A stretch of DNA of 63,266 nt, filler included, from Stramenopiles sp. TOSAG23-6 (taxonomy: Eukaryota), in assembly GCA_900128565.1 (NCBI GenBank). It is 10 parts of 10 records of this genome, joined end to end, with 100 filler letters (N's around TTAATTAATTAA, not from the genome) between each part and the next. Parts side by side here need not be neighbours in the genome. Positions count along the whole stretch, not along the records: positions 6,348 to 12,593 come from LT636737.1; 9 more parts are not named here. One strand, 5' to 3'. The position numbers and the translations under genes are program-made. How positions within the stretch are numbered: position 1 is the stretch's first letter; the number at the start of each line of letters is the position of its first letter. Positions 1 through 63,266 of this stretch are shown here, piece after piece. Below the pieces are notes generated by a model. That model did not search any database and was not told the DNA's origin. It saw only the letters and a list, made by a program, of their open reading frames with translations.

Positions 1-1240
1 GAAGCCTTTTTAGTTCATGAATTTCACTTGGAATTGGACCAGATAGGTTGTTGTTGTTCAACCACAACCATCCGAGATTTGATAGTTCACCAATTTCACT
101 TGGAATTGGACCAGATAGTTCGTTTCTATCCAAGTCCAAACTTTCGAGCTTTGTTAGTTGACCAATTTCTTTTGGAATTAGACCAGCTAGTTTGTTTCTA
201 TACAAGCTTAATTCGTCGAGATTTTTTAGTTGGCCAATTTCAGTTGGTATGGATTCAGATAGTTCGTTGTTACCTAATTTCAAAGATATTAGATTTGTCA
301 GTTCACCAATTTCCGTTGGAATTGGACCAGATAGATCGTTGTTGTACAAGTACAATTGTTCAAGATTTGTTAGTTGACCAATTTCACTAGGAAGTGAACC
401 AGATAGTTGATTGTTGTTCAAACGCAATTTTTCGAGCTTTGTTAGTTGACCAATTTCCGTTGGAATTGAACCAGATAGATTGTTGTTTTCCAAATGCAAA
501 TATTTAAGACTTTTTAGTTTACCAATTTCTTTTGGAATTGGACCAGATAGTTCATTGTTGTACAACCACAATGCTTCGAGATTTTTTAGTTGACCAATTT
601 CAGTTGGAAGTGAACCAGATAGTTTGTTGCCGCTAAAGTCCAATCGAGTAACACTTCCTTCAGTACACGTAATTCCATACCAGTCACAAATATCTGTATC
701 AGTTTTCCAATTTTCATGACGCTTCCAGCCATATACCTTATTTGTATTATCATGCAATACAGTCAAAGCTTCTCTTTCCAACAACATACCCTCTATACGG
801 TATAGCCATTCATCACGGCTTTCGTTTTCTTTCCTTGTAAGGGTGATTGTTGTTGCTTTGAAGTGCTTAAAAATTTCAAAAAACATTCGGTGAATTCTTT
901 GTACACGATGTAGCCACTTCAATACAGGTTCGCTTTCGGGTTTTTTAATAAATTCTTCTCTTTCTTCTTTGGTGTATGGTCCAATTTCGCCAATTTTTTC
1001 GGCGACTTCNATCATTAAGCGCTCTGCTTNTTNTGTATGAACGANCTTTAATGNGNCATTTATTGTCTTACTTGTATTCCAAAGAGATACATTGTCTCTC
1101 AGAGAGAGCATATATGTTAGGGTTGATACATTCCGTGAAATAGCAGCTTCTTCTTTTGATATCGCTGCTTGTCTTCTTCCTCTTTTTCCACGAAATTGAA
1201 TATTTGTTGTTTTTGTTCCTGCTGCTTCAGGAGTTTCCAT
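1..1240 (-). CDS. Leucine-rich repeat protein (plant/brown-alga-type 24-aa LRRs with N-cap), 3' partial
   Basis: Manual translation of the minus strand gives METPEAAGT..., then ...ERE ALTVLHD...WKRHENWKTDTDICDWYGITCTEGSVTRLDFSGNKLSGSLPTEIGQLKNLEALWLYNNELSGPIPKEIG. A 72-bp repeat runs over 1-630. The frame runs off the window start, so it is absent from the ORF track. Confidence 0.85.
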   Translation of the reverse strand, partial: METPEAAGTKTTNIQFRGKRGRRQAAISKEEAAISRNVSTLTYMLSLRDNVSLWNTSKTINXXLKXVHTXXAERLMXEVAEKIGEIGPYTKEEREEFIKKPESEPVLKWLHRVQRIHRMFFEIFKHFKATTITLTRKENESRDEWLYRIEGMLLEREALTVLHDNTNKVYGWKRHENWKTDTDICDWYGITCTEGSVTRLDFSGNKLSGSLPTEIGQLKNLEALWLYNNELSGPIPKEIGKLKSLKYLHLENNNLSGSIPTEIGQLTKLEKLRLNNNQLSGSLPSEIGQLTNLEQLYLYNNDLSGPIPTEIGELTNLISLKLGNNELSESIPTEIGQLKNLDELSLYRNKLAGLIPKEIGQLTKLESLDLDRNELSGPIPSEIGELSNLGWLWLNNNNLSGPIPSEIHELKRL

Positions 1241-1634
1241 GGCATGTACAACAAACGTTGTGTTATAAAGTACAACCAACAGAAAGAATACACATGTTGT
1301 TTTCATTGTTAACGACTTTATCTCTTTTACCTTGTTTTGTGTGTATAGTATATAGAAATTTTATGTAAATACTCGACGGTCGCCTAATTGGTTGGTCAGC
1401 TGATGATTTCAAACATGTAACAAATCCGCAAAATATCTGAATATTTCGTGCGTTTTCCAAATCGTACGAAAAAATGATACGGAATTGTAGGACGTTTTCA
1501 TTTTTTTCGGACGTTTTCCGTTTTTGAACAGGAAAGTTCCAAAAAGAAATTACGTTTCATTATTTTACAATAATCTTCAAGTTCAAGTTAGAAAATCTTT
1601 TTGTATATATATAGTATAAACTTGTTAAACAATC

Positions 1635-2319
1635 ATGGAACGTAAAGGCAGTGATATGCAATCCCTAGTGATACTAGTAAACCAATTACAAGACGCATTT
1701 ACACAACTAGGATATGATGCTATAAGTCTCCCACAGATTGCAGTCGTTGGGGGACAAAGTGCAGGTAAAAGTTCTGTTCTTGAAAACGTCGTTGGTAAAG
1801 ATTTTCTACCTCGGGGGAGTGGTATCTGTACCCGTAGACCATTGGTATTACAACTGATTCATACACCTGAATTGAAGAATCCTGTTGCGGAGTTTTTACA
1901 CAAAAAAGGTGATAAATTTTATGACTTTGATAAGGTACGTAAAGAGATAGTCAGAGTCACCGATGATGAAACAGGAACAAATAAAGGTTTGTCAGAAATT
2001 CCAATAAATCTCAAAATATTTTCAAGTACCGTGACTAACTTGACACTAATTGATCTTCCAGGTTTAACAAAAGTTGCCACTGGAGATCAGCCTGAAAATA
2101 TTGAACAAATTATACGTTCAATGATGATGAAATATATAAAAGACCCCAATTGTATCATACTCGCGATTCATCCAGCAAATACTGATATGGCAAATAGTGA
2201 TGCTTTAGCCATAGCGAAACAAGTCGATCCGAAAGGAAATCGCACAATTGGTGTTCTTACAAAACTGGACCTGATGGACGAAGGCACTGATGCTATGAAT
2301 ATCTTGACTGGGGAAGCAT
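1635..2319 (+). CDS. Dynamin-related protein, GTPase domain only (truncated at an intron)
   Basis: Contains [37 protein letters not shown] and TKLD. The coding sequence ends at the donor GCAT|GTATGT at 2320, and no downstream dynamin exon is visible. Confidence 0.9.
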
Positions 2320-2536
2320 GTATGTTTTGTTTCATTATGAATTTTTTTGTCTAGTTTGTTTTAGGTTCGAAATTTTGTACCTAATAATTTTTTTTTTTTT
2401 AACTTTCACTTTTTATTCATAAAAGTGAATATAGCTAGTATTATACAACTAATGTTTATATAGTATATATACTACAACATTGAATGATCATGAACAGCTG
2501 ACGACATCACCACAGCAGGTTTGTCGAGGTGGTTAA

Positions 2537-2647
2537 ACATTAAAAGTTTGAGTATATTACACATTAAAAGTTTGAGTATATTACACATTAAAAGTTTGAG
2601 TATATTAAACATTAAAAGTTTGAGTATATTAAACATTAAAAGTTTGA
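2537..2647. repeat. 25-bp tandem repeat (ACATTAAAAGTTTGAGTATATTA[C/A]), about 4.5 copies
   Basis: Directly visible, just downstream of the GRASP stop codon. Confidence 0.9.
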
Positions 2648-2653
2648 CTTTAT

Positions 2654-3652
2654 TTAAACACTAGAGATTTCATCTGCATTTTCAGTTTTTTTAGGTTCAG
2701 AATTGGAAACGGACGAAATGGTTGAATTAATTGTCAAATTATTTTTTTGCTGATCGGACGTTGGATGATTTTCACTTTCTGATATACTTGATGTATTAAG
2801 AGTATTGTGAGTAGCAAGGTTTGTTGTATTGTTTGTACAATGATTTGCTATTAAAGGAGAATTTTCCTTCCTATCTGCAATTTCATTAGGATTAGGGGTT
2901 TCATTAGGGTTAGGGGTTTTAGGGGTTGTGTCGTTTTCATTAGGGTTACTTTTTATTTGTTGATCTTTAATTTGTTTTGATGTTTTATTTACACTTGGTT
3001 GTATTGCTTTTGATGGTTTCAAAATAACACCATTTGTTGACCGACAACTATCAGGAAGTTTATGTAAATAACCCACACCAATATCACAACCTAAATGACC
3101 TGCACCTCCCCATTGGTCTGAGGGCACAATTGTTTTTATAGAAACTATATCCGTTTTTGAGTTATATACCCACAAATGAAGTGGTTCATACAAAAAATCT
3201 CGTACAAGATAGCTTAGTTCAGATGTATCACAAAGAATATCAGTAGTGGTTCCTAGTATATAGTCTGTATTACTTGAAAAACCGGCTTGTGCCGCAGGAG
3301 AATTTGGGACGACATCCAAAACTCTGAGAGTTGAATCAGACTGACCAAAAGTATCAAAACGAATTGTTATTCCTAAGAATCCTTTGCCACCCCAACCCTC
3401 TGCTGGTAATAGCGTACACATACGAACTGTGCGTGATTTTGTATTATACACAGTCAATTCTAAAGGTGACTTTGAGCAACCTGCAGCCCGGATTAAATTG
3501 AAAAATTCTTCTGTTTCTTCAGTAAACTGCTGACCATCACAAGCAATGATGAAGTCAAAAAAAGATACAAACCCAGCGGAATACCCAGGGGAATTTTCTT
3601 GTATCGATAACACACGATAACCCGTGCGTAAAGCTGACTCTGCTGCGCCCAT
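2654..3652 (-). CDS. GORASP: GRASP55/65 Golgi reassembly stacking protein
   Basis: Myristoylation-type start MGAAES, then GYRVL, SPG..AG...FFDFI, WGGKGFLGITIRF and WGGAGHLGCDIGVGYLHKLP (two GRASP PDZ domains), followed by a low-complexity tail. Confidence 0.92.
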   Translation of the reverse strand: MGAAESALRTGYRVLSIQENSPGYSAGFVSFFDFIIACDGQQFTEETEEFFNLIRAAGCSKSPLELTVYNTKSRTVRMCTLLPAEGWGGKGFLGITIRFDTFGQSDSTLRVLDVVPNSPAAQAGFSSNTDYILGTTTDILCDTSELSYLVRDFLYEPLHLWVYNSKTDIVSIKTIVPSDQWGGAGHLGCDIGVGYLHKLPDSCRSTNGVILKPSKAIQPSVNKTSKQIKDQQIKSNPNENDTTPKTPNPNETPNPNEIADRKENSPLIANHCTNNTTNLATHNTLNTSSISESENHPTSDQQKNNLTINSTISSVSNSEPKKTENADEISSV

Positions 3653-3890
3653 AGTAACAAATGAATGCAAAATAACTTTTTTTTTTTTTTTTTTTAACAA
3701 TAAAGTTTACTCGGGTTGTTGTTGTTGTTGTCGTCGATCGATTTTTTTGTCAAAAAAAAGTCAAAAAATAATATTATTTTTTAGCGCGCTTTTTCATTTG
3801 GAAATCCGATTTGATTTCCGGATATTGTGAATTATATTTTTTAATATCAATTATAATTAAAAATATTATCATTTTGTATTGTTTTTTTAA

Positions 3891-5336
3891 TTATTTTTTT
3901 TTAATATATTTTGAACCATCTTCAAATGATCCAAATAATTTATCTAGTGGAACCATTGGTGTACCATAATTAACTTCAAATTTTGCATGATGTAAATAAT
4001 GAAAATAACTACCTCCTCCTGGTTTGTCATAGCCATCCTATATTTTGGAAAAATATTTCAAAAAAAAATCTAAAAATTTCTTAGGTACGAAATTTCGTAC
4101 GAAAAAAAATTTGAAATTTGAAATTTAAAAAAAAAAAAAAACGTACATGTCCAGGTAATGGCGATATATCTGCATGAAATTTGTTGAAATAAAAGTGCAG
4201 TGGATGCAACGTAAAAAATAATGCAAGTATTGTACATGAATAATAAATAAAATGTTCCACAGGATGCAAATATTGTGAAAAAATATTTTGTTTGTAGTAA
4301 ACCGTTTTGTTTGTTAGGTACGAATTTTTTGTACCAAAAAAAAAAAAAATTATCAAAAAACAAAAATTCTGAAAATGTAATAACCCTAACCCTACATGCT
4401 AAGACCACTCCAAGGCCCAGGATTATGTATTTTGAAAAAATATTTCAAAAAAATCTTAAAAAAAATTGTTAGGTACAAAATTTCGTATGAAAAAAAAATC
4501 AAATTTGAAAAAAAATCTAAAAAATTTGTTAGGTACAAAATTTCGTATGAAAAAAAAATCGAATGTGAAAAAAAATCTACAAAAATTTGTTAGGTACAAA
4601 ATTTCGTATGAAAAAAAATAAAACATACATAACTTTTGTGATGAAGTGAATGAAAATGTCTATAGAGAAATGCTCCAATGTCACCCGTCCAAATAGAATT
4701 TTTTCGATTCCACCAAGGATGCATTACTCTATGAGCAAAATAAAAGTGAAAATCTCTCCAGTATGCAACAGCAGCTAAATGAAAAATACTCCAAATGGGA
4801 AATGACCAAAACCCGGTTTCAATTAACGAAGGTATTGCACCAATTGCCCATAATCGTATAAAGATACATTCATAGCATGTCGACATTAAAAATCCAAGGT
4901 TACAATATATCACTTCTCTCAATAAATGATCACTCTTTTCATATTGTTGAATTGAATTGTACTTTTTTTCTCTAAATCTTTCATCTTGGTGCCAAGGAGA
5001 TAAATATAAGATATAGTGCCAAAACATATATAAAAAATTTAGGACGAAGACATTGCGTATCAGTGGGATTAAGACCCAACTAAAGTCGTTGTCATCTTTT
5101 GCTCTTTCTATAGGAAAAGTATATTGAAAAGATATCAGGGAAATAACCAAATATGGAACAAGTCGAGTGTATCGAACTAATAATTCACCCGCCCAATGAC
5201 CTTTTGCGGGATCCAATCGTTCTTGACTTTTATTGGTTTTATTGGTTTTGTGTATATTCACTGTATTGCCTTTTTTCATGTTTGCCATTTGTAATATATT
5301 TCCAATTGGCCATGGTATAAGATTCAATAACATCAT
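3891..5336 (-). CDS. Sterol desaturase / fatty-acid hydroxylase superfamily protein; 4 exons (5336-4629, 4424-4396, 4267-4147, 4037-3891)
   Basis: His boxes HFYFAHRVMH, HSLHHKSY|NPGPWSGLSM|HPVEH and PGH|DG...HYLHHAKFEVNYG are restored only after removing 3 introns. Confidence 0.9.
4038..4146 (-). other. GT-AG intron of the same sequence family
   Basis: CAT|GTACGT...GTACGAAATTTCGTACCTAAG...AAAATATAG|GAT gives PGHDGY. Confidence 0.9.
4268..4395 (-). other. Non-canonical GT-TT intron
   Basis: AGC AT|GTAGGG...CACAATATTT|G CAT CCT gives SMHPVEH. TACCTAAC lies 45 nt from the end. Confidence 0.75.
4425..4628 (-). other. Non-canonical GT-AT intron with internally triplicated core (about 60-bp units)
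   Basis: TAT|GTATGT...AAAATACAT|AAT joins HHKSY to NPGPWSG. Three TACCTAAC motifs are present. Confidence 0.85.
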
Positions 5337-5678
5337 TCTTTTCTTTTATAAAACAATGTTTTATGATATAAAAAGAGAGAGAGAGAGAGAGAGAGAGAGG
5401 AGGAGGACAGTCTTTGGAATCAAAGGAGCGGAAAAAACCCTAACCCTAATGTCTTTCAAAATCATCACGAAAAAATCTGTAACTGTAAAAAAAATATCCA
5501 AAAAAAAATCTAACATTTTTCAACCGTCATCTCATCCTTCTCATACAAAAGAAAAACATACAATAAAAAACTTCTTCATTGTATGAGACATTCAAAGTCT
5601 CTATTTATACAAATAACAACAAATCATCGAATGTCTTACCATTACAATACGCTATTAAAGTGCATTGTATCATAAAAA

Positions 5679-6247
5679 ATGAACAACGAACCAACAAATT
5701 TCAATGAAATCAGGACAATTGAAAAAAGTAGTGTTTCTTCCCACCAACACATTGCAGCAATTGAAATACAAAAACGATTCCGTGGTTCCCGAGAGCGATT
5801 ATGGTACCTTGATTACATACAAGCTGTCACTGAAATACAAGCTCATATCCGTCGTTTTGTAGTGATGCGACGTATCAGCAATTTTATAAAGGAACAAAAC
5901 AAAAACGATGCGGTAATTGAGATTCAAAGTATTGTTCGAGGACACCAATGTCGTACTGGTTTTAAAAATATATCTCAAGATAATTCTGTAACATTATTAT
6001 TAAAAAATGCGTTGAAGAAAGTGAATAAACGTGGAGATAAAGAAGCAATGAAAACATTTCAAAATTGGACAGACGTTGGTTTATTAGAAGCAATCATTGA
6101 CGTTTGCAATCAGAGTGATGTACGTTGTATTTTTTTTTTTTTTGAATTTTTTTTTTGGTTTTCATACGAAATTTTGTACCTAACGAAAAACCAAAAAAAA
6201 AAAAAAAATATATTTTCTCAAAATACAGACTTGTCTTTTTGAATCTT
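5679..6247 (+). CDS. IQ-motif (calmodulin-binding) protein, 3' partial; GT-AG family intron 6120-6228
   Basis: Three IQ motifs: EIQKRFRG, EIQAHIRR and EIQSIVRG. Intron GAT|GTACGT...AAAATACAG. Confidence 0.75.
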
Positions 6248-6347
6248 NNNNNNNNNNNNNNNNNNNNNNNNNNNNNNNNNNNNNNNNNNNNTTAATTAAT
6301 TAANNNNNNNNNNNNNNNNNNNNNNNNNNNNNNNNNNNNNNNNNNNN
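6248..6347. other. Artificial contig linker N-TTAATTAATTAA-N (also 12594-12693, 18931-19030, 25268-25367, 31605-31704, 37938-38037, 44271-44370, 50603-50702, 56935-57034)
   Basis: Identical 100-nt spacers with stop codons in all six frames. Contig lengths fall from 6247 to 6232, so neighbouring contigs are not genomically adjacent. Confidence 0.97.
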
Positions 6348-6449
6348 TTTTTTTTTTTTTTTTTTTGCCCAATTTTTTTTTTTTTTTTTTTTTTTTTGTA
6401 CGAAAATTTGTACCTAACAATTTTTTTTTAAAATATTGTCTTATACATT

Positions 6450-7494
6450 AGGTGGCGTTCTTGATATATTTTATCCACGTTGGAAGTTAAAAGTAACATT
6501 AGAAAACACGAAATATAGAGATGCCGCGGCTGATCTTTATGATGCCACGTATGGTTCCTATTCAAACAGTGATGAAGATGATAGCCCTAACCCTAATGTA
6601 GAAAAAAATGTAGAAAAAAATGTAGAAAAAAATGTAGAAAAAAATGTAGAAAAAAATCTAGAAAAAGTTTCATTTCCAAAATGTGAAGATTTATGGAGTC
6701 ATCCATATGGGCCATTAATATCTCAAGATGAAGAATGTTCCGTTTGGGCTCATGTTGATCGTATTGGATTTCGTGTTCCTGATAAAATTTCATTGCTTTT
6801 TTCAAAAAAATCAAAAAAAACACAAAAATCAAAAAAATCAAAAAAATCACAAAAATCACAAAAAACAAAAAGTAAATTTTTTCCGCTTCAAAGATCTCTC
6901 ACTCCTCATATTGATTGTTGTCCAAATGACCTTTATGGTGGTGGTGGAAAAAAAATCCCACGATTTAGACCTATACAGAGTTTATGTTTGTTTTCATTAT
7001 GAATTTCTTTTTTTTTTTCATACGAAATTTTGTACCTAAGATTTTTTTTTGAGATTTTTTTTTGAGATTTTTTTTTTAGATTTTTTTCCCATCATTTCAA
7101 TTTCATTTTTTTTTCGTACCAAATTTTGTACCTAACAAATACCGAATTTGATATATTGTAAAAAATGTGGTATCACTAACAGATACAAAAATGCCAGATC
7201 AAGGTGGTTTTGAAGCATTTAAAGGATTTCATCAAATATTTTCTGATTATTTTAAAACTGTTAAAAATAGAGCAAAACAACAAAATTTTTCAAGTTCGGA
7301 ATTAAGTACGGAATTTTGTACCAAAAAAAAAAAAAAAAAAATAAGACCAGCTATTTGTGTAGGAGATTTTAGTCCATTTAGACCACAAGAAGATAAACAC
7401 GTTATTGAAGGAATTTCTCATATACCAATTTCTGCTGGATCTGTTGTTTTTTGGGATCAGCGTATTCCGCATGTACGTTTTTTTCATTTCATTT

Positions 7495-7539
<45 letters not shown>

Positions 7540-8020
7540 TCCTAAAAAAAAAATTTTTTTTTTTTTTTTTTTTTTACAATAGATATACATTTTGTATTGT
7601 ATACCAAAGGATTTTTTGTTTTCAATTTCGAATTTGTTTTTCAAAAAAAAAAATATTTGATCTAACAAAAAAATCAAATGTAAAAAAAAATATTTTTCAA
7701 AAATACATGCAAATTCACGATATAATACTACAAATCATGCTAGACAAGTGGTTTATGGTGGATTTCTACCAAAAGTAAAAATTAATGAAAAATATGTGCA
7801 TGAACAATTGATTAATTTACAATTAAGACAACCTCAAACAGATTTTTGGTTGGAAGAAACCCTAACCCTAAAAGTGGAAGAAACCCTAACCCTAAAAGAA
7901 AAAAAAAATTCTGATTATTTTTTGAAGTCTTCTCAAAATAATGTAAAAACAAATGTTCAAGATTTTGAACCGTCTTTGAACGAACATGCCTTGGATTTAT
8001 TAGATTGTTCATTTGTTTGA
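6450..8020 (+). CDS. 2OG-Fe(II) oxygenase (PhyH/Gig2-like), 5' partial; introns at about 6980-7167 (boundaries unresolved) and 7473-7708
   Basis: LTPHIDCCP (HxD), RPIQS..SLTD..GGFE..KGFH and AGSVVFWDQRIPH|ANSRYN...RQVVYGGFLP. Confidence 0.75.
7473..7708 (+). other. GT-AT intron
   Basis: CCG CAT|GTACGT...GATCTAAC (42 nt)...AAAATACAT|GCA AAT, in frame with ORF 7748-8020. Confidence 0.8.
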
Positions 8021-8103
8021 TATTCAATGTATTAAATAAATTTTTAATTTTTGACATTGGATTTATTCAATTTATATACAATTTAAATTTCAACACCCTA
8101 ACC

Positions 8104-9390
8104 CTAACCCTTGGAGTAATGTTTTTCAAGTAAATTCTTTGATATTAAAAATACAGAATTTTGTATTTGACAATTTGGATGTTTTTTCAGGAACAAAACT
8201 GCGCTTAAACATTGACAGTTAATCATATGCTGCCGTATATGAGAGGAGACTTCTATTTTTGTTTTATTAGGGTTGCGGTTTACTTCTATTTTTGTTTTAT
8301 TATCAATACATTTTGAACTTAATTCTTTTGTACCATTTTGATGTTGGACAGGATCTTTTTTTTTTGTATTATCTATTTTATTTGTATTGATTGTATTATT
8401 ATTATTGTCACTAGCATAATCTTCAATAGCACTCAATATGACAAGAACACGTAAACACATAATTAAAAATGATTCATTAAAAATATTCGGAGAATTCGTG
8501 ACAAATGGTACATTTGAAATTNTTTTTTTTTGTTTTTTTTGTTGTTTTTGTTGTTGTTGTTGGATACCCATTTTTGATGTTTGACTACTATCTACCGGTA
8601 CTACTAAAGAATTATAACCATTACAAAAATGTTTTCCTGCTGTAGCAATAACACTAGTTAAAGTACCAATCAATCCAGTATGTGCTTCAGGAACCACTAA
8701 TATTCTACTGTGGTGAGGCAATCTTTTACATAGTTTTAATAGTAAAACTAATGAAAATGTGGCAAGATTTTCCATTCTTTCTGTATTTTTAGTACCAATG
8801 TTTGTACTTGATGCTGTAGGATCTGTAGAAATCATATTTTGTCTATGTAAAGTTTTAGCAGATTGTTGTACGAAGATGGCAATAGCATAGCTAGGAATTC
8901 CAGATTCAAATATGTGTGTTAATTGTGTTTGAGAACACCCATCTATCAACCATCCAAGCATATAACAAGCATCCGTATGTGCCCACATATTAGAAGACTG
9001 TAACATTTCTAGAGAAGCAGCAATAAGTTGAAACCATCCTGAATAGTGACATATTTTTTCACAAACAGAGGGACACATTGCAAGACAACCTATCACATTT
9101 GCTAACAAGTTCTGAGTCTGCCATTTCACGCGACCATCGGTATCAAGGCAATAATTTAGGCATTGCATACTCATATGGTTTTTCTTCTTACAAGCAGAGA
9201 ACATATCAAGGAGTTGTATCCCCACATTCTCGAAAATGAATGAACGTGTTGAACAAAACTCAGCATGGTCCGGTTCACGTATCTCACATACTTGCGATAA
9301 TGCGTCAGTGAATTGCGCTACACTTGAAGGTGACTTTATTGCCTTGCAAATACGAACAATACCTGGTGGTGGAACATACGTCCACGTCAT
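8104..9390 (-). CDS. Hypothetical helical (ARM-like) protein
   Basis: 428-aa intronless ORF with Leu/Ile-rich amphipathic helices. No family motif recognised. Confidence 0.65.
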   Translation of the reverse strand: MTWTYVPPPGIVRICKAIKSPSSVAQFTDALSQVCEIREPDHAEFCSTRSFIFENVGIQLLDMFSACKKKNHMSMQCLNYCLDTDGRVKWQTQNLLANVIGCLAMCPSVCEKICHYSGWFQLIAASLEMLQSSNMWAHTDACYMLGWLIDGCSQTQLTHIFESGIPSYAIAIFVQQSAKTLHRQNMISTDPTASSTNIGTKNTERMENLATFSLVLLLKLCKRLPHHSRILVVPEAHTGLIGTLTSVIATAGKHFCNGYNSLVVPVDSSQTSKMGIQQQQQKQQKKQKKXISNVPFVTNSPNIFNESFLIMCLRVLVILSAIEDYASDNNNNTINTNKIDNTKKKDPVQHQNGTKELSSKCIDNKTKIEVNRNPNKTKIEVSSHIRQHMINCQCLSAVLFLKKHPNCQIQNSVFLISKNLLEKHYSKG

Positions 9391-9699
9391 GTTGGATAAA
9401 TCTCTACTTTATTATAATTTATATAGTAAAGCTTGTACTGTAGTGTTGCTCTACTGTGCTGATGGCAACACCATCAATCAAAACAGTCACAGTCACACTG
9501 AACAAATCGGAAATAAATTGATAAATTGAAAAATTGGGTATCGAATATTTGAGATTGATATCTAGTTTTTGAAACATATTTTCACTCAACAATCAATCTT
9601 GCATCATATTAATAACAAAACCTCGATACTACAGAGGCAAGTGTATTACAGCACAATGGAGAATGTAGTCCTACCCATACACAAAGCCTAGTCTGAAAT

Positions 9700-10510
9700 A
9701 TGGGTAATGAGTCGAGCAGTGGAAAAAACCAATATGTAAGGCGAACTCAAACACCTGAGGTACAAGGCTTCGTACCTTTCGAATCCTATGTAAGACACAC
9801 AGCAGTCGTCGCGCTTGGTTTCCAAGAACCATTTGTCCTTGCTGATCACACAGTAAATGTTGAAGACACTGAAATTTTCACCTCATTTGTCAAGAACCTT
9901 TCAGATTCTGAAAATATTATGGGTCGCTTATCAGGTGGGCATCGGTACCGTTTATTCACAAACAATGACGATAGTAAATCTACCATGTATGTTGCTGGCG
10001 AGCCTTTGTCAAATACAGCTTGCTTAATTGTATACGTAATTATTGCCGATCAACGAATCTCAATGCAAGAAGCAACTAACATATTTGATAAAATGATTTC
10101 TTTTCAGAGAGATTCAACGGAGCAAATTCGAAAATGGCTTTCCTTTCGAGCAAAAAAGTATGTACGTTTTCATCATGAATTTCAAATTTATTTGTTTTTC
10201 ATACGAAATTTTGTACCTAATAATTTTTTTTTGCGGTTTTATTCAGTGACGTTTTTCATCATGAATTAATTTTTTTTTTGGTATAAAAATTTGTACCTAA
10301 CGAAATTCGATTTTTATTTTAACAATACATAAGCTTCAAGAACAAATATTAATTGGTCAGGAAAGAGTTGGTCAAGGTAATCATACTGAACATGCTAGTT
10401 CTGTTGTGACAAATGATGAAACATCAACCATGCCTCATGATCTTGTCAAGGCAGCTTTACAGAAACTACTGAAGAAAGTGTCTGCTGCCAAGGTGGGTAA
10501 CAAAAAATAA
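9700..10510 (+). CDS. Hypothetical protein, possibly N-myristoylated and longin-like; GT-AT intron 10162-10330
   Basis: Start MGNESS. AAG TAT|GTACGT...AACAATACAT|AAG CTT continues for 59 codons to TAA at 10510. Confidence 0.65.
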
Positions 10511-10626
10511 CTACAAAAATAACTACAAATATAAAGAGTAAGTAACAAAAAGGCCATACAATAAAATCCTTTTTTTTTTTAAATAAAATCCTTTTTTTAG
10601 TTTTTTTTAGCTATTTTTTAGCTTTT

Positions 10627-10917
10627 TTATGAGACCGCAACAAAATTGTTTTCGGTGCGATCGCGCCATCCCCATTCGTTGTCCGCGTCTGCGTATGTAA
10701 CTTTGTGAGAGTACACAGCCCAGCCAGCTACGTCTCCAGCCTCGACGCGACAGAGGATCGTTCCGCCGTCATCACATCTTACCCGCTGCTCACCGACATG
10801 GACTATAGTACCACAGGGCAGGTGCGCGAGCAGTTTGGACTTGCGCGCACGTAAGCAACGATTGAGGTCCGCCTTGGCGCGGACGTCGATACCTTCCTTG
10901 TTGTTCACGCGATGCAT
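10627..10917 (-). CDS. Small GC-rich ORF, possibly SH3b-like
   Basis: 96 aa with pattern IDVRA...LAHLPCGTIVHV...LCRV...GWA. GC is about 60% in the counted lines, against AT-rich flanks. Confidence 0.5.
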   Translation of the reverse strand: MHRVNNKEGIDVRAKADLNRCLRARKSKLLAHLPCGTIVHVGEQRVRCDDGGTILCRVEAGDVAGWAVYSHKVTYADADNEWGWRDRTENNFVAVS

Positions 10918-11219
10918 ATTGTCGATTAGACCATTTAGAGTTTTTGATTAATGATAGTATCAAAATATAATAGGTAGTTAGGTAATCGCAAAGTTTTACT
11001 TGTCAGTTACTACCAATTTGATTTTACTGAAGATTTTTTCGTGGAATTAAAAATCAAATCTGATGTTTTTTTCTTTTTTTTTGCGTAATACTAATCATAT
11101 TAATATATATATAGTAGGTCCAAAGTAGATATACTGATACAACACGACAGTGTTATATTGAAATTACGAATATATTTTATAATTATTTCAATTGAAAGGT
11201 CTTGGTAGACGAAACAAGC

Positions 11220-12508
11220 ATGCTATTTTTAAAACGGCAATGTCGTATACTCAAAGGTATTGGTGGTTTTATGTCACCTGTCCGACGACATTTGAACAGT
11301 CACAGAATGCACTGTTTTACACATCATGATTATACTCTTTCTCTCCCATCGCTTCATAGGTTTCCTATGCAAAGGTATCAAGCTATTTATGACGTTCTTT
11401 TGTCTCGTTTAGATGCAGATCCGAGCATTCCTCTTTCAATACATTCATCTCCTCGACTTGCCAGCATTGAGGAGGTACAAGCAGTTCACGATGAAAAGTA
11501 TGTTTCAGATTTTATACATGGTACGTTAGATGCGAAAAGCATTCGAAAAATTGGATTTCCCTGGAGCGAAGACTTTGTCAGACGAACATTTCGCATTACT
11601 GGTGCTACACTCGAGGCCACTGAAAGGATTTTATCCTTTCCAACACGCAAAAGTGGTTGTATTGTGTCAGCCAACTTGGCTGGGTATGTTTTAATTTTTT
11701 TTCAAATTCGTTTTTTTTCATAGTAAATTTTGTACCTAACAAATTTTGAATTTTTTTTTGAAATATTTTTCCAAAATACATGGGAACACATCATGCTTTT
11801 AGTAAACACGGTGAGGGTTTTTGTGTCTTTAATGACATTGCTGTCGCTGCGCATTTTGCTTTACATGAAGGTGTGAAAATTAATGCCAAACATAAAGTAA
11901 AATCACACAACAGTGATATTCAAACAGCTGATAGAGTTCTTGTTATTGACTTAGATGTTCACCAGGGCAATGGTACAGCTGACATTTTGAAGACTATGTT
12001 TGTTTTATTTTTTTTGAATTTTTTTTTGAATTTTTTTTTCGTACGAAATTTTGTACCTAACAAAATTTTTAGATTTTTTTTTAAATATTTTTTCATAATC
12101 CATTCCAGATACATACACATTATCTGTTCATGCTGATAGCAATTATCCATGGAATTCTCGTGTAGCATCAGACTTAGATTTTGCAGTACAAGATGAAATT
12201 ACTGGTGAAGAGTATAATAATGAAGTTCAAAAGGCTCTACAAAAATTAGATAGTCTTGTCAATGAAGACAGAAAAAACATAAAAAACAAAACCCTAACCC
12301 TAAACAAAAGTGAAAACCCTAACCCTAATCCAAAACACGAAATTGAATTAATCATTTATCAAGCTGGTGTTGACCCTCTCAAAGAAGATCGCTTGGGAAA
12401 ATTAAGTCTTTCTCATAAAGACTTACAGAAAAGAAATCAAATCGTGTACGATTGGGTGAAACATAGACGAGAAAAATTACAGATAGATTCTAGACTCCTC
12501 ATTTTAAT
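11220..12508 (+). CDS. Histone deacetylase family protein (AcuC/HDAC11-like), 3' partial; introns 11684-11781, 11998-12103 and from 12509
   Basis: [56 protein letters not shown] and [14 protein letters not shown]. Confidence 0.95.
11684..11781 (+). other. GT-AT intron splitting the catalytic GGTHHA motif
   Basis: GCT GG|GTATGT...TGTACCTAAC...CCAAAATACAT|G GGA ACA CAT CAT. Confidence 0.9.
11998..12103 (+). other. GT-AT intron
   Basis: ACT AT|GTTTGT...TACCTAAC (42 nt)...ATAATCCAT|T CCA GAT ACA TAC ACA TTA TCT GTT CAT. Confidence 0.8.
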
Positions 12509-12693
12509 GTATGTTTTATTTTATTTTTTTACCGAAAAAAAAAAATCGAATTTTTTTTTTCGTACGAAATTTTGTACCTAACAAATTTTCAAANNNNNNN
12601 NNNNNNNNNNNNNNNNNNNNNNNNNNNNNNNNNNNNNTTAATTAATTAANNNNNNNNNNNNNNNNNNNNNNNNNNNNNNNNNNNNNNNNNNNN

Positions 12694-15600
12694 GAAACAT
12701 TGATTCTTTAGGGAAAAAAATAGTTCCTAAAGACATATTTAGTGATTTATCTGAAATAAGTAATTCAAGAAAGGAATCACAAGACGCTAGAAGAAGAGAA
12801 CGACAGCACCGAAAAATGCTCAAAGAGCGAGGCATTGATATTCAGTTTGAAGAAACGAACGTCAATGCGTCTTTAGAAAATAGCTCATCTGACTCTGATC
12901 CAAATATTATTGAACGAAAAGAGAAGCAAACAATTAAAGTTTTTAGTGGCAGGGGTAGGGGTAGGGGCAGAAGCAGAGGAAGAGGCAGAAACAGAGGTAG
13001 AGGTCGAGGTAGAAGAATTGCAGAAAAAAAAGCACTTTCTAAATTGAAAACGGATATATATAAAGACTCTATTGCGTATAATATTAAGCGTACTCAGATG
13101 AAATTGTTCAATGCTGGCGCTTTACACAAATCGCACACTTTATGGAAAACATTTAAGAGTATAGATACAGATGAGATAGGAGGAATTCCAAGGAGTAAAT
13201 TCCAGGAGATACTTCGAAAATATTGTCCAACTCTGACAAATGATGAGCTAAAATTTCTCTTTTCGGAGTTTGCGTCCTCTGTGGCAACAAGTACTGAATT
13301 TATTGAGATCGATTCACCTATATTAGATAAGAATCATAAAAACCTCGTGCAAAAGAATAGCGAAGGAAATATCTCAGTTGAAAATGAAATTGAAATCAAG
13401 CAAAGTTCTAGTGAGATGAAAACACAAAATTCTAAAGAAAATATTGAAGCCCTGACGAGTAATATTTCACATATGTCAGAGAGTGAAACAAAATTTTCAG
13501 TTGCTTTCCTTGAAAAGCACGAGATGACCCCAGAAGAATTATTGGGTATTAGTAAACCAGCATTAATGACACTACTTAAAAGAATATTCTATGCAGTAGA
13601 TAAGGATAAAAGTGGAACTCTAAATCCCCATGAGTTTGAGCACTGTCTCATGCAAGCAGACGAGGAAGGTAAATTTGGACCGAAAGATGAACATGGAAAT
13701 AGGCACCATACAGGTATAGAGAAACACGATGCTAGACATATACGAGAATCTTTTGACACCGATCACGATGGAGTTATAGAATATGAAGATTTTATTATGA
13801 ATGCCTTTGAAAAATTGGTCTCAATTATTGCTCAAAAAAAAACAGCTCATGAAAAGGAACTCAAAGAAGCTGAAGCATTTATGCAATTAGAAGGCTCATC
13901 GTCAGATGATAGTAATAGTGATAGTGAGGAAAGTGCTCATTCCGATACACAGGATAAAGTAACGAAAAACTCTAAAATGGAGACTGAAAGTATATCACAA
14001 TCCCTCAATGATAATGAAACTGATAAAAAGGTGATAGGCAAATCAGAAACGACTACTTCTTCAGAAGTAAACCACACTTCTCAATCAAAAGTTCAACTAC
14101 CATCTAATGAAGTTCCTCAGCAGAAGTTTCCATTGATTAAGAATGAAGTTCAGTACAAAGCAGTCACGTTTGCTTTAATTGAATACAAAAAGTTTGAGCA
14201 AGCAATGATGGAAAGTTTTCAACCTGCACTTGGAATGCTTCAGAACTCTCCAAGGGATGAAGTAATTACACATAAAAATAGAAATAGAAATGTTCCCATG
14301 TTCCTCCTGAAAGATTGGCTAGACCAGTTTGAAATTGGTGTTTATGCCGAGAAAATTGGTAGTATATTGCAGTGCAATATTTCAGCTCAAGTATATTATT
14401 TCCGTTCTAATAATAAAGAAAGTATTGAAGCGATTGCAGCACACAATTCATTACATATGAATGACCAGTCAAAGTCTGCATTGATAAATGCCTGGCAAGC
14501 TTTAAATTCTCTGTCAGACAATGAACTTCCTGTGGTAGCTAGGATATTTATGAAAGCAAATAAGTCTGAGGTGGATCAGTGTATGGACTGGGTAATGAGT
14601 AAAGTAATTGAAATGAATAGTAAGACTGAAATGAATAGTAAGGTTGAAATAAATAGTAAAGCATCCAATATGTTTGCAACTTCAGATATTCTGGCAAGGG
14701 GTGGTAATCTTATTGATGCTCAAATAACACTGCTAGATATAATGAATCAAAAGCAGGTTGATAGTACGTCAAAGCGATCAAATGAAATTTTTGAGCTTGG
14801 TAGTGGTTCAACATTCATCCCTGTGGGCCAGAGTGGTGCCATTCTTTCAAAACATTCGATCAAAGGTTCAAAAGCTTCAATTGTATCAAAGCATATTGAA
14901 GGTAGTCGTCGCACGCAAAAACTATCTAAAGAACGTAGAGGTGACGAATTAGATAAGATTCTTTCAAATATGAATAGAAAGTATAATACAAAATCTTCAA
15001 AGGAGACGTTATACTTAGGCCAATCTCTACAAAACAAAAGCCCAAAACGAATATTTGGATTTGGAAGAGAACACTCAAGATCAAAACTACATTCTCGTGC
15101 CACACATCTATTATCCAAATTGAGGAATCGGAGACGTACTACGGCGATAGCTTCAGGTGAAAATGAACTACTGAGTAGGTTCATGAAAAATAGCTTAGAC
15201 AAAGATTGGAAGAATGAAGTCATCTTTCAGCAGCAAATGAAATTTCCAGGCCATATGGACGGTACTGGTTATTATATCAATGATGATTATGCTGATAATG
15301 TTGCTACTCGTCGTAATCGTACTGCGAATAGAAAGCTTGAAAAATTCCAAGAAATATTGTTTGAATCAGATGATGACTTTGAAGACATGTCTCGTGATGT
15401 CAATATGCTAAACGAAATGAGTAACAGTGAAAACTTGAGCGAATCCAATAATGGGGTTAATAGATTATTACAAAGTGGCGTGTCTCAAACTGAAGCTACA
15501 AATTTACAATCAAGACCCAATAATGATATACTGGCTATGCAAAGATTGCAGCGTGCTCAGTGGAGAGTTGATCGAAAAATGAAGGAAGATTCATCTGGTT

Positions 15601-15890
15601 TTCATGGTCTAACTACTGCAGATGCAACACGTATTCGAGCGACGCAAGCGCGTGTATTTAATTGGAAACGGGAAACAAGTAGTGGTCATTTGAATCATTC
15701 TATGCAGGAAGTTATACTTGCACCTGAATTACAAGTCAAAAATTACGTAAGGATGGAAACCTTCAGTAATGCTCAAGAGCAACGTCGTATTTATGAAAAG
15801 AATTACCGAGAACGCGTTTCCCCCCGAGGATCTGCCCTAGGTATTGCGCGACGTCGCGTAGGTCGGAGACGGTCCGAAAAGAATCAATAA
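12694..15890 (+). CDS. Large EF-hand protein, 5' partial
   Basis: EF-hand loops DTDEIGGI, DKDKSGTLNPHE and DTDHDGVIEYED, plus an RG-repeat segment. The frame is open back to the contig edge. Confidence 0.8.
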
Positions 15891-15917
15891 ATTATAAATA
15901 GTCAGGATTTTATTCGT

Positions 15918-16835
15918 TTAAGTTAAAACTTGGACTCCAGTTTCTGTAATAAGAACCATATGCTCAAACTGAGAAGAACGACTTTGATCCACCGTAACAA
16001 TGGACCAACCATCATCTAACTGTAAATTTTCTTGTGAACCTTCCGTAATCATTGGCTCTATTGTAAAGCACTGACCTGGTTTCATTATCTCTTTGTTTCT
16101 TTCGTTCCAACCTCCCGCCCAGTGGTGTATTAGAGGTGACATGTGAAAACCTTTACCAACTCCATGTCCGCAAAATTGCTGTACAGTTCCATATCCATAT
16201 TTTCCACATTCACTGTCAATAATGTCGCCAATAACACTAAATTCTACTCCAGGGCCACACGCAGCAATCGCTTTCCATAACATTTGGCGCGACCTCTGTA
16301 CCAACTTCTTGCCAGCTTCATCAACATCACCAACTAAATATGTTCGACAACTGTCACCAAAATATCCCTCTTTAGTATAACAAGATATATCAATTGAAAC
16401 AATATCCCCATCCTCGAGGGGTCTTGAATCTGGGATGCCATGTACTATAATCTCATTTGGAGACAAACAAAGAGACTTTGGAAAGCCCATATAATTAAGT
16501 GGAGCTGGATACACGTGATTACTCACGAGGAAATCGTGTATCTCCCTATCAATCTCATCACCAGTAATACCCGGTCGGATAAGGCCATCTACCTTGTCCA
16601 GAGCTACCTTCACTATTCCAGCTGCTTCTCTTATTCCACGGAGTTGTTCGTAACTTAACAAAGGTGAATCATCAGGTAAAGATGTCACCTGTCCCGAGTC
16701 TGCATAGCACGGACGACGAATTGAATTAGGAACTGTTCTCACCGGAGATACTCTACCTAACTTAATAGGCTTACATATAGCAGAACTGCTATATGATCTT
16801 GAAAATTTCACAACATGCCTATGGATGGCGTGCAT
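15918..16835 (-). CDS. METAP1D: Methionine aminopeptidase type I, probably mitochondrial (METAP1D-like)
   Basis: PAPLNYMGFPKSLC, HGIPDSRPL, DIS...GD, GHGVG..FH, FTIEPM and SQFEH, with a transit-peptide-like N-terminus. Confidence 0.93.
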   Translation of the reverse strand: MHAIHRHVVKFSRSYSSSAICKPIKLGRVSPVRTVPNSIRRPCYADSGQVTSLPDDSPLLSYEQLRGIREAAGIVKVALDKVDGLIRPGITGDEIDREIHDFLVSNHVYPAPLNYMGFPKSLCLSPNEIIVHGIPDSRPLEDGDIVSIDISCYTKEGYFGDSCRTYLVGDVDEAGKKLVQRSRQMLWKAIAACGPGVEFSVIGDIIDSECGKYGYGTVQQFCGHGVGKGFHMSPLIHHWAGGWNERNKEIMKPGQCFTIEPMITEGSQENLQLDDGWSIVTVDQSRSSQFEHMVLITETGVQVLT

Positions 16836-17006
16836 TACAATCGTTCAGATGTTTTTTTATTGATGCGAAGTAAAGGGAAAGGGGAACACTGTCGTGTACG
16901 TGTCGAAGATTTGAGTTTTGACTGACTGTTTTTCGCGAAAGACACGAAAAATCATTATTATATAAAATGTTTAAAATGAATTTTCGTTTATATTTCTTGT
17001 TTAATT

Positions 17007-18584
17007 TCAGAAACTTCTCTCCCAATGCCCAATGCCATTATTTATCTTATCATCTTCTTCATCGCTTGTATCGCATCTAGGGCAGTAACTTTCAGAATGA
17101 TTTTTTATAGAAACAACCTCACTATATCTATAATTTGTTGATGACATTTCCAAAGTAGTACTATTGAACTGTGGCCTCTTCCCTTTCACAAAAACAAATA
17201 TGGCTAATAAAATAGGTATTACAGAACTAACAACGAAAGCAGTGTAAAAAGAACCTGTCAAATCACTTACTAAACCATATGGAAATGGACCAAGAGCAGA
17301 ACCAAGTACAATCATCGAGTTGCCTACGCTAGAAATGCTTGCCAGATGACTTCGCCCGAAAAATTGTGCATATGCTACTCCAGCAGTGTTACTTCCTATA
17401 GCATTTGAAATGGACATAAAACATGTAGAAAAGTAAAGAACTTTTACACCTCCAGTGTCTAACATTGTCATGGCAAAAAGTCCAATGCTATTAGCAACTA
17501 GTGATATAACAAGAAGAATTCTAGGTTCATAAATATCTATTGCCCTTCCACCTATTAATCTTGCTACGACTGAAGTTACTGCACTCAACGGAAATACCAT
17601 ACTTATCACATTATCAGATATTCCTGCTTTAGTACAAATTGCTTGCATATGAAACCAATATGCTGTACCAGTTGCAGCTATCAATGATGTACCCATTGCA
17701 ATAGACCAGAATGATGTCGTACGGAGTGCTGTACTTGTCTTCCAAATTTCTTCTAACTTTTCAGCTGTTTTAATTTCTTCTATAACATCAACTTTTTCAA
17801 CGTTGCCCTGGTCCTCGGCATCGGATATACAAAATGTGCTAGTTTGGCTTAAAGTATCATGAGTATCACTATCATTAACATTTGTTGAGACTGCTTTTTG
17901 ACTGGTAATATAACCTCGTCCATCTGGTAGTAATCCGAAAGATTCTGGGGCAGATCGGAAAAACATAAAACCTAAAGGAACCATCACAAACGCTAATGAG
18001 CCACTCATTAACTGATAACTATAACGCCAGTCGTGATTTCTGATAATTGAGCGACACCAAGGAGCAACCAGTCCCATGATTCCTAAAGACATAAACGATC
18101 CTCCAATACCCATTGCAATCCCTCTTGAATCTACCCACCACAAATTAATTGTATACTGTGCAACCAGCAATAAACTTCCTTGTCCAAAGAAACGTAGTAA
18201 ATAGAAACAGAGTAATAAAATTCCAGTTGTTCTCACCTGACTAAATAGAAAACATGAAAAACATAGCCCCGTCGTGATGACCCAACAACTAATTCGAGGA
18301 CCAACCGCGTCAATAAATTTTCCTGTCAGAGGGAGTGTTACCGATGAACAACATGTAGCAATAAGGTATAATAAGGTTACCTTTGTACGGGTCAAGTTTA
18401 AAGATTTAATTATTCCATCAATGTGAAGACCAATAATCGGTGACTGACCAGGTGCTGTAAAAATTTTTGCTACTGTCGCAACAGCAAGTATAAGCCGGCC
18501 ATAATTCTCGGGTCTTAAAATTCCACATTTTACTAGTGGAAGCTCGTTGGCTGCACGAGAAGTTGGGTTTCTATCTCGAACCAT
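17007..18584 (-). CDS. MFS transporter
   Basis: About 12 hydrophobic segments with a central loop, motif A (GKFIDAVGPR, GRAIDIYEPR), and APGQS and LRFFGQG. Confidence 0.92.
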   Translation of the reverse strand: MVRDRNPTSRAANELPLVKCGILRPENYGRLILAVATVAKIFTAPGQSPIIGLHIDGIIKSLNLTRTKVTLLYLIATCCSSVTLPLTGKFIDAVGPRISCWVITTGLCFSCFLFSQVRTTGILLLCFYLLRFFGQGSLLLVAQYTINLWWVDSRGIAMGIGGSFMSLGIMGLVAPWCRSIIRNHDWRYSYQLMSGSLAFVMVPLGFMFFRSAPESFGLLPDGRGYITSQKAVSTNVNDSDTHDTLSQTSTFCISDAEDQGNVEKVDVIEEIKTAEKLEEIWKTSTALRTTSFWSIAMGTSLIAATGTAYWFHMQAICTKAGISDNVISMVFPLSAVTSVVARLIGGRAIDIYEPRILLVISLVANSIGLFAMTMLDTGGVKVLYFSTCFMSISNAIGSNTAGVAYAQFFGRSHLASISSVGNSMIVLGSALGPFPYGLVSDLTGSFYTAFVVSSVIPILLAIFVFVKGKRPQFNSTTLEMSSTNYRYSEVVSIKNHSESYCPRCDTSDEEDDKINNGIGHWERSF

Positions 18585-19139
18585 AATAATATTATCTAAA
18601 AGATTTCAGCTACTTCTATGAATTCAATATCTGTGCACTTGCTGTAAGGGGGCAGAGGTAGTATAGGAACCCTGAAATAATACTGTAATACGTATTTCCA
18701 AGGGAATTCCCTTGGTATTTCGATTTGAGCGCGCGCAAGAATTATTTTGCCATTTGTTTAAAAGAAAAACGTTTGAACCGTTGAAAACCGAAACGAAAAA
18801 AAAAATCAATAAAAAAAAAATTCAATATTTTATCGGAGTTTTTCGGGCTCTTGATCTCTGGAGATCAGTGCTCGCTCGAGTTCATCACGATTCACAAAGT
18901 CAAAATGAGGTAAGGTAGTAAGTTACTAGGNNNNNNNNNNNNNNNNNNNNNNNNNNNNNNNNNNNNNNNNNNNNTTAATTAATTAANNNNNNNNNNNNNN
19001 NNNNNNNNNNNNNNNNNNNNNNNNNNNNNNTTTTGGAAAAATATTTCAAAAAAAATCTAAAAAAATTGTTAGGTACAAAATTTACAATAAAACAAATTCG
19101 ATTTTTTTTTTACCGGAAAAAAAAAAAAATAAAACATAC

Positions 19140-22100
19140 ATGATATCATTGGTCAATAATCTTAATAATGTTTCATATTTTTGAGATATTTTTGATGTTG
19201 CACAGGAAAGAAATAACTTTTCAATGGCCATGAGAGATTGGTATACTTTTGCATCTTTTTGAGATTGAGTACTTATATCATCATCATCCATATTTTCAAC
19301 ATCATTTACATTTAACTCAGTATCTACTTCAGTGAGTAAAATATCTTTAATACCAAAGATGGATGTCTGTACATATTTGGTACAAGATAATAATGCGTCA
19401 GGTCTAGCATCGATCAATATACCAATTAATTGGGCAGCAGCAAGTCTCAATTTATCTTGTTGAGATGAAATCCATTTCATTACAAATTCAATCATTTCTT
19501 CTGCTTTTTGAAGAGAACACTTTCTCAGTAATAAATTCAAGGTATTTGATATCATACGCCGACAATCTGAGTTATGTATTTTGGAAAAATATTTCAAACA
19601 AAATCTAAAAAATATTGTTAGGTACAAATTTTTTTTGAAAAAAATAAATTCGATTTTTTTTTTTTTTCGGTAAAAAAAAAAAAAAATAAATAAAACATAC
19701 ATTATCATTGACAAGTCGTAAAACAAGAGGAAGAAACAATAACCCTGATTGATCATCAATTAGTTCTTTTGGAAACTTTTGAATAATTTTACCTAGAAAT
19801 TTTAATAATGATAGTCGACCTGTATCGTAGGGAAATGATAAATTTTTCATTACATGATCAATATGATTTTGTAATCGTTTCTTGCCTAATGGAAATAAAA
19901 TTAAGTATAACATCAAAACTTCAGAACATGAAGAACGGATTATATCATGCTGTGACGTCACCATACAATCCTGTAACTGTTCCATCAGAGTATACATCTC
20001 AACCGTCACAGTTTTTCTCTTGACTAGAGTTTTAATTAACTCAAAAGATGCTTTTTGTTTTTTTGGTATTTGAATACCCGACGATAGTAAATCAATCAAA
20101 CACGATATTTGATTTGGGGTCAAAGTATAGTCTGAATGATGGCGTAGTAGAACACTAAGTGTGTGAAAACAACCTTGTGCCAAGTCAGCTTCTGCTGCTG
20201 CACCAAAATGGCCCAATACAGATAATAATCTGTTTACAATTCGAGGCATGAAAGACGGTAATGAAGGTAATTTCCACGAACTTAGTAATGACAGACATTT
20301 CATACTGAGCAACATTAATTGATCATTTTTTGTTCGATCACAACAACGTGTTAATAATCCAAGAATTGGATCCAATAGAGATAAATGTGATACATCATTT
20401 CGCTGTAATTTACCTTTTTTAAGAAAGGAATATAAAGCTAATAAGGCATACTCTACAACAACATACTCATTTGCAGTAGCATAAGAGTGGTCGATGCCAC
20501 GTGTCGTTAAACATTTACCACCAGTCAACCTTGGCTCGGGCAATACTTCATAATTATCAGCTTTATGACCATTACTTAATTTCATCTTTGAAGTTGTATC
20601 ATCTGTATTGACTAACCATTTTTCGACTTCTACATTACCTTTTCCAGATTCAATTTTCATTCGACGTTTTGTTGTTGCTTTTGTATACCCAGATACAATT
20701 TTTTGTAAATAAATCATTAGATGAGGAATTTCTACACTATTATTTTGTACTAATCCTAAAGTAGCTCTTCGAAAAAGTTCTCTTATTTTGTTAATCGTTT
20801 TTTTGTCAACAGTTTCATTTAATTTTTCGCGAAGTGGTGTAAGAACAACATGAACGGCATCTGAAGGAAGAAATTGCATTGAAGTGAATAAAATTTCAAA
20901 TGTGTCAAAACTTTTACACGTTTTGACTTCACGCATTTGACGATGAGCATTTGAAACACCTGAATCAATTTCCTTTTGAATCGATGCCTGGCCAAAAATA
21001 TCTTCTAACACAGTAGCTAATACAGTAGGAATTATTCGCCATATTACCGAGTGATCCATTGGAACTTCTTTCGCGTCAAGAGCCTCATAAAACTCTTCAG
21101 GATGGAGTTTACTTTCAGAATCATCATCACCACGTTCCTGACGCCATTTCAGTCTTTGATCTTTCCGAAATTGTTGTTGTTCATTCATTTCAATAATACT
21201 TTTCTTCATTAATTCAGTCTCAGGTTGAAGTAAAGATTTATCATAGAGATTACGAAGTACTGCATGTAGCGTATATCCCATAATGTGTACCATATAACCC
21301 TTATTCAAAGCATCATGTAATTGTTCAACAATCATTGGAAGCTTTTGCAAACCAATCAAACACGAAATTTCCACCAACACATTTCGTGCTTCATCTCTTG
21401 CGTGTTGTGCTTTAACACGTAACACACGGCATACAGATCTTGTTAATTGAGATATCGATGGATCACATATTGCACTTGGTAATTGCATAAGTAAACGAGT
21501 GAGTGCTAATGCAATCGGTGTTCGTACAGTTACTTGCGTCAAATCACTATTATGTCCCTCACCTCGACTTACTACACGGCGTATTAATTGCTTTTGTAAT
21601 GGGGGGAGTAGACGAACTTGGATTGCACGTAATATAGATTGAATGGATACACATTTTGATGTTCCAATAGTAGCATCTGTTTCTGTTTCAATCGTAGCAT
21701 CGAAATCACTTTTGATATTTTTAGGTACAAAAACATGAAAGCCGTCAAGCATCGCACATATTGCACGAATCAAAACCTTTTCAGAATTTGGTTTTCTTGG
21801 AACTTCTTCAATTAATTTAGTAATTTCTGAAATATATTTAGACCAACTCAAACGCTGAGATAAAGGTGTTAACACTCGAATTGCTTCCTCTCTAAGATCT
21901 GCTTTTATTGAAGTTTCACTTTCGCGAACTTTGGCTAATACTAAAGGTAACAAAATGTGTACCACAGTGAATGGTTTCAAGTCAAGTGAACCTAATGAGC
22001 CTTTATCCCCTGCTTGAACACGTAATCTCTGTAAAGCCTTCACCTGTCTATGAGCTTGAACATGAGTCATATTCAAGAAAAAATCCTGTTCAGGATCTAT

Positions 22101-25100
22101 ATGCTGCAACTGCTTTAAATCAGTATGCATTGCAGGATGACAATCAGCAGGAAAATGAGACACAACATCTGACAATAACAACAACATTGAATGGCGAACA
22201 ATAGGCTTTACAAATTGACCTGAAAATGTTGCTCTAATACCTGGCATCACTGTAGTTAGCATTAATCTATTACAATGAAAATTGGATACTTTTGTAGATA
22301 AAAACTTGACAGACAAACTCAGCATCCGATGAGCATATTGGCGAATAAGCATTTCATCATTATGTATATCAAACATACACTGACTTAATATAACTTGCAG
22401 GAGGATTTGTTGATTGTTTTCTCGCATGCCAATTTCACATAATTCAATTATTGTATCTGGAATCTCAATTTTCTTTTCTTTGCATTTAGAAATCTTTTTT
22501 AATGTTTTTGAATTTTCATTAATAGGTTTTTTTATATGACTATTTTCTTGATTTTGTTGAATTGATGTTTTCGTCAATATGTCATACACTTTACCACGCT
22601 TTACAAAATTAAGTTCTTCTAGACCTTCCCAGCTATTTAGATCAGAAATGAATGAAGAAACAGTAGTAAACCAAGTCATATCAGATCTTTTTCCAATAGT
22701 AGAAAATACATCCACTAATAATTGACGTGTTACACGATCGTCATATCCACACATACTTGCAGCAGGACCAAGTAATGTCGCAAACAAGCCAATGTGTGAC
22801 ATGATTACACATTTTGGAACAATAGACACTAAGGATAGCAAGACTCGTAAAACATTGTTTTTGATTGCTATAGTTGCACGAGCAGCAGGGCGTAAAAAGG
22901 GTACAATTAGTTTTACTAATGGGGCAGCAATTGTCGAGGATTTGATATACTTACTAATCTGTGATAAGATTGCTAATGCACGAGGAGCAAAAGGTGACTT
23001 CACAATTCGTTTATCACTTCCACCGAAACGGCTTGTGAAACATGTCAATATTTTTGGAATATATGAACGTAATAAACCTTCTGTACTTGTTGCTTTTGAC
23101 GTTTGAGGTAGTAAATGTTCTACAATACTCAATACAGCTGAAACGACGCTTTCACTGACATCTTCACAGAGACAATCTAATGCTGCACTTAAAGGGCATA
23201 TTTCATTTTGAACATTTTCATCTATTTTTTCATCGTCAACGTTTTCATCTACATTTTTATACTTATACACCAACATATTCGAGACGTCCTCATGCTGACT
23301 AGCCAAAACTTGAATAAAGTTCAATAATGCTGAAGGTTTAGTAGCCCCAATGAGTGAAGAAGACAAATTTTCAACACTACTTTGTAATGCATTCATATAT
23401 ATTTTGTACCAAAATGACCAATTGTAATCCGGATAGGTTTCAATAATAATCGACATTACATTGATACATAAAGAACGCAATTGTCTTCCATCTCTACCAG
23501 TAATATTTGAACTAATGCATTGTAGACCAATGATTGCTGGTAACACAACATGTAATTTTGGTCGAAATTTTTGTCCAAATTGTTTTACCATATCAATACA
23601 TAAATTAAGAAATCCAATACGCCTTGCACGACTTACACCATTGTTATATACATTTGCTTGTGCTACTTCAATTACACTTGACACACGGTCTTCAACATCT
23701 TTGACGCTGACAGGAAATGAAACGTTATCACAAGTATCAAATACAAATAGGTTTTCTTCTTTCGATGAAGATAAATTCGAAATTCGTACAGGATAAAAAG
23801 GACGAATGGCATGACTTGCAATAAATCCCAACTCTTTCGGTTTTAATGTAGACAAATACGCGAGAACTGCATTACGACGATTTGATACACTTTCCTTCGC
23901 TTTCATTTTTCGTTCAATAATTCTACCCATCAACAACCGAACAATGATTGGAATAATTCCATTGCGATATATATCTGGTATACTTCCACACAAACCTGCT
24001 TCATTTTCTGGTTCAAGTTTTAAAGTTCGCATTTCATCTTTCCACGTGTCACGATTAGATAGTCTTAGTAATGCAGAACTATATTGATTTAAACTACCTT
24101 GTTTAAAAGCTAAAACACATTTTAAAGCAGAGGAAGATATTTCAGATTTACCTAATAAAATTACACAAGATCTATGTAATCTCCTGGATTCATAATTACC
24201 CTTTAAATTTTGAAAAGTCGAAAATAGTTCTAGAAATGCAGCAATGCGTTCATTAGTGCTTTTTATGCTTACACCATTATGTACATCATTATTATCCTCA
24301 TCATCATCATCAGAAGTCTTAGCAAATGTTTTGTTCATCATTTGGTTTGACATAAACGTTTTAATTATTTCTTTTTCTGAAATTTCATTTTGTGTAGAAA
24401 TTGATAACAATTCCCAAGCATCAGGATCATTTTGAAATGATATATTACTATATTCACAAGCAATGCATCGAAAAAATAACGAAATTAAAAATTTGTTTTT
24501 AGATTCTGCTAAAGTTGGCATGCCTTGTAGTAGTTGTAATAGTAAAGACAATTTTTTACTAGGACCCGTAGGATCAGTATCAACAAACACGAAACCAGCG
24601 ACTGACGATGAACGTAAAGCACGATTAAATGAAGAAAATAATGAAATCACATTTTTCGTGTTTTTCGTATTGAATATTTCATCTTTTGATCTCTGACCAG
24701 TTAGTTTTGCACGTAAATTTCGACGTTTTCGATTCTCATGTTCAACAAGTTGTTTCGTTTTAACTGTGTGATCCTGATTTATTTGATTCATATTACATAA
24801 AATGTCAAGATTTTCAAGATTTTCAAGATTTTCTCTTTCTTTTTGTACATCCATTGAAGACTGACCATACCCACCACCCAATTCCTGCTCAAATATAGCA
24901 CGTGTCAATTGACGAGCAGCAAGCGGCCACAATAGGCTAGTTACTTTTGGTGTATTCGATACACTTGAAAATATACTTTTTATAGTTGGCCAAATTCGAT
25001 TGTATCTGACATTAAATAGACCAATAAAATGTTGTAATGCAAAACGAACGTATATACGAGGCAAGCGACTGTTCTGCAAATACACTTTAATATGTTCCAT

Positions 25101-25267
25101 TCTTGCTCTTACGTCACGATCGCTTTCAAAATCTCTTGATTTTCTTTCGATGAATAATAATTGTTCAAATAAAAGACATTCTGTCCCAGGAATATTTCGT
25201 GTTGTACTATTTTCAGAATTATTTTCAGAATTATTTTCAGAATTATTTTCAGAATTATTTTCAGAAT
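19140..25267 (-). CDS. UTP20: UTP20/DRIM SSU processome component, partial at both ends; intron 19574-19700 and next donor at 19139
   Basis: HEAT-repeat protein with DPEQDFFLNMTHVQAHRQVKAL, KGYMVHIMGYTLH, MREVK..KSFD and FPLGKKRL...NLSFPYDTGR. Confidence 0.93.
19574..19700 (-). other. GT-AT intron
   Basis: GAT AAT|GTATGT...TGTACCTAAC (43 nt)...AAAATACAT|AAC TCA gives LVNDN|NSDCRRM. Confidence 0.85.
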
Positions 25268-25389
25268 NNNNNNNNNNNNNNNNNNNNNNNNNNNNNNNNN
25301 NNNNNNNNNNNTTAATTAATTAANNNNNNNNNNNNNNNNNNNNNNNNNNNNNNNNNNNNNNNNNNNNGAAATATGTTTCCAAAATACAT

Positions 25390-26405
25390 ACGTATTGGTG
25401 GGACACTTGATGATGCTGCAGGTGAAGCATTTGATAAAGTATCACGAATTTTAGGATTACCTCAACGAATTGAAAGATTAATGAATAAAGATAAAACATT
25501 TTTACAAAACAATACAGAAAAGAAAACACGAAATATAAAAATGCATGGTGGTGCTTTAGTTGAACTTGCATCAAAGAAAGCAAAAAAGTTGAAGAAGAAA
25601 ATGTATGAATCAAATAGTGAATCATACTCATTTCCAATTCCTATGCGTGGATCAAATCGATGGAAATTGGACTTTTCATTCTCTGGGCTTAAAACAGCAG
25701 TTTTGTATGCAATGCGTAATGAAATCTCTCGAGCTCAATCAAAATTAGAAAACGATGAAATTTCCATCATTAAAAATAATAGTACTAATAATGTTAAGGC
25801 TAAAGCTCAATCTGAAATTGAATCATTACTTCAAGTAAATGACAACGATGCATTTGAAATTGCTGAGGCATTTCAAAAATCAGCTGTAAAACATATCATA
25901 GAGAAAACTGAGGGGGCTTTAGACCATGCAGAGAAATTGTTGATAGATGGAATGAATAACCCTAACCCTACCCCTATGTACGTTTTTTTTTCAAATTCGA
26001 AATTATTTTTTCGTACGAAATTTTGTACCTAACAAATTTAAGTGTTTTTTTGATAACCCTAAGAATAATAACATACAAAAAAAAACTGAGAATATAGAAA
26101 AGTGTATATATAATAATAGTAAAAAGTTAAACAAACTTGTTGTGTGTGGTGGTGTGGCGTCAAATTCTTATTTACGAGACCAAATTGTGAAAATGACAAA
26201 ACAAAAAAATATCAATGTAATTTATCCTCCGCCTAAATTATGTACAGATAATGGTGTTATGATTGCATGGGCTGCCTGTGAGCAGTATAATACATTTCGT
26301 CATAGAAAACACCTAAATGGTGAAAATCCGAACGAGTTTGTGTCTCAAAAAGATAACCCTAACTCTGCTGACCTTACTATACGTGCAAGATGGCCTTTGG
26401 GATGA
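25390..26405 (+). CDS. OSGEPL1: t6A synthase TsaD/Qri7 (OSGEPL1), 5' partial; GT-AT intron 25978-26074
   Basis: [31 protein letters not shown] and [12 protein letters not shown]. The upstream intron ends AAAATACAT at 25389. Confidence 0.92.
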
Positions 26406-26576
26406 TATTTGTATTCTTTTTTTTATTAAAACTAAAAACTAAAACAGTTGTTTTTTTTTTATCTTTTTTATTTTGTTTTTACTAGGACATTTTTTTTATT
26501 TTGTACCTCACGATTTTTCTTTTCATCAGTTCTAACTAATATCGAAAACTCAATGTAAAATATCGGGTAGTATGAA

Positions 26577-29240
26577 TCAATTATTGTTAAATTTTTCAAA
26601 GAAACTTCCAAATATTCCAGACTGTTTTGTTGTTTTCGATATTCTTTTTGCTTTTTTCATTGGTACATTTTTTGATATTTTTGATATTTTTGATTTCTTT
26701 TTGACAGAGCTATTGGAAACATTTTTATTATTTTGAGTCTTTTGAGTCTGTCGCCGTTTTGATTTCTTTTTGACATCTTTTGTATTTGTTTCTTTTCGTT
26801 TATTATTAGCAAGCTTATTATCTAATTGTTTCAATAAAGATAAAAGTTGTGGATTATTCTCTTCAATTGTAGACTTTCTTTTTGATTTAGTTGATTTAGT
26901 TTTAGAATAATTTTCATTATTCTTTACATTTGACTTTGTAGTCATATTTTGATCATTTGTTGTTTTTTTGTAAACAGATTTTGACATTTGATTTTTCTTA
27001 CGTCTTTTAGTAGGTGTTTTAATACCCTGAGATAAAGAAGAATATCCTCTTTTATATCCAGTTTGGGGAGCTTTATTATTTATACCTACTAAAGAATTTT
27101 GAAATTCATTATCCATGTCAAGATCAATATTTTCAATATTTTCAGTATTTTCAATTCCTTCATTTGTATCATTTTCAAACACGGAATTATCGTCACCAGA
27201 AAAGACATTTTTACGTTTTATACGAAATTCTGTTTCTTTTAATGTTGGAAGCCATTTAGGAATACGCTGGTGAGTTTCACGAAGAAAATGTAAGAGTGAT
27301 TTAGCTATTCCTGCATTACCATATTTTCTATCCCAACCAGGAACGTATAAACTAGTTGCTAAACCACTACGCCCAACTCTTCCTGTACGTCCAATACGAT
27401 GAACATATATTTCTATCGATCTAGGTAAACTAAAATTGATTACATGAGACACACCAGGAATGTCAAGACCACGTGAAGCTACATCCGTAGCTATTAGTAA
27501 TCGAGAATTACCTTTTCGAAATTGCGATAAAGAAATTTCTCTTTGAGATTGAGTTAAATCACCATGAAGAAGTACTACAGGAAGTGTATTCTTATCCTCA
27601 ACAGCCATTCTATTTTCTGTTTTTTTGGTTTTTTTGGTTTTTTGATTTTTTTGATTTTTTTGATTTTGTTTTGTTTCTTTCATTACATATTGCATATTTT
27701 CATTGTTTTTAACAATAATTGTTCCAATGAAACGAACTACTTGAGAGTATACCCATTTTGCTTCATATTTTGAATTTACGAAAATTATTGTTCGATCACA
27801 TCCCTTATTATCATTAACCATTGCTGCCAGTAAAATTGGTCTTATTAGATGAAGTCGAGCTTGACGATCTGAAGTAGCAAGTACAACTCTTTGGGTAATT
27901 GATTCAGCAGTTCCAGCAGTTACAGCTATAGACGGAGTATTCTTACATACCTTTTCAGTATCACAATTATCTTTTCCAGTATCACTAGAATTCATATCAG
28001 TAGTAACAACAGTATTCGTACTATTATGTATTGTTTCAGTTGCGAGTAACCCTTTTGCATTCATCCCACGCTGGAGGACAGTTAAGGATGCATAATGTAA
28101 TCCGAGAAAATCTCTAGCTACAACTTGCATAGCAATGGGAAAAGTAGCAGAGTAAAGCAGAGTTTGTCGATAATCATTTTTTGTTTGATAAATTATTGGA
28201 TTAGGATTAGGATTAGAAGTGGGCATGTCCCTTTGTTCAACAACTCTTCGAAGCTCTTTCTCAAAACCCATATCTAACATACGATCCGCTTCGTCTAATA
28301 CAAGTATATTCACTCTCTTTAAACTAATCACACCTCGTGTAACAAAATCATCAAGTCGACCAGGAGTGGCAACAAGAATATCAACACCACTCGCTAACTG
28401 CAGGAGTTGGCTCCTAGGTTTTGCACCACCATAAATTACTACTGATCGTATTGAGTCTTGAGTATAATTATTTTGTGTATTTGCAGGGTTTTGAATTGTT
28501 GTACATAATTTTGACGTTTCATTTTCAATTTGGATTGCAAGCTCTCGTGTTGGTGCTAGAATAACAACACTCGGTGTTACTGCTTTTCGTGATTGTGCAG
28601 CTAATACTGATTTTGGTATTTTCGACGATATACGCTGATTGCTTTTTTTTTTATACACTGCAGCAATAACTGGAAGTAAAAATGCACAAGTTTTACCAGA
28701 ACCGGTTTGTGCACGGCACATCATATTCATACCACCAAGGGCAATGGGAAGTGAATGTCTTTGAATTGGAGTTGGTCTATAATACCCCATTGCCTTAATA
28801 TTAGCTATTACATATGACGGAAGTTCAATTGTGGAAAAATCGTCCATTAATTTCATAGCTGGGCAATCGGACAGCTCTATATTACCCACTGTAGAACGTA
28901 AAACCTCAGCATCCCAGTGAAACTCTTCTCCAACAGCAGCTGCAGCGACTACCGGATCAACCACAGATTTCAATTCATGTGATACTGAAGAACGAATATC
29001 ACACACAGTACGATGACCAAGAAGTGATGCACGACGAATCTTCCAGAAATATGCTGTATCTATTCGTTTTTTTTCGGGTAACGGCTCTAAAGGGGGTGAA
29101 ACTCGACTTTTACCCTTCCGTTTAGGGTTAGAACTTTTACGTTTAGGGTTAGAATTTTTACCCTTTCGATGACTCGATTTGGACTTTGTTGCAACACTGG
29201 CATTTTTACCACCCTGAACGGTGGCATTTATAGGAGCCAT
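26577..29240 (-). CDS. DEAD-box RNA helicase (Ded1/DDX3-like)
   Basis: Q motif PTPIQ, then AQTGSGKT, PTRELA, TPGRL, DEADRMLDMGFE, SAT, SRGLD and HRIGRTGR. Confidence 0.93.
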   Translation of the reverse strand: MAPINATVQGGKNASVATKSKSSHRKGKNSNPKRKSSNPKRKGKSRVSPPLEPLPEKKRIDTAYFWKIRRASLLGHRTVCDIRSSVSHELKSVVDPVVAAAAVGEEFHWDAEVLRSTVGNIELSDCPAMKLMDDFSTIELPSYVIANIKAMGYYRPTPIQRHSLPIALGGMNMMCRAQTGSGKTCAFLLPVIAAVYKKKSNQRISSKIPKSVLAAQSRKAVTPSVVILAPTRELAIQIENETSKLCTTIQNPANTQNNYTQDSIRSVVIYGGAKPRSQLLQLASGVDILVATPGRLDDFVTRGVISLKRVNILVLDEADRMLDMGFEKELRRVVEQRDMPTSNPNPNPIIYQTKNDYRQTLLYSATFPIAMQVVARDFLGLHYASLTVLQRGMNAKGLLATETIHNSTNTVVTTDMNSSDTGKDNCDTEKVCKNTPSIAVTAGTAESITQRVVLATSDRQARLHLIRPILLAAMVNDNKGCDRTIIFVNSKYEAKWVYSQVVRFIGTIIVKNNENMQYVMKETKQNQKNQKNQKTKKTKKTENRMAVEDKNTLPVVLLHGDLTQSQREISLSQFRKGNSRLLIATDVASRGLDIPGVSHVINFSLPRSIEIYVHRIGRTGRVGRSGLATSLYVPGWDRKYGNAGIAKSLLHFLRETHQRIPKWLPTLKETEFRIKRKNVFSGDDNSVFENDTNEGIENTENIENIDLDMDNEFQNSLVGINNKAPQTGYKRGYSSLSQGIKTPTKRRKKNQMSKSVYKKTTNDQNMTTKSNVKNNENYSKTKSTKSKRKSTIEENNPQLLSLLKQLDNKLANNKRKETNTKDVKKKSKRRQTQKTQNNKNVSNSSVKKKSKISKISKNVPMKKAKRISKTTKQSGIFGSFFEKFNNN

Positions 29241-29569
29241 CTACTTACAGATGATCTACAATGTATACTAAGCAATGTAAATAATGTAAAAGGTAATGTT
29301 CTATATATTGATGCGGAAGGAATATAATAAACAAAAGCTATATACAATGAACAAAAGCTTATTCTTGCTGAAAAAAGTTTACGACTGACTACCTAGATCG
29401 GACAAACCTGCTTTCACATTGATTTGTTTGAAAAAAAAAAATAATCGCAATAAATCGTCAGTTTGCTACTAGTCTATCCTCAAGGTTTTAGAAGAAGCTG
29501 CAAAGAACTTGCATTGCATGTTTTGAGGTATAGTGTTCAAAACTTTAAAGCAAAGTAAAAAAGAACAAA

Positions 29570-30277
29570 ATGGTTAGATGTGTAATACAGCGTGTTTTGT
29601 CATCATCTGTTAAAGTTGGCGAAACTACTGTGGGATGTATACAAAATGGTTTATTAGTCTTGGTAGGGATTGAACCTAGAGATAACCAAGATGATATAGA
29701 TTGGATGTCAAAAAAAATATCCAACGCTAAGTTATTCGCCGACGAGCAAGGCCGTCCTTGGAAGAAATCTGTGAAATCTAGCGGATATAGCATTTTGTTG
29801 GTGTCACAATTTACACTTCATGCAAAGTTAAAAGGTAATGGAATTGATGTTAAAGGTGCCATGAAACCAGATGAAGCCAAAGTTTTTTTTGATAAGTTTG
29901 TAGCAAAAGTTTCTGGAGAAATGGGTGATACCGAACGCGTTAAAACAGGAGAATTTGGCGCATATATGGAAGTTTCATTAGTTAATGATGGTCCTGTTAC
30001 ATTGCTAGTGGACTCACAAACAGTTGGTTTCAAAAGACGTATAAAAAGACCTGAAGTAAACGTTCAAAAGAATACCATTGAGAAACAAAAGTCTGAAATA
30101 TCTAAAAACCAGTTGAAAAAAATGGCTAAAAAAGAAAAGAAAAAAGCTCTTAGAAACAGTTACCAACAGGAGACATCCTCTAAAGCAATTCCTACGGAAT
30201 CTTCAGTCGAAAGTCCTCATCATTCTTCTGCTGATATAGCAGATTTACCTGACTCTATGGCAAAAGTTAGACTGTAA
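29570..30277 (+). CDS. DTD1: D-aminoacyl-tRNA deacylase
   Basis: VIQRV, SQFTL and GEFGAYMEVSLVNDGPVT. Confidence 0.95.
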   Translation: MVRCVIQRVLSSSVKVGETTVGCIQNGLLVLVGIEPRDNQDDIDWMSKKISNAKLFADEQGRPWKKSVKSSGYSILLVSQFTLHAKLKGNGIDVKGAMKPDEAKVFFDKFVAKVSGEMGDTERVKTGEFGAYMEVSLVNDGPVTLLVDSQTVGFKRRIKRPEVNVQKNTIEKQKSEISKNQLKKMAKKEKKKALRNSYQQETSSKAIPTESSVESPHHSSADIADLPDSMAKVRL

Positions 30278-30644
30278 TAATTAATTTACATTATGCGAAA
30301 AATATTTTTATAAAAAAGTCTAGTCCACCAAATTTTGACACACTTTAATTTTACACTGTACACCCGTATTTACAATGTCGCGTATCTCCTGTTGTAGAGT
30401 AATTGTCTGATTAAAAAATGTAGCAATACTTGAGCCACCTCTCGAGCAAATTTCCCAATAAGATCTCCTTTACGCACTGAATTACCCACAAAACAAGTAA
30501 AAATTTATGAAAATTTCGTGTTTTTTGAAAGATCAAAAATCAAATTTTTTGAGCCCACACGACACGACGACGATTTGAGATTTAGATATTGGACAGGAAC
30601 ACAAACGATATATATACCGAACACAAGAAGTTGAGTTGTTTTCC

Positions 30645-31539
30645 ATGTCAGAGTTCATTATCGACAAACATTACTATGCTCTTTGTGCTTTAGTAACGGC
30701 TCTGATTCAGTATTCATGTTTCTTCATCGCGTATAACTGTAGCTTTGATACAATAACTGATTTCGCGGGTAGTATAAACTTTGTAGTGATTGCTCTTCTG
30801 ACGCTTTTCCTCGGTGACTATTATTATGACAGACAAGTTGTCCTAACAGGTATGTTATTGGCTGCACGTTTAGAACTTGCTATATTTTTGTTATATAGAG
30901 TTGTAAAAAGAAAGAAAGATGCACGTTTTGACAGAATACGTGAAAATCTCATCCCCTTCTTAGTCTTTTGGACTTTTCAAATCATTTGGATATATGTAGT
31001 AGCACTACCAGTAACAAGAATAAACTCAGCTCAACCTAATCCTGCTATTTGTGGATGGGATTATTTAGGTTGGACAATGTGGGGTATCGGCTTTTTCGTA
31101 CAGACTCATAGTGACTTTCAGAAGCTTTCTTTTCGGTCGAATCCTGCCAACAAAAACTTTGCCTGTGACACTGGATTTTGGAAATATTCACGGCATCCAA
31201 ACTACTTTGGAGAAATCCTCATGTGGACAGGAATATTCTTATCGACTCTACCAGTTTGGCGTATTGATGGTGAGAAGGATGGTTGGATTACCATGTATGT
31301 TTTCAAAATTGAATGTAAAATATATTTTTTTCTGTACCAAAATTTGTACCTAACAAAAAATTTAAAAAAAACAAAAAAATTTTCACAATACAGGCTATCA
31401 CCAATTTTTACCATTATACTTTTACTCTTTGTTTCAGGTGTCCCAACGGCTGAAGGGAAAAACTTGAAAAGATTTTATGAAAATGGGAATTCTATTCGCG
31501 AAAGGTATATGAGTTATAGATCACGCACACCTACGATAT
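30645..31539 (+). CDS. DUF1295 / steroid 5-alpha-reductase-like membrane protein, 3' partial; GT-AG family intron 31295-31393, next donor at 31540
   Basis: TDFAGS.NF, KDARFD, DFQK and WKYSRHPNYFGE. Junction ACC AT|GTATGT...CAATACAG|G CTA. Confidence 0.9.
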
Positions 31540-31704
31540 GTATGTTTTATTTTTTTTTTTTAACAAAAAATCGAATTTTTTTTTCGTACGAAATTTTGTA
31601 CCTANNNNNNNNNNNNNNNNNNNNNNNNNNNNNNNNNNNNNNNNNNNNTTAATTAATTAANNNNNNNNNNNNNNNNNNNNNNNNNNNNNNNNNNNNNNNN
31701 NNNN

Positions 31705-33926
31705 AACTATTTTCAGCATTCAAGTGTTGGCGTAGTATTATTGATGCTGTGATTGAAAAAGAAAATCATGAAGTCGAAGTTCAACAGATTACAGATTTGT
31801 ACGAAAAGTCAATGAAGCAGAATAGTGGTGTTCTTAGCATGAGTAAATTTGTTGCTAGAATGCTATTAGGTGCATTGTATCGCGCGTTTCATAAATGGAA
31901 GAGTTCTTTTATAATTTATTCGTTAGAACACAAAAGCGAAGTTTATGTACAAGCTTTATTAGATGCAAAACATGAAAAGTTCTCGACTAAAACGAAAGCA
32001 TATGCGACTAAGGTTGTCTACAGATTTCTCTTGCGAAAACTTTGGGTTTACTTTGAAGTTTGGCGAATTTCATCAGATAACGAATCAAGAAGAATAAAAG
32101 CGTATAGAGAAGCTACAATCCTAGTTCGAAGGTCGTTACTTCGAATGCGATACCAAACTTTGCAAAAGGGGTGGAATAAATGGCAATGTACGTTTATTAT
32201 CAATCACACAACAGAGCAAAAAGATCGATTGTGGGATTTGCTGGAGAATATGCAACATTCACTAGAGGACCATCAAAAGATTGTTGGTTTACGAGTTATT
32301 TCACGATGTATGGAGAATAAACTGTCAAGTGTATTTATTCACTGGTGGAAAACTACATTAGAATTGATTTGTGAAGATAACATTCTAAAGGATAAAACCA
32401 AAGCATCAGCAATATCAATTAAAAGATGCCTTTGTCGCTTTTGGCTTGCAAAGCTTGGAGATGCATTCAACGTGTGGTATATTACAGCATTTCATATTCG
32501 GATAAAACTGGAACACGATGAAAAACTTGATTCAATGAAACTTGGAAGCCAAAGAAAACAATTTAGAGTCGCACGCTCTTTAGTTTTGCGAATAATTCGC
32601 CGCAACACGGAGGCTGCATTTCAGAGGTGGCGACATGCTTTAACATTGAATGATCTGCTACATAAGATGTCTAAAATGGATGAAACATTTCAAGAGAGGC
32701 ACAGAAAACACAATATTGATACGAAGCAATCCAGCATGAAGAGAATTATTCTTCGGCTACATTATTCAAAATTAGCATTAGCTATGTGTCACTGGAATGC
32801 TAAAGCAAAAGACATTTCATACAAAAACAATATGCTTAATAGAGCTACTAAAGTATTACATTTTTCACTGAAACGATTTTGTCGGAAAATTCTCATGACT
32901 GCCTTTCACAAGTGGATAACAGGATATCATTATGAAACACTTAGCGATGCTGTAGTAAATTATAACATGATTCAAATTAATCATGGTGTTGTCATTACGG
33001 AGTGTGTGCTACGACGATGGATCAGAAGGAGTTTATTAAAAGCACTAGATCATTGGCACAGGCAAACCGAAATTATTTGTGTACATAATGATCGAAAGCA
33101 AACCGCAACTAGGGTTATGTACTGTATATTTGGGCGTTGGATTCAATATGTGTTAAGAAACGCATGGGCAGATTGGTTACGACACATTCATGTGTGGAAA
33201 ATGCGAAAAGTACATATGGTGGAAATGTCAAAGTTAATATCATCTCACTTAGAAGATACCAAACGACAAGAAGAAAGATCTCACTTAGAAGATACCAAAC
33301 GACAAGAGGAAATGTCAAAGTTAATATCATCTCACTTAGAAGATACCAAACGACAAGAAGAAAGTAAAAAATCAGAATTCACAATACAATCCAGAAAGCA
33401 CACACATATGGTTTTACTACATGCTGATAGGATTTTAAATCGTTGGAGAAATAGATTACGTACCAATTCCTGGAACAAATGGAAAAATTTTCTTAAGTGG
33501 CAGAATGTACATATGTTATTATCAGAACTCTCTTTGGAGCGCTACTTTCATGGTTTGACAAATCTGAATACCAGTAATGTTGTACATAGATGGTATAGAC
33601 ATTGCTTAGTAAAGGGCTTGATGTCATTCAGAACAGTAAGTGGCTTTCATAAAAAAAGAGAAACATCTAAGGAGTGTACGAACAATAGCACTGAAAGGCA
33701 GAAAAAACAAAAAGATACATATAATATAGCTACGAACAATGTACGCAGATCCAACCGTACTCTTCTAGCACACCGTTTTATCATTCGCTGCTTGTCACTA
33801 CCAGAAAGTCTCGTTTGGGAACGATGGCTCGCTGTCACGGGAATTCGCCAAAATTTGAACAAGGACCAATATCAAGTACAACATAAATCTAAAATGCCTG
33901 AAGTACCAGATACAATATCACTTTAA
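31705..33926 (+). CDS. Trp-repeat helical protein (Sfi1-like centrin-binding repeats), 5' partial
   Basis: Recurrent L..AF..W motifs (LYRAFHKW, LQKGWNKW, LGDAFNVW, LMTAFHKW). Internal in-frame duplication at 33221-33360. Confidence 0.6.
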
Positions 33927-34485
33927 AATAATTATACTATATTGTGTGAATGAGTATTACTAAATTGAATGATACAAAGTTACTCAGTTGAAATTTACTA
34001 GTAAAAAAAAAATGAAAAGTGTTCATTTTTATATATAAATATAAATTCAAAAAAAATACTTTACTTTTTTTGTTCAAATGTAATACTGGTACGATAAATT
34101 ACTATATAATAGAACTAACAGAACCATCACTGCGACCTCAACAAAACGAGTTATTAAAACGAGTTATTAATGAAACGACAAGTGTTGCGAACCCACTTTA
34201 ACGTACCGTGACACTGTTTGATTAATTGGAGTTGCTTTACATTTATGATCATGATACTTTTCCCAGAAACATTTTCCGATGGTCAGTTCACAATAATATC
34301 GAAGAAAACGAAGAAAACGCCACGTGTGCAATCTATAATAAATCCATCAAGTTAAAATTTTAAATTTTTGACCCCTTCATTCAAGGCTTCATCAAGAAAT
34401 CCTGGGACCAGAACGAGCCGAAAGAGAAATGCAATGAATAATATCATATCACATTGAGCTACATTGAAAGTAATAATTTAGTAGA

Positions 34486-36528
34486 ATGTCAACTCGAGAC
34501 CCCCACATGATGCGCGAAGCATTGCAATTTCTATCGAATATTCCAATGGGCGGCGAGCATTTGCCTTCTGGTCGCCGTAACCCACGCTCACCTCCTGGTT
34601 CTAGTTTGTCAAAAAGAATGGCCTTTTCTAGTTCAACAGAAGTACCAAATGAAGGCTATGGTCGAAATAATAATCGTAATGGCATATTAATGGTTCAAGG
34701 TGATAAGACATATGTTCATGTTGGACTTCACGACATCCTACAACGTGGGCCAGATATCGAAGGGACAGCAAGGCGACAATGGGAAGATGCTCTTGTTCGC
34801 CAAGGCTTCATGAATGGTCGAGTATTTCTTTCAGCAAGTCGTGGTTACCCTACATGTGTATTTTCGATGAAACCATATGCTACTAATTCAGCAAAAGTAC
34901 TTGAAAAGAAGAAAAAGAGGAAAAAAATACCTTCTCGAAAAACTCAAGATTTCGATTCTGGTATTGATAGTGTTGATGAAGAAATTGTTGTTGAAGGAAT
35001 ATCATATAAACATTTGCTACACTCTACATGGGGAAAATATTGTAGCTCTGAGCGTGATCAAAAAGAAGANCATCCAGCACCCCCACCACAATATATCCCT
35101 GGTTATCTAGATGATCCTGAAATTAGACATACGAAGCATCGGACTGTAATGTTCATGCCACCTGCGTGTACGTTTTTTTCCNACACTTTTTTTTTTTAAT
35201 ATTTTTTTTAATACGAAATTTTGTACCTAACAAATTTTAGTTTTTTTTTTTAAATATTTTTTCAAAATACATGTTATATACACACTGTGATACCTTATTC
35301 CAGACCTAAAAAATTACAAGAGGAACTTAATGCCCAGTTTCATCAAAAACATCCCCATTTAGACCCCCAATTAACTCTCACCAGTGTACGTCGAGCAAAG
35401 GAGATTTGTTGTAAGATGTATGTTTTTATCGTTTATTTTTTGTACGAAATATTTTTAATATTTTTTTTTTTTTACTATTTTTTTTTTAAATATTTTTTTT
35501 ACATGTTTTCATCGTTTTTTTATACGAAATATTTTTAATGATTTTTTTTTTTAAAGTATTTTTTTTACATGTTTTCATCATTTCCTGTACAATTTCAATG
35601 TCGAATTTACTTTTTTTCATTGAAAATTTTAATTTTGGACATTTTTTGTTAAATTTCAAAGTTTTGAAATATTTTTTCACAATATTTGTTACATTTTTGT
35701 CTTTCTAACAATAAAAACACAGACGATGATGGAGATGGGGTAGATAGAGACGACAAACCTGTTTTAGAGGTATCAACTGTAGCTCTTGCATTCGTATGTT
35801 GTCTATTTCAATTTAATTTTTTTTTTCCGTCAAAAATATTTCATACCTATCAAGTTTTTTTGAAAATATTTTTTCACAATATATGTATGTTTTTTTTCAT
35901 TTTTTTTTCAATTTCGAATTTAATTTTTTTTTTTTGATTTTTTCGTACGAAATTTCGTACCTAACAAATTATACAAAAAAAAAATATTTTTTCACAATAT
36001 ATGTATACTGGGAAAAATTAATTCTTCGCTCAGTCTGTACATTTTCAAGTATGGAAAATTCGTTTTTCGTGTCAAAAGATAATCATGTGTGTTTTCAAGA
36101 TTGAGTTTCATTTTTTTCATACAAAAGTTTGTACCTTACAAAACAGTGTACAAAAAAAAAATATATTTTTCCAAAATACATGTTTTTTTTATTAATTTTT
36201 TTTTTTTGAAAATTTCAGACCTAACAAAACCATTTCAAAAAAAAAATATTTTCCCAAAATACATTGTTTAATTCTTGCAGTTTGTCTTTTACTAGCACAC
36301 AAGTTCAATCAACCCCAACCGGTGGCAAGTTCAGAAATTCAGAAATTATTAGTATTAGTTGTAGAGAAACTAGGTAGGATAAGCCCATCTGCGTTTAATA
36401 AGAAAAATATTTTTCAAAATGAGACTTTAGTCTTTGCAGCTCTTGATTTTAGTCTTCATATACAAAAAAATGAATTTTTACCTCACATTTCACTCATTAG
36501 CGAATGTATGAATATGATTGATAAATAG
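34486..36528 (+). CDS. CABLES-like cyclin-domain protein; introns 35168-35272, 35418-35687, 35794-36002 and 36087-36264
   Basis: ALQFLSNI, YLDDPE..TKHRTV, YIHTVIPY..PKKL.EELN.QF..KHP..LTLT, STVALAF|VYWEKL, CLLLAHKF and ETLVFAALDFSL. Confidence 0.85.
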
Positions 36529-36648
36529 ATTTTAAAGATAAATAAATGAAAATTGAGAATTTATACAACAAATTTTAAAACAATTCGTAATTTCTAGAGA
36601 GAATCGCCTTTTATTTTTGTTGAAAATTTTTGTGTCTATTGAGTGGGT

Positions 36649-37066
36649 TTATTCTACTAACTCGTCTCCTTGTTGTGGAGCTATAGTTGAAAGAGATTTT
36701 GACAATTTNTTTGCATTTGAATGTTTCTTTTTCCAGAACGAACGTATAGCAATTACAGCGCCACCAACAACAATGCATAGCACTCCGACCACAGGCAGCA
36801 CAATCTTCCGCGTTTCTCTATCATCATCATCTGAGTTATCTGGTCGTAATCTATTCAACGTGGTTCGAATGCAAGGCGATAACCTCCGACCTCCATCTCC
36901 TCTGGAGGCATGCGTTATCAATATTGGCGACTATATCACGCAACTTTTGAAGTTCTTGGCGCAAATCGGCCAATTCTGTTGCACCAATGCCATCCATTCC
37001 CTTCTTCGAATAGTGCAATACGCAATGAAGCATCTGAGCATATTTTGGTATTTTAACATTATACAA
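36649..37066 (-). CDS. Possible small tail-anchored membrane protein split over two overlapping frames
   Basis: A coiled-coil-like ORF (37066-36851) overlaps a TM-containing ORF (36921-36649). The structure is unresolved. Confidence 0.3.
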
Positions 37067-37323
37067 CTGCGTAGTAGGTCGTGGACGTTTATATCATTCC
37101 TTTATAAAACTTTCTTTTCTTCCTTTTGCACTTCTAAAGACCTGTTTTGGCGCAGCGTTCGTTCCTCTGGCAAAATTTACCGGAATTGACCGCTCCATTT
37201 TTCCTTTCGAAGCAGCCGTTACCCGGTACCCATTTTTCAATATTGGAATTGGAATATTGGAATAATACAATTCACTATTACTATTACTATTAGTATNTAC
37301 AAAGTATCATGAGGAAAGGCAAG

Positions 37324-37405
37324 ATAGTTGTGGCCGAGTGGTTAAGGCGAGACATTAGAAATGTCTTGGGCTATGCCCGCGCAGGTTCGAATCCTGTCAA
37401 CTGCG
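37324..37405 (+). tRNA. tRNA-Ser(AGA)
   Basis: A box TGGCCGAGTGG, anticodon arm AGACA-TTAGAAA-TGTCT, long variable arm, GGTTCGAATCC, discriminator G and a downstream oligo-T tract. Length 82 nt. Confidence 0.93.
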
Positions 37406-37720
37406 AATTGTTTTTTTTTCTAAATAATTTTTAAAAATATGAATTTTTTTGAGACCTCGAGCGTGTACCCGGTAACGAAGAATCGATCGATAAAATACCA
37501 TTAAATTTTCTAGACAAAAATACAGACAAATAATACGTATAGACTTACATTCGTCAGCAACCAGTGTTTTCCACGTTGGACAGATTCAAAGAAAAAAGAC
37601 AATTGTAAAAAGTTAACTTTTTACAATTTTAAATTATATTTTTGAGAAAAATAAAATATTAGTAATATTTTATTTAAAACGTGTTTGTGTGTTGTTGTAG
37701 TAAACATTGAAGCGTTTATT

Positions 37721-37883
37721 TTATTTAAAACGTGTTTGTGTGTTGTTGTAGTAAACATTGAAGCGTTCATTGTTTGGTAATACTTCATTTTGTACATCAT
37801 CCAAGGCAATACTGCACTTGTGCTCGTATATGGGAATGCGCCCAAAAAACTCATCTTTGAGCTCATCACCCGATGCACCAGTT
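37721..37883 (-). CDS. Terminal exon of an unidentified gene
   Basis: Follows a family intron end (TACCTAAC...AAAATACAT at 37884) at the contig edge. Frame uncertain. Confidence 0.45.
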
Positions 37884-38126
37884 ATGTATTTTGGAAAAAT
37901 ATTTGAAAAAAAAAAACTAAAATTTGTTAGGTACAAANNNNNNNNNNNNNNNNNNNNNNNNNNNNNNNNNNNNNNNNNNNNTTAATTAATTAANNNNNNN
38001 NNNNNNNNNNNNNNNNNNNNNNNNNNNNNNNNNNNNNTTTTGGAAAAATATTTCAAAAAAAATTCGTTAGGTACAAAATTTCGTATGAAAAATAAATTAG
38101 AAATTGAAAAAAAAAATAAAACATAC

Positions 38127-38773
38127 ATGTGTTGTACTTACTTCTGAGTCCTTGGATAGTGAAACTCCGCCTCGAGTAAACTTACGTCCCGTTGATGTAT
38201 TGTGAAAAATATTTTTTTTTCGTAAAAAAAACTCGTTAGGTACGAAGTTTGGTACAAAAAAAATAAATTCGAAATTGATAATGAAAACGTACACCTTCCG
38301 AGCATGATTGGTTTCCCATCAAGGCGAGGTTTTAATTTCCAAGTCCTGTCCGTATATGGACCCTCAATGCATTTCAAATGTACATCAAATATACCCCTTG
38401 TAATGTTTGCTCTAATACTTGCGTTATTTTTAGAATCACGCGAGTCAGCTAATACACCCAAAGCAATATCTCGTTGGCGCCCAAATTCGTTCCGGAAAAA
38501 CTCAATTTGGGCCTCTGTTCGAGCGGTAAGACTTCCAATCAAAGATTCTGTATACGCAGCAAGGTATTCCTCAACTGTTGCATTCTTTGGACATTCACGA
38601 GTTGCCCTTGCCATAGCATCACGCATAACCACATTAGACGAAGCTCCTGATGAAGAAGTAGAAACACAACACCCAGCCGTTAAGGATGGCACTGTTGTGC
38701 TATTAATTATATTGCGCGTATTATTATTTTCAGATCCCCTTCTCCTTCTACTTTTCACTACTGTATCTTGCAT
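38127..38773 (-). CDS. FHA-domain protein, 3' partial; GT-AT intron 38195-38292, next donor at 38126
   Basis: LKCIEGPY...IMLGR|STGRKF..GVSLSKDSEVSTTH, which carries the FHA GR and SxxH motifs. Confidence 0.85.
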
Positions 38774-39199
38774 ATTGTTGAATTAATCTATTTTGTAGCG
38801 ATCTCGTATAATCTAAATTGCACTGAAGAAAGAAGAGAAAGATTCACCAAGAAAAAGTGAACAACTTGTCATTCGAAATTTCGAAATTATCGCAAAAAAA
38901 TTTAATCTCAAAAATTTTCGATTTATAGGTACCGGGTACACACGGCACACTTTCATTTTTGCTATTTTTTCATGACATGATGGCCGTAAAGCTGAATCGA
39001 TTGTTGATGTTCGTGACATGACATGATTGGTCTGACACTCGGCAAGACGCTGTCCACTTTAGTTTTGGTTAACATTGATTTCTATTTATTTGTTTGCGAT
39101 ATTTTTGGAGAATAGCTTTTCATAGTTGTTATTTTGTTGATAGCCCTATACATAAGAGTTACTGTGTCATTCGTATAGACTTCTTTGGCACTTGATACA

Positions 39200-41775
39200 A
39201 TGGAAGCTGCAGATCAATCCTTCAAGACGAAACCCAACAAAGAAAAGAGCGCAATAAAAGCGGAGTGTTCTTTGACTTCGGGACCATCGGAATTCACTAT
39301 GCCACCAACATCGAATAGGCATCTTCCGACTGCAGCGGTAAAAATTTTGAAAGGTACGTAACTTCATTAAATATTCGTTTTCGCCGGGTCAGCTTTGTGT
39401 TTTCGTGTGCTTTTGTTTCTTAATTTCGTTTTTCATTCTGCTTGATATAGATTAGTCGTTCTCATTTTCATTATCTTTCATCATGTATATATTTAAAATC
39501 ACAGATTGGATGATGTCCGAAGAGCATTTTATGCACCCGTATCCTTCAGATGCTGAAAAGCAGGAGTTGGTTGCGAAAACAGGAATCCGCCTGAAACAGC
39601 TCAACAATTGGTTCACCAACGCTCGGAAACGTATCTGGCGCCCAGTTTTTGATTCACGTTTAGCTGCGCAGTCAAAATCACCACATTCTAATAATCCGTG
39701 TATAATATCTCCAATGAACAAAATGCCTGCTGGTGCCTCGAATAATTCTCCTTTTGGTTGGTCTATGCCAAGACGTCGTAGTGAAGTGGATGCTTTGTAT
39801 GGGCTTACAGTTTTAGGCAGCGGCGAGACAGGAAATTCATCAGCATATTCTACAGCATCTGGTTCTACGACACCTTTAAAACAAAACGAAGCGCCCAATG
39901 TAATTCCCGGTATATATATGCAGAACATGCGCCAATGCTTTAAAAATGGTCCCGTAGGAAATATTTTTTTTTTAGTATTTTTTTTTTTCATACGAAATTT
40001 TGTACCTAACAATTTTTTTAAGTTTTTTTTTGAAATATTTTTCCAAAATACATTCCGTGAACTCTGCTACTATTGCTGAGTATGATGCGAAAGGTACAAA
40101 AACAATCGATGGTAAAACGAAACCATTGACCTGTGATACGAATTCCGTACCTAATTATCAAAATACACCCAAGAAAGAAAATATCGGGAGTATTTCGAGC
40201 TGTACTAATTTGGTCAAAAATGACAATTCTCAGTTACCTGTGACGCCAATAAATAATACAACTGTTGCAATGAATAAAGTCGCCATTCCGTTCACACCAA
40301 CTGTACCCTACAGTAGTCCACTCACTAAGGAGAGGATTGAAAGTTTTTTTCAAAGTAACATTCAGCATTCTCCTAATGTAAATAATATGGAACATAATGT
40401 GTCTAAAGATGGCGATGCAGCTGCAAAGACTTTTCCGACACCGGCTAATGTTTCTACACAAACTAAAGTCTTGTCTCATCTTAACCAAAATCAGGTTACA
40501 TCTAAATTTGATAATACATTGAATTCATCTAGAGATGTTGAATCATCTAGTAATCATTTGAGTAAGACAGTACTTACGTGTAAGACGAGTGAAGAATCTC
40601 CAATGGGACATACTGGAAATATTCCTCGAAGTGTTACTCCACAAACTGCTAACTCTCTTAATGGAAATGTTACCTTTTGTGTTACTCCTCCGATTACGAT
40701 GACATCATCTTCAAATACAAATATCTCTGAGGTTTCTTCAACAACATCAGTATCTAAGAAAACTTCACCTCAGCTTCCTCCAGGCAAGAAACGATGCCTC
40801 TCGCTATCTGATGGAAGTAACATATATGTATCTTATGCGGGTGAAAAAAGATCTAAAAAATGTGATAGTAGTAATCCATCAAGTGATAACTGGGATCCTT
40901 TTGCAACTTTGATGGCTTCGGCTGTTGTCCAACCTATAACCTCAACAGATTCCCAAGAGTTAAAAAACAATGATGAAAATGTGAAAGAAAATACATCATC
41001 TAAGAATTCAACTTTAGTATCTACAAAGAAGAGATTATCGATAGATGTTGAAGCCGCAAAAAGTCGAATTAAACGAAATCGCGTCTCCAGTAGTGAAATT
41101 GGCGCTGATATGCTTGTACGTATGTCGTCATTATCTGAATCGCCCAATCTTGCTGCTTCAAAAACTGCCACCCATTCAAATGCAAGTGTTCCAATTTTGA
41201 TAAATCCTTCATTAAATGATAATCTGGGTACAAAAGATGTCACACAACTTGCTGCTGGGTATTCAAAGCTAAATGAAAGCCAATTATCAGAATTATCAAA
41301 ATCAATATTAGAGGGGCAATTACCAACAAATACGCCCTTTGTAAATATGCCAGTGTTTGATAAAAATGGAAATCCAGTTTTCCATTTTTCAGAATTCCCA
41401 CCAATGCCTTCTCAATTTAAGACACCAAAACCGAAGAAAGTGTATGTTTTATATGAATTTCTATTTTTTTTTCATACGAAATTTCGTACCTAACGAATTT
41501 TTTTTGAAATATTTTTCAAAATACAACTTTCACCACTACCTTTTCGTGCACATTTACAAGCTTTTCTAAATTTAGCTAAACAAAAATCTATTTCTGATGG
41601 GCTCTCATCGGCGTTATTAATTATGCGTGATGAGGATAATAAGAGCAAAGATAAAATTCGGGGAATAGCAAAAANTCGCAANTCAAAAAAAANAAAAANA
41701 ANGCGCATAANAANAAAAATGATTCAACACAAATTTTATCAAAATCAGAAGAGCGAAAAAAATTTCATTTATTAG
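39200..41775 (+). CDS. TALE-class homeodomain transcription factor; introns 39354-39504 (canonical), 39954-40053 (GT-AT) and about 41440-41526
   Basis: RHLPTAAVKILK|DWMMSEEHFMHPYPSDAEKQEL...QLNNWFTNARKRIW, followed by a long S/T/N-rich tail. Confidence 0.9.
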
Positions 41776-41786
41776 CGATTCAGAAA

Positions 41787-42524
41787 ATGTCGCAATTAGA
41801 ATTTCGTGCATTTTTTCATACTTGTTCAACTGCGGTGTGTTTTATTTTTGTTCAATTTCGATTTGTTTTTTTTGACGAAATTTCGTACCTAACAAATTTT
41901 ACAAAAAAACATATTTTTTCACAATATATGTAATGTATATAATACCATTGTTTGTCACATTACTATTTGGACTACTAGTTTATCACTTCAATTTTGCTAG
42001 AGAGANTCAATTGTCTATGAAATATGATGATATCGTCGCATCGAAAACATCGAATAATAATTCGACTTGTANGTTTTCAAAATATTTTTCAAAATATTTT
42101 TACCTATATTTTTTNACTATGAAAATTCCAAACCTAAGAAATTATTTTACTACAGAAAATATTTTTTCACCACCCATATTACTCCAACAACTCCAGCCAT
42201 TCAGAGATATCCCAGAGTATGCTTTCATCAGATGNTTTTGTAGATGATTCAATGAAACATCCTTCATTTCATTTTATACTAAAAAAGGTAATGTTCTGGA
42301 GCAGTCATTCGAATAAAATGGCAAATTCTCAATCCTTCGAAGAAATTACTGAAAATGAAATTTTTGTTATGGAAAGAAATGCAAAGAAATTGATTTCCCT
42401 ATTGGCTATACCTATGAATATTTATCAATCAATATTTGGTTTTGCTCTTTATTGGTGTATTGCAAATTCTGCNATGCTTTCTTTTTTTGGTGTCGTTTTT
42501 TATTTGTATTCGAATAAAAATTGA
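41787..42524 (+). CDS. Hypothetical membrane protein; GT-AT intron 41835-41929; low-quality sequence
   Basis: ATG at 41787, then ACT GCG|GTGTGT...TACCTAAC...CACAATATAT|GTA ATG in frame. Contains Ns and a frame break near 42235. Confidence 0.45.
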
Positions 42525-42730
42525 GACTTTTTGAAAAATTTCAGTATATTTTTGAAAATTTATAATTAATACAAAGATATCAGATCAGCTGTTCACCACG
42601 CCTTATTTTTTAAAATAATTGAATCACTCTCTTACAATGCAAATGTTATTCACTCTTTTTGAAATTCGTCTATTTTATAGAGATTGTATCAAATTTGTAT
42701 ATCAAATTTGTATACNAAACAAAAAATATA

Positions 42731-43405
42731 TCAAACCTGATTCATCGGGTTCTCTGGACTCTTTTGAAATTCCTTGAACACCATTTGCTTGATTTGAGCA
42801 AGCCTGAGACCTTTATTTTCTTTGCGCAACTCAGGAATTCGTCTTTCTTCGAAGGCTTTGAATGCAGCTTTCCTTCTTCTTTCCGGATGAGCATCAGGAA
42901 CAGCTCCCTGACCTTTAGCTGCAGTTATTGCACCCAAAGCACCATCAATACCAGTACCATGAAACTCGCCACGTGCTTCCTCTTCAGCTCTTTGTCGATT
43001 TAAATTTTTGTGTATTGGAATTGGTTTATCTTTTTTCTTCTTTTTCTTTGCCAACTTTCCAAACGTTGACTTTTTCTGTGGTTTATAGTCTGCAAAAAGT
43101 GAGGCCGCATTATTTTTCTGAGCCTTACGAGCCTTACCCTTGGGTTTCTTTGCCTTTGAATTAATCTCATCTTCATCCTCCAGCAATTGCTTCTTCAATC
43201 TTCTGCGTTCCATCAGATCAGCATGCCGCTGTGCTTCAGCTTCTCGCTTTGCGTCGCCAGTTACGTTCGAACCGACTTTCCAACTAGCATCTTCTGCTTT
43301 TTGCTTTTTGGCAAGGGCTACAGCATCTTTTTCTCTTTGCGAAGCTTTCTTTTGCGCNTTCGCCTTCAAACCGCGAGTGTCTGGGCCAGATTGTTTCCTA
43401 CCCAT
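42731..43405 (-). CDS. CCDC124: CCDC124/Lso2 ribosome-binding protein
   Basis: EDASW..G, GIDGAL and HPERRRKAAFKAFEE..IPELRKEN.GLRL.Q....FKEFQKSPENPMNQ. Confidence 0.95.
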   Translation of the reverse strand: MGRKQSGPDTRGLKAXAQKKASQREKDAVALAKKQKAEDASWKVGSNVTGDAKREAEAQRHADLMERRRLKKQLLEDEDEINSKAKKPKGKARKAQKNNAASLFADYKPQKKSTFGKLAKKKKKKDKPIPIHKNLNRQRAEEEARGEFHGTGIDGALGAITAAKGQGAVPDAHPERRRKAAFKAFEERRIPELRKENKGLRLAQIKQMVFKEFQKSPENPMNQV

Positions 43406-43687
43406 CAAGTATATTTCAATCTGTTTGCATTACTTCTTATATTTTCATTACTAGTTGATGACACGCGAGACAAAAAACTACAGTAAAGAGTTCGTTAGAA
43501 GACGTTCGAGACTCGAGAGAGAGACTATCTAGTATATCATTCTTGAAAAAAACACGAAATCTCGATAATTTGATTATTTTTTATATTTTAATGAAGCAGA
43601 ATGTAATNAATTTATTCAAATGTTATGCATTTATTTTTTCTCTTATATTTACTTCTTTATATTTTCTCTTATATTACATCTTTATAA

Positions 43688-44270
43688 TTATATTTTTGGA
43701 GGGGAAAGATATACAGACACAGAGCACATCGGACATTTTGCAGTATGGGGTTTTAAAGTGACTACTTTATTTTGTATTGTACAAGAAGGACAAATCCAAA
43801 CATGTTCAAAATCATATCCAGATTGAACTGTAAAGGATATTGTAGTTCTCTCTGATTCCCTCGCATCTGTTACAAGTTTTTGAAAATGCATTGTGCCATT
43901 ATTGACCTCTTTACCATTAACAGACAGAAAAATATCAAGTAATTTAAGCCCGTAATGCTCAGCTAATAAAGGTTTTCCGTATTCATTTTTTTTCAAGTGA
44001 GTTATTGTACATTTAGTGGAATTGTTTGTTTTCACATCAGTGACTACCATACCAAATGGCCCACGGTGTAATGGACAAAAGATTTTTGATGTCTTTGGTC
44101 GCGTAATCCAATGAACAGTTTTGTCCGTTGAAAATTTTTGATTCATACTTGATGATTGTAAAGGTTGTAGAGGTTGTTTAGTTAAAACTGGCTGAGCGAG
44201 AATTGGTTCTGAGCCTTGATTCATACTTGATGATTGTAAAGGTTGTAGAGGTTGTTTAGTTAAAACTGGC
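43688..44270 (-). CDS. Protein fragment with a PDZ-like region and a RanBP2-type zinc finger, 5' partial
   Basis: GPFGM...GLKLLD.FLSVNG and WICPSCTIQN...KCPMC. A 78-bp tandem repeat lies at the contig end. Confidence 0.65.
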
Positions 44271-44370
44271 NNNNNNNNNNNNNNNNNNNNNNNNNNNNNN
44301 NNNNNNNNNNNNNNTTAATTAATTAANNNNNNNNNNNNNNNNNNNNNNNNNNNNNNNNNNNNNNNNNNNN

Positions 44371-47300
44371 TTTTGGAAAAATATTTCAAAAAAAATCTAA
44401 AAAAATTGTTAGGTACAAAATTTACAATAAAACAAATTCGATTTTTTTTTTACCGGAAAAAAAAAAAAATAAAACATACATGATATCATTGGTCAATAAT
44501 CTTAATAATGTTTCATATTTTTGAGATATTTTTGATGTTGCACAGGAAAGAAATAACTTTTCAATGGCCATGAGAGATTGGTATACTTTTGCATCTTTTT
44601 GAGATTGAGTACTTATATCATCATCATCCATATTTTCAACATCATTTACATTTAACTCAGTATCTACTTCAGTGAGTAAAATATCTTTAATACCAAAGAT
44701 GGATGTCTGTACATATTTGGTACAAGATAATAATGCGTCAGGTCTAGCATCGATCAATATACCAATTAATTGGGCAGCAGCAAGTCTCAATTTATCTTGT
44801 TGAGATGAAATCCATTTCATTACAAATTCAATCATTTCTTCTGCTTTTTGAAGAGAACACTTTCTCAGTAATAAATTCAAGGTATTTGATATCATACGCC
44901 GACAATCTGAGTTATGTATTTTGGAAAAATATTTCAAACAAAATCTAAAAAATATTGTTAGGTACAAATTTTTTTTGAAAAAAATAAATTCGATTTTTTT
45001 TTTTTTTCGGTAAAAAAAAAAAAAAATAAATAAAACATACATTATCATTGACAAGTCGTAAAACAAGAGGAAGAAACAATAACCCTGATTGATCATCAAT
45101 TAGTTCTTTTGGAAACTTTTGAATAATTTTACCTAGAAATTTTAATAATGATAGTCGACCTGTATCGTAGGGAAATGATAAATTTTTCATTACATGATCA
45201 ATATGATTTTGTAATCGTTTCTTGCCTAATGGAAATAAAATTAAGTATAACATCAAAACTTCAGAACATGAAGAACGGATTATATCATGCTGTGACGTCA
45301 CCATACAATCCTGTAACTGTTCCATCAGAGTATACATCTCAACCGTCACAGTTTTTCTCTTGACTAGAGTTTTAATTAACTCAAAAGATGCTTTTTGTTT
45401 TTTTGGTATTTGAATACCCGACGATAGTAAATCAATCAAACACGATATTTGATTTGGGGTCAAAGTATAGTCTGAATGATGGCGTAGTAGAACACTAAGT
45501 GTGTGAAAACAACCTTGTGCCAAGTCAGCTTCTGCTGCTGCACCAAAATGGCCCAATACAGATAATAATCTGTTTACAATTCGAGGCATGAAAGACGGTA
45601 ATGAAGGTAATTTCCACGAACTTAGTAATGACAGACATTTCATACTGAGCAACATTAATTGATCATTTTTTGTTCGATCACAACAACGTGTTAATAATCC
45701 AAGAATTGGATCCAATAGAGATAAATGTGATACATCATTTCGCTGTAATTTACCTTTTTTAAGAAAGGAATATAAAGCTAATAAGGCATACTCTACAACA
45801 ACATACTCATTTGCAGTAGCATAAGAGTGGTCGATGCCACGTGTCGTTAAACATTTACCACCAGTCAACCTTGGCTCGGGCAATACTTCATAATTATCAG
45901 CTTTATGACCATTACTTAATTTCATCTTTGAAGTTGTATCATCTGTATTGACTAACCATTTTTCGACTTCTACATTACCTTTTCCAGATTCAATTTTCAT
46001 TCGACGTTTTGTTGTTGCTTTTGTATACCCAGATACAATTTTTTGTAAATAAATCATTAGATGAGGAATTTCTACACTATTATTTTGTACTAATCCTAAA
46101 GTAGCTCTTCGAAAAAGTTCTCTTATTTTGTTAATCGTTTTTTTGTCAACAGTTTCATTTAATTTTTCGCGAAGTGGTGTAAGAACAACATGAACGGCAT
46201 CTGAAGGAAGAAATTGCATTGAAGTGAATAAAATTTCAAATGTGTCAAAACTTTTACACGTTTTGACTTCACGCATTTGACGATGAGCATTTGAAACACC
46301 TGAATCAATTTCCTTTTGAATCGATGCCTGGCCAAAAATATCTTCTAACACAGTAGCTAATACAGTAGGAATTATTCGCCATATTACCGAGTGATCCATT
46401 GGAACTTCTTTCGCGTCAAGAGCCTCATAAAACTCTTCAGGATGGAGTTTACTTTCAGAATCATCATCACCACGTTCCTGACGCCATTTCAGTCTTTGAT
46501 CTTTCCGAAATTGTTGTTGTTCATTCATTTCAATAATACTTTTCTTCATTAATTCAGTCTCAGGTTGAAGTAAAGATTTATCATAGAGATTACGAAGTAC
46601 TGCATGTAGCGTATATCCCATAATGTGTACCATATAACCCTTATTCAAAGCATCATGTAATTGTTCAACAATCATTGGAAGCTTTTGCAAACCAATCAAA
46701 CACGAAATTTCCACCAACACATTTCGTGCTTCATCTCTTGCGTGTTGTGCTTTAACACGTAACACACGGCATACAGATCTTGTTAATTGAGATATCGATG
46801 GATCACATATTGCACTTGGTAATTGCATAAGTAAACGAGTGAGTGCTAATGCAATCGGTGTTCGTACAGTTACTTGCGTCAAATCACTATTATGTCCCTC
46901 ACCTCGACTTACTACACGGCGTATTAATTGCTTTTGTAATGGGGGGAGTAGACGAACTTGGATTGCACGTAATATAGATTGAATGGATACACATTTTGAT
47001 GTTCCAATAGTAGCATCTGTTTCTGTTTCAATCGTAGCATCGAAATCACTTTTGATATTTTTAGGTACAAAAACATGAAAGCCGTCAAGCATCGCACATA
47101 TTGCACGAATCAAAACCTTTTCAGAATTTGGTTTTCTTGGAACTTCTTCAATTAATTTAGTAATTTCTGAAATATATTTAGACCAACTCAAACGCTGAGA
47201 TAAAGGTGTTAACACTCGAATTGCTTCCTCTCTAAGATCTGCTTTTATTGAAGTTTCACTTTCGCGAACTTTGGCTAATACTAAAGGTAACAAAATGTGT

Positions 47301-50300
47301 ACCACAGTGAATGGTTTCAAGTCAAGTGAACCTAATGAGCCTTTATCCCCTGCTTGAACACGTAATCTCTGTAAAGCCTTCACCTGTCTATGAGCTTGAA
47401 CATGAGTCATATTCAAGAAAAAATCCTGTTCAGGATCTATATGCTGCAACTGCTTTAAATCAGTATGCATTGCAGGATGACAATCAGCAGGAAAATGAGA
47501 CACAACATCTGACAATAACAACAACATTGAATGGCGAACAATAGGCTTTACAAATTGACCTGAAAATGTTGCTCTAATACCTGGCATCACTGTAGTTAGC
47601 ATTAATCTATTACAATGAAAATTGGATACTTTTGTAGATAAAAACTTGACAGACAAACTCAGCATCCGATGAGCATATTGGCGAATAAGCATTTCATCAT
47701 TATGTATATCAAACATACACTGACTTAATATAACTTGCAGGAGGATTTGTTGATTGTTTTCTCGCATGCCAATTTCACATAATTCAATTATTGTATCTGG
47801 AATCTCAATTTTCTTTTCTTTGCATTTAGAAATCTTTTTTAATGTTTTTGAATTTTCATTAATAGGTTTTTTTATATGACTATTTTCTTGATTTTGTTGA
47901 ATTGATGTTTTCGTCAATATGTCATACACTTTACCACGCTTTACAAAATTAAGTTCTTCTAGACCTTCCCAGCTATTTAGATCAGAAATGAATGAAGAAA
48001 CAGTAGTAAACCAAGTCATATCAGATCTTTTTCCAATAGTAGAAAATACATCCACTAATAATTGACGTGTTACACGATCGTCATATCCACACATACTTGC
48101 AGCAGGACCAAGTAATGTCGCAAACAAGCCAATGTGTGACATGATTACACATTTTGGAACAATAGACACTAAGGATAGCAAGACTCGTAAAACATTGTTT
48201 TTGATTGCTATAGTTGCACGAGCAGCAGGGCGTAAAAAGGGTACAATTAGTTTTACTAATGGGGCAGCAATTGTCGAGGATTTGATATACTTACTAATCT
48301 GTGATAAGATTGCTAATGCACGAGGAGCAAAAGGTGACTTCACAATTCGTTTATCACTTCCACCGAAACGGCTTGTGAAACATGTCAATATTTTTGGAAT
48401 ATATGAACGTAATAAACCTTCTGTACTTGTTGCTTTTGACGTTTGAGGTAGTAAATGTTCTACAATACTCAATACAGCTGAAACGACGCTTTCACTGACA
48501 TCTTCACAGAGACAATCTAATGCTGCACTTAAAGGGCATATTTCATTTTGAACATTTTCATCTATTTTTTCATCGTCAACGTTTTCATCTACATTTTTAT
48601 ACTTATACACCAACATATTCGAGACGTCCTCATGCTGACTAGCCAAAACTTGAATAAAGTTCAATAATGCTGAAGGTTTAGTAGCCCCAATGAGTGAAGA
48701 AGACAAATTTTCAACACTACTTTGTAATGCATTCATATATATTTTGTACCAAAATGACCAATTGTAATCCGGATAGGTTTCAATAATAATCGACATTACA
48801 TTGATACATAAAGAACGCAATTGTCTTCCATCTCTACCAGTAATATTTGAACTAATGCATTGTAGACCAATGATTGCTGGTAACACAACATGTAATTTTG
48901 GTCGAAATTTTTGTCCAAATTGTTTTACCATATCAATACATAAATTAAGAAATCCAATACGCCTTGCACGACTTACACCATTGTTATATACATTTGCTTG
49001 TGCTACTTCAATTACACTTGACACACGGTCTTCAACATCTTTGACGCTGACAGGAAATGAAACGTTATCACAAGTATCAAATACAAATAGGTTTTCTTCT
49101 TTCGATGAAGATAAATTCGAAATTCGTACAGGATAAAAAGGACGAATGGCATGACTTGCAATAAATCCCAACTCTTTCGGTTTTAATGTAGACAAATACG
49201 CGAGAACTGCATTACGACGATTTGATACACTTTCCTTCGCTTTCATTTTTCGTTCAATAATTCTACCCATCAACAACCGAACAATGATTGGAATAATTCC
49301 ATTGCGATATATATCTGGTATACTTCCACACAAACCTGCTTCATTTTCTGGTTCAAGTTTTAAAGTTCGCATTTCATCTTTCCACGTGTCACGATTAGAT
49401 AGTCTTAGTAATGCAGAACTATATTGATTTAAACTACCTTGTTTAAAAGCTAAAACACATTTTAAAGCAGAGGAAGATATTTCAGATTTACCTAATAAAA
49501 TTACACAAGATCTATGTAATCTCCTGGATTCATAATTACCCTTTAAATTTTGAAAAGTCGAAAATAGTTCTAGAAATGCAGCAATGCGTTCATTAGTGCT
49601 TTTTATGCTTACACCATTATGTACATCATTATTATCCTCATCATCATCATCAGAAGTCTTAGCAAATGTTTTGTTCATCATTTGGTTTGACATAAACGTT
49701 TTAATTATTTCTTTTTCTGAAATTTCATTTTGTGTAGAAATTGATAACAATTCCCAAGCATCAGGATCATTTTGAAATGATATATTACTATATTCACAAG
49801 CAATGCATCGAAAAAATAACGAAATTAAAAATTTGTTTTTAGATTCTGCTAAAGTTGGCATGCCTTGTAGTAGTTGTAATAGTAAAGACAATTTTTTACT
49901 AGGACCCGTAGGATCAGTATCAACAAACACGAAACCAGCGACTGACGATGAACGTAAAGCACGATTAAATGAAGAAAATAATGAAATCACATTTTTCGTG
50001 TTTTTCGTATTGAATATTTCATCTTTTGATCTCTGACCAGTTAGTTTTGCACGTAAATTTCGACGTTTTCGATTCTCATGTTCAACAAGTTGTTTCGTTT
50101 TAACTGTGTGATCCTGATTTATTTGATTCATATTACATAAAATGTCAAGATTTTCAAGATTTTCAAGATTTTCTCTTTCTTTTTGTACATCCATTGAAGA
50201 CTGACCATACCCACCACCCAATTCCTGCTCAAATATAGCACGTGTCAATTGACGAGCAGCAAGCGGCCACAATAGGCTAGTTACTTTTGGTGTATTCGAT

Positions 50301-53300
50301 ACACTTGAAAATATACTTTTTATAGTTGGCCAAATTCGATTGTATCTGACATTAAATAGACCAATAAAATGTTGTAATGCAAAACGAACGTATATACGAG
50401 GCAAGCGACTGTTCTGCAAATACACTTTAATATGTTCCATTCTTGCTCTTACGTCACGATCGCTTTCAAAATCTCTTGATTTTCTTTCGATGAATAATAA
50501 TTGTTCAAATAAAAGACATTCTGTCCCAGGAATATTTCGTGTTGTACTATTTTCAGAATTATTTTCAGAATTATTTTCAGAATTATTTTCAGAATTATTT
50601 TCNNNNNNNNNNNNNNNNNNNNNNNNNNNNNNNNNNNNNNNNNNNNTTAATTAATTAANNNNNNNNNNNNNNNNNNNNNNNNNNNNNNNNNNNNNNNNNN
50701 NNTTTTGGAAAAATATTTCAAAAAAAATCTAAAAAAATTGTTAGGTACAAAATTTACAATAAAACAAATTCGATTTTTTTTTTACCGGAAAAAAAAAAAA
50801 ATAAAACATACATGATATCATTGGTCAATAATCTTAATAATGTTTCATATTTTTGAGATATTTTTGATGTTGCACAGGAAAGAAATAACTTTTCAATGGC
50901 CATGAGAGATTGGTATACTTTTGCATCTTTTTGAGATTGAGTACTTATATCATCATCATCCATATTTTCAACATCATTTACATTTAACTCAGTATCTACT
51001 TCAGTGAGTAAAATATCTTTAATACCAAAGATGGATGTCTGTACATATTTGGTACAAGATAATAATGCGTCAGGTCTAGCATCGATCAATATACCAATTA
51101 ATTGGGCAGCAGCAAGTCTCAATTTATCTTGTTGAGATGAAATCCATTTCATTACAAATTCAATCATTTCTTCTGCTTTTTGAAGAGAACACTTTCTCAG
51201 TAATAAATTCAAGGTATTTGATATCATACGCCGACAATCTGAGTTATGTATTTTGGAAAAATATTTCAAACAAAATCTAAAAAATATTGTTAGGTACAAA
51301 TTTTTTTTGAAAAAAATAAATTCGATTTTTTTTTTTTTTCGGTAAAAAAAAAAAAAAATAAATAAAACATACATTATCATTGACAAGTCGTAAAACAAGA
51401 GGAAGAAACAATAACCCTGATTGATCATCAATTAGTTCTTTTGGAAACTTTTGAATAATTTTACCTAGAAATTTTAATAATGATAGTCGACCTGTATCGT
51501 AGGGAAATGATAAATTTTTCATTACATGATCAATATGATTTTGTAATCGTTTCTTGCCTAATGGAAATAAAATTAAGTATAACATCAAAACTTCAGAACA
51601 TGAAGAACGGATTATATCATGCTGTGACGTCACCATACAATCCTGTAACTGTTCCATCAGAGTATACATCTCAACCGTCACAGTTTTTCTCTTGACTAGA
51701 GTTTTAATTAACTCAAAAGATGCTTTTTGTTTTTTTGGTATTTGAATACCCGACGATAGTAAATCAATCAAACACGATATTTGATTTGGGGTCAAAGTAT
51801 AGTCTGAATGATGGCGTAGTAGAACACTAAGTGTGTGAAAACAACCTTGTGCCAAGTCAGCTTCTGCTGCTGCACCAAAATGGCCCAATACAGATAATAA
51901 TCTGTTTACAATTCGAGGCATGAAAGACGGTAATGAAGGTAATTTCCACGAACTTAGTAATGACAGACATTTCATACTGAGCAACATTAATTGATCATTT
52001 TTTGTTCGATCACAACAACGTGTTAATAATCCAAGAATTGGATCCAATAGAGATAAATGTGATACATCATTTCGCTGTAATTTACCTTTTTTAAGAAAGG
52101 AATATAAAGCTAATAAGGCATACTCTACAACAACATACTCATTTGCAGTAGCATAAGAGTGGTCGATGCCACGTGTCGTTAAACATTTACCACCAGTCAA
52201 CCTTGGCTCGGGCAATACTTCATAATTATCAGCTTTATGACCATTACTTAATTTCATCTTTGAAGTTGTATCATCTGTATTGACTAACCATTTTTCGACT
52301 TCTACATTACCTTTTCCAGATTCAATTTTCATTCGACGTTTTGTTGTTGCTTTTGTATACCCAGATACAATTTTTTGTAAATAAATCATTAGATGAGGAA
52401 TTTCTACACTATTATTTTGTACTAATCCTAAAGTAGCTCTTCGAAAAAGTTCTCTTATTTTGTTAATCGTTTTTTTGTCAACAGTTTCATTTAATTTTTC
52501 GCGAAGTGGTGTAAGAACAACATGAACGGCATCTGAAGGAAGAAATTGCATTGAAGTGAATAAAATTTCAAATGTGTCAAAACTTTTACACGTTTTGACT
52601 TCACGCATTTGACGATGAGCATTTGAAACACCTGAATCAATTTCCTTTTGAATCGATGCCTGGCCAAAAATATCTTCTAACACAGTAGCTAATACAGTAG
52701 GAATTATTCGCCATATTACCGAGTGATCCATTGGAACTTCTTTCGCGTCAAGAGCCTCATAAAACTCTTCAGGATGGAGTTTACTTTCAGAATCATCATC
52801 ACCACGTTCCTGACGCCATTTCAGTCTTTGATCTTTCCGAAATTGTTGTTGTTCATTCATTTCAATAATACTTTTCTTCATTAATTCAGTCTCAGGTTGA
52901 AGTAAAGATTTATCATAGAGATTACGAAGTACTGCATGTAGCGTATATCCCATAATGTGTACCATATAACCCTTATTCAAAGCATCATGTAATTGTTCAA
53001 CAATCATTGGAAGCTTTTGCAAACCAATCAAACACGAAATTTCCACCAACACATTTCGTGCTTCATCTCTTGCGTGTTGTGCTTTAACACGTAACACACG
53101 GCATACAGATCTTGTTAATTGAGATATCGATGGATCACATATTGCACTTGGTAATTGCATAAGTAAACGAGTGAGTGCTAATGCAATCGGTGTTCGTACA
53201 GTTACTTGCGTCAAATCACTATTATGTCCCTCACCTCGACTTACTACACGGCGTATTAATTGCTTTTGTAATGGGGGGAGTAGACGAACTTGGATTGCAC

Positions 53301-56300
53301 GTAATATAGATTGAATGGATACACATTTTGATGTTCCAATAGTAGCATCTGTTTCTGTTTCAATCGTAGCATCGAAATCACTTTTGATATTTTTAGGTAC
53401 AAAAACATGAAAGCCGTCAAGCATCGCACATATTGCACGAATCAAAACCTTTTCAGAATTTGGTTTTCTTGGAACTTCTTCAATTAATTTAGTAATTTCT
53501 GAAATATATTTAGACCAACTCAAACGCTGAGATAAAGGTGTTAACACTCGAATTGCTTCCTCTCTAAGATCTGCTTTTATTGAAGTTTCACTTTCGCGAA
53601 CTTTGGCTAATACTAAAGGTAACAAAATGTGTACCACAGTGAATGGTTTCAAGTCAAGTGAACCTAATGAGCCTTTATCCCCTGCTTGAACACGTAATCT
53701 CTGTAAAGCCTTCACCTGTCTATGAGCTTGAACATGAGTCATATTCAAGAAAAAATCCTGTTCAGGATCTATATGCTGCAACTGCTTTAAATCAGTATGC
53801 ATTGCAGGATGACAATCAGCAGGAAAATGAGACACAACATCTGACAATAACAACAACATTGAATGGCGAACAATAGGCTTTACAAATTGACCTGAAAATG
53901 TTGCTCTAATACCTGGCATCACTGTAGTTAGCATTAATCTATTACAATGAAAATTGGATACTTTTGTAGATAAAAACTTGACAGACAAACTCAGCATCCG
54001 ATGAGCATATTGGCGAATAAGCATTTCATCATTATGTATATCAAACATACACTGACTTAATATAACTTGCAGGAGGATTTGTTGATTGTTTTCTCGCATG
54101 CCAATTTCACATAATTCAATTATTGTATCTGGAATCTCAATTTTCTTTTCTTTGCATTTAGAAATCTTTTTTAATGTTTTTGAATTTTCATTAATAGGTT
54201 TTTTTATATGACTATTTTCTTGATTTTGTTGAATTGATGTTTTCGTCAATATGTCATACACTTTACCACGCTTTACAAAATTAAGTTCTTCTAGACCTTC
54301 CCAGCTATTTAGATCAGAAATGAATGAAGAAACAGTAGTAAACCAAGTCATATCAGATCTTTTTCCAATAGTAGAAAATACATCCACTAATAATTGACGT
54401 GTTACACGATCGTCATATCCACACATACTTGCAGCAGGACCAAGTAATGTCGCAAACAAGCCAATGTGTGACATGATTACACATTTTGGAACAATAGACA
54501 CTAAGGATAGCAAGACTCGTAAAACATTGTTTTTGATTGCTATAGTTGCACGAGCAGCAGGGCGTAAAAAGGGTACAATTAGTTTTACTAATGGGGCAGC
54601 AATTGTCGAGGATTTGATATACTTACTAATCTGTGATAAGATTGCTAATGCACGAGGAGCAAAAGGTGACTTCACAATTCGTTTATCACTTCCACCGAAA
54701 CGGCTTGTGAAACATGTCAATATTTTTGGAATATATGAACGTAATAAACCTTCTGTACTTGTTGCTTTTGACGTTTGAGGTAGTAAATGTTCTACAATAC
54801 TCAATACAGCTGAAACGACGCTTTCACTGACATCTTCACAGAGACAATCTAATGCTGCACTTAAAGGGCATATTTCATTTTGAACATTTTCATCTATTTT
54901 TTCATCGTCAACGTTTTCATCTACATTTTTATACTTATACACCAACATATTCGAGACGTCCTCATGCTGACTAGCCAAAACTTGAATAAAGTTCAATAAT
55001 GCTGAAGGTTTAGTAGCCCCAATGAGTGAAGAAGACAAATTTTCAACACTACTTTGTAATGCATTCATATATATTTTGTACCAAAATGACCAATTGTAAT
55101 CCGGATAGGTTTCAATAATAATCGACATTACATTGATACATAAAGAACGCAATTGTCTTCCATCTCTACCAGTAATATTTGAACTAATGCATTGTAGACC
55201 AATGATTGCTGGTAACACAACATGTAATTTTGGTCGAAATTTTTGTCCAAATTGTTTTACCATATCAATACATAAATTAAGAAATCCAATACGCCTTGCA
55301 CGACTTACACCATTGTTATATACATTTGCTTGTGCTACTTCAATTACACTTGACACACGGTCTTCAACATCTTTGACGCTGACAGGAAATGAAACGTTAT
55401 CACAAGTATCAAATACAAATAGGTTTTCTTCTTTCGATGAAGATAAATTCGAAATTCGTACAGGATAAAAAGGACGAATGGCATGACTTGCAATAAATCC
55501 CAACTCTTTCGGTTTTAATGTAGACAAATACGCGAGAACTGCATTACGACGATTTGATACACTTTCCTTCGCTTTCATTTTTCGTTCAATAATTCTACCC
55601 ATCAACAACCGAACAATGATTGGAATAATTCCATTGCGATATATATCTGGTATACTTCCACACAAACCTGCTTCATTTTCTGGTTCAAGTTTTAAAGTTC
55701 GCATTTCATCTTTCCACGTGTCACGATTAGATAGTCTTAGTAATGCAGAACTATATTGATTTAAACTACCTTGTTTAAAAGCTAAAACACATTTTAAAGC
55801 AGAGGAAGATATTTCAGATTTACCTAATAAAATTACACAAGATCTATGTAATCTCCTGGATTCATAATTACCCTTTAAATTTTGAAAAGTCGAAAATAGT
55901 TCTAGAAATGCAGCAATGCGTTCATTAGTGCTTTTTATGCTTACACCATTATGTACATCATTATTATCCTCATCATCATCATCAGAAGTCTTAGCAAATG
56001 TTTTGTTCATCATTTGGTTTGACATAAACGTTTTAATTATTTCTTTTTCTGAAATTTCATTTTGTGTAGAAATTGATAACAATTCCCAAGCATCAGGATC
56101 ATTTTGAAATGATATATTACTATATTCACAAGCAATGCATCGAAAAAATAACGAAATTAAAAATTTGTTTTTAGATTCTGCTAAAGTTGGCATGCCTTGT
56201 AGTAGTTGTAATAGTAAAGACAATTTTTTACTAGGACCCGTAGGATCAGTATCAACAAACACGAAACCAGCGACTGACGATGAACGTAAAGCACGATTAA

Positions 56301-59300
56301 ATGAAGAAAATAATGAAATCACATTTTTCGTGTTTTTCGTATTGAATATTTCATCTTTTGATCTCTGACCAGTTAGTTTTGCACGTAAATTTCGACGTTT
56401 TCGATTCTCATGTTCAACAAGTTGTTTCGTTTTAACTGTGTGATCCTGATTTATTTGATTCATATTACATAAAATGTCAAGATTTTCAAGATTTTCAAGA
56501 TTTTCTCTTTCTTTTTGTACATCCATTGAAGACTGACCATACCCACCACCCAATTCCTGCTCAAATATAGCACGTGTCAATTGACGAGCAGCAAGCGGCC
56601 ACAATAGGCTAGTTACTTTTGGTGTATTCGATACACTTGAAAATATACTTTTTATAGTTGGCCAAATTCGATTGTATCTGACATTAAATAGACCAATAAA
56701 ATGTTGTAATGCAAAACGAACGTATATACGAGGCAAGCGACTGTTCTGCAAATACACTTTAATATGTTCCATTCTTGCTCTTACGTCACGATCGCTTTCA
56801 AAATCTCTTGATTTTCTTTCGATGAATAATAATTGTTCAAATAAAAGACATTCTGTCCCAGGAATATTTCGTGTTGTACTATTTTCAGAATTATTTTCAG
56901 AATTATTTTCAGAATTATTTTCAGAATTATTTTCNNNNNNNNNNNNNNNNNNNNNNNNNNNNNNNNNNNNNNNNNNNNTTAATTAATTAANNNNNNNNNN
57001 NNNNNNNNNNNNNNNNNNNNNNNNNNNNNNNNNNTTTTGGAAAAATATTTCAAAAAAAATCTAAAAAAATTGTTAGGTACAAAATTTACAATAAAACAAA
57101 TTCGATTTTTTTTTTACCGGAAAAAAAAAAAAATAAAACATACATGATATCATTGGTCAATAATCTTAATAATGTTTCATATTTTTGAGATATTTTTGAT
57201 GTTGCACAGGAAAGAAATAACTTTTCAATGGCCATGAGAGATTGGTATACTTTTGCATCTTTTTGAGATTGAGTACTTATATCATCATCATCCATATTTT
57301 CAACATCATTTACATTTAACTCAGTATCTACTTCAGTGAGTAAAATATCTTTAATACCAAAGATGGATGTCTGTACATATTTGGTACAAGATAATAATGC
57401 GTCAGGTCTAGCATCGATCAATATACCAATTAATTGGGCAGCAGCAAGTCTCAATTTATCTTGTTGAGATGAAATCCATTTCATTACAAATTCAATCATT
57501 TCTTCTGCTTTTTGAAGAGAACACTTTCTCAGTAATAAATTCAAGGTATTTGATATCATACGCCGACAATCTGAGTTATGTATTTTGGAAAAATATTTCA
57601 AACAAAATCTAAAAAATATTGTTAGGTACAAATTTTTTTTGAAAAAAATAAATTCGATTTTTTTTTTTTTTCGGTAAAAAAAAAAAAAAATAAATAAAAC
57701 ATACATTATCATTGACAAGTCGTAAAACAAGAGGAAGAAACAATAACCCTGATTGATCATCAATTAGTTCTTTTGGAAACTTTTGAATAATTTTACCTAG
57801 AAATTTTAATAATGATAGTCGACCTGTATCGTAGGGAAATGATAAATTTTTCATTACATGATCAATATGATTTTGTAATCGTTTCTTGCCTAATGGAAAT
57901 AAAATTAAGTATAACATCAAAACTTCAGAACATGAAGAACGGATTATATCATGCTGTGACGTCACCATACAATCCTGTAACTGTTCCATCAGAGTATACA
58001 TCTCAACCGTCACAGTTTTTCTCTTGACTAGAGTTTTAATTAACTCAAAAGATGCTTTTTGTTTTTTTGGTATTTGAATACCCGACGATAGTAAATCAAT
58101 CAAACACGATATTTGATTTGGGGTCAAAGTATAGTCTGAATGATGGCGTAGTAGAACACTAAGTGTGTGAAAACAACCTTGTGCCAAGTCAGCTTCTGCT
58201 GCTGCACCAAAATGGCCCAATACAGATAATAATCTGTTTACAATTCGAGGCATGAAAGACGGTAATGAAGGTAATTTCCACGAACTTAGTAATGACAGAC
58301 ATTTCATACTGAGCAACATTAATTGATCATTTTTTGTTCGATCACAACAACGTGTTAATAATCCAAGAATTGGATCCAATAGAGATAAATGTGATACATC
58401 ATTTCGCTGTAATTTACCTTTTTTAAGAAAGGAATATAAAGCTAATAAGGCATACTCTACAACAACATACTCATTTGCAGTAGCATAAGAGTGGTCGATG
58501 CCACGTGTCGTTAAACATTTACCACCAGTCAACCTTGGCTCGGGCAATACTTCATAATTATCAGCTTTATGACCATTACTTAATTTCATCTTTGAAGTTG
58601 TATCATCTGTATTGACTAACCATTTTTCGACTTCTACATTACCTTTTCCAGATTCAATTTTCATTCGACGTTTTGTTGTTGCTTTTGTATACCCAGATAC
58701 AATTTTTTGTAAATAAATCATTAGATGAGGAATTTCTACACTATTATTTTGTACTAATCCTAAAGTAGCTCTTCGAAAAAGTTCTCTTATTTTGTTAATC
58801 GTTTTTTTGTCAACAGTTTCATTTAATTTTTCGCGAAGTGGTGTAAGAACAACATGAACGGCATCTGAAGGAAGAAATTGCATTGAAGTGAATAAAATTT
58901 CAAATGTGTCAAAACTTTTACACGTTTTGACTTCACGCATTTGACGATGAGCATTTGAAACACCTGAATCAATTTCCTTTTGAATCGATGCCTGGCCAAA
59001 AATATCTTCTAACACAGTAGCTAATACAGTAGGAATTATTCGCCATATTACCGAGTGATCCATTGGAACTTCTTTCGCGTCAAGAGCCTCATAAAACTCT
59101 TCAGGATGGAGTTTACTTTCAGAATCATCATCACCACGTTCCTGACGCCATTTCAGTCTTTGATCTTTCCGAAATTGTTGTTGTTCATTCATTTCAATAA
59201 TACTTTTCTTCATTAATTCAGTCTCAGGTTGAAGTAAAGATTTATCATAGAGATTACGAAGTACTGCATGTAGCGTATATCCCATAATGTGTACCATATA

Positions 59301-62300
59301 ACCCTTATTCAAAGCATCATGTAATTGTTCAACAATCATTGGAAGCTTTTGCAAACCAATCAAACACGAAATTTCCACCAACACATTTCGTGCTTCATCT
59401 CTTGCGTGTTGTGCTTTAACACGTAACACACGGCATACAGATCTTGTTAATTGAGATATCGATGGATCACATATTGCACTTGGTAATTGCATAAGTAAAC
59501 GAGTGAGTGCTAATGCAATCGGTGTTCGTACAGTTACTTGCGTCAAATCACTATTATGTCCCTCACCTCGACTTACTACACGGCGTATTAATTGCTTTTG
59601 TAATGGGGGGAGTAGACGAACTTGGATTGCACGTAATATAGATTGAATGGATACACATTTTGATGTTCCAATAGTAGCATCTGTTTCTGTTTCAATCGTA
59701 GCATCGAAATCACTTTTGATATTTTTAGGTACAAAAACATGAAAGCCGTCAAGCATCGCACATATTGCACGAATCAAAACCTTTTCAGAATTTGGTTTTC
59801 TTGGAACTTCTTCAATTAATTTAGTAATTTCTGAAATATATTTAGACCAACTCAAACGCTGAGATAAAGGTGTTAACACTCGAATTGCTTCCTCTCTAAG
59901 ATCTGCTTTTATTGAAGTTTCACTTTCGCGAACTTTGGCTAATACTAAAGGTAACAAAATGTGTACCACAGTGAATGGTTTCAAGTCAAGTGAACCTAAT
60001 GAGCCTTTATCCCCTGCTTGAACACGTAATCTCTGTAAAGCCTTCACCTGTCTATGAGCTTGAACATGAGTCATATTCAAGAAAAAATCCTGTTCAGGAT
60101 CTATATGCTGCAACTGCTTTAAATCAGTATGCATTGCAGGATGACAATCAGCAGGAAAATGAGACACAACATCTGACAATAACAACAACATTGAATGGCG
60201 AACAATAGGCTTTACAAATTGACCTGAAAATGTTGCTCTAATACCTGGCATCACTGTAGTTAGCATTAATCTATTACAATGAAAATTGGATACTTTTGTA
60301 GATAAAAACTTGACAGACAAACTCAGCATCCGATGAGCATATTGGCGAATAAGCATTTCATCATTATGTATATCAAACATACACTGACTTAATATAACTT
60401 GCAGGAGGATTTGTTGATTGTTTTCTCGCATGCCAATTTCACATAATTCAATTATTGTATCTGGAATCTCAATTTTCTTTTCTTTGCATTTAGAAATCTT
60501 TTTTAATGTTTTTGAATTTTCATTAATAGGTTTTTTTATATGACTATTTTCTTGATTTTGTTGAATTGATGTTTTCGTCAATATGTCATACACTTTACCA
60601 CGCTTTACAAAATTAAGTTCTTCTAGACCTTCCCAGCTATTTAGATCAGAAATGAATGAAGAAACAGTAGTAAACCAAGTCATATCAGATCTTTTTCCAA
60701 TAGTAGAAAATACATCCACTAATAATTGACGTGTTACACGATCGTCATATCCACACATACTTGCAGCAGGACCAAGTAATGTCGCAAACAAGCCAATGTG
60801 TGACATGATTACACATTTTGGAACAATAGACACTAAGGATAGCAAGACTCGTAAAACATTGTTTTTGATTGCTATAGTTGCACGAGCAGCAGGGCGTAAA
60901 AAGGGTACAATTAGTTTTACTAATGGGGCAGCAATTGTCGAGGATTTGATATACTTACTAATCTGTGATAAGATTGCTAATGCACGAGGAGCAAAAGGTG
61001 ACTTCACAATTCGTTTATCACTTCCACCGAAACGGCTTGTGAAACATGTCAATATTTTTGGAATATATGAACGTAATAAACCTTCTGTACTTGTTGCTTT
61101 TGACGTTTGAGGTAGTAAATGTTCTACAATACTCAATACAGCTGAAACGACGCTTTCACTGACATCTTCACAGAGACAATCTAATGCTGCACTTAAAGGG
61201 CATATTTCATTTTGAACATTTTCATCTATTTTTTCATCGTCAACGTTTTCATCTACATTTTTATACTTATACACCAACATATTCGAGACGTCCTCATGCT
61301 GACTAGCCAAAACTTGAATAAAGTTCAATAATGCTGAAGGTTTAGTAGCCCCAATGAGTGAAGAAGACAAATTTTCAACACTACTTTGTAATGCATTCAT
61401 ATATATTTTGTACCAAAATGACCAATTGTAATCCGGATAGGTTTCAATAATAATCGACATTACATTGATACATAAAGAACGCAATTGTCTTCCATCTCTA
61501 CCAGTAATATTTGAACTAATGCATTGTAGACCAATGATTGCTGGTAACACAACATGTAATTTTGGTCGAAATTTTTGTCCAAATTGTTTTACCATATCAA
61601 TACATAAATTAAGAAATCCAATACGCCTTGCACGACTTACACCATTGTTATATACATTTGCTTGTGCTACTTCAATTACACTTGACACACGGTCTTCAAC
61701 ATCTTTGACGCTGACAGGAAATGAAACGTTATCACAAGTATCAAATACAAATAGGTTTTCTTCTTTCGATGAAGATAAATTCGAAATTCGTACAGGATAA
61801 AAAGGACGAATGGCATGACTTGCAATAAATCCCAACTCTTTCGGTTTTAATGTAGACAAATACGCGAGAACTGCATTACGACGATTTGATACACTTTCCT
61901 TCGCTTTCATTTTTCGTTCAATAATTCTACCCATCAACAACCGAACAATGATTGGAATAATTCCATTGCGATATATATCTGGTATACTTCCACACAAACC
62001 TGCTTCATTTTCTGGTTCAAGTTTTAAAGTTCGCATTTCATCTTTCCACGTGTCACGATTAGATAGTCTTAGTAATGCAGAACTATATTGATTTAAACTA
62101 CCTTGTTTAAAAGCTAAAACACATTTTAAAGCAGAGGAAGATATTTCAGATTTACCTAATAAAATTACACAAGATCTATGTAATCTCCTGGATTCATAAT
62201 TACCCTTTAAATTTTGAAAAGTCGAAAATAGTTCTAGAAATGCAGCAATGCGTTCATTAGTGCTTTTTATGCTTACACCATTATGTACATCATTATTATC

Positions 62301-63266
62301 CTCATCATCATCATCAGAAGTCTTAGCAAATGTTTTGTTCATCATTTGGTTTGACATAAACGTTTTAATTATTTCTTTTTCTGAAATTTCATTTTGTGTA
62401 GAAATTGATAACAATTCCCAAGCATCAGGATCATTTTGAAATGATATATTACTATATTCACAAGCAATGCATCGAAAAAATAACGAAATTAAAAATTTGT
62501 TTTTAGATTCTGCTAAAGTTGGCATGCCTTGTAGTAGTTGTAATAGTAAAGACAATTTTTTACTAGGACCCGTAGGATCAGTATCAACAAACACGAAACC
62601 AGCGACTGACGATGAACGTAAAGCACGATTAAATGAAGAAAATAATGAAATCACATTTTTCGTGTTTTTCGTATTGAATATTTCATCTTTTGATCTCTGA
62701 CCAGTTAGTTTTGCACGTAAATTTCGACGTTTTCGATTCTCATGTTCAACAAGTTGTTTCGTTTTAACTGTGTGATCCTGATTTATTTGATTCATATTAC
62801 ATAAAATGTCAAGATTTTCAAGATTTTCAAGATTTTCTCTTTCTTTTTGTACATCCATTGAAGACTGACCATACCCACCACCCAATTCCTGCTCAAATAT
62901 AGCACGTGTCAATTGACGAGCAGCAAGCGGCCACAATAGGCTAGTTACTTTTGGTGTATTCGATACACTTGAAAATATACTTTTTATAGTTGGCCAAATT
63001 CGATTGTATCTGACATTAAATAGACCAATAAAATGTTGTAATGCAAAACGAACGTATATACGAGGCAAGCGACTGTTCTGCAAATACACTTTAATATGTT
63101 CCATTCTTGCTCTTACGTCACGATCGCTTTCAAAATCTCTTGATTTTCTTTCGATGAATAATAATTGTTCAAATAAAAGACATTCTGTCCCAGGAATATT
63201 TCGTGTTGTACTATTTTCAGAATTATTTTCAGAATTATTTTCAGAATTATTTTCAGAATTATTTTC
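44371..63266 (-). repeat. UTP20: Three further copies of the UTP20 contig (44371-50602, 50703-56934, 57035-63266)
   Basis: Same ORF translations and essentially the same contig ends as 19031-25267, which is 5 nt longer at one end. Each copy is separated by an artificial linker. Confidence 0.95.

Follow-up and report, generated by a model that had tools for sequence, protein, structure and literature searches.

U2 introns of the budding-yeast type have the donor GTATGT and the branch box TACTAAC, the branch often lies 20-50 nt from the 3' splice site, and yeast splicing takes the first suitable YAG. For the non-conventional introns of euglenids and Amoebophrya, a helix between the intron ends has been proposed. 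The introns analyzed here resemble those of yeast in the donor hexamer, the strict CTAAC branch box and the long branch-to-end distance, and differ from them in that AG is mostly absent from the 3' end and nearer AGs are skipped.

Introners have been described in Micromonas, Aureococcus, Symbiodinium and many aquatic protists, mostly marine plankton (PMC9860276). As presented in that survey they are, like the elements reported here, many near-identical short elements located in genes, with carried or recruited splice signals and unchanged mRNA length; the present elements depart from that description in that 17 of 20 have non-AG ends and no duplication fits all copies. According to its account of the data, the survey used annotated introns only, and would therefore miss such elements. 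The non-canonical introner elements of Amoebophrya (PMC7789003) are likewise repeated non-GT/AG introns of a marine protist that affect gene prediction. In the description given there, they have inverted repeats of 8-20 nt joining their ends, direct repeats of 3-5 nt and no defined terminal dinucleotides, whereas here the 5' splice site and the branch box have the canonical form and the deviation is confined to the final one or two bases. A further case of non-canonical introns, that of Fritillaria borealis, has a mechanism that the report on it links to the duplication of U2AF subunits and to altered snRNA methylation (10.1101/2025.08.15.670264). Introners are thus known as a kind; what appears to be new, judging from the sequence, is a variant not ended by AG, with mostly AT ends, and in the literature searched we found no printed description of these repeat-born non-AG introns.

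The repeat family and its copies

The window, i.e. the whole stretch of 63,266 nucleotides from Stramenopiles sp. TOSAG23-6 that was analyzed, is a run of ~6.2-kb contigs of AT-rich DNA from a marine eukaryote; the name that one source gives to its own gene model indicates the MAST-3 group of marine stramenopiles. All 24 introns that were delimited in it are copies of one short repeat of ~85-130 nt, in tandem in some places, and by its sequence features this intron family is probably an introner, that is, an intron-generating repeat family. Each element consists of a 5' splice site GTAYGTTTT, a T-run with a small palindrome, the extended branch box GTACCTAAC, a variable T-rich or A-rich spacer and the terminal box ATATTTTTYCAMAATAYAT. 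When 14 introns were aligned over their whole length, the 5' end, the branch box and the terminal box were all conserved. The extended branch box GTACCTAAC was matched 29 times (23 unique matches and 6 in duplicated contigs) versus 0.14 expected, and none of 100 shuffles reached 29; the unique sequence behind all counts is only ~44 kb, with the 23 unique boxes in it. For TTTTCMAAATAY, with up to 2 mismatches, there were 180 matches versus 122 expected, and bare CTAAC was not enriched in the window (91 versus 85 expected). Four contigs break inside repeat copies (12582, 19068, 37926, 38066). A search with Rfam across the window gave one tRNA and nothing else.

Many contigs from seawater RNA libraries (605 were compared) have a match to the repeat, with unrelated flanks. 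Pattern scans of metagenome and genome contigs gave chance matches only. The libraries with repeat copies also contain TOSAG23-6 exons, with 0-2 differences.

All 24 donors begin with GT, in a GTAYGT-like hexamer. AT precedes 16 of them, and the other eight follow GG, GT (three times), TC, CC, CG and TT. Where the exon ends in AT (these 16 of 24 donors), the registers GT..AT, TG..CA and AT..AC yield identical mRNA and are indistinguishable. In the desaturase-like gene, the AT upstream of the donors is part of conserved Tyr, Met and His codons. The AT before the donor can be read as a 2-nt duplication in 16 of 24 copies. A target-site duplication of the kind expected for a MITE-like introner (TIR/TSD) was considered and rejected, the eight non-AT donor flanks not matching their own 3' ends.

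It is conceivable, and in our opinion highly improbable, that the elements are not spliceosomal, and are instead transposon insertions retained in the RNA of dead genes or removed otherwise, e.g. through an end-to-end helix. The many unspliced copies in the RNA libraries would fit this, the 5' GTAT can pair with the ATAC ahead of the terminal AT, and exact removal of any insertion restores the frame, so that frame tests alone do not prove splicing. Yet all 23 unique branch boxes lie in sense orientation, on the strand of the longest adjoining ORF, the copies carry canonical donor and branch signals, and they are inserted in essential genes (UTP20, TsaD) and present in genes at a density of roughly one per 2 kb. 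The end helix is moreover ~4 bp, with pairing limited to GTAT/ATAC (4 nt, 6 with the exon AT) and an 8-20-nt inverted repeat joining the intron ends not present; the donor variants GTAC, GTTT and GTAG are unmatched by changes in the 3' box, and in most copies folding energies do not differ from those of shuffles.

Reading frame and homology at the 3' cut

Homologues are informative for two genes, which contain the following copies:

4038..4146, minus strand: intron 3 of a sterol-desaturase/fatty-acid-hydroxylase-like gene, GTACGT...ATATAG, AG type; branch box CCTAAG with its end at 4080, 42 nt before the intron end
4268..4395, minus strand: intron 2 of the same gene, GTAGGG...ATATTT, terminal TT; branch-box end at 4313, 45 nt before the intron end
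4425..4628, minus strand: intron 1 of the same gene, GTATGT...ATACAT, terminal AT; three tandem internal units of period 60 (4447-4618), end of the last branch box at 4468, 43 nt before the intron end
11684..11781, plus strand: intron 1 of an HDAC11/AcuC-like gene, GTATGT...ATACAT, terminal AT; branch box ends at 11740, 41 nt to the intron end
11998..12103, plus strand: intron 2 of the HDAC11/AcuC-like gene, GTTTGT...ATCCAT; branch-box end at 12061, 42 nt before the intron end

The spliced models of both genes are gap-free against homologues across five junctions, four of them non-AG. With the junction marked by a slash, removal of 4038..4146 gives PLPGH/DGYDKPGGG, gap-free against P0130, P0135, P0129 and P0251; GLSM/HPVEH (4268..4395), with a Met conserved among the homologues listed, and HSLHHKSY/NPGPWSGLSM (4425..4628) are equally gap-free. 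No AG occurs from the branch box of 4268..4395 to 40 nt beyond the intron end. In the HDAC-like gene, removal of 11684..11781 gives NLAG/GTHHAF, and a G stands directly before G.HHA in 101 of the 101 homologues carrying G.HHA, which excludes the AT-AC register for this intron. Removal of 11998..12103 leaves 13 residues between GNGT and [ST]xH, as in 111/111 homologues. This intron passes over TAG 12070-72, a CAT 7 nt before its end and CAG 12106-08, and its AG alternatives would cause a frame shift or the loss of conserved residues. The public model of the HDAC-like gene misses these introns, one being read through, and the catalytic GTHHA motif is deleted from it.

The remaining copies are as follows:

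6120..6228, plus strand: intron after an IQ-motif ORF, GTACGT...ATACAG, AG type; branch box ends at 6184, 44 nt to the end; downstream exon truncated by the contig end
10162..10330, plus strand: intron with two branch boxes (10221 CTAAT, 10301 CTAAC), GTACGT...ATACAT; 29 nt to the end; in frame, 155 + 59 open codons, an AAG 3 nt beyond the end being likewise in frame
12509..12593, plus strand: partial copy with GTATGT and a branch box to 12582, cut off by the contig end
19574..19700, minus strand: intron of the UTP20 gene, GTATGT...ATACAT, also in three duplicated contigs; branch-box end at 19617, 43 nt before the intron end; removal puts an ORF of 1855 codons in frame with one of 163, either nearby AG giving at most 10 codons
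25978..26074, plus strand: intron of a TsaD/Qri7-like gene, GTACGT...TAACAT; branch box ends at 26033, 41 nt to the end; removal joins 202 + 110 codons in frame, supported by domain order, 5/5 nearby AGs giving at most 18 codons
31295..31393, plus strand: intron of a DUF1295 gene, GTATGT...ATACAG, AG type; branch box ends at 31354, 39 nt to the end; in frame, 238 + 71 codons
35168..35272, plus strand: intron 1 of a cyclin-like gene, GTACGT...ATACAT; branch-box end at 35231, 41 nt before the intron end; TAG 35238-40 passed over; a single ORF runs across this junction and the next three
35418..35687, plus strand: intron 2 of the cyclin-like gene, GTATGT...ATATTT, terminal TT; three degenerate tandem units without an intact CTAAC ahead of the end; in frame in the spliced model; terminal box identical to 4268-4286
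35794..36002, plus strand: intron 3 of the cyclin-like gene, two head-to-tail units, terminal AT; inner boundary ATATAT/GTATGT at 35884/35885; branch-box end at 35965, 37 nt before the intron end
36087..36264, plus strand: intron 4 of the cyclin-like gene, two head-to-tail units, terminal AT; inner end at 36181; two branch boxes, with ends at 36139 (CTTAC) and 36225, the latter 39 nt before the intron end; CAG 36278-80 out of frame, Cyclin_N match directly downstream
38195..38292, minus strand: intron of an unnamed gene, GTACGT...ATACAT; branch-box end at 38235, 40 nt before the intron end; in frame, with a 68-nt exon open to the next AT/GTATGT donor; next copy (donor 38126) truncated by the contig end
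39954..40053, plus strand: intron after a TALE homeobox ORF, GTAGGA...ATACAT; branch-box end at 40010, 43 nt before the intron end; removal fuses 166 codons with an ORF that stays open for the whole 300 codons tested, AAG 40020-22 giving 18 codons
41442..41526, plus strand: copy with a short spacer (32 nt) and the end ATACAA, the sole out-of-frame case at the box end; frame kept only with a cut 1 nt earlier or 2 nt later, or with the donor GT 41440
41835..41929, plus strand: intron of a Tmem161-like gene, GTGTGT...ATATAT, outside the span of the earlier note; branch box ends at 41893, 36 nt to the end; in frame
42069..42177, plus strand: intron of a Tmem161-like gene, GTANGT...ACCCAT; branch box CCTAAG with its end at 42138, 39 nt before the intron end; a cut at the box end yields a single ORF that includes the part matching Tmemb_161AB and continues to the stop, while a cut at the ACAG passed over 17 nt past the branch box meets a stop at once

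If the cut is made where the terminal box ends, the frame is preserved in 17 of the 18 testable introns, for which our own arithmetic gives a chance probability of ~1e-7, taking odds of 1/3 per case. The earlier note had claimed that closer AGs are skipped, and AGs and one CAT nearer the branch are indeed passed over. The two TAGs it had expected to cause frameshifts behave in that way: with G 12072 (TAG 12070-12072) as acceptor 21 codons remain open versus 159 at the box end, and with G 35240 (TAG 35238-35240) 16 versus 88. The candidate sites skipped are 12072, 12108, 35240, 19605, 26042 and 40022. Several introns have an AG 27-39 nt downstream that would be in frame as well, and homology excludes such an AG only in the HDAC-like and desaturase-like genes.

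The terminal dinucleotides (n=20) are AT in 15 cases, AG in 3, TT in 1 and AA in 1, so that 17 of 20 are non-AG. As the last two bases are usually AT and sometimes TT or AG, the terminal dinucleotide would not be what defines the acceptor. Assignment to the canonical U2-type GT-AG class was rejected: the donor and the CTRAY branch box fit it, a terminal first-suitable AG (3/20) does not. We infer the exact cuts, as well as the splicing of the elements, from reading frames and homology only.

Splicing by a minor-spliceosome-like machinery has also to be weighed. GT-AT is documented as a U12-type boundary, with seven cases reported and the boundary described as spliceable by the U12 machinery (PMC1557818), and U12-type introns as described in the sources consulted (PMC1557818, 10.1101/2020.10.12.336362) share with the present ones the tolerance of non-AG ends including GT-AT, a rigid branch box, which is extremely conserved here, and a 3' site chosen by position. 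They differ in donor consensus and in branch-to-end distance: the donor [G/A]TATC[C/T]TT is found in 0 of 24 copies, which have GTAYGT donors instead, and the branch-to-end distance is 29-45 nt, versus about 9-15 nt for the U12 type and the 9-12 nt given for Physarum (10.1101/2020.10.12.336362). A U12-type origin of these boundaries is thus very unlikely.

Spacing between the branch box and the intron end

Distances were counted in 20 copies, with the final base of CTAAC (or CTAAG/CTTAC) as starting point and the inferred end of the intron as end point, and were 43, 45, 42, 44, 29, 41, 42, 43, 41, 39, 41, 37, 42, 39, 40, 43, 32, 36, 39 and 42 nt (mean 40.0, SD 4.0, range 29-45), with 15 of the 20 at 39-45 nt. 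This recount agrees with the list in the earlier note, including the short values of 29, 32, 36 and 37, except that no 33 was found. The 5' segment has an SD of 29.6 (n=19), or 11.1 for the 17 copies in which it is below 100 nt; a 3' spacing as variable as the 5' one, which would have spoken against a ruler, was thus not observed.

A ruler acting through distance plus motif had been proposed on the basis of this spacing. The part of the proposal by which the acceptor is not the first AG holds, while constant spacing is equally expected of repeat copies. Common ancestry, named at the time as another explanation, is borne out by the alignment of the copies over their whole length; since all the introns are copies of one repeat, the near-constant spacing is inherited from the master copy. 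Within the copies, the distance from the ATATTT core of the terminal box to the cut is 19 nt in 13 of 17, a constancy that is partly built in, because the box itself had served to place the cut, and that is independently checked only modulo 3 and at the five junctions. The branch-to-core spacer, of 14-26 nt, is the seat of all length variation. The last 3-6 bases vary (ACAT, ATAT, CCAT, ATTT, ACAG, ATAG) and the inferred cut stays put.

In its strict form, a ruler would mean that the spliceosome or a bound factor counts ~40 nt from the branch adenosine, the terminal box only fine-tuning the site. The clustering of distances is in line with it, although common descent alone predicts the same. 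So is the skipping of nearer sites with the same trinucleotide, such as the CAT in 11998-12103 or the TAT in the box core, and of the ACAG at 17 nt from the branch box, and T-rich and A-rich spacers are alike in length though unlike in sequence. Against this, the cut stays at the terminal-box end while the branch distance spans 36-45 nt in cases backed by frame or homology (29-45 with two less certain cases), and 35418-35687 is in frame at the box end with no intact CTAAC before it. Spacer and core-to-cut lengths show no compensation (r=+0.24, n=17), which argues against a fixed count from the branch. We regard such counting as unlikely; a positional read-out of some sort, from the box core or from the branch, is plausible.

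Our preferred explanation is that the introner copies are spliced from GT to the box end by a U2-like spliceosome, with the cut set by the terminal box, and from the sequence evidence we consider this probable. The major-type machinery would read the yeast-like GTATGT and CTAAC signals, and the terminal box would by its position determine the second cut, 19 nt past the ATATTT core, with no role for the reading of AG or for a fixed count from the branch. Splicing would then remove exactly the stretch from GT through the last base of the terminal box and restore the reading frame. A wider proposal, which we make tentatively and with more doubt than confidence, is that nearly all introns of the lineage derive from one introner, with an AG-independent, position-set 3' cut (19 nt past the ATATTT core and ~40 nt past the branch), the last two bases free and GT-AT as the dominant class, on an otherwise yeast-like major spliceosome.

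Implications for intron evolution and gene prediction

With these elements, the lineages whose introns were mostly made by a single element come to include a heterotrophic marine stramenopile. This element lacks a clear transposon signature: there is no duplication common to all copies, and it shows a strong preference for insertion after AT. Gene finders limited to GT-AG fail on such genomes, as the HDAC-like model illustrates, and gene counts, apparent pseudogenes and functional inferences for the group may therefore be biased. If RNA data confirm the cuts, this would be a natural system that chooses the 3' splice site of a U2-like intron without AG, and the way in which the site of the second step is found could be tested through dozens of natural variants, with AT, TT and AG ends and spacers of 14-26 nt.

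Composition of the window and the repeat family

The contigs of the window, each 6,232-6,246 bases long and sorted longest first, are separated by nine linkers, each consisting of 44 N, TTAATTAATTAA and another 44 N. The 63,266 bases are several loci, and genes on the two sides of a linker are unlinked in the genome.

Linkers between contigs
6248-6347
12594-12693
18931-19030
25268-25367
31605-31704
37938-38037
44271-44370
50603-50702
56935-57034

Three contigs (44371-50602, 50703-56934 and 57035-63266) are each 100% identical to the contig at 19031-25267, which holds the UTP20 gene, over its initial 6,232 bases. The three appear to be duplicate records and not genes arrayed in tandem, and the unique sequence therefore amounts to ~44 kb. 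The GC content of the window is ~33%, and the genes identified by Pfam searches are of ordinary eukaryotic kinds and have long exons (dynamin, GRASP, HDAC-like, MetAP, UTP20, TsaD, DEAD helicase, DTD, DUF1295, cyclin-like, TALE homeobox and Ccdc124). A public protein described as 'GSMAST32... assembled CDS' that matches the window suggests an origin in MAST-3, a group of marine stramenopiles. Exons of the window were found in seawater metatranscriptomes at 0-2 differences, and only such metatranscriptomes contained 5-14% of the sampled words. The sole Rfam or ARAGORN match in the window was a tRNA-Ser of 82 bases with anticodon AGA (37324-37405), and an array of 72/216-base period at 20-630 corresponds to leucine-rich repeats on the minus strand.

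All 24 delimited donors start with GT, most of them as GTATGT or GTACGT, and 14 aligned introns are homologous across their entire length. The copies share one order of parts: GTAYGTTTT at the 5' end, T-runs, a small palindrome (CRTACGAAATTTYGTAC) merging into the CTAAC of the branch box, a variable spacer, T-rich or A-rich, and the terminal box AAATATTTTTYCAMAATAYAT. The motif GTACCTAAC has 29 matches in the window versus 0.14 expected; CTAAC by itself showed no enrichment there. Four introns are tandems of two or three units each, four contig ends lie inside repeat copies, and the repeat is matched by many seawater RNA contigs with differing flanks. Together with the whole-length homology, these facts define an abundant dispersed family. 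The longest adjacent ORF shares its strand with the unique branch box in 23/23 cases, and no introns of any other kind were seen in the window. In the term of the literature, the family is an introner.

Introns considered in the text
4038-4146, minus strand, desaturase-like gene
4268-4395, minus strand, desaturase-like gene
4425-4628, minus strand, desaturase-like gene, tandem
11684-11781, plus strand, HDAC-like gene
11998-12103, plus strand, HDAC-like gene
19574-19700, minus strand, UTP20
25978-26074, plus strand, TsaD
35418-35687, tandem
35794-36002, tandem
36087-36264, tandem
42069-42177, plus strand, Tmem161-like gene

Head-to-tail junctions of elements without an intervening exon occur at 35884/35885 (ATATAT|GTATGT) and 36181/36182 (ATACAT|GTTTTT); such pairs may be removed as a single intron or in two steps. 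The intron starting at 6986 (region 7040-7197) has two branch boxes but no terminal box of the usual form. Its end seems to be the AG at 7182 or 7197, right after a further CTAAC (7176-7180), and the intron may represent an older copy now shifted to the canonical layout with a short distance from branch to AG. The dynamin-like ORF (1629-2460) encodes the N-terminal GTPase domain only and continues into a degenerate repeat copy, with a donor at 2320 and a CTAAT ending at 2385; since the next gene is on the opposite strand, this contig may be chimeric, joined at the repeat copy.

The dinucleotide AT directly precedes the donor in 16/24 cases (background 0.10). A 2-nt target-site duplication was rejected as its origin, as it fails in 8/24, and in the desaturase-like gene the upstream AT is part of conserved codons. 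We read it as an insertion preference after AT, or as splice-site context, without duplication.

The short telomere-like repeat CCCTAACCCTA, allowing <=1 mismatch, occurs 14 times versus 0.23 expected. Several of these repeats are in-frame low-complexity inserts in coding sequence, such as NPNPNP of the HDAC-like gene, which falls in a gap of the homologues, and NNPNPTP immediately upstream of the TsaD intron. One of the repeats makes up GTAGGGTTAGGG, the donor region in intron 4268-4395.

Telomere-like repeats
2887-2915
4384-4394
5438-5448
6585-6595
7860-7894
8096-8112
12292-12327
25960-25976

Predicted intron ends

The positions of splicing given here are deduced from reading frames and homology in one window. 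A cut at the very end of the terminal box would leave the flanking ORFs in frame in 17/18 testable cases, the exception being 41442-41526. Removal of 11684-11781 from the HDAC-like gene yields NLAG|GTHHAF, with the Gly that precedes GTHHA in 101/101 fetched homologues, and removal of 11998-12103 gives a spacing of 13 residues between GNGT and SxH, the same as in 111/111 fetched homologues. The three junctions of the desaturase-like gene (KSY|NPGPWSGLSM|HPVEH...PLPGH|DGYD) are gap-free with respect to four homologues. The five introns fixed by homology in this way end in AT, AT, AT, TT and AG, and the terminal dinucleotides of 20 copies are AT (15), AG (3), TT (1) and AA (1).

The earlier note had argued against use of the first AG as acceptor, and this is well supported: nearer AGs break the frame and most ends are not AG. 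The frameshifts it attributed to the TAGs at 12070-12072 and 35238-35240 were recovered, with 21 open codons versus 159 at the box end for the former and 16 versus 88 for the latter. AGs were tested over the interval that begins at the branch box and extends 40 nt beyond the intron end: all of them break the frame in the introns of UTP20 and TsaD and in the first one of the cyclin-like gene, and in 4268-4395 the interval is devoid of AG. A good ACAG lies 17 nt after the branch box of 42069-42177 and leads to an immediate stop; ending the intron at CCAT, at 39 nt, yields one ORF that runs to the stop. Several in-frame AGs downstream of the box end were excluded only in genes with homologues.

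Only exons with AT at their end allow an AT...AC register, in which the intron would begin 2 nt further upstream. This register was ruled out at 11684 by the Gly found in 101/101 homologues, and at 4395 and 4146 by a conserved Met and His, respectively.

Branch-to-end spacing

A recount in 20 copies agreed with the branch-to-end distances reported before (mean 40.0 nt, SD 4.0, range 29-45), and the 3' part is indeed less variable than the 5' part, the SD of which is 11.1 in the 17 copies with a segment <100 nt and 29.6 in all 19. T-runs and tandem duplications appear to supply the additional 5' length. These data do not demonstrate the ruler that had been put forward on these grounds, a fixed count from the branch. 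All variation of the 3' part is carried by the stretch between the branch box and ATATTT, the core of the terminal box (14-26 nt, SD 3.0), while the distance from core to cut is 19 nt in 13/17 copies and the two lengths do not compensate each other (r=+0.24). Where frame or homology supports the site, the cut remains at the box end over branch distances of 36-45 nt, and the box-end cut is also in frame for an intron without an intact CTAAC before its end. With uncompensated lengths and a cut fixed to the box end, a count from the branch is unsupported. The alternative raised in the same note, common ancestry, accounts for the spacing: the copies descend from one 100-nt element, so that clustering of distances needs no mechanism.

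The last bases of the terminal box differ between copies (ACAT, ATAT, CCAT, ATTT, ACAG, ATAG), and the same trinucleotides a few bases upstream of the cut are ignored; thus the site is explained neither by choice of the first AG nor by a simple trinucleotide at the end. Our best guess is that the cut would be set by a positional read-out of the box, or by a loose window from the branch. A hairpin between branch and end that would shorten the distance was discarded as unsupported (energies of -5.3 to 0 kcal/mol, most z-scores within noise versus shuffles). GTAT at the 5' end is able to pair with the ATAC preceding the terminal AT; as a guide, this pairing was rejected, since comparison by eye of donor variants with terminal boxes revealed no compensatory changes.

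Known introns, database searches and gene models

According to a survey restricted to annotated introns, from which unannotated assemblies were dropped, introners occur in many aquatic protists and have GY-AG ends (PMC9860276), whereas those of the window end mostly in AT. The repeated non-canonical introns described in Amoebophrya lack defined ends and carry long inverted repeats (PMC7789003). GT-AT is reported as an accepted, if rare, boundary in U12-type introns (PMC1557818; 10.1101/2020.10.12.336362), but the donor and branch distance found here do not match that class. Work on Fritillaria shows that adaptation of a major spliceosome to a genome whose introns are non-GT/AG is possible (10.1101/2025.08.15.670264). 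The available text of a study of MAST single-cell genomes does not mention unusual introns, and we found no description in the literature of non-canonical introns or introners in these lineages, a listing in the supplement of PMC9860276 being possible.

Seawater RNA contigs matching 31705-37937 covered the exons of ORF 31707-33923 and the repeat, leaving the cyclin-like exon junctions uncovered; the joints among them were cross-matches between repeat copies. With HDAC exon 2 as query, no near-identical spliced form was recovered from the protein collection, where the matches were the public model of the window and distant homologues, and the TsaD ORF had no match in the first search of that collection. 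Scans for further copies returned three loci in metagenomes, all without the module, and three single matches in prokaryotic MAGs among genome contigs, taken as chance.

Pieces of the HDAC-like ORFs match the public protein P0004, the 'GSMAST32... assembled CDS', at 100% identity. In this model (11307-12572), intron 1 is read through, the catalytic GTHHA is absent and the end is translated intron sequence. Gene finders limited to GT-AG introns appear to fail on this genome. The more interesting finding, reached by way of an acceptor that is not the first AG, would be an introner family with mostly AT ends.

What the first reader, a model, noticed from the sequence alone, without database searches (positions are those of the whole stretch)
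11684..11802. Decisive junction: the HDAC catalytic motif requires GT...AT, not AT-AC or AG
Many family introns follow an exonic AT, so GT-AT and a 2-nt-shifted AT-AC reading give the same mRNA. Here the exon ends in GG. GT...AT gives the conserved NLAGGTHHA, while the shifted reading gives NLAMGTHHA. The first AG after the branch motif (11801-11802) would delete the catalytic HH. The junctions at 4038-4146 (GHDG versus GQDG) and 31295-31393 (M versus R) also fix the donor at GT.
Basis: partly seen in the sequence, partly recalled or inferred. Interest (0 to 1): 0.85.

Follow-up and report, generated by a model that had tools for sequence, protein, structure and literature searches.

The report
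Transposon-like introns spliced GT to AT
A deacetylase gene of a marine protist is interrupted by copies of a repeated, transposon-like intron that must be cut out at GT...AT, not the usual GT...AG, to give a working enzyme, and the public gene model for this gene missed that.

Summary
The window is ten ~6.2-kb eukaryotic contigs joined by N linkers, ~33% GC. At 11307-12593 (+) lies an HDAC-family (Pfam PF00850) gene cut by three copies of a ~100-nt repeated intron: 5' GTATGTTTT, a TACCTAAC box, a T-rich tail and a 3' ...AAAATACAT. Removing exactly 11684-11781 (GT..AT) gives the motif that 31 of 31 full-length homologues carry. A profile of those homologues scores this reading 358.7 bits. The 2-nt-shifted reading scores 351.7. 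The first downstream AG (11802), which deletes the catalytic His-His, scores 320.5. The public gene model, which forces GT-AG, scores 270.1. The second intron (11998-12103) also needs GT..AT. Across the window, 16 of 20 family 3' ends are AT and 3 are AG, at the same aligned column. Nine of 12 AT-ending copies join the flanking ORFs in frame. No RNA contig bridging junction 1 was shown, so splicing is inferred, not seen. Closest known are introners and the YAY/3'-AT non-canonical introns of Fritillaria. My searches found no printed report of a GT-AT introner family. Verdict: real, a new variant of a known kind.

The parts
11307..11683 (+). HDAC-family gene, exon 1 (from the ATG used by the public model P0001; the true start is not established)
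   Evidence: Open frame 11196-11723. Pfam PF00850 profile 1-106. 100% identical to P0001 residues 3-126. RNA contig X1 record 1 covers 11238-11583 with 0 differences.
11684..11781 (+). Family intron 1, 98 nt, GT..AT. It is preceded by exonic GG, not AT. The equivalent cut is 11685-11782 (TA..TG).
   Evidence: joins 162 and 117 open codons in frame; 358.7 bits against 351.7, 350.1 and 320.5 for the alternatives; gapless alignment.
11733..11740 (+). TACCTAAC box, the putative branch site. Its penultimate A lies 42 nt before the 3' cut.
   Evidence: conserved column block; distance. The branch point itself is not mapped.
11801..11802 (+). First AG after the box, used as acceptor by the public gene model. 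Using it deletes G-T-H-H-A-F-S.
   Evidence: P0001 sequence; 320.5 bits against 358.7.
11782..11997 (+). Exon 2: catalytic His-His and the D-x-H zinc-ligand block. It includes a 20-residue lineage insertion that the public model removes as a 57-nt GT-AG intron (11871-11927).
   Evidence: P0002 has an insertion at the same place. RNA contig X2 record 14 covers 11876-11997.
11998..12103 (+). Family intron 2, 106 nt, GT..AT. It is preceded by exonic AT and its 3' end is ...CCAT.
   Evidence: 78/158 codons, in frame only at this length; 9rje_A residues 183-185 fill the junction exactly.
12104..12508 (+). Exon 3. It contains two in-frame telomere-like (CCCTAA)n stretches at 12292 and 12317.
   Evidence: RNA contigs X3 record 24 (12192-12342) and X2 record 16 (12287-12484) run through the stretches.
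12509..12593 (+). 5' part of family intron 3 (GTATGTTTT...), cut off by the contig end.
   Evidence: Homologues continue M-G-G-G-Y after this point.
38195..38292 (-). Family intron, 98 nt, GT..AT, preceded by exonic GT. A second copy where the shifted reading changes the mRNA.
   Evidence: 163/31 codons joined only at this length. No homologue was available to check the residue.
19574..19700 (-). Family intron in a UTP20 gene, GT..AT, preceded by AT.
   Evidence: 1855/163 codons; Pfam UTP20_N, UTP20.
4038..4146 (-).
   Evidence: The downstream exon has a weak FA_hydroxylase match.
31295..31393 (+).
   Evidence: profile 2-187, then 196-225.
7473..7708 (+). Family intron, 236 nt, GT..AT.
   Evidence: 107/103 codons.
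10162..10330 (+). Family intron with two internal units, GT..AT. An AG 3 nt further on is also in frame.
25978..26074 (+). Family intron in a TsaD/Kae1-type gene, GT..AT.
   Evidence: 202/109 codons. The Pfam coordinates overlap and do not fix the junction.
35168..35272 (+). Family intron, GT..AT, preceded by exonic GT.
   Evidence: 32/87 codons.
36087..36264 (+). Two family units in tandem, removed as one piece, GT..AT.
   Evidence: 90/87 codons.
4425..4628 (-). Family intron with three internal units. It is the one AT-ending copy that fails the frame test.
   Evidence: 31/117 at GT..AT, 239/118 two bases shorter. Unexplained.

Best explanation
The piece 11684-11781 is one copy of a high-copy, ~100-nt, transposon-like intron family (an 'introner'). 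Each copy brings its own 5' splice site (GTATGTTTT), a branch-site-like box (TACCTAAC) about 40 nt from its end, a T-rich tail and a 3' end ...A-Y-A-T. It is transcribed with the host gene and removed from the pre-mRNA, most likely by the major (U2-type) spliceosome. The cuts are before the G of GT and after the T of the terminal AT. So the 3' splice site is A-T where almost all eukaryotic introns have A-G. A minority of copies carry G at that same position and are ordinary GT-AG introns. Most copies sit after an exonic AT (a target preference or a 2-bp target duplication), which makes GT..AT and AT..AC indistinguishable there. The HDAC copy sits after GG and so shows which cut is used.

Shown: the sequence anatomy, the family, the frame statistics, and the homology requirement at two junctions of one gene.

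Inferred: that removal is at the RNA level, that the major spliceosome does it, where the branch point lies, and how the element spreads.
For: (1) Homology at junction 1.
- 31 of 31 full-length homologues carry the motif that only the 98-nt removal restores.
- Profile scores: GT..AT 358.7 bits, shifted 351.7, TA..TA 350.1, AG11802 320.5, public model 270.1.
- The alignment is gapless.
- Exon 2 starts at Pfam profile position 110 and exon 1 matches up to 106.

(2) Junction 2 of the same gene. GT..AT gives the loop length of 9rje_A and of 7 of the 8 homologues aligned; P0014 has a gap there. The next AG gives 17 stops.

(3) Family 3' ends. AT in 16, AG in 3, other in 1 of 20. T and G occupy the same aligned last column and the A before it is kept in 13 of 13 aligned copies.

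(4) Frame test. 9 of 12 AT-ending copies join the longest flanking ORFs in frame exactly at GT..AT. Chance is 1/3 each, about 0.004 for 9 or more by my own binomial sum. The next downstream AG would keep frame in only 2 of the 8 of these for which I computed it.

(5) AGs lying 4-14 nt after the box inside 7 of 16 copies are passed over.

(6) Spliceosomal-type signals are conserved across 13 aligned copies. No copy lies antisense inside a long ORF among the 27 box positions (26 box hits plus 31575, added) checked in the distinct contigs 1-7.

(7) The family sequence is present in RNA-library contigs at high summed depth, so it is transcribed or at least not absent from RNA libraries.

(8) The ends of intron 1 do not fold together (z = +0.78), which speaks against a hairpin-guided, non-spliceosomal cut.
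Against: - No cDNA or RNA contig joining 11683 to 11782 was shown. No transcript-derived protein fragment of this gene exists in the protein collection.
- The same mRNA follows from TA..TG.
- One copy fails the frame test (4628-4425). One needs an end one base short of the family position (41442-41525). Two have flanks too short to judge, and 35885 leans against.
- At junction 2 the junction residue is I where 8 of 8 aligned homologues have D.
- Abundant unspliced family sequence in RNA contigs could also mean poor splicing or DNA carry-over.
- The spliceosome type is untested. The 5' site differs at only one or two positions from the U12-like 5' motif quoted for Physarum.
Confidence: 0.73

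Rival explanations
1. The same introns are removed at GT..AT, but by the minor (U12-type) spliceosome, which is known to tolerate varied terminal dinucleotides.
For: [quoted passage not shown] The U12-like 5' motif quoted there, [G/A]TATC[C/T]TTT, differs from the family's GTATGTTTT mainly at position 5 (passages of bioRxiv 10.1101/2020.10.12.336362).
Against: Position 5 is G in 13 of 13 aligned copies. The box lies 30-46 nt from the 3' end. In Physarum, U12-type branch motifs lie 9-12 nt from the 3' end. In other organisms they also lie close to it (recalled). No snRNA genes could be searched because no genome is held, and Rfam found only a tRNA in the window.
Confidence: 0.12
2. The family is really AT..AC (cut two bases to the left). 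The HDAC copy, which lacks the exonic AT, is an unspliceable or mis-spliced insertion in a dying gene.
For: 15 of 20 copies follow an exonic AT and end ...ACAT, so AT..AC gives the same mRNA there. AT-AC is an established intron class.
Against: - The HDAC frame is intact over three exons, with all catalytic blocks that the contig holds.
- Intron 2 would have to be AT..CC.
- Copies ending TAT (35885, 41835), and the AG-ending copies where the shifted reading changes a residue, do not fit AT..AC.
- Five copies lack the AT.
Confidence: 0.05
3. The spliceosome is conventional and uses the first AG (11802), as in the public model or from the GT at 11684. The gene then encodes a deacetylase-like protein without the catalytic His-His, or is a recent pseudogene.
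For: GT(11684)..AG(11802) is in frame. The public model P0001 uses this acceptor.
Against: It costs 38 bits against the family profile. The 21 nt that would be discarded still encode the exact consensus. Intron 2 has no in-frame AG solution from its GT (17 stops). Family-wide, the next AG keeps frame in 2 of 8 copies against 9 of 12 for AT.
Confidence: 0.05
4. The elements are removed from the DNA (programmed elimination, like ciliate internal eliminated sequences), and the assembly shows an unprocessed genome.
For: The ends are inverted repeats (ATGTAT.. / ..ATACAT, read directly) with TA inside each. A TA..TA excision of the HDAC copy happens to be in frame.
Against: The TA..TA product scores 8.6 bits lower and adds two residues that none of the 31 homologues has. 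The family sequence is abundant in RNA-library contigs. The sense-strand-only placement and the splice-signal-like conserved blocks fit RNA processing.
Confidence: 0.03
5. The terminal T at 11781 is a sequencing or amplification error for G, and the intron is ordinary GT-AG.
For: The contigs contain scattered N and look like a low-quality assembly. Three family copies do end in AG.
Against: 16 of 20 independent copies end in AT.
Confidence: 0.02

Closest known systems
Non-canonical, transposon-derived introns of the larvacean tunicates Fritillaria borealis and F. pellucida (Soo et al. 2026, PMC13326754: sections 4 and 21 and passages read. Henriet et al. 2019 is not held and is known only through citations.)
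   Same: 3' AT is the commonest intron end there (34% and 44% of introns). A Y-A-Y triplet forms the last three intron bases and often precedes the 5' site. Here the last three bases are CAT or TAT in 16 of 20 copies, and Y-A-Y precedes 12 of 20 5' ends. Those introns are removed by the U2-type spliceosome and are thought to come from miniature transposons. Canonical and non-canonical ends coexist.
   Different: The main classes there are AG/AC and AG/AT, so the 5' end is non-canonical too. Here the 5' end is a strong GT site. The host there is an animal, while here the one source name points to a marine stramenopile. The divergent U2AF paralogues shown there could not be looked for here.
Introners of Micromonas, Aureococcus and many aquatic protists (Gozashti et al. 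2022, PMC9860276, and 2025, PMC12130899: passages. Review PMC11282704: passages.)
   Same: Short, high-copy, non-autonomous elements with terminal inverted repeats. They insert in genes and are spliced out, and a splice site may be supplied by the target duplication. They are found mostly in marine protists.
   Different: The families described use GY-AG ends (rare GC or GA 5' sites). The screens start from annotated introns and accept 3' AG or AC, so a 3'-AT family would be missed. A 2-bp AT target duplication is possible here but cannot be told from a target preference.
Non-canonical introns and introner elements of Amoebophrya (Farhat et al. 2021, PMC7789003: passages)
   Same: A marine protist in which more than 60% of introns are non-GT-AG. 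A subset are repeated elements with inverted and direct repeats at the borders.
   Different: There is no preferred terminal dinucleotide there, and 8-20 nt inverted repeats form a hairpin that brings the exons together. Here the ends are uniform (GT..AT) and intron 1 shows no end-pairing fold. The GC content is also very different.
Non-canonical U12-type introns of Physarum polycephalum (Larue et al. preprint, 10.1101/2020.10.12.336362: passages)
   Same: GT-AT is a recurrent boundary pair (17% of 1,014 non-canonical U12-type introns).
   Different: Those carry the U12-type 5' motif and a branch motif 9-12 nt from the 3' end. They are not a repeat family.
Nonconventional introns of euglenids and hemistasiid diplonemids (PMC11282704: passages. 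PMC12621601: abstract.)
   Same: Non-GT-AG borders, a probable transposon origin, and repeats at the junctions.
   Different: Their borders are variable and their excision depends on extensive pairing of the intron ends. Neither is seen here.

Membership tests
U2-type (major) spliceosomal intron | 5' end GT with an extended conserved 5' splice-site motif | tested here: met
   GT[A/G/T][C/T]GTTTT in 13 of 13 aligned copies.
U2-type (major) spliceosomal intron | Branch-site box with a bulged A some 18-40 nt before the 3' end, followed by a pyrimidine-rich tract | tested here: inconclusive
   The CCTAAC core is conserved and lies 30-46 nt from the end. The tail is 18-57% T. The branch point is not mapped. 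The likeness to the budding-yeast branch box (one extra C here) is recalled, not tested.
U2-type (major) spliceosomal intron | 3' end AG, normally the first AG after the branch site | tested here: not met
   AT in 16 of 20 copies. Internal AGs 4-14 nt after the box are skipped in 7 of 16.
U12-type (minor) spliceosomal intron | 5' motif [G/A]TATC[C/T]TT (as quoted) | tested here: not met
   Position 5 is G, not C, in 13 of 13 copies.
U12-type (minor) spliceosomal intron | Branch motif close to the 3' end (9-12 nt in Physarum) | tested here: not met
   30-46 nt.
U12-type (minor) spliceosomal intron | Minor snRNAs and proteins present in the genome | not testable with these tools
   No genome is held for the window. 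Rfam finds only a tRNA in the 63 kb.
Introner (transposon-like intron family) | Many near-identical copies that are introns of unrelated genes | tested here: met
   38 box matches against 1.45 expected. Copies lie in HDAC, UTP20, TsaD, DUF1295 and other genes. 8 of 14 distinct contig ends fall in or next to a copy.
Introner (transposon-like intron family) | Terminal inverted repeats and/or target-site duplication | tested here: inconclusive
   The ends ATGTAT(G)TTTT and AAAATACAT are inverted repeats of about 9-10 nt. AT flanks both sides in 15 of 20 copies, but an invariant AT cannot be told from a target preference. The HDAC copy has no AT on its 5' side.
Introner (transposon-like intron family) | Removed from the mRNA | tested here: inconclusive
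   Frame continuity in 9 of 12 copies and homology at two junctions. No junction-spanning RNA was shown.
Fritillaria-type non-canonical introns | Y-A-Y as the last three intron bases, and often just upstream of the 5' site | tested here: met
   CAT or TAT ends in 16 of 20 copies. Y-A-Y lies upstream of 12 of 20 5' ends.
Fritillaria-type non-canonical introns | Non-canonical 5' end (AG/.. as the major classes) | tested here: not met
   The 5' end is GT in all copies.
Histone-deacetylase family (Pfam PF00850), the host gene | Catalytic His-His, the D-x-H zinc ligands, and a second Asp ligand | tested here: met
   Present after GT..AT removal. The C-terminal G-G-G-Y block lies beyond the contig end and could not be seen.

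The most novel reading that the evidence does not exclude
An uncultured marine stramenopile carries thousands of copies of an introner whose 3' splice site is A-T. On this reading its major spliceosome has relaxed or re-set recognition of the last intron base (G or T after a fixed A). GT-AG-only annotation would then have corrupted a large share of that lineage's published gene models. Low gene counts and apparent gene decay reported for such assemblies would be partly artefacts of unrecognised introns.
Probability: 0.4. Interest if true: 0.8.

Novelty: new variant of a known kind. Interest (0 to 1): 0.62.

Why it matters
Almost all eukaryotic introns end in AG. Natural systems that use another last base at scale are few: Fritillaria, Amoebophrya, euglenozoans and some minor-class introns.

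- A uniform family with a strong canonical 5' site and a fixed A-T 3' end, sitting beside A-G sister copies at the same aligned position, would be a clean natural experiment. It would show how the last intron base is recognised in the second step of splicing.
- It has a practical cost. The only public model of this gene (P0001) reads 38 nt of intron as protein, deletes the catalytic His-His, and removes a real coding stretch as an intron. If the family is as dense genome-wide as here (roughly one copy per 2 kb of distinct sequence, my own estimate from the copies tallied), many gene models, gene counts and 'pseudogene' calls for this organism need revision.
- The repeat also explains why the assembly breaks into ~6-kb pieces.
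- Introner surveys that rely on annotated GY-AG introns would not see such families.

Tried and rejected
- RNA evidence. Four seawater RNA-library runs hold 5-8% of the sampled words. When laid, they give exon contigs but no listed contig joining 11683 to 11782, so there is no verdict on splicing.
I do not count it.
- Joints listed (for example 11778 to 12552) link different family copies and are repeat artefacts.
- Exact 24-nt exon-1 probe in metagenome contigs: 0 matches. Protein-guided scan: 263 pattern matches, none confirmed.
- Transcript-derived protein fragments. None is near-identical to exon 2 or to the end of exon 1. The cluster of P0001 is a singleton.
- TsaD junction. The Pfam coordinates of the two exons overlap (206-223), so the junction is not fixed.
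- Hairpin model. Intron 1 with flanks folds no better than shuffles.
- Target-site duplication. 3-bp and flanking 2-bp schemes were checked by eye and do not hold. An AT duplication cannot be separated from a target preference.
- Lineage. The Atlas gave an oomycete-dominated GRASP cluster as the nearest, a weak hint only.
- Not available: the search of earlier findings, the whole genome, and Henriet et al. 2019.
- Supplements of the papers were not opened. Intron-class tables there (Fritillaria Fig. S1, Gozashti SI Table 6) might list GT/AT classes that I could not see.
Full report
**What the window is.** The 63,266 bases are ten contigs of 6,232-6,247 bp joined by 100-nt linkers (44 N, a 12-nt six-frame-stop string, 44 N). 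Contigs 8, 9 and 10 are identical, and every 31-mer of contig 4 also occurs in them. So there are seven distinct contigs, about 44 kb. GC is 25-38%. The long open frames encode ordinary eukaryotic proteins under the standard code: dynamin, GRASP55/65, UTP20, a DEAD-box helicase, MetAP-type peptidase, D-Tyr-tRNA deacylase, CCDC124 and an MFS transporter. Spacers between genes are very short. The only named relative is P0001, a 312-residue model that is 100% identical to exon 1 of the gene in question. One source names it 'GSMAST32.ASY1.ANO1.222.1 assembled CDS'. That label, and the exon contigs found in seawater RNA libraries (a 346-nt contig with 0 differences), point to an uncultured marine stramenopile. 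I did not pursue the provenance further.

**The observation.** One search shows exon 1 ending ...GCTGG at 11683. A 98-nt piece follows at 11684-11781, which starts GTATGTTTT and ends ...AAAATACAT. Exon 2 starts at 11782. The 14-nt box TTGTACCTAACAAA lies at 11730-11743. It has 38 matches (up to 2 mismatches) in the window against 1.45 expected. Nine of these are in the duplicated contigs. No AG lies between the box and 11801-11802.

**The host gene.** The three exon translations each match Pfam Hist_deacetyl (PF00850), at profile positions 1-106, 110-162 and 167-270. They also match bacterial-type or AcuC-like deacetylase structures 9gkv, 9rje and 9gz5. Exon 2 begins with G-T-H-H-A-F, aligned to residues 131-136 of 9rje_A.

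**Test of the junction.**
- A search of 1.84 billion representatives with exon 1 gave 807 relatives.
- I took all those of 280-460 residues among the best 150, leaving out P0001. That is 31 proteins.
- All 31 carry [A/T/S]-G-G-[T/Y]-H-H, and the commonest eight-residue form (11 of 31) is exactly what the GT..AT reading gives.
- A profile built from the 31 scores the readings as follows:

| Reading | Bits |
|---|---|
| GT..AT at both introns | 358.7 |
| Two-base-shifted reading (A-M-G-T) | 351.7 |
| TA..TA excision | 350.1 |
| GT..AG at 11802 (in frame, minus G-T-H-H-A-F-S) | 320.5 |
| Public model P0001 | 270.1 |

- With eight close homologues the alignment is gapless across the junction.
- One qualification: the first intron base and the first base of exon 2 are both G, so a cut at 11684/11685 and 11782/11783 (TA..TG) yields the same mRNA. 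Only the family alignment singles out GT..AT. There GT is invariant, and other copies have different flanking bases.

**A second junction in the same gene.**
- Intron 2 (11998-12103, 106 nt) follows an exonic AT but ends ...CCAT. The shifted reading would therefore be AT..CC.
- From its GT, the next AG (12108) gives 17 stops.
- GT..AT leaves exactly three residues between the matches to 9rje_A residues 182 and 186, and the same loop length as 7 of the 8 homologues.
- A point against: the junction codon gives I where 8 of 8 aligned homologues have D.
- A third family copy starts at 12509 and runs into the contig end. The homologues continue M-G-G-G-Y there.

**The family.** Thirteen delimited copies align over a 5' block GT[A/G/T][C/T]GTTTT, a central block ...CRTACGAAATTTYGTACCTAACAAA and a 3' block AAATATTTTTYCAMAATAYA plus a last base.
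- The last base is T in 9, G in 3 and A in 1. The A before it is invariant.
- Counting also copies seen only at their 3' end, 16 of 20 end AT, 3 end AG and 1 otherwise.
- Fifteen of 20 5' ends follow an exonic AT. The other five follow GG, GT, GT, GT and CG.
- The outermost bases form an inverted repeat: ATGTAT(G)TTTT at the 5' side and AAAATACAT at the 3' side.

**Frame test.**
- Of 12 AT-ending copies, 9 join the longest upstream and downstream open frames in frame only at the GT..AT length: 7473, 10162, 11684, 11998, 25978, 35168, 36087, 19700 and 38292.
- Two have flanks too short to judge (35885, which leans against, and 41835).
- One fails (4628-4425).
- With a chance of 1/3 each, nine or more of 12 has a probability of about 0.004 (my own binomial sum).
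- The next downstream AG would keep frame in 2 of the 8 passing copies for which I computed it.
- AGs lying 4-14 nt after the box are passed over in 7 of 16 copies.
- One copy (41442-41525) needs an end one base short of the family position.

**Placement.** None of the 27 box positions (26 box hits plus 31575, added) checked in the distinct contigs lies antisense inside a long ORF. Eight of 14 distinct contig ends fall in or beside a copy. This explains the ~6-kb fragmentation and implies a very high copy number.

**RNA data.** Four seawater RNA-library runs hold small shares of the stretch. When laid they show:
- exon contigs, at 11238-11583, 11876-11997, 12192-12342 and 12287-12484;
- very high summed depth over the family sequence, much of it from other loci, whose likeness to this copy starts at the exonic AT (10160) and stops at 11781-11783.

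The contig over 11876-11997 shows that most of the 57-nt 'intron' removed by the public model (11871-11927) is present in RNA. No contig joining 11683 to 11782 was listed, so RNA-level removal of intron 1 remains inferred. Further searches for transcript-derived evidence found nothing.

**Mechanism.**
- The conserved GT-containing 5' block, a CCTAAC core 30-46 nt before the end, and a T-rich tail are the layout of a major-spliceosome intron. The likeness of the 5' block and the box to the strong budding-yeast signals is recalled, not tested.
- The intron ends do not pair (z = +0.78). This argues against the hairpin-guided excision proposed for Amoebophrya, euglenids and diplonemids.
- The minor spliceosome is a live rival, because GT-AT is a recurrent non-canonical U12-type pair in Physarum. 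But the family has G where the U12-type 5' motif quoted there has C, and its box is far from the 3' end.
- From recalled structural work, the last intron G contacts the first intron G, and the A before it contacts the branch A. A family that keeps the A and lets the last base be T or G fits a relaxed reading of only that last contact. This is inference.
- How the element spreads is open. It could be a DNA transposon with an AT target duplication, or it could prefer to insert after AT. The HDAC copy, with no AT on its 5' side, shows that the 3' AT belongs to what is removed whatever the exon holds.

**What is known.**
- Fritillaria tunicates use 3' AT in 34-44% of introns, with a Y-A-Y rule at both borders, U2-type removal and a suspected miniature-transposon origin. 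Their main classes are AG/AC and AG/AT (PMC13326754: sections 4 and 21 and passages).
- Introners of marine protists are GY-AG, and the screens accept only AG or AC 3' ends (PMC9860276 and PMC12130899: passages).
- Amoebophrya has diverse borders with inverted and direct repeats (PMC7789003: passages).
- Searches for GT-AT together with introner, transposable, protist or MAST terms found no report of a GT-AT introner family.
- A paper on single-cell assemblies of uncultured stramenopiles contains 'splice' 0 times and 'canonical' 0 times. It describes SNAP/GAZE gene prediction, low gene numbers, and 'advanced pseudogenization' of dynein genes in one MAST-3 lineage (PMC5778133: passages). If the window's organism belongs there, unrecognised introns of this kind could contribute to such calls. 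That is speculation, not tested here.
- Supplements were closed and may hold intron-class tables I could not see.

**Verdict.** It remains unproven at the RNA level. It is best filed as a new variant of a known kind: an introner family with a canonical 5' GT and a non-canonical 3' AT.

Noticed in passing
2904, 5438, 6585, 7860, 7884, 8096, 12292, 12317 (also near-copies at 4384 and 25960): Telomere-like CCCTAACCCTAA occurs 8 times exactly, against 0 expected. At least the copies in the HDAC gene, and those at 6585, 7860 and 7884, lie in frame inside open reading frames, read as T-L-T-L or N-P-N-P. RNA contigs run through the HDAC copies. Their origin and meaning are unknown.
   Followed up: partly
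11307-12593: The public gene model P0001 is mis-spliced. Its donor is at an internal GTAAAT (11722) and its acceptor at AG 11802. It removes a 57-nt coding stretch (11871-11927) as an intron, and it reads through intron 2 and then skips the start of exon 3.
   Followed up: yes
whole window: The window is a chain of ten ~6.2-kb contigs in order of decreasing length. Contigs 8-10 (44371-63266) are identical, and all 31-mers of contig 4 recur in them.
   Followed up: yes
4425-4628 (-), 10162-10330 (+), 36087-36264 (+): Some family introns hold two or three internal copies of the central unit. In one case two whole units lie head to tail (...ACAT directly followed by GTTTTTTTT).
   Followed up: partly
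4290-4400 (-): Just downstream of the copy that fails the frame test, a possible 29-nt micro-exon is followed by a different intervening piece. That piece starts GTAGGGTTAGGG (telomere-like) and ends ...CACAATAT. Reading frames would need AT..AT ends there. Not resolved.
   Followed up: partly
41442-41525 (+): In this family copy the in-frame removal ends one base before the family's usual last position (the ...ATACA end is followed by A). The nearby sequence has many single N, so an assembly error is possible.
   Followed up: no
37324-37405 (+): A tRNA gene, the only Rfam match in the window.
   Followed up: no
1629-2354 (+) and 2654-3706 (-): A dynamin N-terminal exon is followed by a family-like intron start at 2320. 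No room for the rest of a dynamin gene remains before a convergent GRASP gene. This may be a chimeric contig, a truncated gene or a very long intron.
   Followed up: no

Follow-up and report, generated by a model that had tools for sequence, protein, structure and literature searches.

A cyclin-box gene of Stramenopiles sp. TOSAG23-6 carries two copies of one short intron-like element, placed head to tail with no base between them. The locus raises two questions: whether the copies leave the transcript as one intron or as two, and how one element came to stand directly at the end of another. The reading to which we give slightly more than an even chance is that 35794-36002 is one compound spliceosomal intron, composed of two separately inserted mobile copies and removed mainly in one step.

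The analysed stretch of DNA (the window) is 63,266 bases long and is made up of ten contigs, each about 6.2 kb in length, with linkers of the form N44-TTAATTAATTAA-N44 between them. Pieces 4, 8, 9 and 10 are identical, so that the unique sequence amounts to about 43.7 kb (1-44270); the intron pair lies in piece 6 (31705-37937). The genes found in the window, which code for UTP20, GRASP55/65, a DEAD-box helicase, an M24 peptidase and an MFS transporter, are nuclear and eukaryotic; in a protein atlas the M24 peptidase matched none but broad eukaryote clusters. The GC content of the window is about 0.25-0.38. The evidence from RNA and from independent DNA comes from assembled contigs of older sequencing runs, among the matches listed.

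The host gene and its 209 intervening nucleotides

The host gene occupies approximately 34486 to 36528 on the + strand (Table 1) and encodes a cyclin-box protein, which we take to be of the CABLES-like type. The only Pfam match in the last exon was Cyclin_N (E 0.005, 36283-36525). A HMMER (phmmer) scan with exon 1 recovered 25 relatives with a top identity of 41%, and the sole named ones were annotated as 'Cyclin N-terminal domain-containing protein' in the oomycetes Aphanomyces astaci and Pythium insidiosum. No transcript-derived copy of the host protein was found in the representative library, where the search with exon 1 reached at most 41% identity, and the last exon (87 aa) gave zero candidates among transcript-derived proteins.

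The borders of the intervening sequence were defined by tblastn of six relatives against the locus. The matches were ..L(E/D)(V/I)(S/A)T(V/L)AL(A/S).. at 35764-35793, VY(F/W)EKL(I/V)(L/M) from 36003, and ..AVCLLLA(F/H)KFN.. from 36268; the upstream ..TxALA.. piece was present in five of the six aligned homologues, and VYxEKL from 36003 in all six. In the homologues with both parts aligned, the exon flanks are colinear with AF|VYWEKL, and the relatives have a continuous ALA-x-VYFEKL that matches ALAF|VYWEKL of the host gene. Since the homologues read ..STVALA-x-VYxEKL.. free of gaps, splicing has to take out exactly these 209 nt, with GT at one end and AT at the other. The frame is open to the natural stop (139 codons) only if both units are removed; when unit 1 is retained, a stop follows 57 codons after exon 3, with unit 2 it follows after 13 codons, and with both after 48.

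The best reading of the homology is that 35794-36002 must be removed whole, as a GT..AT intron. This removal rests on homology and the order of splicing is inferred, as no listed RNA contig spans 35793|36003. An overlap of GTAT at both borders lets the cut shift by up to 4 bases, none of which yields an AG end, and the first downstream AG already belongs to the conserved coding sequence for VYWEKLILRS. Homology requires both ..ALAF and VYWEKLIL.., for which reason a canonical GT-AG intron was rejected for this gap.

Upstream in the same gene, intron 2 has two in-frame solutions, 35411-35722 (GTAAGA..CACAG) or 35418-35687 (GTATGT..ATATTT), and contains a 66-nt tandem repeat at 35480-35617. One contig from an RNA library, 35543-35754, is unspliced over the end of this intron; it may represent pre-mRNA or DNA.

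Table 1. Features of the host gene and of the intron pair, in positions of the whole window
Feature	Position	Strand	Evidence or remark
Exon 1, large N-terminal	34486..35167	+	phmmer matches
Intron 1, single family copy GTACGT..ATACAT	35168..35272	+	ORF continuity; homologues bridge ..RTVM..|..IPY..
Intron 2 region, three partial family units	35411..35722	+	frame analysis
Exon 3, ends ..STVALAF	35723..35793	+	tblastn and frame analysis; start uncertain (35688 or 35723)
Unit 1, 91-nt GT..AT family copy	35794..35884	+	GTATGT start, degenerate branch site, end CACAATATAT; nhmmer
Unit 1 branch-site remnant TACCTATC	35844..35851	+	T at 35850 against branch A in the family core
Internal junction AT|GT (..CACAATATAT|GTATGTTTT..), zero-length 'exon'	35884..35885	+	sequence, profile match
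Unit 2, 118-nt full copy	35885..36002	+	GTATGT at 35885; nhmmer
Unit 2 palindrome GTACGAAATTTCGTAC	35945-35960	+	
Unit 2 branch site TACCTAAC	35958-35965	+	branch A 35964
Unit 2 end CACAATATAT	35993-36002	+	
Exon 4, VYWEKLILRSVCTFSSMENSFFVSKDNH	36003..36086	+	translation, homologues; RNA contig over 36055-36083
Next intron, two-unit compound (36087-36181 and 36182-36264), GTGTGT..ATACAT	36087..36264	+	RNA contig, nhmmer
Last exon, CLILAVCLLLAHKF..., C-terminal cyclin box and stop codon	36265..36528	+	translation, Pfam, homologues

The two units and their family

The pair has the layout ..GCATTC|GTATGTTGTC..TACCTATC..CACAATATAT|GTATGTTTTT..TACCTAAC..CACAATATAT|GTATACTGG, in which 35794-35884 (91 nt) and 35885-36002 (118 nt) are head-to-tail copies of an intron family of the form GTATGT..TACCTAAC..AAAATACAT. 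The family profile was built from nine copies validated by their reading frames, that is, copies whose removal restores long open frames. In nhmmer searches it matched unit 1 at 35795-35883 (model 2-102, E 7.9e-5) and unit 2 at 35885-36001 (model 1-102, E 6.5e-14). Both are whole units with zero bases separating them, and at 35884/35885 a 3' splice site stands directly against a 5' splice site. The zero-length exon proposed in the first-pass annotation is correct as anatomy.

Aligned pairwise, the units agree in about 80% of columns and differ by three indels, which measure 16, 7 and 4 nt. They end in the same 22 nt, a sequence with no other exact match in the window. From -22 to +4 the internal junction is the same as the true 3' junction, and a consensus GTATGT follows it; in these respects AT|GTATGT does resemble a recursive splice site, as the first-pass annotation also pointed out. 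All three signals are intact in unit 2, namely GTATGT, TACCTAAC and the end CACAATATAT. In unit 1 the presumed branch adenosine is replaced by T (35850), and a neighbouring A might substitute for it. The earlier description of two complete but diverged units stands for the two abutting units, found both in the sequence and with nhmmer, and needs correcting in one point: unit 1 falls short of full completeness, its branch-site A being a T.

Between the branch site and the end, unit 1 has a T-run followed by GAAA(A)TATTTTT, and unit 2 an A-run followed by TATTTTTT; the two tails belong to different subtypes (S1 and S2). RNA folding found no strong structure joining the ends, with z of -1.96 for the compound and of -1.37, -2.07, -0.06 and -1.65 for single units.

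The family to which both units belong is abundant. The profile gave 42 matches at E<=1 in 44 kb, which amount to about 25-30 distinct elements in the 43.7 kb of unique sequence, and with at most 2 mismatches allowed, the window contains 32 instances of the core TTCGTACCTAACAAA, versus 0.16 expected. Copies lie in unrelated genes (UTP20, GRASP55/65, the cyclin-box protein and others), and single copies are 85-127 nt long. The family signals are GTAYGT at the 5' end, the branch site TACCTAAC, and YAT instead of YAG at the 3' end. Among 18 mapped 3' ends, 13 are AT, three AG, one AA and one TT, and 13 of the 18 copies finish in CAT or TAT; the mapped 5' ends are GTAYGT in 16/18, with GTGTGT twice and one defective internal TGACGT. 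Directly before the 5' end, AT is found in 11/18 copies versus an AT dinucleotide frequency of 0.099, and YAY in 9/18. The termini of the family, GTAT..ATAC, comprise 4 nt only.

Exact removal gives ORF continuity for at least ten copies. Open frames after a single GT..AT removal measure 162/118 codons at 11684-11781, 200/163 codons at 19700-19574 (- strand), and 163/32 codons at 38292-38195 (- strand). Several contigs end inside elements (12509-12591, 19031-19138, 31540-31604, 37885-37937 and 38038-38126), which points to the elements as likely breakpoints of the assembly.

Route of removal

Evidence on splicing from RNA concerns the sister compound intron downstream of exon 4. A 210-nt contig from a poly-A seawater metatranscriptome matches 36055-36083 and then 36262-36440 with 0 mismatches, and it lacks 36087-36264 (GTGTGT...ATACAT), given a 3-nt 'cat' ambiguity. 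The second unit of this intron, 36182-36264 (nhmmer, model 20-102, E 6.8e-6), starts with GTTTTT and has no usable 5' splice site. The contig shows that the AT end of the family is a real splice end in RNA, and that a two-unit compound can leave as a whole via its outer signals. The same contig places the acceptor-like 'ttgcag' at 36277-36282 within the exon, in agreement with the tblastn matches from 36268; gene finders that require AG would mis-annotate all these genes, for example at this motif.

Elimination at the DNA level, of the ciliate IES type, is out by inference: the units are present in metagenome DNA, they have spliceosomal 5' and branch signals, and the sister intron is absent from the RNA.

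For the flagged pair, three routes lead to the same mRNA: removal in one step (35794 to 36002), removal of unit 1 first, which is true recursion, and removal of unit 2 first. Both stepwise routes depend on a functional branch site within unit 1. Since unit 1 is without its branch A and the sister compound is gone whole from the RNA, we lean somewhat towards one-step removal via the outer signals, possibly in a mixture with the other routes. In the favoured course, the 5' site of unit 1 (35794) would pair with the branch A of unit 2 (35964) and with its AT end (36002), and the branch site of unit 1 would decay because it is no longer needed.

One-step use of the outer signals predicts complementary decay in the other compound introns, of which there are at least four in the window. 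Their internal 5' sites are GTTTTT (36182), GTTTTC (35505, 35572), GTGACG (10247), or absent (4628-4425), and they have a single good 5' site, the outermost, while their last branch site is preserved. Among the compounds of the window, an intact internal GTATGT is found in the flagged pair alone.

An obligate two-step course, in which unit 1 would be spliced out to the internal AT, regenerating TTC|GTATGT before the removal of unit 2, or in which the order would be reversed, seems to us a possible though clearly less probable route. It would be consistent with the faithful internal junction and the consensus GTATGT next to it, and the lengths of the units, 91 and 118 nt, are normal for single copies of the family. 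However, the replacement of the branch A of unit 1 argues against it, as do the full removal of the sister compound from RNA with no usable internal 5' site and the loss of the internal 5' sites in other compound introns. With the 5' site of unit 2 still intact, two-step removal, with recursive splicing at AT|GTATGT, could nevertheless occur in the flagged pair, and nowhere else in the window.

Recursive splicing at zero-nucleotide exons is known from the ratchet points of long Drosophila introns and from abutting introns of fungi. The pair resembles zero-nucleotide exons in having a 3' splice site directly against a 5' splice site. Those sites are AG|GT and serve the stepwise removal of very long or snoRNA-host introns, whereas here units of about 100 nt each meet at AT|GT, and the upstream branch site is damaged.

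Origin of the pair and relation to known introns

The first-pass annotation had also suggested re-insertion at the AT end of an existing element, and this proposal gains modest support from the differing tail subtypes, from the relationships of unit 2 and from the arrangement of AT at both ends of the family. In pairwise global alignments of 18 units, the best partner of unit 2 was a copy in another contig (41835-41929, 90/95), and unit 1 was not among its six best; unit 1 and unit 2 agree at 76/88 aligned positions, plus about 30 nt of gaps. Unit 1 itself has three near-equal partners, 38292-38195, 41835-41929 and unit 2 (scores 45.7, 44.2 and 43.9). The contrast of 12/88 versus 5/95 mismatches is weak, the sequences being short and of low complexity and the copies few. 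Taken with the differing tails and the AT flank, the closeness of unit 2 to the other-contig copy modestly favours two insertions over a local duplication, and we regard re-insertion of separate copies as the probable origin.

The proposed mechanism starts from the layout AT|GT...AC-AT|. It would reflect a 2-bp AT target duplication, with the second copy providing the dinucleotide of the 3' splice site. Insertion of another element in the terminal AT of a resident one would give ...AT|GTATGT..., head to tail and with no exon between. The intact internal GTATGT fits a unit 2 that would be young, sharing 95% identity with another copy. On its 5' side the flagged pair is flanked by TC rather than AT, so this copy shows no target duplication of its own.

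The pair could alternatively derive from a single resident unit by local tandem duplication via GTAT microhomology (GTATGT and GTATAC of exon 4), with later divergence; we hold this to be unlikely, if quite conceivable in this gene. GTAT indeed stands on both sides, opening both the unit and exon 4, and the 22-nt ends, identical in both units and rare in the window, could mean common descent or gene conversion. Moreover, intron 2 of the host gene offers a clear local case, its units 35422-35504 and 35505-35571 being 62/64 identical and both without a branch site, and another is the internal 60-nt triplication of the core in intron 4628-4425. Against a duplication, the flagged units differ in tail subtype, and unit 2 is far nearer the copy in the other contig than it is to unit 1. 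Tandem Repeats Finder did not call the pair; it reported short T-rich repeats there, and the 66-nt repeat in intron 2.

A stronger form of the re-insertion model, for which we would give a still smaller chance than for local duplication, holds that the element re-inserts preferentially in its own AT end, and that the internal AT|GTATGT sites of the resulting arrays are used as recursive sites by an AT-accepting spliceosome. If true, this would be a self-extending intron system, with the flagged pair as its minimal case. A metagenome scan with a 19-letter degenerate pattern of the head-to-tail junction, which is unspecific in AT-rich DNA, gave at least 115 loci, and none of the 115 listed carries the element (nhmmer E<=1e-3); TACCTAA occurs nearby in one of the 115 loci listed, evidently by chance.

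It is improbable that the true locus has one unit, and that the doubling was created in assembly by merging of alleles or family copies, or by an amplification chimera. The assembly is fragmented at repeats, with contig ends inside elements, and four contigs of the window are identical. The independent seawater metagenome, however, yields two contigs, 35601-35847 and 35818-35878, that join exon 3 to unit 1 with its own tail, and a third, 35977-36169, that joins the A-run specific to unit 2 and the end of unit 2 to exon 4. Other compound introns are present in the window, and one of them is removed whole in RNA. The doubled structure is partially confirmed outside the source assembly, short of proof because none of the seawater DNA contigs listed bridges 35878-35977.

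An RNA-mediated origin, in which an excised family intron would be reverse-spliced beside a resident one and copied back to DNA, is the least credible of these explanations: although no target duplication is visible at the flagged copy (flank TC) and the AT flank is missing in 7/18 copies, that flank is present in the other 11, and termini as short as GTAT..ATAC suit a DNA element better.

Among known intron systems, the family stands close to introners. Introners are the best-documented source of new introns, and to our knowledge little has been described of how they pile up and how the spliceosome responds. They have been reported in Micromonas pusilla CCMP1545, in Aureococcus and in other protists (PMC9860276, PMC12130899, PMC4815162). 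As these papers portray them in their available text, they share with the present family many near-identical short introns in unrelated genes, with their own splice signals, and may also share with it ends like those of a transposon and a target duplication put to use as a splice site. The family appears to work like introners, without their usual ends: described introner families are GT-AG (or GC-AG), whereas the present family ends in AT in 13/18 copies and in AG in only 3/18. In Micromonas only three tandem or compound cases are noted genome-wide in the text available, in contrast to the flagged pair and at least four further compounds in this one window. The word 'tandem' is absent from the main text of PMC9860276 and PMC12130899. 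In the literature searched, supplements aside, no description was found of GT-AT introners in stramenopiles, nor of head-to-tail introner pairs as candidates for recursive splicing.

A comparable use of AT is found in the fritillariid larvaceans Fritillaria borealis and F. pellucida, where a 3' AT is the commonest intron end (34% and 44%, respectively); YAY forms the last three bases and often also precedes the 5' site, and duplicated, divergent U2AF subunits recognise the non-canonical ends, according to the sections of PMC13326754 available. The present family resembles these introns in its YAY ends (13/18 copies) and in YAY before the 5' site (9/18). It differs from their main classes (AG/AC and AG/AT), as given in those sections, by its GTAYGT start and its strong TACCTAAC branch site. 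Fritillaria is a tunicate, whereas every named homologue of the host gene comes from an oomycete, which points to a stramenopile host, and head-to-tail pairs are unmentioned in the same sections of PMC13326754.

Stwintrons of Hypoxylaceae likewise combine two introns within one intervening sequence, and some occur in repeated 'sister' families (PMC9024468, PMC8469720). In a stwintron, as defined in the accessible parts of these papers, the inner intron sits inside a splice signal of the outer one and splits it, which makes two steps obligatory, whereas the flagged units abut and their six signals are uninterrupted. Non-canonical introners of Amoebophrya have variable ends and hairpins (PMC7789003); unlike these, as that paper's available text describes them, and unlike the non-conventional introns of euglenids, the flagged intron has no strong fold joining its ends.

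The remarkable part of these observations is the family with its AT acceptor; the pair serves in addition as a natural experiment in self-targeting and in 3' site choice. The flagged pair and three further compound or multi-unit introns of the gene region form a compact natural test case. It bears on whether a mobile intron targets its own end, and on whether redundant internal signals undergo complementary decay, with the 5' site kept by the upstream unit and the branch site and 3' end kept by the downstream one. Finally, it bears on how a spliceosome that accepts AT chooses between two identical 3' sites 118 nt apart.

Compound introns in and beyond the cyclin-box gene

The next intron of the cyclin-box gene, at 36087-36264, is also a compound of two units of the introner-like family, like the head-to-tail pair at 35794-36002 that precedes it. 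A poly-A metatranscriptome contig lacks this intron, the removed segment having GT..AT ends; the 'ttgcag' at 36277-36282, which resembles a canonical acceptor, therefore belongs to the exon. Three incomplete units of the family lie within intron 2 of the same gene (35411-35722); a pair of them forms a 66-nt local duplication and lacks the branch site. Two in-frame solutions were found for this intron (see table), and the candidate ends of both are unspliced in an RNA-library contig covering 35543-35754. Exon 4 carries an in-frame, stop-free stretch of 11 residues, SVCTFSSMENS (36027-36059), that is missing from every aligned homologue; the RNA contig covers only part of it.

Two further compound family introns were observed in other contigs. 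In the 204-nt intron at 4425-4628 (minus strand), a core of about 60 nt including TACCTAAC is internally triplicated, with a single 5' site and a single AT end; removal of the intron restores a 31/118-codon frame. The 169-nt intron at 10162-10330 carries two copies of its 5' part and of its branch site. Of these, the downstream 5' site is defective (GTGACGT), and the upstream branch site has the sequence TACCTAAT. When this intron is taken out, a frame of 155/59 codons is restored.

Variant 3' ends and short motifs

Three family copies end in AG, and all three have AT on the 5' flank, a pattern that would arise if these copies had inserted with a 3' AT that later changed to the canonical AG. 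At 35945-35960, and at equivalent places of other family copies, lies the perfect 16-nt palindrome GTACGAAATTTCGTAC. In many copies its sequence shares four bases with the branch-site motif GTACCTAAC, namely the first four of that motif; the palindrome may form a hairpin or be bound by a protein as part of the mobile element. The telomere-like motif TTAGGGTTAGGG / CCCTAACCCTA occurs 14 times in the window with at most one mismatch, versus 0.23 expected. It often follows ..CAT immediately, and sometimes two copies lie within 25 nt. The motif could represent another short repeat, or else a regulatory box.

Positions of family elements, intron solutions and motifs in the window
Feature	Position	Details
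Intron 2, canonical solution	35411-35722	GTAAGA..CACAG; family units nested inside
Intron 2, alternative solution	35418-35687	GTATGT..ATATTT
AG-ending family copies	4038-4146 (minus); 6120-6228; 31295-31393	
Family elements containing contig ends	12509-12591; 19031-19138; 31540-31604; 37885-37937; 38038-38126	
Telomere-like motif	2887-2915; 4384; 5438; 6585; 7860-7894; 8096-8112; 12292-12327; 12956; 25960-25976	

Contig ends within family elements

The window (1-63266) is made up of ten contigs of about 6.2 kb, separated by linkers of the form N44-TTAATTAATTAA-N44. Four of these pieces (19031-25267, 44371-50602, 50703-56934, and 57035-63266) share the same 6232 bases without a difference, and thus the unique sequence amounts to only about 43.7 kb. 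The location of contig ends within family elements suggests that this repeat interrupted the assembly. Genes predicted at the contig ends will be cut off within introns.
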